From NCBI RefSeq assembly GCF_001194135.2, contig NC_068987.1, positions 36,735,117 through 36,775,092 of the forward strand: DNA of 39,976 nt, given 5' to 3'. The notes under the pieces were generated by a model. It saw nothing but the letters and a program-made list of their open reading frames with translations. It did no database searches and was not told the origin of the DNA. Within the stretch, counting starts at the first letter, position 1, and the number at the start of each line of letters is the position of its first letter. This document shows, piece by piece, positions 1-39,976 of this stretch. Source of the DNA: Octopus bimaculoides (lineage: Eukaryota). The translations under genes were made by a program, and so were the position numbers.

Positions 1-34
<34 letters not shown>
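1..34. repeat. (TA)n microsatellite
   Basis: Perfect TA run at the window start. Confidence 0.95.
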
Positions 35-39
<5 letters not shown>

Positions 40-164
40 AAGAAATAGAGAAGATATTATTTTTCCACATGTTTAGAAATATAAAGAAATATAAATGAAA
101 GGACTTGGAGTTTTAAGATCAACATATATAAAGTTTTCACACTTTTGTCCTTTTCAAAAGTTGT

Positions 165-495
165 CTTATATGGCGGGACGTGTTAAGTTGCAACCTTTTC
201 GCCTCTAATCGCTGTTTAAACATTCGTTCCTTTTGTGGGAGAGATTATCGTTCAAATTCAAAAAGGGAAGACACATTTTGATTGGTTGAAGCGATGAAGC
301 ATATAATTTGGTCATATCTCCGTGACGTTGCGTAATGTGACAATATCGAAATAACTGCGTTCAAAGACGAGGCAATGTCACTCCAGTAAATGTGTTATGC
401 GACAGTATACTCAACAGAATGTCCCAATAGCTATAAACAGAGGAATAAATTGATTGTTTGTATGCAGTTACGCTTGTAAGTACGCGCGAAGCAAA
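165..495. promoter_or_regulatory. Possible promoter-like segment (locally CpG-rich)
   Basis: Cluster of motifs: GGCGGGA (172-178, E2F-like), ATTGG (281-285, CCAAT box on minus), TGACGT (323-328) overlapping TTGCGTAA (328-335, bZIP-like) and CGCGCGAA (483-490). No TSS evidence; short motifs can occur by chance. Confidence 0.3.
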
Positions 496-1352
496 AATCG
501 ACTAAATCATATTGAATGTACTATCACAAATTTCTTTCAATCTCCAATCCCTATACATCAATTGAAGACTTCCTGAGGGGGCAGACTAACAAATATCTGT
601 ATGGGTAATATTTTGCATTAATTATTATTTGCTATCGCTATGGTGTAGGATTTTAGTTGGGCACGGACATTCAAATCTACCTTGACAAATTATACTAAAA
701 GGCAATATAGTTTCTATTAACTGATTTGTTTCTAGAGTTCATACTATTGCAGAACCGGTGCATGATTGTTTTTAACTGTGTTTTATAAATGGCTTGCATT
801 AATGGAATATATAAGCTGGTGAAATTTTTGTAACAAGAGTAAAACTTTTAACAGAATTTCTGTTGAAAGTTCTCGTGAATTTATACTCATTGGTAAAATC
901 CCAGGCGGTGAATTGGAGGAACTCCTTGCAAGTGTTTATAAGAACACTCAAGATAAAAATTGAATTATATTACAGAATTCTTATTTCAACGTTTGGGAGT
1001 TAAATGCCTTGGTATATAATCAACCCTATCTAAAATTCTACTAGAATCACATGCTTTGTTACAGAGTGCCTCTACTTTTCTGAAAGCATTTACATCAAAA
1101 GGCATAAATTAAGTACATTTTACATCGAAAACTAAATCACGGATAGTATTTAGTAAATGTTTATTTCATTGATCGGTGTACTATATTATGTTCTAAACTC
1201 CGCACAGGAGCATAATTGTATCCAAAATAAGATGAAACCAGGTCACATATTTCAATATGTGTTCTCTGAGTTACTTTGACTTCATTCTCTTTACATTACA
1301 TATTTTATACATATCATCACTTTAGTCCTATCTTGGATTTATTCAAACCAGA

Positions 1353-1435
1353 CTAATGTTTACAGGCATCAATCGGATTCATTAATGTGAATTTTATACC
1401 CGAAGGCAAAACTCTTTGCTTTAGAGAATCAAGAC
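1353..1435 (-). CDS. Candidate terminal exon of the mucin-Ig-Ig-CBM14 gene: (G)LDSLKQRVLPSGIKFTLMNPIDACKH*
   Basis: Acceptor tcttctag|GT is phase 1, matching the CBM14 exon donor. TAG stop at 1355-1353, with AATAAA on minus at 1343-1338. The polypyrimidine tract is short. Confidence 0.35.
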
Positions 1436-1579
1436 CTAGAAGACTGATTTGTTATTGCGACATCTCAATTTTGTTCACAGAATTTTTTAGTCTGCTTTAC
1501 ATCAACCACGAGTGTGTATAAGCAAGGAGTTATTTTTAATAGGAGTTATTTTTTATGCATATGACTAGGGTATATATAC

Positions 1580-1710
1580 ATATGTGTGTGCGTGTGTGTG
1601 TTTATGTACGTATGTATGTAGGCTTGTATATATGTATGTATGTATGCATGTATGCTTGTATGCATGTATGTATGTATGCATGCATGCATGTATGTATGTA
1701 TGTATGCGTT
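1580..1710. repeat. Compound (TG)n/(TATG)n/(CATG)n microsatellite
   Basis: Visible tandem di- and tetranucleotide units; source of several spurious ORFs. Confidence 0.9.
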
Positions 1711-2635
1711 TGTAGAACAAATGTTTTTAACTACTGGATCCGAAGGACATACAAATTCCTTGACAGACACGCCCAGACTGATGCAAATAAGTTTCCCCTT
1801 GAATAATTGCAATTCAACGCTTGAGAGACGGACATAAGCAGGGAGAGAGTTCAAAAGGATTGATGTTCTTAGAAGAACAGAATGAGCGTAGTGAAATGTC
1901 TCTAGGATGGACAAAGCAAGACGAGCTGTTGAGAAAAATGATATTAGCGGTAGAACAGGTAAAGAGGGAAAACATATCTATGGGCCAAAGGTTGAAATGA
2001 GACTGTGAGTGACGTTATGCTAATCAGCCGGGTATCTCTTTACTGGATGCAGTCTAGGATGTTTGTATGTGCAGCAGCATAGCCTGCTCTTGAGTACATT
2101 GTAGGTCCTAGTTGACCTTCGTAGATGTGAAAGATTGTTTGAAGCTGGAGAGCTTTCTTCATCCTCTAACAATTACTGATTTTCATACATTATTTATATT
2201 TGATAATATCGTTCCTCTACAGTTATGTCTATTGAACACTTTGCCTAGACTCGTCATGGAAATATATATTCGGTGTATTTCGCAAATATTTATACACATA
2301 TGTACTCACGCACGCACACAGGCATATAAATGTAAATGTGTGTGTATGTGTGTGTGTTTGTTTCTATACACGTGTGTTTGCATACGCATTCATATGTGTA
2401 TAAGTTATATTTATAAATAAAATGTATATATATATTATGTAATATATGTGTATACACGCACACACGCATATACACACACATATGTATATATTATAATGTG
2501 AAGCTTTTGTCTCATCTCTTTAACAGTAGCACAAATTCATTGCTTTAACGCAGTCCCTTGTGTATATTTATCTGTTCTTGGTTTTATGTTTGTATTCTTA
2601 TGTCAAATAAAATAATCAGCGATTTGCTCACATAC

Positions 2636-2854
2636 CTTCATATCGTAAAGTTGATTTGTTTTTCTCATATGTTCCAGTTACTGACTTGCTCTGATTGCAG
2701 TCACACATCACACATATTCCGATATCTGCGTCAATGCAATGATGGTCTGGGCAATTTGCGATGTAGCTGTAGTTATTTGCACAATGCACGAACGATTCAC
2801 TACAAGCATCAAACGGGTAGACTTTGAAGATATGCCCATCAGCACAGTAATCTT
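2636..2854 (-). CDS. Exon encoding a chitin-binding type-2 (CBM14/peritrophin-A) domain: (E)DYCADGHIFKVYPFDACSESFVHCANNYSYIANCPDHHCIDADIGICVMCDCNQSKSVTGTYEKNKSTLRYE(G)
   Basis: Acceptor caatttcag|AA and donor GAAG|GTATGT; 219 nt, phase 1-1, open frame. The pattern C..G....P..C..F..C.N......CP.....D...GIC...C matches peritrophin-A. This frame is absent from the ORF track. Confidence 0.85.
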
Positions 2855-2954
2855 CTGAAATTGTAGATATTGTGTCATAAATATTTCTGTTTTTACAATG
2901 GAAATTAAAAGTGACATATATAGATTCTTACATACGTTAGTGCCTAGATAGTTA

Positions 2955-2968
2955 TGTAGCTATGTATA

Positions 2969-3010
<42 letters not shown>
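2955..3010. repeat. (TA)n microsatellite
   Basis: Visible TA run. Confidence 0.9.
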
Positions 3011-3011
<1 letters not shown>

Positions 3012-4947
3012 GCACATATGCGTTTAGATATTTATGTACATATATGTATAACATCAATTGCTTTATCGATCTTTATACATCCTATGTAATATAGAATATT
3101 TTCAATATATTTATCCTAATACTTTCACAGAATTCTTTGTCATAGTTGAAGTTTCATATATTCCAATAGTCTCCAGGGAAGATGGCTTCCCTGATCAAAG
3201 TGATATATTACATTATTAATCGCAATTTTCGCGTCATCTCTTTTAAGTAGAATAAAGACTTGCTTGTTGTCGAATCTGCAGATATATCGGCTTACAAATA
3301 TTAGGTTGGTAGGTCGTATCTCGCCACTGGCGCAGTATCGTATCCACGGATTTATCAGTGTATCTATAAATACACACAATATAGCATAACAAATCATGTT
3401 CAATGCTTGCTTCTATCTCATAGCAAAACTGGAGGGCAATGTTCCATCTTTAAAATCATAGGGGTTACTATATGAATATAATGGCTCCACCAAACTGATT
3501 TTGCGTTGAGATGCTTTACTAAATCTAAGACTTCAAACAGAAATTCTCCAATCTCATGAATTACAGACATTGAAATATATACCTCCGACTTCATTTGACA
3601 ATATTAAATGTCCACACACTGATTGCCTATGCCGTCAGGCGAATCTGGAATTCTTAATTTAACGTTTTCATGAAGCCAAACCGGAATGCTATCACAATGG
3701 ACCTCTAAAATTGTACAGATTCGAATAAGAAGTCTAGAAATAGGTATTCGAGTACTTTCTCTACTGTGAGTTGTCCGGACATAATGCACGTCGACTTTAT
3801 TTACCGATTTGAAAAAAAATGCGTTAGTTAGAACTGGAGAGTATCGAACTAAATATATCTCCAACTTTAATTCTATGCTTTTGATCTTAAGTTCAAACGG
3901 CACTACGGGCGTCTATAGGATTTCGACTCTTTGCAGTCGAAAAAGAAGCAACAGTACACACTGGAATTGATTTGGTCGAGTATACTATCGGACAAGAAAT
4001 ATCTGGCTATGTTCCAAAGGAAGAAATCATTATTTTTCTCTGAATTGGAAATAATAATGCAAAATCGATCCGGACGATGTTACAGGCCGGAAACCCGGAC
4101 ACTGACGCAGGGATAATGGGTGGTTTATTATTTCGATTCCTATTTTAATTCAATCAATATTTCTTTTTCATACAACAATCAATATGTGTCACCTTACTCT
4201 AAAATATTTTTGTTGTTCTCTCCAAATAGATCACGGATGTTTGACAAACGAATTTACTTGATTCTGATCTGTTTTGTATCTCAATCAAATTTGGGTTCAG
4301 AGAAAATACAAACATACACACTCTCATAGAATTAAAAGTATGTACAATGTGATACGTACATTGCTCTTAATGATTATTGTAGGCCAGAATGTATGGCCTG
4401 CATAAAATATATCAATTCTAAGTAAACACTTGATAAACATATGACCATGCCCTTGCTTCTATATCATTTACATATTTGTAATAAATTTCATGTTTATTAC
4501 AATTCTATAAAATTATTTAAATGTTAATTTATGATAGAAACAAAAACCGGAAGAAATATTCTACATCAGCTTTGTTATATGCTGTAATGTCAAATTCCCA
4601 CCGAGGAGGAATACCCCTATCATTCATATAATCTCGATAAAATAAACATCAGCTGTGTACTTGGGTTCGGCTTCATCGATTTCTCTCGTCCCTTTTTATC
4701 CTGTTAGGTTTTTGGTTGCTGTAATTTATTAATAACTACTTGGAGCATTTACAGCATTGATAACTTGCGGTATTTCATTGACGTCCATTGTTAAGTTAAA
4801 ATCATTTCTATGTCCGTAATAGACTAAACTGCTATCCAGTAGAAAACGTTTTTCTCATTCACTGATTATAACAAAACAGGCAGGTTTATGCACTTGTTCG
4901 TTGGAGCCACAAGGACCGTGAAAAGTTTGGCATTTAACATTACTTAT

Positions 4948-5160
4948 GAGCGGTGAGCTGGTAGAAAAGTTAGCATGCCAGGTAAAATGCTTCCCGGCAT
5001 TTCGTCTGTCTTTACATTCTGAGTTCAAATTCTGCCAAGGCTAACTTCGTTTTTAACTCTTTCGAGGCCGATGAAATAGGTACCAGTTGAGTATGAGGTC
5101 GACGTAATCGACTTAACCCACCCTGAAACTGCTGACCTTGTACCAAAATTTGAAAGGAAT
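4948..5160 (+). mobile_element. tRNA-derived SINE, family A (full length, with TSD)
   Basis: Head GCGGTGAGCTGGTAGAA with B-box-like GAGTTCAAATTC, central ..TTTCGAGGCCGATGAAATAGGTACCAG, and 3' ..ACCTTGTACCAAAATTTGAA. 9-bp direct repeat ATTACTTAT at 4939-4947 and 5161-5169. The same sequence recurs elsewhere in the window. Confidence 0.85.
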
Positions 5161-5829
5161 ATTACTTATCAGGTATTAGTAGTGTCTATTTGCCAAAACA
5201 TGAAGGTTCTTATATTTAGAGATAAAAGAAGGAATGATAAGTTGTAACGATTCAGTCATTTCAAAAGAATTACTTAGTAAATTGAATTGATCTGTTAGAT
5301 ATTGATGGTACTTTTCAATCAGAATTAACAAGTGTTAAAAGTTAAATTAAGCATGAGAAGTTGAGGCGAAAATTGAAAGAATAAGTAACAACAAAAACAG
5401 CTCCATTAAGTTTTAACAAATGCAATAAAACAAGTGTGCCATAATAAAGAATTCTAACGTATTGTTTATTTTATTCTTCTTCAAAAAATTATAACTAAAT
5501 TATAATAAAATTTTAACCAAATTGTGCTGCATAACGGGAAGGCTAAGCTAATATTCGATTTTATGAACTTTTCTAAAACAATAATTCGGTTATAATTATA
5601 TTCAGTTAGCTGCTTGAATGATAGTCAAGGTCTTAAATCTCACCGACTAAGTACACGAAGTTAGACATACGTCTGACTTAGGGTAGCTTGTTTTAAACAG
5701 CTGCTATGATAGTAAATTTATATCAATGGATACAAACAGCAGCAAAAAGAAATGAATTTTTAAGAGGCTGCAGAGTTTGCAGCAATTAGTAGAAATACTT
5801 CCAGGATTACAATTTGGAGAAAGACTGAC

Positions 5830-5934
5830 TTCTTCAAATGTAATGACTAAATTTCCTTTGACGAAATCAAAATAATGATATACTGTATTAAATTCACGTC
5901 TCAATTCATTTGATACTGGTTCTGGAGGATATCG
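5830..5934 (-). CDS. Candidate exon RYPPEPVSNELRREFNTVYHYFDFVKGNLVITFEE (phase 0-0)
   Basis: Acceptor tatgtttcag|CGA and donor GAA|GTCAGT; 105 nt open. The phase does not match the phase-1 neighbours, so membership of the gene is uncertain. Confidence 0.3.
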
Positions 5935-6099
5935 CTGAAACATAATTTTATTAATATTTTACTAAATATTTCAAAACTTTTTGCATTTACCACAAAAACA
6001 TGTACATTATGATGTTTCATTATTTTAATGTCTTGCAACTGGGATCTGGTTTCGATTCATGGAGGCACATTTCAAGAAAAATTTAATTATCTTGTATAT

Positions 6100-7232
6100 A
6101 TCTGCAGAGATATGTCTACAAATGGATATCTATTGATGTTAAAACTGCACTCCTCCTGTCTCTTCCATTGACTGTAATACCTGGACAAGCACATCAGCCG
6201 GGTGGTAAATTATGGAGAAAGCCATAATGTGATTACCACCTCTCCCTGATCTTCTGGACATTGCATTTTCACAGCACATTTTTAAGTGAAAATGGATATC
6301 TTGCTTGTAACCTCATCCCACTTCCTGTCCTAAACCAGATCACGAGTCATTTAACCAGTTCATTTGTCCAGTACCATATTGTTCGACGAGACGACATAAA
6401 CTTGTAATTTCACGTTCTGAGCTGTACGCCATCCTGCATGACTCAGTTAAACTTCACTCCTGAATCTACCTCGTATTCGTTTATGCTCCTCGACAGTTTT
6501 AGCGTTTGCAACAATATCTCTAGTGCAAGCACATACAAGAGATGTAACACCCTGACAGGCTGAGCCTGTGACAAGAAATTGTTCCAAGAAGTAGGGTCTC
6601 TGTGAGCAGATACAGCTACTACATAACCTCCTAAAATGGAACGAAACCTGCTGTTTTGACAACAGTAGTTTGGTTCCAATAACATCGTCTTTTTGGATGT
6701 TCCCTTTCAGTAGTGCGACTACGTCCCAGCTCATAAATGTGAATTACCCCGTTCTGTTACCATCTGCAATAGTCGTCTGTCAAGAGATCACTAAATAAGT
6801 TTGACGTGTGACCATAAAAAGGACTAGCCAACAAATGGGTAAGCATCAAAACGGGACATGTTGTCCCTTGTGCAGCCTTTCAGAGCCTTTTGTATCTCAG
6901 TGGCCTTTCGCAGTACTTCATGTCGAGGTGGCACGTTGCTCACCTCAAACAGTCGAAAACTGTTTATACAAAGCTGCACACATCTCCTTAAAACCGAATT
7001 TCACATGCCGTCCCAATCAAAAAAATACCGAATTGTGAAAAGATGCGATGATATTTTCGCTACCCGAACCTAATGAGCAGCTTTGGTATTCGTAAGACTT
7101 TTTAGCGCACAAGCCTTGAATCTATAAATGCGCGCTTTCCTTTTTGCGTTGAAGAAGTGGTCGAGAGCCATTCTTGTCGCTGACACTTTCCTAATCGTCT
7201 CTTCGAGCTGGCTAACTAATTCCCACCCCGAT
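6100..7232 (-). mobile_element. Decayed L1/Tx1-clade non-LTR retrotransposon (ORF2 linker plus RT fragments)
   Basis: Minus-strand peptides: ELVSQLEETIRKVSATRMALDHFFNAKRKAR (Tx1 linker-like); LLYVLALEILLQ (cf. CPLSPLLYVLALEPLL); YEVDSGVKFN (cf. YE..SGAKIN); KWDEVTSKI..EVVITL (cf. W..V..K..GR..V). Contains many stops and frameshifts. Confidence 0.75.
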
Positions 7233-7233
7233 G

Positions 7234-7358
7234 AGAAGAAGAAGAAGAAGAAGAAGAAGAAGAAGAAGAAGAAGAAGAAGAAGAAGAAGAAGAAGAAGAA
7301 GAAGAAGAAGAAGAAGAAGAAGAAGAAGAAGAAGAAGAAGAAGAAGAAGAAGAAGAAG
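7234..7358. repeat. (GAA)n microsatellite
   Basis: Perfect trinucleotide run; produces the poly-K ORF. Confidence 0.97.
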
Positions 7359-7859
7359 GATTAAAATACATTAAAAGCAGAAATGTAAATTGTATACTAA
7401 AGCATGTATTTATAAATCTGAGTAAAATATTCGGATATCATAAACATCAAAATGTTAAATAAAATAAATAACTTGACAAGAGTCGAGGATGGGGAATAGA
7501 GCGGGAAGAGGAGGAATTAGGACAAGATAAAGAATAAGGATTAGTACAATTCAATTTTTCCTAGATTAAGAAGCAGAAATTATAAGAACCGCTGCGCAAA
7601 ACAGTGAATGTAAGAGAGAAACAGATTAAAGACTGCTGTTTCCCTACCTGATATTCAGTTCAAGTTCTACTCCATTTCAATCTTTGATCTCTTGATTCAT
7701 CCCTATTTGTTCCAAGTGTACCCGGAATTCTTTTGTTCATGCAACATTCTTCGTCACATTTGTATCTCTTTGCGACATTTGTCAATAGCAAGCTAGCATC
7801 GGCGCTTGCAAACATAATAAAATGTACGCCCATGCATTCACGCACCAAGAGTAAGGGAC

Positions 7860-7879
7860 TGACAGACAGACAGACAGAC

Positions 7880-7954
<75 letters not shown>

Positions 7955-7970
7955 CAGATAGATAGATAGA
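7860..7970. repeat. (GACA)n/(GATA)n microsatellite
   Basis: Visible tetranucleotide arrays. Confidence 0.95.
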
Positions 7971-8003
7971 AAAGTAGAGGAATAGTCTAAGAATTATACG
8001 TAC

Positions 8004-8324
8004 CCGGTATTAATTTCAATTCGTGTTCGTTAGTAAAAAAGGTTTTGTAGTTTGAGGTGATATTCACCGCGCAGCGAATTATCGATAAGTTGAAAGAAGT
8101 AGGGAATTTGACAGCAAATCGGTAGTGACTTTTATAAAAACATCCATCTTTTTGAATATCTGTATACACTGAAGTTTTATACTCGCTGAAGTTGGTTAAT
8201 AAAATCGGTCGTTTTTCTAGCCAAACAGCTGACGGTTTGGCTCCAATAATGAAACACTCGATATCAGTCTGCCAGTTTGCTGATATTCCTTTCTTATGTC
8301 TTAATATGGCTGTTTTCGGAGGAA
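8004..8324 (-). CDS. Exon encoding Ig-like domain 2 (C2/CD80-like): (V)PPKTAILRHKKGISANWQTDIECFIIGAKPSAVW...FNLSIIRCAVNITSNYKTFFTNEHELKLIP
   Basis: Acceptor aatgttccag|TT and donor CCGG|GTACGT; 321 nt, phase 1-1. B-strand Cys (IEC) is followed by GAKPSAVW, with the F-strand Cys (IRCAVN) after 60 intervening residues. The VPP start is typical of Ig-Ig junctions. Confidence 0.85.
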
Positions 8325-9674
8325 CTGGAACATTAATATATAACAAAAAATAATCATATTTCAATAAGGATTTCTTATATTTGAATAATACAGCACATTT
8401 GTTATAGAGTAGAGGTTAAAACTGACTAAAAACGAATATATCATAGAACAAATGTTTATTTTGTCGAACATTCTGTGGAATGTCAGGATAACAAGCTTTC
8501 TTGGGCGAGAGACTGTGATTGTTTTGCTGTTAACATATGTTAATTATTTACTTCTAGAAAATGGGCATTCCTATGCCGATATGAAATATGAAGAGGAGAA
8601 AGAACTTTGATTACTAGTGAACCAAAATTGCAGACGGGACTCCTGTAGAATTCATGAGACTTTTCATTGTAAACCCTCATGGGATTTCACTCAGAAACAG
8701 TGAAGCCAATGCTCTTCTGAGGTCAATGAGGAGCAAAACAATTTCTCTCATTTACAGACTTAATTGTGATAATATTAGTAGTTAAGCTTATATAGTATTT
8801 CCTCACACTAATTGAAAATACAATTTTCATCCGTTATCTCTTTCTTCCATCTCTCCCGTTGTTGATAGATTACTTGAAAATGTCATGATAGTACTCTTTA
8901 GCTTCCTATTAAGCCATTAGAGAAAAGGGGTTACTTGGAAAAGATGGAGCTTTGAATAAAACACCAAAACAGAAGTTTTATTTGGTTTTCTAAGTCGTGA
9001 ATTCAAGTCAAATTTTGAATTCCTGCTGCAGTCTTATTTCACCGATATCTAAATTCATCCTCATGTTAACATTTTATATCGGCTGAAGAATACATATCCT
9101 GTGATGAAAAAACACTAAGTTTATGGTGAATATTGTGCATTTGTAGAAGTGAAAAATTAGCATATCTATCAAAACGGTTAGTCACCATTAGCAAGAAAAA
9201 CAAAAGGTATGTTAGTGTAAACGTAATGAGTATTAAAATCTGACCAATTTAGTGTTTCGTTATTATTTCGACATATACTTCGAAGCCTATATTTCGATTT
9301 TTAGGGTTAAAAACATCTCATCATATACAGAGTTGCCATGCATGCTAACCGAAATTATATGTCATTTACTTCATCGGTGCATAATTATTTCTCCTTTACT
9401 TTCCAGCTTCACTACATTGTATACGTTAACACTAACTTAACTATTATTTGTTTATGCAGCTGATGTCTCTAAGTAATTAATCTATATTTTACAAACATTT
9501 CAGGGTGGAGAGCCAGAATTGCAAAATCAAATACAATTCTTTTAGTTATGTTCTTTTACAACATAATTCTTATATTTTATATTGAGGCATTGATTGAATG
9601 CCAATTAAGTATTGGGTTTCATTTAATAGAATCGACCCTTTCCGATATAATATGACTATGGCCTAAACACGAAA

Positions 9675-9820
9675 GATTTCAAGTTCCGCCGATGTCTACT
9701 TTGTCTTTCATCCACTTGGGTCAATAAAATAAGCACCAACTGAGCAATAAGGTTGATGTAATCGACTAGCTTCCCTCCCCACAAAACTTCTGGCCTTGTT
9801 CTTATGGTAGAAAGAGTTAT
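9675..9820 (+). mobile_element. SINE family A, 5'-truncated and diverged copy
   Basis: TTCCGCCGATGTCTACTTTGTCTTTCATCC..GGGTCAATAAAATAAGCACCA..GATGTAATCGACT..CTGGCCTTGT aligns to the other copies. Confidence 0.8.
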
Positions 9821-10461
9821 GAATCAGCAACATTAATTTCTAAAATTAGCACAAGGACACGTATTTGAGAACAGAATGTTCGCCTAAAAAGATCCCAGTA
9901 CTAGACAGATATACTAATTTAAAGACACCTCTCTCGAGAAAGATTTAACGTACAATTGATCTGAGTACGATTTGATCTCAGATCATAAAAATATTTATGT
10001 TGGTTTTGTAAACAGACTATGACTTGGAGCTGGAAAGACGTATTTTAACAATTTGTACGGCTCTCGTTTCAAAAAATAAAACCCTTTCGAATAATCACGT
10101 ATCTATAAGGTTCATCTTTAGCTTTATGAGTATTATCACATAGGACTAAATAGTTGCAATTATTACAACCCTGAAGGGTTTTATATCATGGTTGAATATA
10201 TATAATTATATTCAATTCAATAACCTATGTTCTATAATGTGGTAAATAAAGGTTCCTCTGGGGCAATAATTGATAAATTATATTACAAAAGAGGCTATTC
10301 TGTATATTTAGATATGACGGAAAGAGATTGAGAATATTCTTGGCTTCACTTCAGTTGAATGAGTCCCGAAAACATTGAAATCGTGACGCTAAGCATATGA
10401 AATACGTACCATCTCTCTAAAGATAATTTCCATACGTGTTGTCTTCATTTGTGCTCATTAC

Positions 10462-10473
10462 CATATACACACA

Positions 10474-10512
<39 letters not shown>

Positions 10513-10673
10513 ACACACACACACTCACGCACACACTCACGCACACACATACACACACACACTCACGCACACGCGCACACACACACACACTCAGGCACAT
10601 ACACATACACACACACACANNNNNNNNNNNNNNNNNNNNNNNNNNCGCACACACACACACACAAACACACACG

Positions 10674-10740
<67 letters not shown>
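10462..10740. repeat. (CA)n/(TA)n microsatellite with N gap (10620-10645)
   Basis: Visible runs; source of the His-Thr and Val-Cys ORFs. Confidence 0.95.
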
Positions 10741-10811
10741 TAAACAAAATTAGATAACAAAGCCAAAGCTGTGAGGAGTTTCCGGGACATTTATAAGGAA
10801 AAAATATAGAT

Positions 10812-10865
10812 ATAGTCTTAAAGCTGTTTCTGGGATATTAGGGATATCTCTTCATCAGAAACGAT
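10812..10865 (-). ncRNA. Degenerate type-I hammerhead-ribozyme-like motif (left arm)
   Basis: Minus strand reads gtttCTGATGA-agagatatccctaatatccca-GAAA-CAGCTTTA-agac. The core boxes are intact. Helix III would be the palindrome ACAGCTGT but carries one substitution, and the helix II closing pair is mismatched. Confidence 0.4.
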
Positions 10866-11139
10866 GTGAGAAGGTTAAATAGAGGTAAATATTTGAGTTC
10901 GAAATAAAGAATTATTATGGAAAAGGAGATAGGGGGGAATATAGAGGGAAATAAGAGAATGAAAGTAGAAATAAAAATATAAAATATTATATAAAGATAA
11001 AAATATATCTTTATATATTCTGCATTTTTATTTCTACTTTCATTCTCTTATTTCCCGTTATATTCCCTATCTCCTCCTTTTCCATAATAATTATTTATTT
11101 TGAACTCAAATATTTACCTCTATTTAACCATCTCACATC

Positions 11140-11190
11140 ATCTCTGATGAAGGGATATCCTTAATATCCCAGGAACAGCTATAATACTAT
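11140..11190 (+). ncRNA. Degenerate type-I hammerhead-ribozyme-like motif (right arm)
   Basis: CTGATGA (11144-11150)-A-GGGATAT-cctta-ATATCCC-A-GGAA-CAGCTATA. There is a perfect 7-bp stem, but the GAAA box and helix III are mutated. Confidence 0.35.
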
Positions 11191-11263
11191 ATCTATATCT
11201 TTTTTCTTATAAGTGTCCTGAAAACTCCTCACAGCCTTGGCTTTGTTATCTAATTTTTTTTTA

Positions 11264-11265
<2 letters not shown>

Positions 11266-11322
<57 letters not shown>

Positions 11323-11347
11323 CAAACACACACATATATATATATAT
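11266..11347. repeat. (CA)n/(TA)n microsatellite
   Basis: Visible runs flanking the foldback. Confidence 0.95.
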
Positions 11348-11854
11348 GCGTGTGTATGCGTATGTGCATTTATGTATAAAAGTAATCTGTGTTTATTATG
11401 TACATTGTCTGATATGTCTTACAGAACTTCTTATTTCCATTGCAAATGCATATATTACATATTTACTAACAATTTGCAATTATGTATTTTTGTGACTATG
11501 TCATGAGCTGTTGAATATTTGTCATTGTTAATTAGTAAAAGAATATGTACATGATATATAATTGATAATGTAGCAAAAACAAAAAAAATACATATAGAAC
11601 ATTTTTATTTAATATTTATATACTCTCTGTTGTTTTTAAGTTTTATATACTTGGGTGAGTGTGTGCGCATGCTTACTTTTGCGTGAGCGCACGCGCGCGC
11701 GTGTGTGTGTTTGTGTGAAATTCAATATTTATCTCAACGTGCAGCTTCTATAATGCTAAAGGATCTTAGTACAATTTTTATCTCTTAATGAAACTGCAGA
11801 CTCATTCAGACAGCTAAATCGAAATTGAGAAAGCTATTCAATATACTTTACACA

Positions 11855-12234
11855 TGTTGGCACTTCGTCGCTTACGACGTCGAGAGTTCCAGTTGATCCG
11901 ATCAACGGAACAGCCTGCTCGTGAAATTAACGTGCAAGTGGCTGAGCACTCCACAGACATGTGTACCCTTAACGGAGTTCCCGGGGATATTCAGCGCGAC
12001 ACAGTGTGACAAGGCTGAGCCTTTGAATTACAGGCACAACAGAAACAGGAAGTAAGAGTGAGAGAAAGTTGTGGTGGAAGTGTACAGCAGGGTTCGCCAC
12101 CATCCCCTGCCGGAGCATCGTGGAGCTTTAGGTGTTTTTGCTCAATAAACACTCACAACGCCCGGTCTGGGAATCAAAATTGCAATCCTATGACCGCGAG
12201 TCCGCTGCCCTAACCACTGGGCCATTGCGCCTCC
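11855..12234 (-). mobile_element. tRNA(Arg)-derived SINE, family B (octopus OR-type), full length with 12-bp TSD
   Basis: Minus-strand head GGAGGCGCAATGGCCCAGTGGTTAGGGCAGCGGACTCGCGGTCATAGGATTGCA has an A box, a tRNA-Arg-like GATTGCA and a degenerate B box TTTGATTCC. TSD ATACTTTACACA at 11843-11854 and 12235-12246. The family name is from recall. Confidence 0.85.
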
Positions 12235-12562
12235 ATACTTTACACAGTATTCGCAGCAAAATACGAGGAAGCTAGCGCCGTAAGACTATTGAATAGTACC
12301 GGAAATGTTTGTATTTGGTTGTTCTCTGTCACCGGCAGTATTCTACACAATTTCAAGATTAGTACGGAGGATAAAAGAGACCAGTAATTCACTTTAAGGA
12401 ACCCGTAGAATGTAAGACATAAAAAGAGTCCAGTGGGTTTTCAATTCAATATATGAAGGGCCACAAAAACGTTCGGCAGTAAATTTTATCTGACAGCTTA
12501 ACCATTCTGACAAACCACCTCCCTCCTGGTAATGCAGATGAAAATTCACCAAATTAGACATG

Positions 12563-13362
12563 TACAAGGTACATCTAGAAGTACTCAAACATTTTCAAGA
12601 GATATATTCATAAATTTCAAAGTACAAAGCTCGAGACACCTTCAAAGTAGGATTTTCTGACATCAGTACACCTGTTGTAGCATTCCAGTCACTTTGTGAA
12701 GGCCCTATTGAGCTCCTCCAAAGTGAAGGTGTTCGAAAACCTGGTCACAACTTCCTTCATCTTCAAAACGACTGTCCCTGAAGTTCTCTGTCAGCTCGGG
12801 GAACAACCAAAATTACAGGGAGCAAGGTCAGGACTGAGGGTAAATGAATATTTTGATGTATATCTCTGTAAAGTAGCTGGTTACCACTGTGCACATTGGG
12901 AACAAACTTTGCACAAATTTTGTTTTTCAGATCTTTATGAATAATTCTGTGCACACCAACTACAGACTGTATGCATATTGTCTTTGTAAAAGCACCTCAA
13001 TCTGCATCCAAACTATTGCAAAATTTCCCAACCAGTTCTGATGTTCTGACGTCCTTCTCCCTCCCACACCTCTCATCACCTCTCACCTTCCCTCTCCCTC
13101 CCTTGGACATCTTGTGCCAGTGAAACATTTAATTCATAAGCAGTATGGAGCATTTCATATGTTTCTTTAGCATGAGCTGCAAAGCAGTATTAGTAGGGTG
13201 TATCCAAATTGGTGTTACAGCCGTCTCCTTCAATCTGGAATAAAACAGTTGGCATGTCAGCTTATTAGATTTGTAGTAATGGTATACTAAGATAAGAATA
13301 ATCTAGAACAGTCATAACTGCCTCTCCTAAAACGACTCAAAACTTCTGGAATGCACCTCATA
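12563..13362 (-). mobile_element. Internally deleted mariner element with both TIRs
   Basis: Minus-strand peptides KICAKFVPN (cf. WVP..L), SPDLAPCNF.LFPEL (YSPDLAP motif) and C-terminal LECYNRC..VRKSYFEG. Imperfect ~33-bp TIRs TACAAGGTACATCTAGAAGTACT.. (12563) and ..AACTTCTGGAATGCACCTCATA (13362), with TA ends. Confidence 0.85.
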
Positions 13363-14887
13363 ATCATAAATTTTCGAAACCCTCCTCATCAGGTACTGGT
13401 GTTGATAATCTATATGGCATTGTAAGTGATGGTGATATTGAAGCAATTATGCTTATGCACGCCAAATGCAGCGAGGGTGAGTGTATGAATGATATTTTAC
13501 TGTTAGCCTCGAAATTCACCTGGTGCGTTTGCTTTCACATCTTTGACATACACAGATTTTTAAAATTCACAATATTGACATCCCAGTAATTCATCATGAT
13601 TGTTTTTCTTACTCATTATACATCCATTCATACGTACACACACATACACACACGCACACATACTTACACGCAAACACACGCGCACACACACGCGCACGCA
13701 CACATATACAATCAGTTCACCTCTCCGCGCTTTGGCACACTTTGTTAAATTCAGCTTCCTCTTTCCCCATACTAACTACTGCACCTAGTCCTTTATTTCC
13801 AGAACATTGGCTCATTGGAAATTTTTCCTTCCTAATTTTTTTTTCTGCTGCTGTTAACCAGCAACAATTTAAATAGAACATTAACTGCATCAGTGACACT
13901 CTCCGGAGATGTGCAGCAGTCATGGCTCTAGTTCCACTTTCTCCACGCTTAGCAAGTAAACTAAAACGATTGAAAAACTGCAAATATATTAACTCGAAAC
14001 CTATGCAATAGCACAACAGAATTCTTCAAAACCAACTCACATATCCACCACGTCGGTGATGAGAATTCATTCATCCAGTTTGTCACTAATGTATATGTGT
14101 ATGTTCATGTGCGTGTGTGTGTGTTGGTGTATGCATGCAATTTTAAAAGAGCTGATAATGATGAACGTGAAGATGTTAAAAGTTTTTGTTTTTAAAGAAG
14201 GATAATTTCGTAAGTTATATTCAGAACAGTTTCTGTCCAGATAATTCTATATCAGTTCATGATTGGATGTCAAAAGAGCGGCTCAATCCATAATTGAATG
14301 ATACAATTACACTTAGCAATGGTTTCTAGAAATGAATAATGGGATAATATGATACATGTTAAGTGATCATGGTCTCCTCGGAATGATAGAAAACTAGTTT
14401 TAGATATATTTAAAGAACAATTGTCAATCATTTCAGCCATTGGTAAGTATTAAGAGAAATTAAATAATTCATGGTCTCTCTAAAGTCTACTATTGTTTTT
14501 AGTAATTACAACCTTTGTATATATACGAGTCTCAGAACAGCCATTCAAACAGAAATGCAAGCACTACTAATATTTCAAAAGCGATCAAGTATACAGATGA
14601 TATCAAAAGATTGCAAGATATCGTTGTTGTGATCAAGTATGGTAGCAATATGCAATTAGTATAATGCTAATTTGTTTTAAGCTCATAACTATCAAACCTC
14701 GAATGTAATACTGCTTAAACCAGCAACGTCAGGAAATATTGCATTTCTGAAGTGAGAATCTACGCGAGATCTAAGAATTTTAGTGAGTAACGACACAATT
14801 TTTCATGCAGCTGTTGCAAGAGTGTGCCGAAATGTAGCGTGAGAGAGCCTATGAAATCATATCTATGCTGCGGAAGATGTTTGTTGT

Positions 14888-14945
14888 ATGCAATCGACTT
14901 ATTTTCTCCCGTGAAATTGCTGGTCTTGTGCCAAACTTTGAAAAC
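14888..14945 (+). mobile_element. SINE family A, 3' fragment
   Basis: CAATCGACTTATTTTCTCCCGTGAAATTGCTGGTCTTGTGCCAAACTTTGAA matches the 3' end of the other copies. Confidence 0.7.
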
Positions 14946-15790
14946 AGTATACGTGTGTGTAGAATATAGGATATGATTTAATGATCCTAAGACTTGGAAA
15001 ATAAAACTACCATCAGTTTATAAGTAATATCTTTATGGAAGATATGAGTTCGAGGTTGTGTGAGTTGTAGAAGATCCTGTTTTTTTTTTTTCGAGTGATG
15101 CAAAATGGAATTCATTTGTCGTTCAGAGTTCTAATTTTTGACAAACTATCTTCACGCTCCATCGAAGAATCGTTTTGGTGAGACATCGAGGAAATAAATG
15201 CCTATTGCTCGATTTGCCGGGAATAGTAGTGAAATCACTTTGATATCACATCCTAACATCTTAAAAGATGGCTTTCGATCAACGATTCCAAGATACACTG
15301 TTCCTGAAAAGAAAGAAAAAACATTTTGACGGCTGGAATACCATTAATCCTATGACTTCTCGATCGACGTTTATCTGGGGTTAAACAAGAATAACAACTA
15401 TCTTCAATGAGAGGTATACTGTTTAAACGTTTTAAAATCTATCACAAAGTTTCGTATGACTCCATACATTTTATTTTGCGTACAGATAATTCTTCACTCG
15501 ATGTTGTTGAAAATGACTTTCCTGACAGCTTGGTTGGATTATTGGTGATGGTAATGATGGTAAGAAGAATCGTCTTGATGAGTAGTTCTGACGACGACGA
15601 TGACAATGATTACAATGCTGATGATGAGGGGTAGAGGTGGCCTGTAGCATCATATATTTCTAATGATGGACGAATTCATTTTATATATATCAATAATACC
15701 GATGGGAATAATTGCATGGAACTTCCCAATAAAATACCGAAGGGCTGTAATAGGAAACAGGAATTAGGTGATAGATATAAAATTCCTTAC

Positions 15791-16114
15791 CTATGATAGT
15801 GAACGTTTTCGAATCAACTAATTCATTGTCATCGAAGGATAAAAAGCAGCTGAATTGTTTAGAAACTGAACATGTATCAGATGAGAAGGTCAGGCAAGTT
15901 TGTACAGTTGTATTGTCGATGATTAAGTCTATCTGTATTCTGGCAGACCACCAACTACTTGTTTCACATGATGTGCGGTTACAAACTATTTTAAGTTCAG
16001 GTTCATCTTTAATCTTTGCTGCGGCGTATACTGTTAGCTTCGTAAATTCGGCTATATTATTCCCCTGACAAATTATTCTGTTCAGGTTGGCTCCATCTTG
16101 CATTAAATTTAAGG
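15791..16114 (-). CDS. Exon encoding Ig-like domain 1 (V-like spacing, atypical): (T)LNLMQDGANLNRIICQG...LTFSSDTCSVSKQFSCFLSFDDNELVDSKTFTII
   Basis: Acceptor ttttggtttgtttacttgtag|CC and donor ATAG|GTAAGG; 324 nt, phase 1-1. B-strand Cys (IIC) and F-strand Cys (FSC) have 73 intervening residues; there are 4 extra Cys and no canonical C-strand Trp. Splices to the next exon as SKTFTII-VPPKT. Confidence 0.75.
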
Positions 16115-16640
16115 CTACAAGTAAACAAACCAAAATAAGTAAAGGAACATATATATACAAGGTTGTGTGTGCTAGCAGAGCTAGCTAGGTAGCTAACTTA
16201 ACAAGCAGGCAGCTAGATGTAGTAAATAGATAGAGAGATTAGATGGAGATATAAAACCATAAAGAAAGTTATACTAAATACCTACAAAATAAATTCATGA
16301 TTTTCTCACTTCGCTTTTCCCATTTAGACGGAAATTCCTTTCCAGAGTTACCCCAGTCCCTGTGTATAGGTGAAATCGTTGTCTTTTCTTTAATGACAAG
16401 TGAATTCGGACAAATTCTTGATACTTGAGATTATTTTTCCTTCTCATTTGGATTCGGTTTCAGTTGTCACTAAGCGTTTATTTTCTTCTCGAAGCGAAAA
16501 TGATTTCAATAAATTAAAAAGCTTTCTTTTATGGCACTTAGTAGTCGTTTATTTGGGTTTTTTCTCCAAATCGATACCACTGACCATCCTGAGTGGTTTG
16601 TTTTCCGTTTTGCTTATCTATGTGTGTGTGTGTGTGTGTG

Positions 16641-16768
16641 CGACATTGCCTTTCATCCTTTCGGAGTCGATAAATTAAGTACCAGTTGCGTACTGGTATC
16701 GATCAAATTGATTAGCTCCCTCTCCCAAAAAATTTCGTGCCTTGTGCCTAGAGTAAAAAAGAATATTC
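16641..16768 (+). mobile_element. SINE family A, 3' half, following a (TG)n run (16619-16640)
   Basis: TTGCCTTTCATCCTTTCGGAGTCGATAAATTAAGTACCAGTTG..GCCTTGTGCCTAGAGTAAAAAAGAATATT. Confidence 0.85.
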
Positions 16769-17479
16769 TTAAAGCTAACGTTTACTTTTTTACTACTCGC
16801 TCAACTCCCTACTTATAATTTAATACCTGATTAAATTAAATGCAGTTAGCTTCATTAAAGAGAACTAGAATACCGCTATATTTTGGGATATTATATTGGA
16901 AAATGTATCGGTAAAATAACAAGTAACGATGAAATATATGTTGAGAAACAAGAAAATAACACAGATGTGAATTCTAAGCAGTAGATTTTCATCGTTTCCT
17001 AACTATATTTGTGACTATCGTTCTTAAATAAAAGACCCGGATCAAAGGAATTTAATTCTGTAAACCTCGACAAACTTATTGCTGTAGAAAAAAGTTGTAA
17101 AATTTTGATAATACTAACCTCTAACATCTCCTGAAACCACATATGTGCTATTTGTAGCAATCATTTGGGAGAATAATTCTTACATAGAATATATAAACTG
17201 AGATGAAATAGGAGCAGTAGAAAATATTATGGCAAAAAAGTGGTCAAATCGTAAAGAATATGATGCCCCGTAATGTTATTAAACCAACATAATCTCAGTT
17301 ATTCCGAAAAGATCTAAATGAGAAAAATCTTATACTGAAAACTGCATGAAAATCAATGCAGCACAAAGAAACTCATGAAGTAAAACATAGTCACTTTTGA
17401 CAATGACCCCCTAATAACGTTTGGCATTGATATCAACCGAGTTGAGTTAAATATTTTTTCATATTTCAAGTTTTATTTA

Positions 17480-18200
17480 ATAGTAAAATCAAATTATATA
17501 CGAAAAGTGTTAGCTCATCAAAATATATTCCGGCAGGAATAGATCAGCATTTCCAGCCCCTCAAGCCCCTCATGTTTACGCTTCCTCAAATTGGTATTAT
17601 ATGCGGGGCAATTGCGCGTCTTCGATTTACCAGCACCGGGTAGGAGGCTTTCAAAGTATCATATACTTGCTGCAGTTGTTGAGCATAAGGTTTAGCTTTT
17701 ACAACATAAGCATAAACATCTGGGACAAGATCAAAGTGCAACACTCCATCGAAATTCCACTAGGCATTTTCACATGACCTTCTTTTCAAATGGCTCTTGT
17801 TTGAAATCAGGTTCTGAAGTTTGGTCGAAACTCAATCATTGATTTCTCATAGCATTACGAAAATAAAACCAGTTTGCATCCCTAGCTACTATGTAACGCC
17901 AACAGGTGGCATCTAGAGGATCTACCAGTATTTGTTTGCAAATGTTCACATGTCGTGGACCCTGCTCACGGTAAGTTCATGAAGACCTTCTCAATAGCCA
18001 CTGTTTACAAGGTCGAGCTACGGAGATGTCGATTGATGGTGCTTTATGAAAGGTTTGCTTTCCTTGAAACATCTGAACCCGTTTTGTGCGATACGTACGT
18101 TGACAGTTCCTGTCCACATCATTAATTTCTTTTTCCGTTGCCCTTGCACTCATCCCTTTTTTTACTTGTAGCGTAAATGACTTTGATTGCAATTTACCCC
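17480..18200 (-). mobile_element. Decayed mariner (DD34D-type) transposase
   Basis: Minus-strand peptides follow Mos1/Hsmar transposase order: TVNVRIAQ (HTH), HELT..RHVNICKQIL, WRYIVARDANWFYFRN (cf. RIVTGDEKWIFF), QEPFEKKVM, DGVLHFDLVP, YAQQLQQVYDTLK..YPVLVNRR. Frameshifted. Confidence 0.8.
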
Positions 18201-18649
18201 ACTGATTATCAAAGCTTTAAAATGAAAAGGATAAACGATTAATGCTTACATGTATAAATGAAAAGGAAGAATAAACAATTCAGCAGCGATTGCACAAATT
18301 GTATCAAATTAATGATATAACATGAAGATATAAGTTATCAAAAATCATCACTGAAAATTTGAAAAGACTTGGACTCGACCTAATATGGAAATAAACTTAA
18401 GTAAAAGTGCAGACAAGAAAGGTAGCGTTGATTTCGTTCCAAGTTTTAAGCGGCTTTTATCCTGTTGAAGTTTCGGTTTGCTTGTGCCTTTATAATTTTT
18501 GATTTACTTAGGAATTTTTGTTTTTCTAATGATGTTTCCGATTTTCCAATATTCTAAAACCAAATATATTTAGTAAACCATATTTAGATGGAGGATTTTA
18601 GATGAAAATCAGTATTTTAAATGCAAAGTTCAAGTACAAAAAATAGTGG

Positions 18650-19700
18650 TTTTAGATCTGAGTTTAGCTGTAAAGGATATCATCAATTTTCATTCACATT
18701 TAACAAAACAAAAAAGTCTTCGAGAATAACATTGCTCTTAAGTTTAGAGTACATTTGCCATTTTAATCTCATCAATTAGTAAATTCCACTTATAGTTTCC
18801 AAATTTTTTCTATGTTATTTTTATACCAAATTGTAAAAAAAATGATACAGTACAAATGACTAATAATCAAAAATATTAATATGACTACTTTGCACAAAGT
18901 TAAAATTGAGTCTGAGTCTGTTGATGAATAATTAATCAATTGTATTAAATATAGATACATTAAAGGAAGTGGGTATTAAAATTACATTCTGGCCGACTTC
19001 GTTATATAAAGACATTTTTCATTTTTATTTAAATATTTTTTAGAAGTGTTTCAATTTTAATATCAATGAAACAAAAAATTTCGAAATAGCTTTAATGATA
19101 TTCAAAATTTTATAAAGATTGATCTTGGTTTAATTTAGTTTCTAAATATTGCTAACATCTCTTCCTTTTTTCCATCACTGTTATCCTGATTATCATGTCT
19201 GGATGCAACAAGGATAGCAGAAGTTTAGTCAAGGGAAATGTCAAGTGTTATTGCAAAGGTCTACTTGACACCTTCAAAGGCATCACCAATCTGAACATCT
19301 GATGCTTGGTTTTTCATGGTGGCATCAAGTATATTTCGGGTTGTATATTTGAAGTAGTTATCTCAAATGCTTCTCGGATATGTGAAAATGATCAGAGGCC
19401 TTTTGCTTCAAACTGGTTGACAAATAATTGCTGAACTGCTTCTTGACCGACATCAATCAGTCCATCTACTACCGAGTTATTGGTTTTTTTCCTGCATGGA
19501 CTCAGTTTTTCAATGGCATTTTTATATAATATATTTTTGTCAAATTTGGATTTAAATAATATGCATTTTGGTAGTATTCGGAGTTTAAAGTAGGGAACGA
19601 TTAAAGGAAAGACTCGGGTACTTTTGAGTAGCATGTTAGTAATGTAGTTAAATTTCAAGAGCCATTTTCTTTCACACATAACTCCGCCTCATGTCATTTT
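18650..19700 (-). mobile_element. Possible hAT-like transposase relic
   Basis: KSTRVFPLIVPYF resembles the K.FP.LVRYF segment after the first catalytic Asp of some hAT transposases. Further stop-interrupted protein-like frames follow. The evidence is weak. Confidence 0.3.
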
Positions 19701-19824
19701 CTAACTGAGATCTTCCCCAATGTTCTATGCTGTCTGAGGAAAATAAAGTCAGTGTTGTGCACTGTAGAGAAGGTGTGATTTGTTGGTACAGGTAAATAGC
19801 GAACTGATTCGATAACAGAAAGTC

Positions 19825-20928
19825 ATGGAACAACGGAATCGTTCTTCCATTGTTGTTTTGACGCGTCCGGGCACACTGCCAATAAAATTGTTAAGCTAAC
19901 GAAACTTTCAAATGCAAAAGTTTATCGTGTATATAAACGATTTAAAGAAGGAAACGAACACCAGACTCGAAGGGAATACAAGCGCAATCCAAAGATTCCC
20001 GCTGGCCGCAAACGTTCGATTGGAACCAGCCCATCCACATCCATGAAAACTCTTGCAAAGAAACGCAATGTGTCCCTCTCCACAGTATCCAGATCTGTGA
20101 ACAGAAACCTTGGCATGACTAGCTATGTTCAACGACGCCTTCACCTCCTAACGGCTAAGGTCAAAGCAATCAGAGCCGAGAAATTCCCAAATCTTCTCTC
20201 ATTTATTAAGCATCAAGATGCAGGAAAAACTCTCGTATTTGTGGACATGAAGAGGTTCATTGTGGACGCTGAGGTGAATCGCAGAAATTCTCGAGTGATT
20301 GCATACAGCCCTCCTTGATGTCCCCACTGTGTTTGAGACTAAACATCCTGCCTCTGACGGTATTTGGAGCTTTGGCGAGTGATGGAAGTGTCACGGATCT
20401 ACTCTTTATTGAGTCTGGCTTGAAGATCGGCACAAAAGAGTATCTGAACATCCTGAAGAACTTTCTGATATCTTGGATGGAGCAGAAATTTGGACTTAAC
20501 AATTTGGTGCTTATACAGGATTCTACACCATGCCATGAATCAAAAGTAACATGGACTTTCCTTGATGAGAAGGTGCCATTTTTGAGGGCCATCATCTAGC
20601 CTAGATCCCAATCTTCTCGATTATTTTTATGGGCGCAGTTCAAGCAAGGACCAATGCTTCACCACATTCGAGTGTCAACGGTTTGAAGACCTGTATCGTG
20701 CGTGTGACAGGTAAAATCAAAAGGACGAAGTTTGCGGCAGCTGCAAAAATATTTCGTTCTTGTGTGGAGGCAGTAATTGCCTGTAAGGGCAGCCACAATG
20801 AGTGATAAAGAATTTTGTTCTAATAAATGTTACATTAAAATTTTATCTTTCTACTACCATTATTTTAGCATTTTTAACTAGTCTTCTGCATCTTAAAAAT
20901 TGTCTCAATTTATCTGCAAGACCCTATA
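19825..20928 (+). mobile_element. Decayed Tc1/mariner element, maT (DD37D)-like, with 3' TIR
   Basis: Peptides MKTLAKKRNVSLSTVSRSV (HTH), VFVDMKRFIVDAEVNRRNSR, TVFGALASDG, LIQDSTPCH and C-terminal CVEAVIACKGSHNE*. The 3' end is AAAAATTGTCTCAATTTATCTGCAAGACCCTATA. No 5' TIR was recognised. Confidence 0.85.
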
Positions 20929-23293
20929 TTGAGAAAAAGTCAATTCATGTCAATAAGGACAAACGGAAACTGTTTGATCTATGCCAAGAACAAGGTTAAA
21001 ATTCCTCAAGAGCACGGCATACTTTGCTTCCTCCATTGGTAAGAAAAACATCGCCTACAACTAACAGAAGATATGGCAGGTAGTGATGTGCAGATCTGTC
21101 TAGTGTCCCCAGAATGATGCATACAAAGTTTTCAGCATCTGTGATAGTCTTAGAAATATAACGAAAGTATTGTCGTTCCATCTCATATCTTTCCACAGGG
21201 TCATGGAATCAATGTTTTTGGCAACGTGAGTTGCTGGAGACAATTGTTAAGCTGTGGATGGATGAAGTAGAAAGCCATATAGAAAGCCATACGTTCAACA
21301 AGATCTTCTCACAAAGCCCATGTAACCTAAGACTGGATGTAAGACAATTTTTACGATTACCATACTTGTGACCTCCAAACTCGCAAGATTCATATCCTAT
21401 GGACTACTACATTTAGAGAGTTGCTGAAAGGGATACTAATTGATTTCTTCACTATACCATAACTTCACTGAAAAACCATCACTATCCAGGTGATGCCTGA
21501 AATGAATGAGGACTATTCAGTGCAGGAATGTCATCGAAACTGAAGGTGGATTCATGAAATAATGTTAAAAGAAAACTTATTGAGAACATATCTACAACTT
21601 TTATTTAAAAAACATACATTTAGTTTTTGCTATATTAGAGTTGTTTTTATGAAATTACCAAATATATTCTCAAATGTTTCTCGCATACTGTATATACGCC
21701 GGTTGCGAGCAGAGGTTAGGGTTAGGATTAAACCGTATTCAGTTAATCGAAATCAAGTGGGGAATCCGTTATGAGATAAGTGTTAGTTCGCCGTATAATT
21801 TGAGAATAAAAATTATTCCACAGATAACAATATCCAATTCATTTGACGTTTATCACAAATTTTCCAATGAACAAAAGATACGGGTTTGTTTCTCCAACAA
21901 GGAAATTCCATTATATTTATACAGAAGTTACTGTTTACCAACCTATTCTAAATTATAAATTTATATACATATGGAATTATCTATTCTTTAATCATGTATT
22001 ATTAGAAATACAGCTACCTTGCAGTGTTAACCTTTATTAAAGCGACTTCCTTATACTCCTGTTAGTCATTTAGCCTGTTCCAAAATGGTCAAAATAAGTA
22101 TAATGAAGAGGCTGCTAGTCAGGAAGATGAGACGACGAACATTCGAGTTAACTGGGTTCTGATTAGTTGGTATTGAATTTATGGTAAAATACCGATTAAG
22201 CAAAGTAGTGTACAAGGAGAGTCTATCACCGTCCACCTGTATGAATATTCATAACACATTAAAGTAAAACGAAAGCGTGAAATGCAGCTACTACCTTTTA
22301 TGTTCTGTTTGGAACAATTAAGTTTCGAAATTAGTAGGGTCTTTCAAAACATTCCTGGTATTATATTGGCTAATTTTAACTCAGGTTACTTAAGTCGCAA
22401 CGACTTAAGTAACCTGTTGTTATTCTTTCTTTGAACTCCAAAGCAGCTGGTTGTATTTCCAGTATATAACAATACAGTTTGCATTACATAACACTACCGA
22501 TGTTATTTCTATTACATAACAATAATGGTTGCTTCTATTGCATAATGATACTGTTTTTTTCTATTATATAACAACATTGATGTTTACAATATATTGCAAA
22601 ATATTGTTACTTCTGTTGTTTCTAGAACATAACAATGTTGTTATTTTTTTCTCATTCGTTATCCCTGGAAAGCAAATTTTTGGATGGATGACTGGAAATA
22701 GTTTCGATTCGGTATTTGGATACTGATGTTGTTGTAGATATTGTTATTGTAGTTCTTGTTTAGCTATCACAACTGCCCAGTTCGATTTGCCGAGTCGGGG
22801 GAATGGCATATAAAATAAAGGTGGGTTAATTGTGTCTACAGACACTCGTAATCTGGCTGAAATGTTTTTGATAATAAGTTAGTCCAGATAAGGATGTGAT
22901 TTGAGTGATGCTAATCAACAATAACCACAACAATAATAATAGTTTACTTGTATCATACAGTAGTCAGTTCTATCTCGCCTTACTAACCTTACTACCCAAC
23001 TTTTACCTAAGTTAACTAAGATATTGACGTTAGAGATGATGAGATAAACAGCTCACATTTACAGCTGCTAAACAAACTACTTTAATATAAAATCTGGACA
23101 CTGAGGAAACTTATTATGATCTGCAATTGGCTACAATTTATGAATCTGCAAGAGGCTTCATAGAACAATTGAAAAAATTCCTGTGTAGAGAAGCATAGAG
23201 TAACTATTCTGGTCACATGTAAGTGAATGCAATATATCTACCATTTGCGTTTATTTAGAGGGAAGGGCGGTACCCAAAACCGTATATTTATTT

Positions 23294-23430
23294 AGAGTCT
23301 CAGAGACAGGCAGGTGAAAAAGAACAGGTTATCTGCAAAGAGAAAACATGGCCAGAGTCTCCGAGACGAGCAGAATGAATGGAAAAAACTATCTGCAAAG
23401 AGAAAACATGACCAGAATTTAGCAGAATGA
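23294..23430. repeat. ~60-bp imperfect tandem repeat (~2.3 units)
   Basis: TATCTGCAAAGAGAAAACATGRCCAGA at 23330-23356 and 23390-23416; AGAGTCTCMGAGAC at 23294 and 23354. Confidence 0.8.
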
Positions 23431-24331
23431 CCATCGTTAAAGGAACCAAAGGAAAAAGGCGCTCAAGCCGGGTGCACATTAGGTTTACCAAATTATTTAT
23501 ATAGGAATCTTTGTTGGAGGAGGTCACCTTCAAATTGTACAAAAATACTTATTGACAGATAGTTGTACCTCAATATATTACAGCATGTTTTCCACTGTCT
23601 CCTTAGGCAAGTTTCTTTTACTCTTCGCGCTTAATTAACTAATTCTACATTAGTACTGTTGTTTTCATAAACTGTATCGGCCGAACACATACACTATCAC
23701 TGATACAGACGTGTCCCAGAGCATAATACGTCAATATACTTGTATGAAGCTTCAATCTTAATTACGAAATGATTAAATTAAAAATAGGGTTGTTGGTAAT
23801 CAATTCGTGTTGTTCTATTAAATTTTATTTGAGTAGCTTCCACCGAACGCATTGCATTTTATTTATTTCTGTTTGAACAACTTTGAGGTTTAAGGTCTAT
23901 ATATGAAGGCGCTATCTCATATATGTGTGTGTTTATATGCGTATATATGTGTGTGTGCGTGTGTGCATATATATGTGTGTGTGTGTGTGCGTGTGCGTAC
24001 ACATTCTCACAGACTTACACAACTCACGTGTCACTGCCACAATATCTCCTCCACAAACATGCGAAACAATAAACACACAGTGCCATACGCGAATTACTAA
24101 TGCATATGTCAGATAGATGCATACATTTATATTGCACACACACCTATACATACAACGGTCAACCTATACATACACATACACACACATGAATCTGGAGAAT
24201 CTACAAGAATAGATGCAAGCGCTAATTTATAAAAACATGTGACATATTAATAAACATCTGTAAATGTACGATCATCCAGATATCTGAGTACTTTATTATT
24301 TTTTCTAATATATATATACATACATATATAT

Positions 24332-24969
24332 NNNNNNNNNNNNNNNNNNNNNNNNNNNNNNNNNNNNNNNNNNNNNNNNNNNNNNNNNNNNNNNNNNNNN
24401 NNNNNNNNNNNNNNNNNNNNNNNNNNNNNNNNNNNNNNNNNNNNNNNNNNNNNNNNNNNNNNNNNNNNNNNNNNNNNNNNNNNNNNNNNNNNNNNNNNNN
24501 NNNNNNNNNNNNNNNNNNNNNNNNNNNNNNNNNNNNNNNNNNNNNNNNNNNNNNNNNNNNNNNNNNNNNNNNNNNNNNNNNNNNNNNNNNNNNNNNNNNN
24601 NNNNNNNNNNNNNNNNNNNNNNNNNNNNNNNNNNNNNNNNNNNNNNNNNNNNNNNNNNNNNNNNNNNNNNNNNNNNNNNNNNNNNNNNNNNNNNNNNNNN
24701 NNNNNNNNNNNNNNNNNNNNNNNNNNNNNNNNNNNNNNNNNNNNNNNNNNNNNNNNNNNNNNNNNNNNNNNNNNNNNNNNNNNNNNNNNNNNNNNNNNNN
24801 NNNNNNNNNNNNNNNNNNNNNNNNNNNNNNNNNNNNNNNNNNNNNNNNNNNNNNNNNNNNNNNNNNNNNNNNNNNNNNNNNNNNNNNNNNNNNNNNNNNN
24901 NNNNNNNNNNNNNNNNNNNNNNNNNNNNNNNNNNNNNNNNNNNNNNNNNNNNNNNNNNNNNNNNNNNNN
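24332..24969. other. Assembly gap (N). Other gaps: 10620-10645, 27572-27957, 28563-28572, 29366-29448, 32312-32337
   Basis: Runs of N, each bordered by microsatellite; they could hide exons. Confidence 1.
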
Positions 24970-25016
<47 letters not shown>

Positions 25017-25149
25017 CATGCTCAAAATATTCACACGGAAACATATACATGGATATATGTATGTACATGATTATGTGTATGTGTGTATGTGCATACACAT
25101 TTTATCACTGACGGATAGTTTTGGTTCCATCAACTAAGTAGTTACACCA

Positions 25150-26070
25150 GTCAACCTAGTTCGATATAGTACTGTTCTAGTGGCGTGAGTTGCACTTTAG
25201 TGGAGATCATTCTTAGGCAGTGCAGAGCGTTCACTCTACCGACATCTATGTAGCAGAATATATTTCAGGTCGTCATGAAATATCATCAGCAATAGCGGAA
25301 TATGGACGGTGGAAAGAATTTAACAGTGCTTTCTATGTGCTGCTTCTATGATTTCTGCAACAGATGAACTGCTTGCCTAACCAAACCTTGAAGAACACTT
25401 CATTTGTGAGTTATACAGAACTGGGTGACTTTGACAACATTTTTTCATATTAGATACGTTGGTGTTGACTAATACAGGTTGAAGAGCATGGGCAACCACG
25501 CTGCTTTAGAGTACATTCTGAAAGCGCTTGTCCATTAATACATGATATAGATAACCAAGTCTAAGGTAGATCTGACTCTATGGAAATCACACTGCTGGTC
25601 AGTAAGAACGGAAAGAAATTTAACGTGACATAGTATATTTTCCATTACCTTCATAGCTGTTGAGGATAAGGAGAGGAATGTAGTTATCGGGTTTCGGTTG
25701 ATTGTCATAATTGGCAATTATACCGAGATGTATTTCATTGAGTTATATGATTTAAGTGGGACATGCACTTAGCAGATGTGTACAAGCAATGGAGAAATAG
25801 ACTAATTATAGAGAACTAGTTGGAAGGAATGTTGGTTTAGTGGATCGTGTTAATGTGGAAACAAAACACACATTAATGAGGTAAATTTATTTGTGGGAGT
25901 GCACGTTACAGTCACCAAGACTGGGGAATGACGTTTTGATGTAATTTGTAATTTTGGATGGTAAAAATACTGCCTTGTGTTATTTACGTGTACTTTTTGT
26001 GCGACAATCTAGATGACCAAGGCATGGATTTTAAGAGTCCAGTTGAGAGGCAGGTGGACGTAAAGCATCT
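25150..26070 (-). mobile_element. Highly decayed CR1/L2-type LINE (APE and RT remnants)
   Basis: Minus-strand peptides GDCNVH (APE GDFN.H), RNPITTFLSLSSTAMKVME and LTDQQCDFHRVRSTLDL (cf. YRPISLL..KVME, LSD.QYGFR..RST.DL), and AIADDIS (YADD). Confidence 0.65.
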
Positions 26071-27488
26071 AGTGGTTTAGAATTTTTCTATTTTATAAAG
26101 TATGCGTAAATAAATACTGTTTAGGAGACTGGGAGAGGTTACATGTGAAGTACATTTAGAACAAGAAATAGAACTGGCAGAACACTAACCATTTAACTCT
26201 CTCAACGTACCGTATATACATAGTCTGTCTATTTGTTGCACATTTACACATAGAACTGATAATGCAGTTTGGGCTACTGCTTTTGAACAGAAAAAAATCA
26301 CTTAATCAACGTTTATAGCTCTCAAGTGTGGTTACCCAAACGATCTATTTAAAACAGGCTAAACGAATCGTATAGATCGTCACCATAAAGCGGCTGGAAT
26401 CTTTTCAAGATATCCACCTCCGATAGCGAATTTTGGACATTATATCTGATCGCTTATGACATATTGCAGAGGGCTTCAGTGTCGGGAATTTCTTTCATTG
26501 CGAATATCTACAGTTACGTTACTATTTAAAATATAAAGTAGTATGTTAAAGAATTAGATTTTCACCAAAGCGCTCGTTTCTCGCCGTTGAGTTTTTTAAC
26601 TTATTGTGACAGAGATATCGAATTTTCAATTTCTCGATCAAACTAATAAGATGTGGATGAAAACGACTTTTGAAAATGCTCACCATTTGTCTCGCATAAT
26701 TTCTTTCAGTGCCGAGTATTATTGTTTCTCAGAATAGGACTTTCTTGGAGGAGGGGGATTTCCTAAGCAAACATTTGGGTAGATTTCGACAGGTACTTGC
26801 TAGCTGTTGGTGTATAGACTATATTAAGTGTGATTGCTGTAGAAGTATCAGATCTGGGAGGTGTAATAAAATAGTTAAATAAGTAGTTGAATTGCTAACA
26901 TTTATGCTAAGGTAGCAAATATCTTATTAGAGCCAAGGAATTACTTGTATGGTTGTATGGAAGATTAAACCAAGTTACATTCCTTTGTCTGTTTTACATG
27001 GCTGTGGGGTTGCTGGAGACTTTTCTAAATAAACTACATTATCGCCGAGGCTTTCTTAGTAATTGCGATGATACAGCAGAGACTCTTCTATTCCAACCAC
27101 AAGGTTCCTAATTATAGCCATTGAGTGGTTGGAAGTTTTATGGAATGTTCACTTTCGGCGTCTTTTGGTGATAGACTATTCTTATTTTTAAGCTAGTGTT
27201 TTGTTTTTTTTTTGCAAAGGTAACTCTCATTGTATGAAAGTTATCAGTTATATTCAAATCAAAATATATAGATATCTATTTTAGAAGCTTTCCAAATCTG
27301 TCTTTAATGTAATAATTCATACTGAAAGAGATAATCGCCCCATTGTATGCAGAATTATTGGTGCTGCAGTTTAGTAGCACTGCAAGTGACGAATGAAATA
27401 CTGAGCATCAGACACCTCAGTTCTACCACAGCTCACTATAGCCCTACAACAGTTCTATCACAGCTCTACATTATCTCTACTACAGCTT

Positions 27489-27571
<83 letters not shown>

Positions 27572-28572
27572 NNNNNNNNNNNNNNNNNNNNNNNNNNNNN
27601 NNNNNNNNNNNNNNNNNNNNNNNNNNNNNNNNNNNNNNNNNNNNNNNNNNNNNNNNNNNNNNNNNNNNNNNNNNNNNNNNNNNNNNNNNNNNNNNNNNNN
27701 NNNNNNNNNNNNNNNNNNNNNNNNNNNNNNNNNNNNNNNNNNNNNNNNNNNNNNNNNNNNNNNNNNNNNNNNNNNNNNNNNNNNNNNNNNNNNNNNNNNN
27801 NNNNNNNNNNNNNNNNNNNNNNNNNNNNNNNNNNNNNNNNNNNNNNNNNNNNNNNNNNNNNNNNNNNNNNNNNNNNNNNNNNNNNNNNNNNNNNNNNNNN
27901 NNNNNNNNNNNNNNNNNNNNNNNNNNNNNNNNNNNNNNNNNNNNNNNNNNNNNNNNNATATATATATATATATATAAGTTTCTGAGTTCTGTAAAGAGAT
28001 AGACACGTATAAACTAATACAGAAGTATCGAGAAAAGAGTGAAGATAAGTAACATACATATAGAGACATAGACACAGACGCACACATATGCCCATATCAA
28101 ATAACCATGGACAAATACACACAAATATATGTATATGTGTGTCCTAACTATATGTATAATAGAGAGTGGCTATTAGGTTCGGAACGTTTCGTCAATATTT
28201 TCCTCCAAAGAAATTTAATTACAAACCAAGCCACTTTATAATGAGATAGTTTTGCCGTTCGTGCTATTTGTTATGGAGAAGGACAATATTTCTCTGTAAA
28301 CAGTTCAATAGTTTGTTTTGTTTTGTCTTGTGATTTTGTCATTTTTTGTTTTTTGTTTTTTCATTTCTCGTTCAATATATATTTTTTTAACCCTTTTTAA
28401 TAGCTAACAGTATCACGTTCTATATATAAATGTCTGATTAGCAACGTTATTTCACGCAAAAACACACAGAGACTTACAAATATACAGAAACGTATATAAA
28501 CACTTATATTTATCGATATGTGTGTGTTTGTGCATCTCCGAATATATGTGTGTATCCATTTANNNNNNNNNN

Positions 28573-28611
<39 letters not shown>

Positions 28612-29448
28612 CATATATTTTATATAAAATTGGATGTATTAAAATTGCAAGCATTTATATATTGTGTGTGTATATGTGGTTATGTGTGTATATATGTTAC
28701 GTATGTTTGTGCATGTTTAATTAATATGTATGTTCGTATGTCTGTCTACAAGTTTTTAATTGTGTATGAATACTGATGGCTTTATCGCGCGTCAACTTCA
28801 GGTGTATGATTACCAACTAAAATATAATATTATGCTGATATGTGATCATAAACATATATAGACACACTATGGTGGGGAGAGGCCTTGAGTAAGATAGATA
28901 GTGAGAGAAAGAAAATTATTAATAGTCGGAAGAAAATTGAATAAAAAAAGAGAGCTTGAGAGAGGAATACAGAATATGATACAGAGTGTATATCAGATTG
29001 TCATAAGAGATGAGTTCAAAATTTTAAATGATTCATAGATGGATTGGTAGATAGGAAACAAAGGTATGCGTATGGAAATGTTAATGTTTTTAATGTGTTT
29101 AAGCATATTTGGAAATACAATCACGTGTTTTTTTATATTTCGGAGTTACAATTATTTACCAAAAGACAATGACCACATTAAAATTGTACAATTGACATTC
29201 TTCATGAAGATTTGTGCATTCACAGTTGGTGAAGATCCCTTACGTTGTTGTTGGTTGTTGTTTTTTAAGCTTAGATAATGCTTAAATATCGGTGTGTAGT
29301 TTTGGGTGGTTCTGTGGCATATACGTGTATGTGTGTGTATGCGTCAGTATTTATATATGTATATANNNNNNNNNNNNNNNNNNNNNNNNNNNNNNNNNNN
29401 NNNNNNNNNNNNNNNNNNNNNNNNNNNNNNNNNNNNNNNNNNNNNNNN

Positions 29449-29507
<59 letters not shown>

Positions 29508-29789
29508 TTTGAAGTGATGTAAATATATTGTATATTTAGAATAAAAAGGTAGTCAGAATGCTGGATGATTATATGTATTTTTCATTTGCATTATATTTAC
29601 ATTTTTAGCGCTTTCTTCCGTTATCGGTTTTTGTATTGGTATGGTCACACTTGTTTGTTTAGTACGTAATGGCCTTTTAAAGTGGGGAAGGAAAAAGAAT
29701 TTTTGTATTTGAATTGGTCAAGGCTTTAACTGAAAAACCACATATTGTTTTCGACTTTCTTCAGTAAAAATTATAATTACATTTCCAGG

Positions 29790-29792
29790 TCT

Positions 29793-29871
<79 letters not shown>

Positions 29872-29900
29872 TGCATACTTTTATTTCTGAATGTATATAG

Positions 29901-29936
<36 letters not shown>

Positions 29937-30050
29937 TTGTATATATGTATGCATGTATGTATGCATGTATGTGCGTGTGTGTGTGTGTGTGTGTTTGCGT
30001 GCGTGCGTGCGTGCGTGTGTGCGTGCGTGCGTGCGTGTACGTATGTGTAT
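29790..30050. repeat. Compound (GATA)n/(TG)n/(TATG)n/(TGCG)n microsatellite
   Basis: Visible arrays immediately downstream of the mucin exon. Confidence 0.95.
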
Positions 30051-30072
30051 GATGAGAAAATTATTTACCTAC

Positions 30073-32085
30073 TTGGTGAAACATCAGTTGTGGTAAGAAC
30101 CGGCTCCGTTGTCGTTAATGAAATATCCGTCATCGACTGCGATTGAACCAGTGTGTGTTCTGTATATATGTTTTCGGTAACAGGAGTGGTCTGTGGTTTC
30201 AGGCTTCCAGAAGTAATTATAGGTGTTGAGTTATAGGCTTCCGTGTTGATTGTATCAGAGGTAACAAAATTTAAAGTTGAACCTGAAGCCAGGTATGATA
30301 TTGTATTAGATACTGTGGATACTTCTTTGACGTTATCATATGTTGTACTGACAATATCAGGTGTTGTTACCAGTGTATAAGGTGGAGTGTCTTTCGGTGT
30401 AACAATAATGTATGTAGTAGAATCTGTTGTTTCTGTAGAAAGTGATACATCTTGTGTAGTATTGTGTTTCGTATAATCATGAGTTTGTGACATTGTGATT
30501 TGTGTCGAGTCAGTGATATCTCCAGATGCCGTAAAATCTGGAGTAATGTTGCTCACATCTGGTGTGATGTTGCTAGTATCTCTTACGTCGCTATGCGATG
30601 TCAAATCATGTATAATACTTTGAGTGTTATAGTTAATATCAAGTGTTGTGATATCTCTCTCTTTCATATCAACCGTCGTAATATCTTCGATATTAGTTAT
30701 AGAATTCACCGTTGGTCGTGAGGTATCGTACATGGTTAAACGTTCATCAGGTGTTGTAAGGTCGGAAGTGAACATTATGTCAGCTTGGCTGGTTGTTTCT
30801 GGTTTATTCTTGTCAGTAGGAAGCAGAAAATCAGCCGTTTGGACTGTTGTGGGCGAAACTGGAATTTCTTCAGTATTAGTTACATCAAAATTTGTGAGAT
30901 CGTTCGTGGTAAATATCGATCCTGGTGTAAATAATTCATCATCAAGTGTCTGCATACTGGTTACTGAGGTTTCTGTAATGTCCTTATAATCTGTGTTGAA
31001 AGTTGATGGTTTATTGATAATGTCAGGTGAAAATTTTTCTGTCATTTCTGTAAAGGCTATCGTTGAAATCTCTGAATTTTTAACATTTTTATTTGTATCA
31101 GTGAGATAATCTTCAGTTTTGTAATTTTCAGATGTCAACGGCTTAGTTATTATCATGTTATTTAATTCAGTTATTTCCGTCGACCTAGAAAAATCTTGAG
31201 CAAGACTACTGTCTGTTAAAGATGTCCAGCCTGACACGAACAGCGGCGAGTTTTCTCTCACTGTACTCACATCAATGTCATCATCCCCAGCAAGTTCAGA
31301 ACCAAAGTATGATATTGTCACAAGTGTGAACATGGAATTATCAGATACCATGTCGTTATTATTGTTCGTGTTGTAAATGTTATTGGTACTAGTTTCTGAA
31401 ATTCCATCATATTCTGGGTTTTGCGATAGTTCGGCTACGTTTGTCTGTCTTTCAGAAGAAATCAATGGAGTGACGTCAGCAATATCCCTTGTGTTTGTAA
31501 ACGATGTCAAATTTTGTGCTGTGTTTTGTGACGAATAATCAATGCCAGTTGTTGTGATGCTCATTATCAGTGACGTATTTCCAGATGTAGTTACATCGAC
31601 GACTTCTGATGTTGTGCTTTCATACAAAACAGACAGAAGAGTGTTGTCGTTTTCAGTAACAATATTTGATGGAGTATAACTATCTGTAGAAAAAACCTCA
31701 TTTGATTGAGTAACATTTGATACCGGTAGTGAAACTCCTGAATGAATTTCTTCATGTGATGTTAATTTACTTGTGAATGAATGATCTGAAAATGAGAGCG
31801 TATTCCCATTAATATCATTCGTAGTTATATCATTATTTGTCATCTCATTTACTCCCGGGGTTACCATTTTAAGAGAACTTTTCTCAACGGTCGATTGTTG
31901 AATATTATCCAGTGTAGATAATTGCATGACTTTAGTATTAATCAATGTCTGTGTTACTTTGTATATGGGCTGAACTTGCGTTGATGTGCCTCCATCTAGC
32001 TGACCCTGTGATGTCAGTTTGGCAACAGTTGAAGATTTCGTTTCTAGGAACTGGGAACTTGGACTATCTGATGGATTAGCAGTCT
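30073..32085 (-). CDS. Large mucin-like (Ser/Thr/Asp-rich, Cys-free) exon, ~671 codons, starting xETANPSDSPSSQFLETKSS...
   Basis: Open frame of >2 kb in repeat-rich DNA. Acceptor ttttttgtcttctttcag|AG at 32085 is phase 1, and the frame is open 140 nt upstream of the ORF-track start. Donor is either CCAA|GTAGGT (30073, phase 1, in frame with the Ig1 exon) or AG|GTAAAT (30069, phase 2). Confidence 0.9.
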
Positions 32086-32109
32086 CTGAAAGAAGACAAA
32101 AAAATTACA

Positions 32110-32276
32110 TATACACATATACAGGTGCATACATACATACAGACAGACAGACAGACAGACAAACAGATAGATAGATAAATAGATAGATAGATAGATAGAT
32201 AGAGACATACATATAGATATGTGCATATATGCATGAATGTGTATATTTGTGTATGTGAGTGTGTGGTGTGTGTGTG

Positions 32277-32307
<31 letters not shown>

Positions 32308-32311
32308 TTTC
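32110..32311. repeat. Compound (GACA)/(GATA)/(TG)n microsatellite
   Basis: Visible arrays upstream of the mucin exon acceptor. Confidence 0.9.
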
Positions 32312-32615
32312 NNNNNNNNNNNNNNNNNNNNNNNNNNGGGGGGGGGGGACGTGCATACGGAAATGAATTTTAATTAATAGTCATTTTCTTATAAACAACA
32401 TTAAACTGCATAGGCATTTGTAAGTGGTATCAATGGTAGAGCAGCAGTCATGCTCAATTATGTTTCCGCAAATTCTGAGACGCTATTACTTTTGTTAGTA
32501 CTGCTGAGGGTGGTGATGAGGGTGGTGGTGATTATGGTGCTGATCAGGCTGAGATAGTTGATGCTCATGCTGATTTTTTGCTAACTCTGTATAATCTTTG
32601 TATCAGAAAATAATA

Positions 32616-33200
32616 ATGGGAGACCCTCAGCTTACTCAAGAAATGAAGAGGCATGCTGCTGTTTTGGTTATAAAGGCTGAGCTAGCGATTTAGAAATATC
32701 TCGATTTTTAAAAGTTGCCAGATCTTTCGTCTACAAAGTTTGTAAGGAGTAAGAGACTGAAGATGGAAACGTATCACCAGGATCAAAGCATAAAAAGCAT
32801 TCTAAACGCTTAGAAATCATCGGAACACTTGAATTTAGTCAGCAAGTTCAACAGACTATTGATTACAATCCCAGAAAGTCCATGAAGTCAAATGCATGTG
32901 TCAAAAGGAACAGTTAGAAATGTTGTCCACGAAGACATCATATATAAGTCTTATGTAATTAGAAAAGGTCAATTTGTCAGAAAAAAATCAAAAGAAAATC
33001 ACTAAATCAGATCTAAAAGGTTCTTAAACAAACTGAAAAATCCAGCAGAAGATTTGATTTGGTTTTTCTCAAGCGAGAAAAACTTCGACAAAGATCAAAA
33101 ATTAACGGAAGAAATGGCAGATGTGCAGACCCTTCTGATGATCAAAAATTTCCTGATGTTACAAAATTTCATCCAACTATCATGGTTTTAGGGGTTGGTA
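32616..33200 (+). mobile_element. 5' half of a second maT (DD37D)-like transposase, decayed
   Basis: Peptides MGDPQLTQEMKRHA, DLEISRFLKVARSFVYKV, VSKGTVRNVVHEDI.YKSYV.RKGQF, WFFSSEKNFDKDQK and FHPTIMVLGVG; truncated at about 33200. Confidence 0.85.
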
Positions 33201-33235
33201 CTTTCACAACGTTTCTGCCAGCTCGCAGCCTAGAG

Positions 33236-34540
33236 CTTCTCCAGGTATTGCAAAATCTATGATCTTGGTTACTGTTTTGTTTTGTTTTTTCCTTTTCTAT
33301 CACAACAATATCTACTCTCCGAGCCTTGATTAGGGAGTCACATTGGATTGTAAAATCCCATAGTATCTTATATTATTTGTTCTCGGTGACTCCTGTTTCA
33401 TGTTCGTACCATTTCCGTGCTCTGTTCAGACCGTACTTTTCAATTAGCCCCCAGTTTACGAACTTAGCCACGTTATCGTGCCTACATTCGTAGTGCTTTT
33501 GGGCCAGCTTGCTGCACTCACTTACAATATGTGAGATTGTTTGGTTTCAGCAGCAACACAACCTATAAAGGGACAATTCAATGCTCATACCTATTTGGAA
33601 CTTGGTATAATTAGTTATCAGAGCTTGTCCTTAGGCGCTGCATATCTATGTCTCAGTGTATCCTTTCAGATCATTGTTTCTTAACCATCTCCAAGTGTTG
33701 ATTTTGTCTTTTCCATCGATTTCTCTGAGGTATTTTCCATACAGTAGTTTCATTTTCCAGTTATTTATTTTTTTCTTCTTCATCTTGTTTCTTAAATGTT
33801 TGTGGGAGGCATCACATTTTCGGTAAGTATTGTATCTAAGGGCAGCAAGCAAGGATTCACTCTGCTGTTTGATGTACCATCCCAGACTGTTCTTCTCGTT
33901 GACAACACAGACCTTGCATCTTATGAGACCTCTTCCTCCCCTGTTTCTTGGCACATTCAGTCTGTCAGTATCACTTTTAGAGGTGTAATTCCTTGTTAAT
34001 TATCATCACTTTTCTAGTTTTCCTGTCCATTTCCTTAAGCTCGTTCTTTATCCACCTAATAACACCAGCACCGTATCGTATTAAAGAAACAGCCCATGTG
34101 TCGTTGCCCTGATTTTGTTTTTTCCATAATTAACCTGGTTCTTCTGTGATATTCTCGCCTAAAGCTCTCTTTCATTTCACTTTCCTTGATTTTGTCGTAT
34201 TCTAAAATCCCCAGATATTTATATCCATTAGTCTCAATATCCTTCACTTTCTCGCCGTTGGGTAGCTCTATACCATCTGAGGACACTCCTTTACCACTTT
34301 GTATTATAAGCATACCACACTTTTTAGTCCCAAATTCCATTTCGATATCCATACTGAATATTTGCACTGTTGAAACTAGGCCATTTATTTCACGTTCGGT
34401 CTTTCCCCCAAAGATCTTTAAGTCATCCATATATAACAGATGATCTAATTTTCCTCCACTTTTCAAGGTGTACTCCGACGTCACTTTCCGTAGTATCTTT
34501 CTTAGGGTTATCACACAAATCACAGCAATCTCCTTGAAAT
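33236..34540 (-). mobile_element. R4/Dong-clade non-LTR retrotransposon, truncated at both ends (RT, CCHC remnant, restriction-like endonuclease)
   Basis: Peptides HLLYMDDLKIF, MEFGTKKC, GYKYLGILE, PRNRGGRGL, HIVSECSKLAQKHY..RHDNVAK, KILWDFTIQCD, RRVDIVV and IIDFAIPG. Confidence 0.9.
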
Positions 34541-34542
34541 AT

Positions 34543-34570
34543 ATTATTATGATTATTATTATTATTATTA

Positions 34571-34637
<67 letters not shown>

Positions 34638-34638
34638 C
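34543..34638. repeat. (ATT)n microsatellite
   Basis: Visible trinucleotide run; gives poly-Ile ORFs. Confidence 0.95.
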
Positions 34639-34640
34639 TT

Positions 34641-34860
34641 AAGGTGGTGAACTGACAGAATCATTAGTACGCCGGGCAAATGCTTAGCGGCACTTCGTCC
34701 ATTTTCACGTTCTGAGTTCAAATTCCGCTGAGGTCAGCTTTACCTGTCATCCTTTCGGGGTCAATAACTTATGTACCAGTGAAGCATTGGGGTCGATGTA
34801 ATTGACTAGTCCCCTCCCACCAAATTACAGACCTTATGCCTTTAGTACGAATGACTATTA
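34641..34860 (+). mobile_element. SINE family A, full length
   Basis: AAGGTGGTGAACTGACAGAATC..GAGTTCAAATTCCGC..TCATCCTTTCGGGGTCAATAA..GATGTAATTGACTAG. Confidence 0.88.
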
Positions 34861-35102
34861 TGATGATGATGACATGTCGACTGTGATTTGTCACAGGATT
34901 TAGTTTGTGTACGTATGTCCCATGATTTCAATAGAGTGTTGCACATGTAGTTGTGTTTGTATTAGGGCCTGTGCGCACTGATGTGCAAGTTTGTGTGGAT
35001 TTATGCATGTGCGTCTGATTAGAAATACCAGTTTGTTGTTTTAACTTTAGTGAACGTTTTAGAACTATTTCAAACACAAATAACTCTATTTTCATCAGAA
35101 AC

Positions 35103-35236
35103 AAGAAGAAGAAGAAGAAGAAGAAGAAGAAGAAGAAGAAGAAGAAGAAGAAGAAGAAGAAGAAGAAGAAGAAGAAGAAGAAGAAGAAGAAGAAGAAGAA
35201 GAAGAAGAAGAAGAAGAAGAAGAAGAAGAAGAAGAA
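35103..35236. repeat. (GAA)n microsatellite
   Basis: Perfect run; gives the poly-R ORF. Confidence 0.97.
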
Positions 35237-36005
35237 ACAGTTACATTTTACGATATTTACTTTTTAACAAATATTCTCTTCTATTGTTTAATCAGTGTCA
35301 CACGTGAATAATGAAAAAATACATCTTAAAAGTATAAACCACGCAACCACAGGATTCAGAATGACATTATCAACAGGAACAATGGCAACAGTTGCAGTAG
35401 TAGTGGCAGTAGCAGCAGCAGTGACAGACCTGTTAACAAAATGGTGACAAAAATGGCGATTCTATTGATATTTGTTCTAACAAAGTAATTGTATTTTCTA
35501 CAAAGATATTGGAACCTATAAAATAAGTATCGATTTGTTGATCCCAGATAATCGATTTACTTTCCAAATTTGAACTAATACTCCTTCTCCTTTCACAAGT
35601 ATTTTTACTATTATTATAAATTTTGTTCTTGATGTTCTCAGTGCACTTTTATTTTTGTTACTGAAACTAGTAGAAAAATTGGAATGATATGGGAAGCTGA
35701 TTATTATTTTAGTTGAATTCTCTGCAAGTAAGGCACAGGTGGCTCTGGTGAGCTGTAAACTTGATGTTACTGTCATTTGGGCATTGTTGACTAGGTTCAT
35801 TTTCTACAGTGTATAAATGATGTAGCGCTCATGGTAACGTTGAAGACAAGAGCGTTTGAGCTTTTCGAAGGGAATCAAGTCGTGTCATTCCCTTTATTGT
35901 ATGGTTTTGCCTTTTGTAATTAGTCTCCGACTTCCTTCAATTTTCTTAATATTTTGTTTAATATAGAGCGACCAGGATAGGCAACAATATTTTATACATG
36001 AGAAC

Positions 36006-36162
36006 GTCCGTCGCTACGTTCTGGGTTCCAATTCCGCCGAGGCCGACTTTGCCTTTCATCATTTCGGGGTTGATCAAATAAGTACCAGTTGAGGGCTGAG
36101 GTTGATGTAATTGACTGGTCCTCTCCCCGAATTTTGCTGGCCTTATGCCAAAATTTGAAGCC
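36006..36162 (+). mobile_element. SINE family A, 5'-truncated
   Basis: TTCCGCCGAGGCCGACTTTGCCTTTCATCATTTCGGGGTTGATCAAATAAGTACCAGTTGAG..GCTGGCCTTATGCCAAAATTTGAA. Confidence 0.85.
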
Positions 36163-38599
36163 ACTATTTCTCCCATAAAGATAGGATATCTTTAATGGAA
36201 AACTCTAAAGCCCGAAGAGTACATCTGATGTGTTATGTCGATTTTCTTATTGATGTGGGTGCAACAGCTTAGAATATTTTCGATATTTACGTGCAAAGTA
36301 TCTGATATTATTTGATGTCATGAGATATTCTCCGGAAATGAAATGATGAGGATGCTTAATCACTTTCTGTCTTCCAAAGTGGATGAGCTCCCTTTTCTCC
36401 TCGTTTAGTGGCATATTTTGTTTTTCCTACTTGAATTACAGTGCATAGATTAGATAGATGTCTTGTTTGGTCAATTATTCCAATGATAACTTATCAAACG
36501 TTTAGTCACTCCAGAGCGAAGAAAATTCACCACCACCCCAAAGAAAGTCAATTCCAATAATTTTGTATGTGTTTCATGGCATTTGTAATGTTGTTACTAA
36601 AAGTAGTGAAGAAAAGTAGGTCCTACACTTTACCAAGTGAAATACCAAAGATGTTGTTTTCTGTTTAACAAGAGTTATTTAATTCACAGCAGGTTTCTTT
36701 CCACTGACATCAATACTGGATGGTTTTTAAACGGAATAGTGTAGATGACATTTGCTGGCCTTCTAAGAAAATATTTAAAGTATCACCAAAATGATATAAA
36801 ATCAAGCTGTCTCTAGTATCACGAAAGACATACTGAGATTTAGGAGATTTTACTCTTCAGGAAACCAGTTATTCTTTTATCTCACCATCCACTCAAGTGC
36901 ATTAATAATATGAGACGTTAATGAGATCGGATGGTAATGTATAGCAAGCTACTGACATCTCATTTAGAATACTACAATGACAGACAGGGAAAATAAAGCT
37001 TCACGTATATATCTTGTGTCCGCTATTTCTTTCAGGGGTTAGCTACAGTGGATACAGGTTGATGTCGGAACCTCAAAGTTATCAGAACCCAATGATGAGA
37101 TGAATCTTATTACATTTATTGCCACCGTGATAACCTGAACACCTACCGCTATGACAGGTATGACACACTAGAGATTTATTTCATTTATACCACTTACATT
37201 TAACGATATTAGGATCATTTAACACGGATACAGTATTACTTATGCAGAATCTCACCCTTTTCTTTAGTTTCGGTGGGAGAATGTTATTTTCAGAGGATCA
37301 ATGGATGAGCGAAGGTGCCAATCGTTTTGACAAATGAACTGAACATTTTCGAATTGTGTTTATTTTTCTGGTGATCTCATTTCCTTTTGATTTGAACATT
37401 GTTGATGCTGTCGAAAAAGAGTTCTGCTGATGGCGGTATTTTAGCTATTTTTCCTTTAAATCTTTGTATTGTCCAAACGAGAGCGTTTCTCACTTGCTCT
37501 TAAAACATGTGCCTATATTTGCTCACGAAAGGTGAACTGGTTGAATGTATACAGTATCATCTGCCGAGACGTTTATATATCAAGGTGAATGAGAAAAACC
37601 AGCCTAAACAAGCGATTAGTATTGTATAATGTCTTCCCAGTACTGATCTATATTACTAAATGAGTGCACTGGTATGAATATTGTTCAGTAAATTTTCTGT
37701 AGCCTAGGCTCGAACTAACTACGCCTGGCGAGGAAAGTTCAGTCGACGGATTATCTATACCTTCTGAGAGAAGTTCGGTCGACGGAAACTTGATAAAAAC
37801 CCGACTGGTGAACTGTATCTCTAATTCAAAAGACATCACCTTGTCACACTCTATCTCACTCTGATTTTGCTGGAGGATTACATTCAGGACACTGATACAT
37901 TTATTCGGGAACAAATAATCCAGTTAATCCAACAACAAAACCCTCATCCTCGGACAACAGTGTTGGCAATCTTTTTATTTATCCATATTTATTTATATGT
38001 TTATTTATTTATTTATTTATTGTAAAAATTCACATATGGATAGAAAGATCCTGTGGAGAATGCACTGTTTTTATTAACTTTAATTTCTATCTTTTTACCA
38101 ATATTCATCGTGGTCCAAAATCCGACCATTTATAGATTTCTGGAATCTCATAATAACACGACTTTTCTATAGCACTAATCTCGCCATTATATTGCTTACA
38201 GTATCTTTAAAATATCCACATAAAATACAAAATTACAAGATAACATGAAATAAAATTACAAGACCCACTATTTCTAAATGTGTGTTGCTATTATATTAAT
38301 CATATACAGTACGAATATTCATGCGTTTAAATGGGTTTGCGAATATGCGACATGTTTTAAAGTATGTGCTTCGTAAACATGACATTACTTCAGCTTGCGA
38401 GAGGTTGGCTAAATAGAGATGTGTGACGATGGTGTATATTTGAGCGTGCATTTGTATATACGGTTACTTAATTGATTGTATCATAATAAAAAAAAGAGGT
38501 TGTTTTTATAATGTGCTAAATTTATAGACCGTGTGTAATCACCAGTACGTTTGTAGAAACCGATTTATTGATTAGATACAATTCTATATATAATCATAC

Positions 38600-38627
38600 T
38601 CATACACAGAAACACTCACACACACTA

Positions 38628-38675
<48 letters not shown>

Positions 38676-39062
38676 ACACAAACACACACACGAAAGAACA
38701 AATATGCGTGTATGCGTAATGAAATGTGCATATCATGATGAGCTATTAGCATAAAGGTATATGTAACTATCGAAAATTACTATCGAAAATGTATGTTGGT
38801 TTGAAATTGATAATACATTCAGAAATGTAATGTTAATATAAAGATACAAACATACATATATACATGCATAATTACATACATATACATTCGCACAAAGAGG
38901 CACATATACATATATGCATATATATACACATATATATGTATTTATGTGTGGGTGTGTATGTGTGTGTATATATGTGTGTGTATGTGGGTGTGTATGTGTG
39001 TGTGTATATCTGTGTGTATCTGTGTGTGTATGTGTGTGTGTAAGTGTGTGTGTGAGTCTGCG
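38600..39062. repeat. (CA)n (38600-38690) and (TG)n/(TA)n (38860-39062) microsatellites
   Basis: Visible runs. Confidence 0.9.
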
Positions 39063-39094
39063 CGCGTATATGAGTCTATATTTGAAATATATCT

Positions 39095-39976
39095 CCTGCT
39101 ATTTCGACTGAGCGGTTTGCGGAGTACCTCTGAAACATTAGACGCGGTAATGACACCCCGGTCTCATGCCATTTCCGCTATACTGGTCATTCTTACAACA
39201 CCTGTCTGTATTCGGATTGTCTTTACGCAGGGGATATCCGGACTCCCGCCTTCACCGTGAACAAGTATTAATCTTCTCTCTTCGCTTCTTTACGTTACAT
39301 GGACTCAACTCACCCTATTTATCTGACTCCCCTCATCTTTTCTCTTCATCTGACACCTACTTTCTCTCTTTACTCCTACCCACCTCTCCTCTTCTCTCTT
39401 GCCCTGACACCTACTTCCTCTCTTCATTCCTACCCACATCTCCCTTCATTGATACCCCCCATCTATCCCACTCCCACATACCTAACCCCTTCCCCGACAT
39501 CACCACCCCAAACTCACACCCACCCTTGCTTCTCCACACCCCAACACCGCCACACCACACACCACTACACTACATCACACCACCTTGCACACACTAGCAG
39601 TGACCACTTCCCAGCACCCACACATTACAGATGCACACACTTACACACGCACACATCCACACGTCAAAGTCACCAGCCCTATCCACATGCACACACACTC
39701 TCACATACACACACGCACGCGCACCTTCGTTTTGGGATCACCAATACTTTATTATCTCCCCTTCTTCCTAGCCTTCCTGTCTAGCTACCTTTGTCCAGCC
39801 AGTCGCCATGATTGACCGCTAACTCCAAAAGTTCTTTATTCTCCTTCTGTTTATTTCCTCGTGCTCCTCTTTTGAAGATCGTAGGCTCGAAACGTAAAAT
39901 ACTTTCTCACCTTCCTGAGCGTCAAACTAATACACCTGCTTGTTGTTTACACACCTGTTTTCGTCTTTTGTTTTTC
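39095..39976 (+). mobile_element. Penelope-like element 3' end: GIY-YIG endonuclease C-terminus, CT/CA-rich spacer, pLTR-like tail
   Basis: TERFAEYL*NIRRGNDTPVSCHFRYTGHS/QHLSVFGLSLRRGYPDSRLHREQVLIFSL...HGLN matches the PLE endonuclease end (RF.EH...V..HF...H..R...E...I..L...P.GLN). A hammerhead-like motif lies downstream. Confidence 0.8.
39866..39900 (+). ncRNA. Degenerate minimal hammerhead-like motif in the Penelope tail
   Basis: ttTTGAAGA-tcgtaggctc-GAAA-CGTA-aaa, with palindromic helix III ACGT and a GUA cleavage triplet. C3 and the helix II closing base are non-canonical. Confidence 0.4.

Follow-up and report, generated by a model that had tools for sequence, protein, structure and literature searches.

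Which protein is encoded by the four exons on the minus strand of this 39,976-nucleotide stretch of Octopus bimaculoides DNA (the window), and is it related to the VCBPs? A sequence-only reading had assigned these exons to a hidden gene of a probable cephalopod, encoding a VCBP-like protein, by implication a secreted one. The four exons are the middle of an annotated, uncharacterised octopus gene, not a hidden VCBP-like secreted factor. The orthologue is Octopus sinensis LOC118764280, annotated in RefSeq with four isoforms (XP_036360732-35) as "uncharacterized protein / PB18E9.04c-like", and a partial annotation exists in O. vulgaris (CAI9725906.1). The gene is thus not hidden; the cephalopod assignment was right, the source being an Octopus close to O. 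vulgaris and O. sinensis. No study of the O. sinensis LOC118764280 or O. vulgaris CAI9725906.1 proteins was found in the literature.

All four exons are open in the proposed frame and are bounded by AG acceptors with pyrimidine tracts and by GT donors. Exon 1 (E1, 30073..32085) encodes a Ser/Thr/Asn/Asp-rich stalk of 671 codons, exon 2 (E2, 15791..16114) and exon 3 (E3, 8004..8324) encode the Ig-like domains Ig1 and Ig2, and exon 4 (E4, 2636..2854) encodes a first CBM14 (peritrophin-A) module with 8 Cys, CBM14-1. E1 was assigned by its open frame and orthologue identity, E2 by a family profile and conserved splice sites, E3 by weak profile matches to Ig domains, and E4 by CBM_14 and a lamprey match. 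Because the exon lengths are 2013, 324, 321 and 219 nt, every junction is in phase 1, and each exon runs from phase 1 to phase 1. The junctions read TTDVSP-T-LNLMQDG, KTFTII-V-PPKTA and LKLIP-E-DYCADG, and the three junction peptides, TTDVSPTLTLMQDG, KTFTIIVPPKTA and LKLIPEDYCADG, are present in identical form in O. sinensis XP_036360733.1. The joins 30073-32085 / 15791-16114 / 8004-8324 / 2636-2854 are exactly those of this RefSeq model, to which the exons are 87-99% identical; this bears out the four-exon phase-1 splicing proposed earlier.

The window was compared with the O. sinensis and O. vulgaris proteins by tblastn. The identity was 81-99% per exon, with the same exon order and junctions. 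The O. vulgaris model CAI9725906.1 differs in leaving out exon 2 and in having a different last exon. Compared with O. sinensis isoform X1, the window species is without the 25-residue duplication of X1, and its stalk is 153 codons longer.

The open frame of E1, at 679 codons, far exceeds every other in the window and cannot be due to chance, because the random stop rate is about 7% per codon. Its acceptor is TTTCAG/AG at 32086/32085 and its donor CCAA/GTAGGT at 30073/30072. The E1 protein is about 87-88% identical to O. sinensis and O. vulgaris over the aligned part, and an in-frame segment of 153 codons (about 31615-32068) is missing from both species. The stalk contains 19% Thr and 13% Ser (32% together), so its description as Ser/Thr-rich is correct, but Pro makes up only 4.5% and tandem repeats are absent from E1. 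The stalk is presumably O-glycosylated.

The 3' end of E4 at 2636 is a conserved donor, ATGAAG/GTATGT, without a stop, and E4 is not the terminal exon. This donor is used in both O. sinensis (..RYE/D..) and O. vulgaris (..RYE/A..); therefore, the coding sequence does not stop at ..YEGM, and 1353-2635 is intron rather than 3' UTR. The placement of the C-terminus at the end of E4 is thereby corrected, and a second CBM14 follows in the orthologue. Within intron 2, an alternative terminal exon on the minus strand (15152..15303, acceptor TTTTCAG/GA) was identified by tblastn with the tail of O. sinensis isoform X4. It is conserved, with 77% identity and an E value of 2.5e-17, and its use would give a product with only the stalk and Ig1.

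Intron 1 (16115..30072, minus strand as for all introns) spans 14 kb and contains gaps at 24332-24969, 27572-27957, 28563-28572 and 29366-29448. Intron 2 (8325..15790) has one gap, 10620-10645, within a CA microsatellite, whereas intron 3 (2855..8003) is gap-free and lies in one 7-kb block colinear with O. vulgaris at 88% identity. Only the start of intron 4 (1..2635) is contained, with the second-CBM14 exon beyond the window. A decayed Tc1/mariner-like element is also present in intron 1 at about 19800-20600 on the plus strand, with sub-threshold matches of the HTH_Tnp_IS630 type.

No exon is touched by a run of N; all runs are in introns, each flanked by a CA/TA/GT microsatellite. The whole window, both flanks of every gap included, follows O. 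vulgaris chromosome OX597820.1 in order and orientation over 40 kb (blastn). At the junctions the orthologue protein contains no additional residues; therefore, the gaps conceal no coding exon of the annotated isoforms. Orthologue residues 1-217 and 1026-1091 had no match in the window. These comparisons indicate that the gene starts upstream of the window and runs past both window ends. In O. vulgaris, the 14 kb that follow E4 gave no match to the second-CBM14 stretch (residues 1026-1091). The transmembrane (TM) segment, the SEA-like domain and the second CBM14 are known from the O. sinensis model only; they were absent from the window and from the 10 kb around the O. vulgaris exons.

The gene could in principle be an artefact, made of open frames that arose by chance or of a decayed pseudogene joined over gaps during scaffolding: each of the three short exons is no longer than some chance ORFs of this AT-rich window, and the exons are distributed over three different contigs of the scaffold. 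This explanation is refuted and retains almost no probability. Against it stand the 679-codon frame, the exact match of the junctions to the annotated orthologue, the colinearity with a chromosome-level assembly, and homologues in one gastropod and one bivalve. The exons are more conserved than the introns, and the splice sites are kept in O. vulgaris. The dN/dS values against O. vulgaris also speak against chance or decay, since all are below 1, ranging from 0.29 to 0.68 (E1, 0.52; E3, 0.29), with the highest value, 0.68 for Ig1 in E2, derived from only 18 substitutions. E2 and E3 are 94% and 95% identical in nucleotides to O. vulgaris, and E4 is invariant (219/219 nt) with flanks at about 88-92%. 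The pattern indicates that selection on the exons is purifying.

Ig1 carries the B-strand Cys in IICQG and the F-strand motif LTFSSDTCSVSKQFSC in register. The octopus sequence alone gave no Pfam Ig match for this domain; its alignment partners in Crepidula are domains scored by Pfam as V-set (8.9e-10) and Ig_3 (4.7e-10). A joint family profile of Ig1 matched 113 PDB chains at E<=1, the 60 listed being all IgSF with titin at 2.8e-8, and these strong scores are carried partly by the Crepidula rows. The assignment of Ig1 as an IgSF domain is supported by this profile. Ig2 contains IECFIIGAKPSAVW, with a Cys followed 12 residues on by a Trp, and SIIRCAVN, with a Cys-Cys spacing of about 60 residues. 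It had no Pfam match and no V-set match. A six-member family profile of Ig2 matched four PDB chains at E<=10, all Ig and near end-to-end with weak values (0.021-1.4), including a Fab V-lambda (0.021) and SYG-1 D1 (0.27). The matches to DCC and Roughest, which span the Ig1-Ig2 junction, are weak (E 0.3-1), and hhalign saw no similarity between the Ig2 and Ig1 profiles. The AlphaFold models, unreliable at overall pLDDT 34 and 38, gave no significant Foldseek match; Ig2 was all-beta with pLDDT below 55. Of the proposed two Ig-like domains and CBM14, Ig1 and the CBM14 are upheld, and Ig2 as an Ig domain is weakly supported.

CBM14 is the peritrophin-A chitin-binding fold. The gathering score of Pfam CBM_14 (PF01607) is 22.1 bits. 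E4 alone scored 14.6-16.4 bits (E 0.011-0.038), under this cut-off, whereas the orthologue C-terminus with both modules scored 22.9-25.2 bits, above it, in two stretches. A lamprey protein carrying 12 Pfam CBM_14 repeats also matched the orthologue at E 3.7e-8, most strongly over the stretch equivalent to E4. The framework C1-x13-C2-x6-C3-x9-C4-x12-C5-x2/4-C6 is present in E4, together with two extra Cys, and the module carries the family motif IP-x-DYC-x-DG..K-x-YPFD-x-C. The score of the pair, over the Pfam cut-off, and the lamprey match support CBM14-1 as a CBM14 module. In place of CPxGLxF(N/D), E4 reads CPDHHCID, which lacks the aromatic residue of the motif. Because of this missing aromatic and the two extra Cys, CBM14-1 is divergent and may not itself bind chitin. 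The second CBM14 of the orthologue, outside the window, keeps the canonical aromatic motif CPNGYFYNY.

The absence of a TM segment, claimed from the exons, does not extend to the full protein. In orthologue isoforms X1, X2 and X4, a 66-residue N-terminal tail is followed by one hydrophobic segment (about 67-99), with no signal peptide; the tail has no recognised signalling domain. The predicted RefSeq isoform X3 alone begins with the hydrophobic segment and might be a secreted form. Pfam SEA matches orthologue residues 107-180 (E 1.4e-5, 25.6 bits), 0.8 bit under the cut-off of 26.4, and this stretch had no PDB sequence match. Proteins of the MUC1 and matriptase type undergo SEA autocleavage at the motif G/SVVV, and a GSVVI motif is present in the SEA-like domain as NGSVVINF. 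The main forms are thus signal-anchored and then SEA-like, unlike the secreted protein implied by the sequence-only reading.

Among 1.84 billion protein representatives, four were found at E<=0.001: the source protein, a Crepidula protein, a Pinctada protein and the lamprey multi-CBM14 protein. Crepidula fornicata UTK45853.1 matched at E 1.3e-5 over the end of Ig1, Ig2 and the CBM14, and Pinctada imbricata KAK3095387.1 at E 1.5e-4; the molluscan alignments span 112-212 residues. The octopus protein shares with both the Ig-Ig-CBM14(-CBM14) module, a conserved additional Cys located eight residues ahead of the F-strand Cys of Ig1, and the Ig2-CBM14 motif (L/V)IP-x-DYC-x-DG..K-x-(Y/H)P(F/Y)(D/E)-x-C..FV-x-CAN, although the identity is only 20-28%. 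In both the O. sinensis orthologue and the Crepidula protein there is just one hydrophobic segment, with K/R ahead of it; neither has an N-terminal signal peptide, and in both the TM is followed by a Ser/Thr stretch. The Crepidula protein differs in carrying the module three times; its cytoplasmic N-terminus is long and rich in Pro and Gly, its Ser/Thr linker is short and it had no SEA match, and the octopus, unlike Crepidula, has no calcified shell. The similarity indicates that the octopus gene belongs to a mollusc-wide family of membrane-anchored Ig and CBM14 proteins. One member had been described, contrary to the earlier statement that no molluscan equivalent was known: Crepidula protein 163501 (UTK45853.1) is in a shell proteome, listed in the authors' table as TM yes and SP no (2022, PMC9365450).

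The window is read here as the stalk, Ig1, Ig2 and first CBM14 of the LOC118764280 orthologue, and the full protein is considered, with somewhat better than even probability, to be a single-pass type II glycoprotein tethering chitin matrix. As modelled on the orthologue, it would comprise a short cytoplasmic N-terminus, a signal-anchor TM, a juxtamembrane SEA-like domain, a stalk of 520-670 residues and a distal Ig-Ig-CBM14-CBM14 head. It would most likely function as a sheddable tether or organiser of chitin matrix at an epithelial surface. The protein would be placed on the apical surface of a chitin-secreting epithelium, with the beak or radular sac, sucker lining, foregut cuticle and stylet sac as candidate sites in octopus. 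The stalk would keep the head clear of the membrane, the CBM14 pair would grip nascent chitin fibrils, and the Ig pair would bind matrix or neighbouring proteins. SEA autoproteolysis would release the ectodomain into the matrix, and the presence of a TM family member in a shell proteome would thereby be explained.

The VCBPs of Branchiostoma and Ciona are extracellular proteins with two Ig-type domains followed by a chitin-binding domain (PMC4757023, PMC2632668). An Ig-Ig-CBM14 head, either shed through SEA cleavage or produced directly in a secreted isoform, could similarly anchor to gut mucus chitin and bind microbes as a mucosal immune effector. This reading is unlikely, although the composition of an Ig pair with a chitin-binding domain does resemble VCBP (PMC4757023), the Crepidula counterparts of Ig1 match Pfam V-set, the Ig1 dN/dS is the highest of the exons (from few substitutions, as given above), and isoform X3 could supply a secreted form. 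The main isoforms X1, X2 and X4 have a signal anchor in place of a VCBP-type leader. VCBPs are secreted V-V-CBD proteins without a stalk, whereas here a SEA-like domain and a stalk of >500 residues precede the Ig pair, the second Ig is not V-type, and two CBM14 modules follow instead of one. No VCBP was among the four proteins at E<=0.001 from 1.84 billion, nor among the PDB matches listed; no sequence relatedness specific to VCBPs, and so no deep homology, was found in these searches. The CBM14-1 exon is invariant across species, the opposite of a hyperpolymorphic immune gene, and the only homologue with experimental context is a shell-matrix protein. The likeness to VCBP is best explained by convergence, through the shuffling of phase-1 domain exons.

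An adhesion or signalling receptor would use the Ig pair for cell-cell or ligand contact, with the CBM14-like modules as disulfide-rich spacers that do not bind chitin. The best PDB matches are indeed adhesion and guidance IgSF proteins (DCC, Roughest, SYG-1, titin, Robo and contactin), the orthologue has a TM with a 66-residue cytoplasmic tail, and CBM14-1 is atypical. The octopus-sequence matches, however, are to the generic Ig fold (E 0.02-1), and a type II topology with a SEA-like domain and a long stalk differs from that of IgSF receptors. The second CBM14 retains CPNGYFYNY, and the tail is without a recognised signalling domain. A TM exon together with nephrin/CADM-type orthology had been named as a finding that would refute the VCBP-like reading; a TM is present in the orthologue, but there is no orthology to nephrin, CADM or DCC. 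The receptor reading is improbable.

A wider proposal can be made tentatively, although it is unlikely: molluscs may share a conserved, so far unrecognised class of type II, membrane-tethered and sheddable Ig-Ig-CBM14 proteins that connect chitin-secreting epithelia, at their apical membrane, with the chitin scaffold. Shelled species would then leave this class behind in the shell matrix. The member in the shell-less octopus would have acquired a long glycosylated stalk and, with SEA, a switch for its release. Its new site of use may be a chitinous cuticle or a chitin-rich mucosa, where the Ig pair would also meet microbes, and it would then be a functional analogue of VCBP reached via convergent exon shuffling.

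Parts of this layout are shared with other known systems. MUC1-type mucins and the type II SEA-stem proteins (matriptase, HAT, enteropeptidase) similarly have a juxtamembrane SEA-like domain with G-SVV(I/V) by the TM; the mucins also have a heavily Ser/Thr-rich extracellular stalk, and the SEA proteases the type II orientation. The MUC1-type mucins, however, have a type I topology and Pro-rich tandem repeats, the type II SEA proteins have a protease head and no Ig or CBM14, and the SEA-like domain here scores just under the Pfam cut-off and lies beyond the window. Ser/Thr-rich regions and peritrophin-A modules also occur together in peritrophins and invertebrate intestinal mucins, but those proteins are secreted, as a rule with many CBM14 repeats, and lack both Ig domains and a membrane anchor.

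The four exons, all on the minus strand of the window, correspond in turn to a stalk, a first Ig-like domain (Ig1), a probable second one (Ig2) and a first CBM14 module. Exon 1 covers 30073-32085 (2013 nt; acceptor TTTCAG/, donor CCAA/GTAGGT, the slash marking the exon border), exon 2 covers 15791-16114 (324 nt; TTGTAG/, ATAG/GTAAGG), exon 3 covers 8004-8324 (321 nt; TTCCAG/, CCGG/GTACGT), and exon 4 covers 2636-2854 (219 nt; TTTCAG/, GAAG/GTATGT). The splice signals are canonical, 4/4 exon lengths are divisible by three, and every junction is in phase 1. Exon 1 lies within an open frame of 679 codons, the longest of the window by a factor of three. Stop codons are common at the 35% G+C of the window, and this frame is therefore not a product of chance. 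Across the junctions, the spliced reading gives ..TTDVSP-T-LNLMQDG.., ..KTFTII-V-PPKTA.. and ..LKLIP-E-DYCADG... The exons and junction peptides of the sequence-only reading were confirmed, as the frame is the same and the same junctions occur in the Octopus sinensis protein.

A protein search with exon 1 gave two matches, O. sinensis XP_036360733.1 and Octopus vulgaris CAI9725906.1. The former, named "uncharacterized protein LOC118764280 isoform X2", has 1091 amino acids and matches exon 1 with E 2.9e-260 and 87% identity. The gene had been described as hidden; it is annotated in O. sinensis with all three junctions present. By tblastn, residues 218-737 of XP_036360733.1 align to exon 1 (87% identity), 728-845 to exon 2 (81%), 846-955 to exon 3 (92%) and 951-1025 to exon 4 (99%).

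The whole window was compared by blastn with a 55-kb stretch of O. vulgaris (chromosome OX597820.1), and a single chain of colinear, co-oriented blocks was obtained, running from 39976 down to 1. Blocks flank every assembly gap on both sides, and the orthologue protein has zero residues between the junction peptides. These results confirm that the exons keep their order, orientation and frame from one side of each gap to the other, and that none of the coding exons in the annotated isoforms is concealed by a gap. All N runs of the window were checked and none overlaps an exon; every run is embedded in a CA/TA/GT microsatellite.

The window thus stems from an Octopus species near to, yet distinct from, O. 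vulgaris and O. sinensis; its intron identity to O. vulgaris is about 84-93% (blastn). Exons 1, 2 and 3 are 93%, 94% and 95% identical at the nucleotide level, with dN/dS of 0.52, 0.68 and 0.29, respectively, and the splice sites are conserved. Exon 4 is identical at 219/219 nt, with no substitutions, and its 600-nt flanks show 88-92% identity. Purifying selection acts on the gene and is strongest at the CBM14 exon. A 454-nt block around exon 4 (2474-2927, minus strand), made of 73 nt of upstream intron, the exon and 162 nt of downstream intron, is perfectly identical to O. vulgaris; about 45 differences are expected at about 10% divergence, and none was observed. The frozen synonymous and intronic sites suggest constraint beyond the protein, e.g. 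splicing control or RNA editing. The RNA fold of the block was not more stable than that of shuffled sequence (z = +1.57), so a double-stranded editing or regulatory structure inside the block is not supported.

The coding sequence does not end at exon 4. The donor of this exon (ATGAAG/GTATGT) is conserved and in use in O. sinensis (..RYE/D..) and O. vulgaris (..RYE/A..), exon 4 is a further 1-1 exon when the G preceding GT is counted, and the stretch 1353-2635, formerly counted as part of the finding, is intron. Beyond the exon 4 equivalent, the O. sinensis protein continues into a second cysteine-rich module (..CTHYVYCYGESEHVIACPNGYFYNY..). Its first 217 residues are without counterpart in the window (tblastn). 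The N-terminus consists of a 66-residue tail, then a hydrophobic segment (CLLGMIIAFVAVVTVTAITLSVFL, preceded by K and R), then a SEA-like region. The hydrophobic segment is the only one of its kind in the protein, which has no signal peptide. This arrangement leads us to infer a type II protein whose tail is intracellular and which is extracellular from SEA onwards. The earlier statement that no transmembrane segment was found holds for the window but not for the gene, because the orthologue has its hydrophobic segment upstream.

The SEA-like region matches Pfam SEA at 25.6 bits (E 1.4e-5), 0.8 bit short of the cut-off, and contains NGSVVINF. G/SVVV is the motif at which SEA domains cleave themselves. 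A sequence search of the PDB with this region returned no SEA match. The TM/SEA exons and the second CBM14 exon were found by tblastn neither in the window nor in the 55-kb O. vulgaris locus, which reaches 10 kb past both ends of the gene model CAI9725906.1; in O. vulgaris, these exons are more than 10 kb away from exons 1 and 4.

Several predicted isoforms and differences between gene models were noted. The predicted O. sinensis isoform X3, outside the window, starts at Met74, right at the hydrophobic segment. This segment could then serve as an N-terminal signal sequence instead of an internal signal anchor, so that a secreted form is conceivable. Intron 2 carries a conserved, alternative terminal exon (15152-15303, minus strand), complete with acceptor; it shares 77% identity with the tail of isoform X4 from O. 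sinensis and has no Pfam match. Its use would give a truncated protein of stalk and Ig1, without Ig2 or CBM14. The O. vulgaris model CAI9725906.1 begins within exon 1, leaves out the Ig1 exon and closes with a different last exon. The Ig1 exon is intact, open and 94% identical in the O. vulgaris genome (29300-29623 of the 55-kb locus), and either an annotation error or an isoform that skips the exon and keeps the frame probably accounts for its absence from the model.

The stalk, previously called a mucin stalk, is mucin-like with 32% Ser+Thr, but is not a classical PTS mucin, as Pro reaches only 4.5% and tandem repeats are absent from it. An in-frame segment of 153 codons inside exon 1 (about 31615-32068, minus strand) has no counterpart in the genome of O. 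vulgaris or in the protein of O. sinensis. Conversely, a tandem duplication of 25 residues and an insertion of 7, both present in isoform X1 of O. sinensis, are lacking in the window. These differences indicate that stalk length evolves fast while the frame is preserved.

Of the two Ig domains and the CBM14 that had been claimed, Ig1 and CBM14 are supported by profile matches, and Ig2 is probable on weaker matches. For CBM14, exon 4 alone is sub-threshold against Pfam CBM_14 (E 0.011-0.038); the C-terminus of the orthologue is above the cut-off in two stretches (22.9-25.2 bits vs 22.1). Exon 4 has the six-Cys framework with two extra Cys and lacks the usual aromatic residue after CP, and the second module, outside the window in O. 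sinensis, is canonical. Relatives were searched by exhaustive HMMER against 1.84 billion representatives with an exact O. sinensis substring as query. One match, at E 3.7e-8, was a lamprey protein in which Pfam recognises 12 CBM_14 repeats; the best stretch of this match is the exon 4 equivalent. The octopus Ig1 sequence alone has no Pfam Ig match. It aligns with the position-equivalent domains of the Crepidula fornicata homologue (UTK45853.1), which Pfam names V-set and Ig_3, and the two have a family-specific extra Cys in common (LTFSSDTCSVSKQFSC vs LTFTNVTCGDVGDYVC). The joint octopus-Crepidula Ig1 profile matched 113 PDB chains at E<=1, with IgSF in 60/60 of the matches listed. These profile matches support Ig1 and CBM14 as predicted domains. 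In Ig2, the classic Cys-x12-Trp and the F-strand Cys are present, and its profile matched only Ig domains in the PDB, weakly (0.021-1.4). Single-sequence matches to DCC and Roughest cross the Ig1-Ig2 linker, and hhalign found no similarity between the Ig2 and Ig1 profiles (probability 0.7%). AlphaFold2 models of the O. sinensis substring were unusable, with pLDDT 34 for the single sequence and 38 with a 9-row alignment; Foldseek, with such an unreliable low-pLDDT model as input, gave no PDB match at E<=0.001.

Besides the source protein and the lamprey protein, the exhaustive search retrieved the Crepidula homologue (E 1.3e-5) and one from Pinctada imbricata (KAK3095387.1, E 1.5e-4). Their alignments span the end of Ig1, Ig2 and CBM14, with the common motif (L/V)IP-x-DYC-x-DG..K-x-YPFD-x-C..FV-x-CAN. 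The Crepidula protein has an N-terminal tail, one TM segment and a Ser/Thr linker, followed by [Ig-Ig-CBM14-CBM14][Ig-Ig][Ig-Ig-CBM14]. It is protein 163501 of the shell-matrix proteome of Batzel et al. 2022, listed with a TM segment, without a signal peptide and in the ECM-binding class (PMC9365450, Table S1). The entry is confined to the supplementary table, and the body of the Crepidula papers contains no discussion of it. A molluscan Ig + CBM14 protein was therefore already on record, though never studied, and the earlier remark that no described molluscan equivalent was known does not stand. With its SEA-like domain and long stalk in a shell-less cephalopod, the octopus gene is a variant of this barely known family. 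Literature searches found nothing on LOC118764280 or on cephalopod Ig + chitin-binding proteins. Word-indexed protein search with spliced exons 2-4 gave no match despite a database protein about 90% identical, and with the family alignment it returned only a genomic ORF of a further octopod, missing three known members; these are misses of sensitivity, and negatives of this search are no evidence of absence. At the Ig2-CBM14 junction, Crepidula residues 475-532 resemble Pfam PF20032, the "ADYC domain" (25.6 bits vs a cut-off of 27), and the motif there reads ADYC. In octopus it reads EDYC, and the proteins did not reach this model; no paper on the domain was found.

To the observed gene structure, conservation, domain content and family membership, a possible function can be added from knowledge of the domain families. 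The SEA domain may self-cleave, the stalk would be O-glycosylated and the CBM14 pair would bind chitin. We propose, as the most likely role, that the protein works on the apical side as a tether or organiser: it would keep nascent chitin on the surface of an epithelium that secretes it, and could itself be shed into the matrix. Such shedding is proposed as the reason why a transmembrane family member was recovered from snail shell. Candidate sites in the octopus are the beak, radula, sucker lining, foregut cuticle and stylets.

Other explanations were weighed against this apical tether. The protein resembles VCBP only in its set of domains; the suggested relation found no backing in the sequence searches, as no VCBP is among the matches at E<=0.001 from 1.84 billion representatives or among the PDB matches listed. 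The simplest account of the resemblance is that phase-1 exons were shuffled convergently. That a shed or secreted head has a VCBP-like role in mucosal immunity appears unlikely, and an adhesion or signalling receptor, to which the matches to DCC and Roughest might point, is more doubtful still. Chance ORFs, a pseudogene or a scaffolding artefact were rejected on the 679-codon frame, the annotated orthologue junctions, the conserved splice sites, the colinearity and the purifying selection, and we give almost no credence to the apparent gene not being real. The sequence-only reading was correct in its observation, and its interpretation calls for revision on topology, gene extent, novelty and relation to VCBP.

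To our knowledge, it is poorly understood what holds and patterns chitin fibrils at the surfaces that secrete them, be it for shell, beak, radula, sucker lining or gut cuticle. If the apical tether mechanism is true, the family would physically connect epithelial cells to the chitin scaffold in molluscs, and the octopus member would represent the role of a shell-matrix family after shell loss. The gene would also be a clean case of Ig and chitin-binding modules joined independently of the protochordate VCBPs, which bears on the origin of Ig-based mucosal immunity. Since the orthologue is already annotated, though unstudied, what it offers at present is a revised gene model and a hypothesis that can be tested, not a discovery.

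Remnants of mobile elements were also seen in the window. A decayed reverse-transcriptase fragment with a YMDDL motif lies upstream of exon 1 (34059-34733, minus strand; RVT_1 E 1.2e-4, below cut-off) and is interrupted by a long ATT-type microsatellite. A decayed Tc1/mariner/IS630-like transposase remnant lies in intron 1 (19800-20600, plus strand; HTH_Tnp_IS630 E 0.0026). Very long A/T homopolymer tracts of about 130-150 nt occur at 7150-7360 and 35080-35250, and CA/TA/CTAT microsatellites are abundant across the window, each assembly gap adjoining one.
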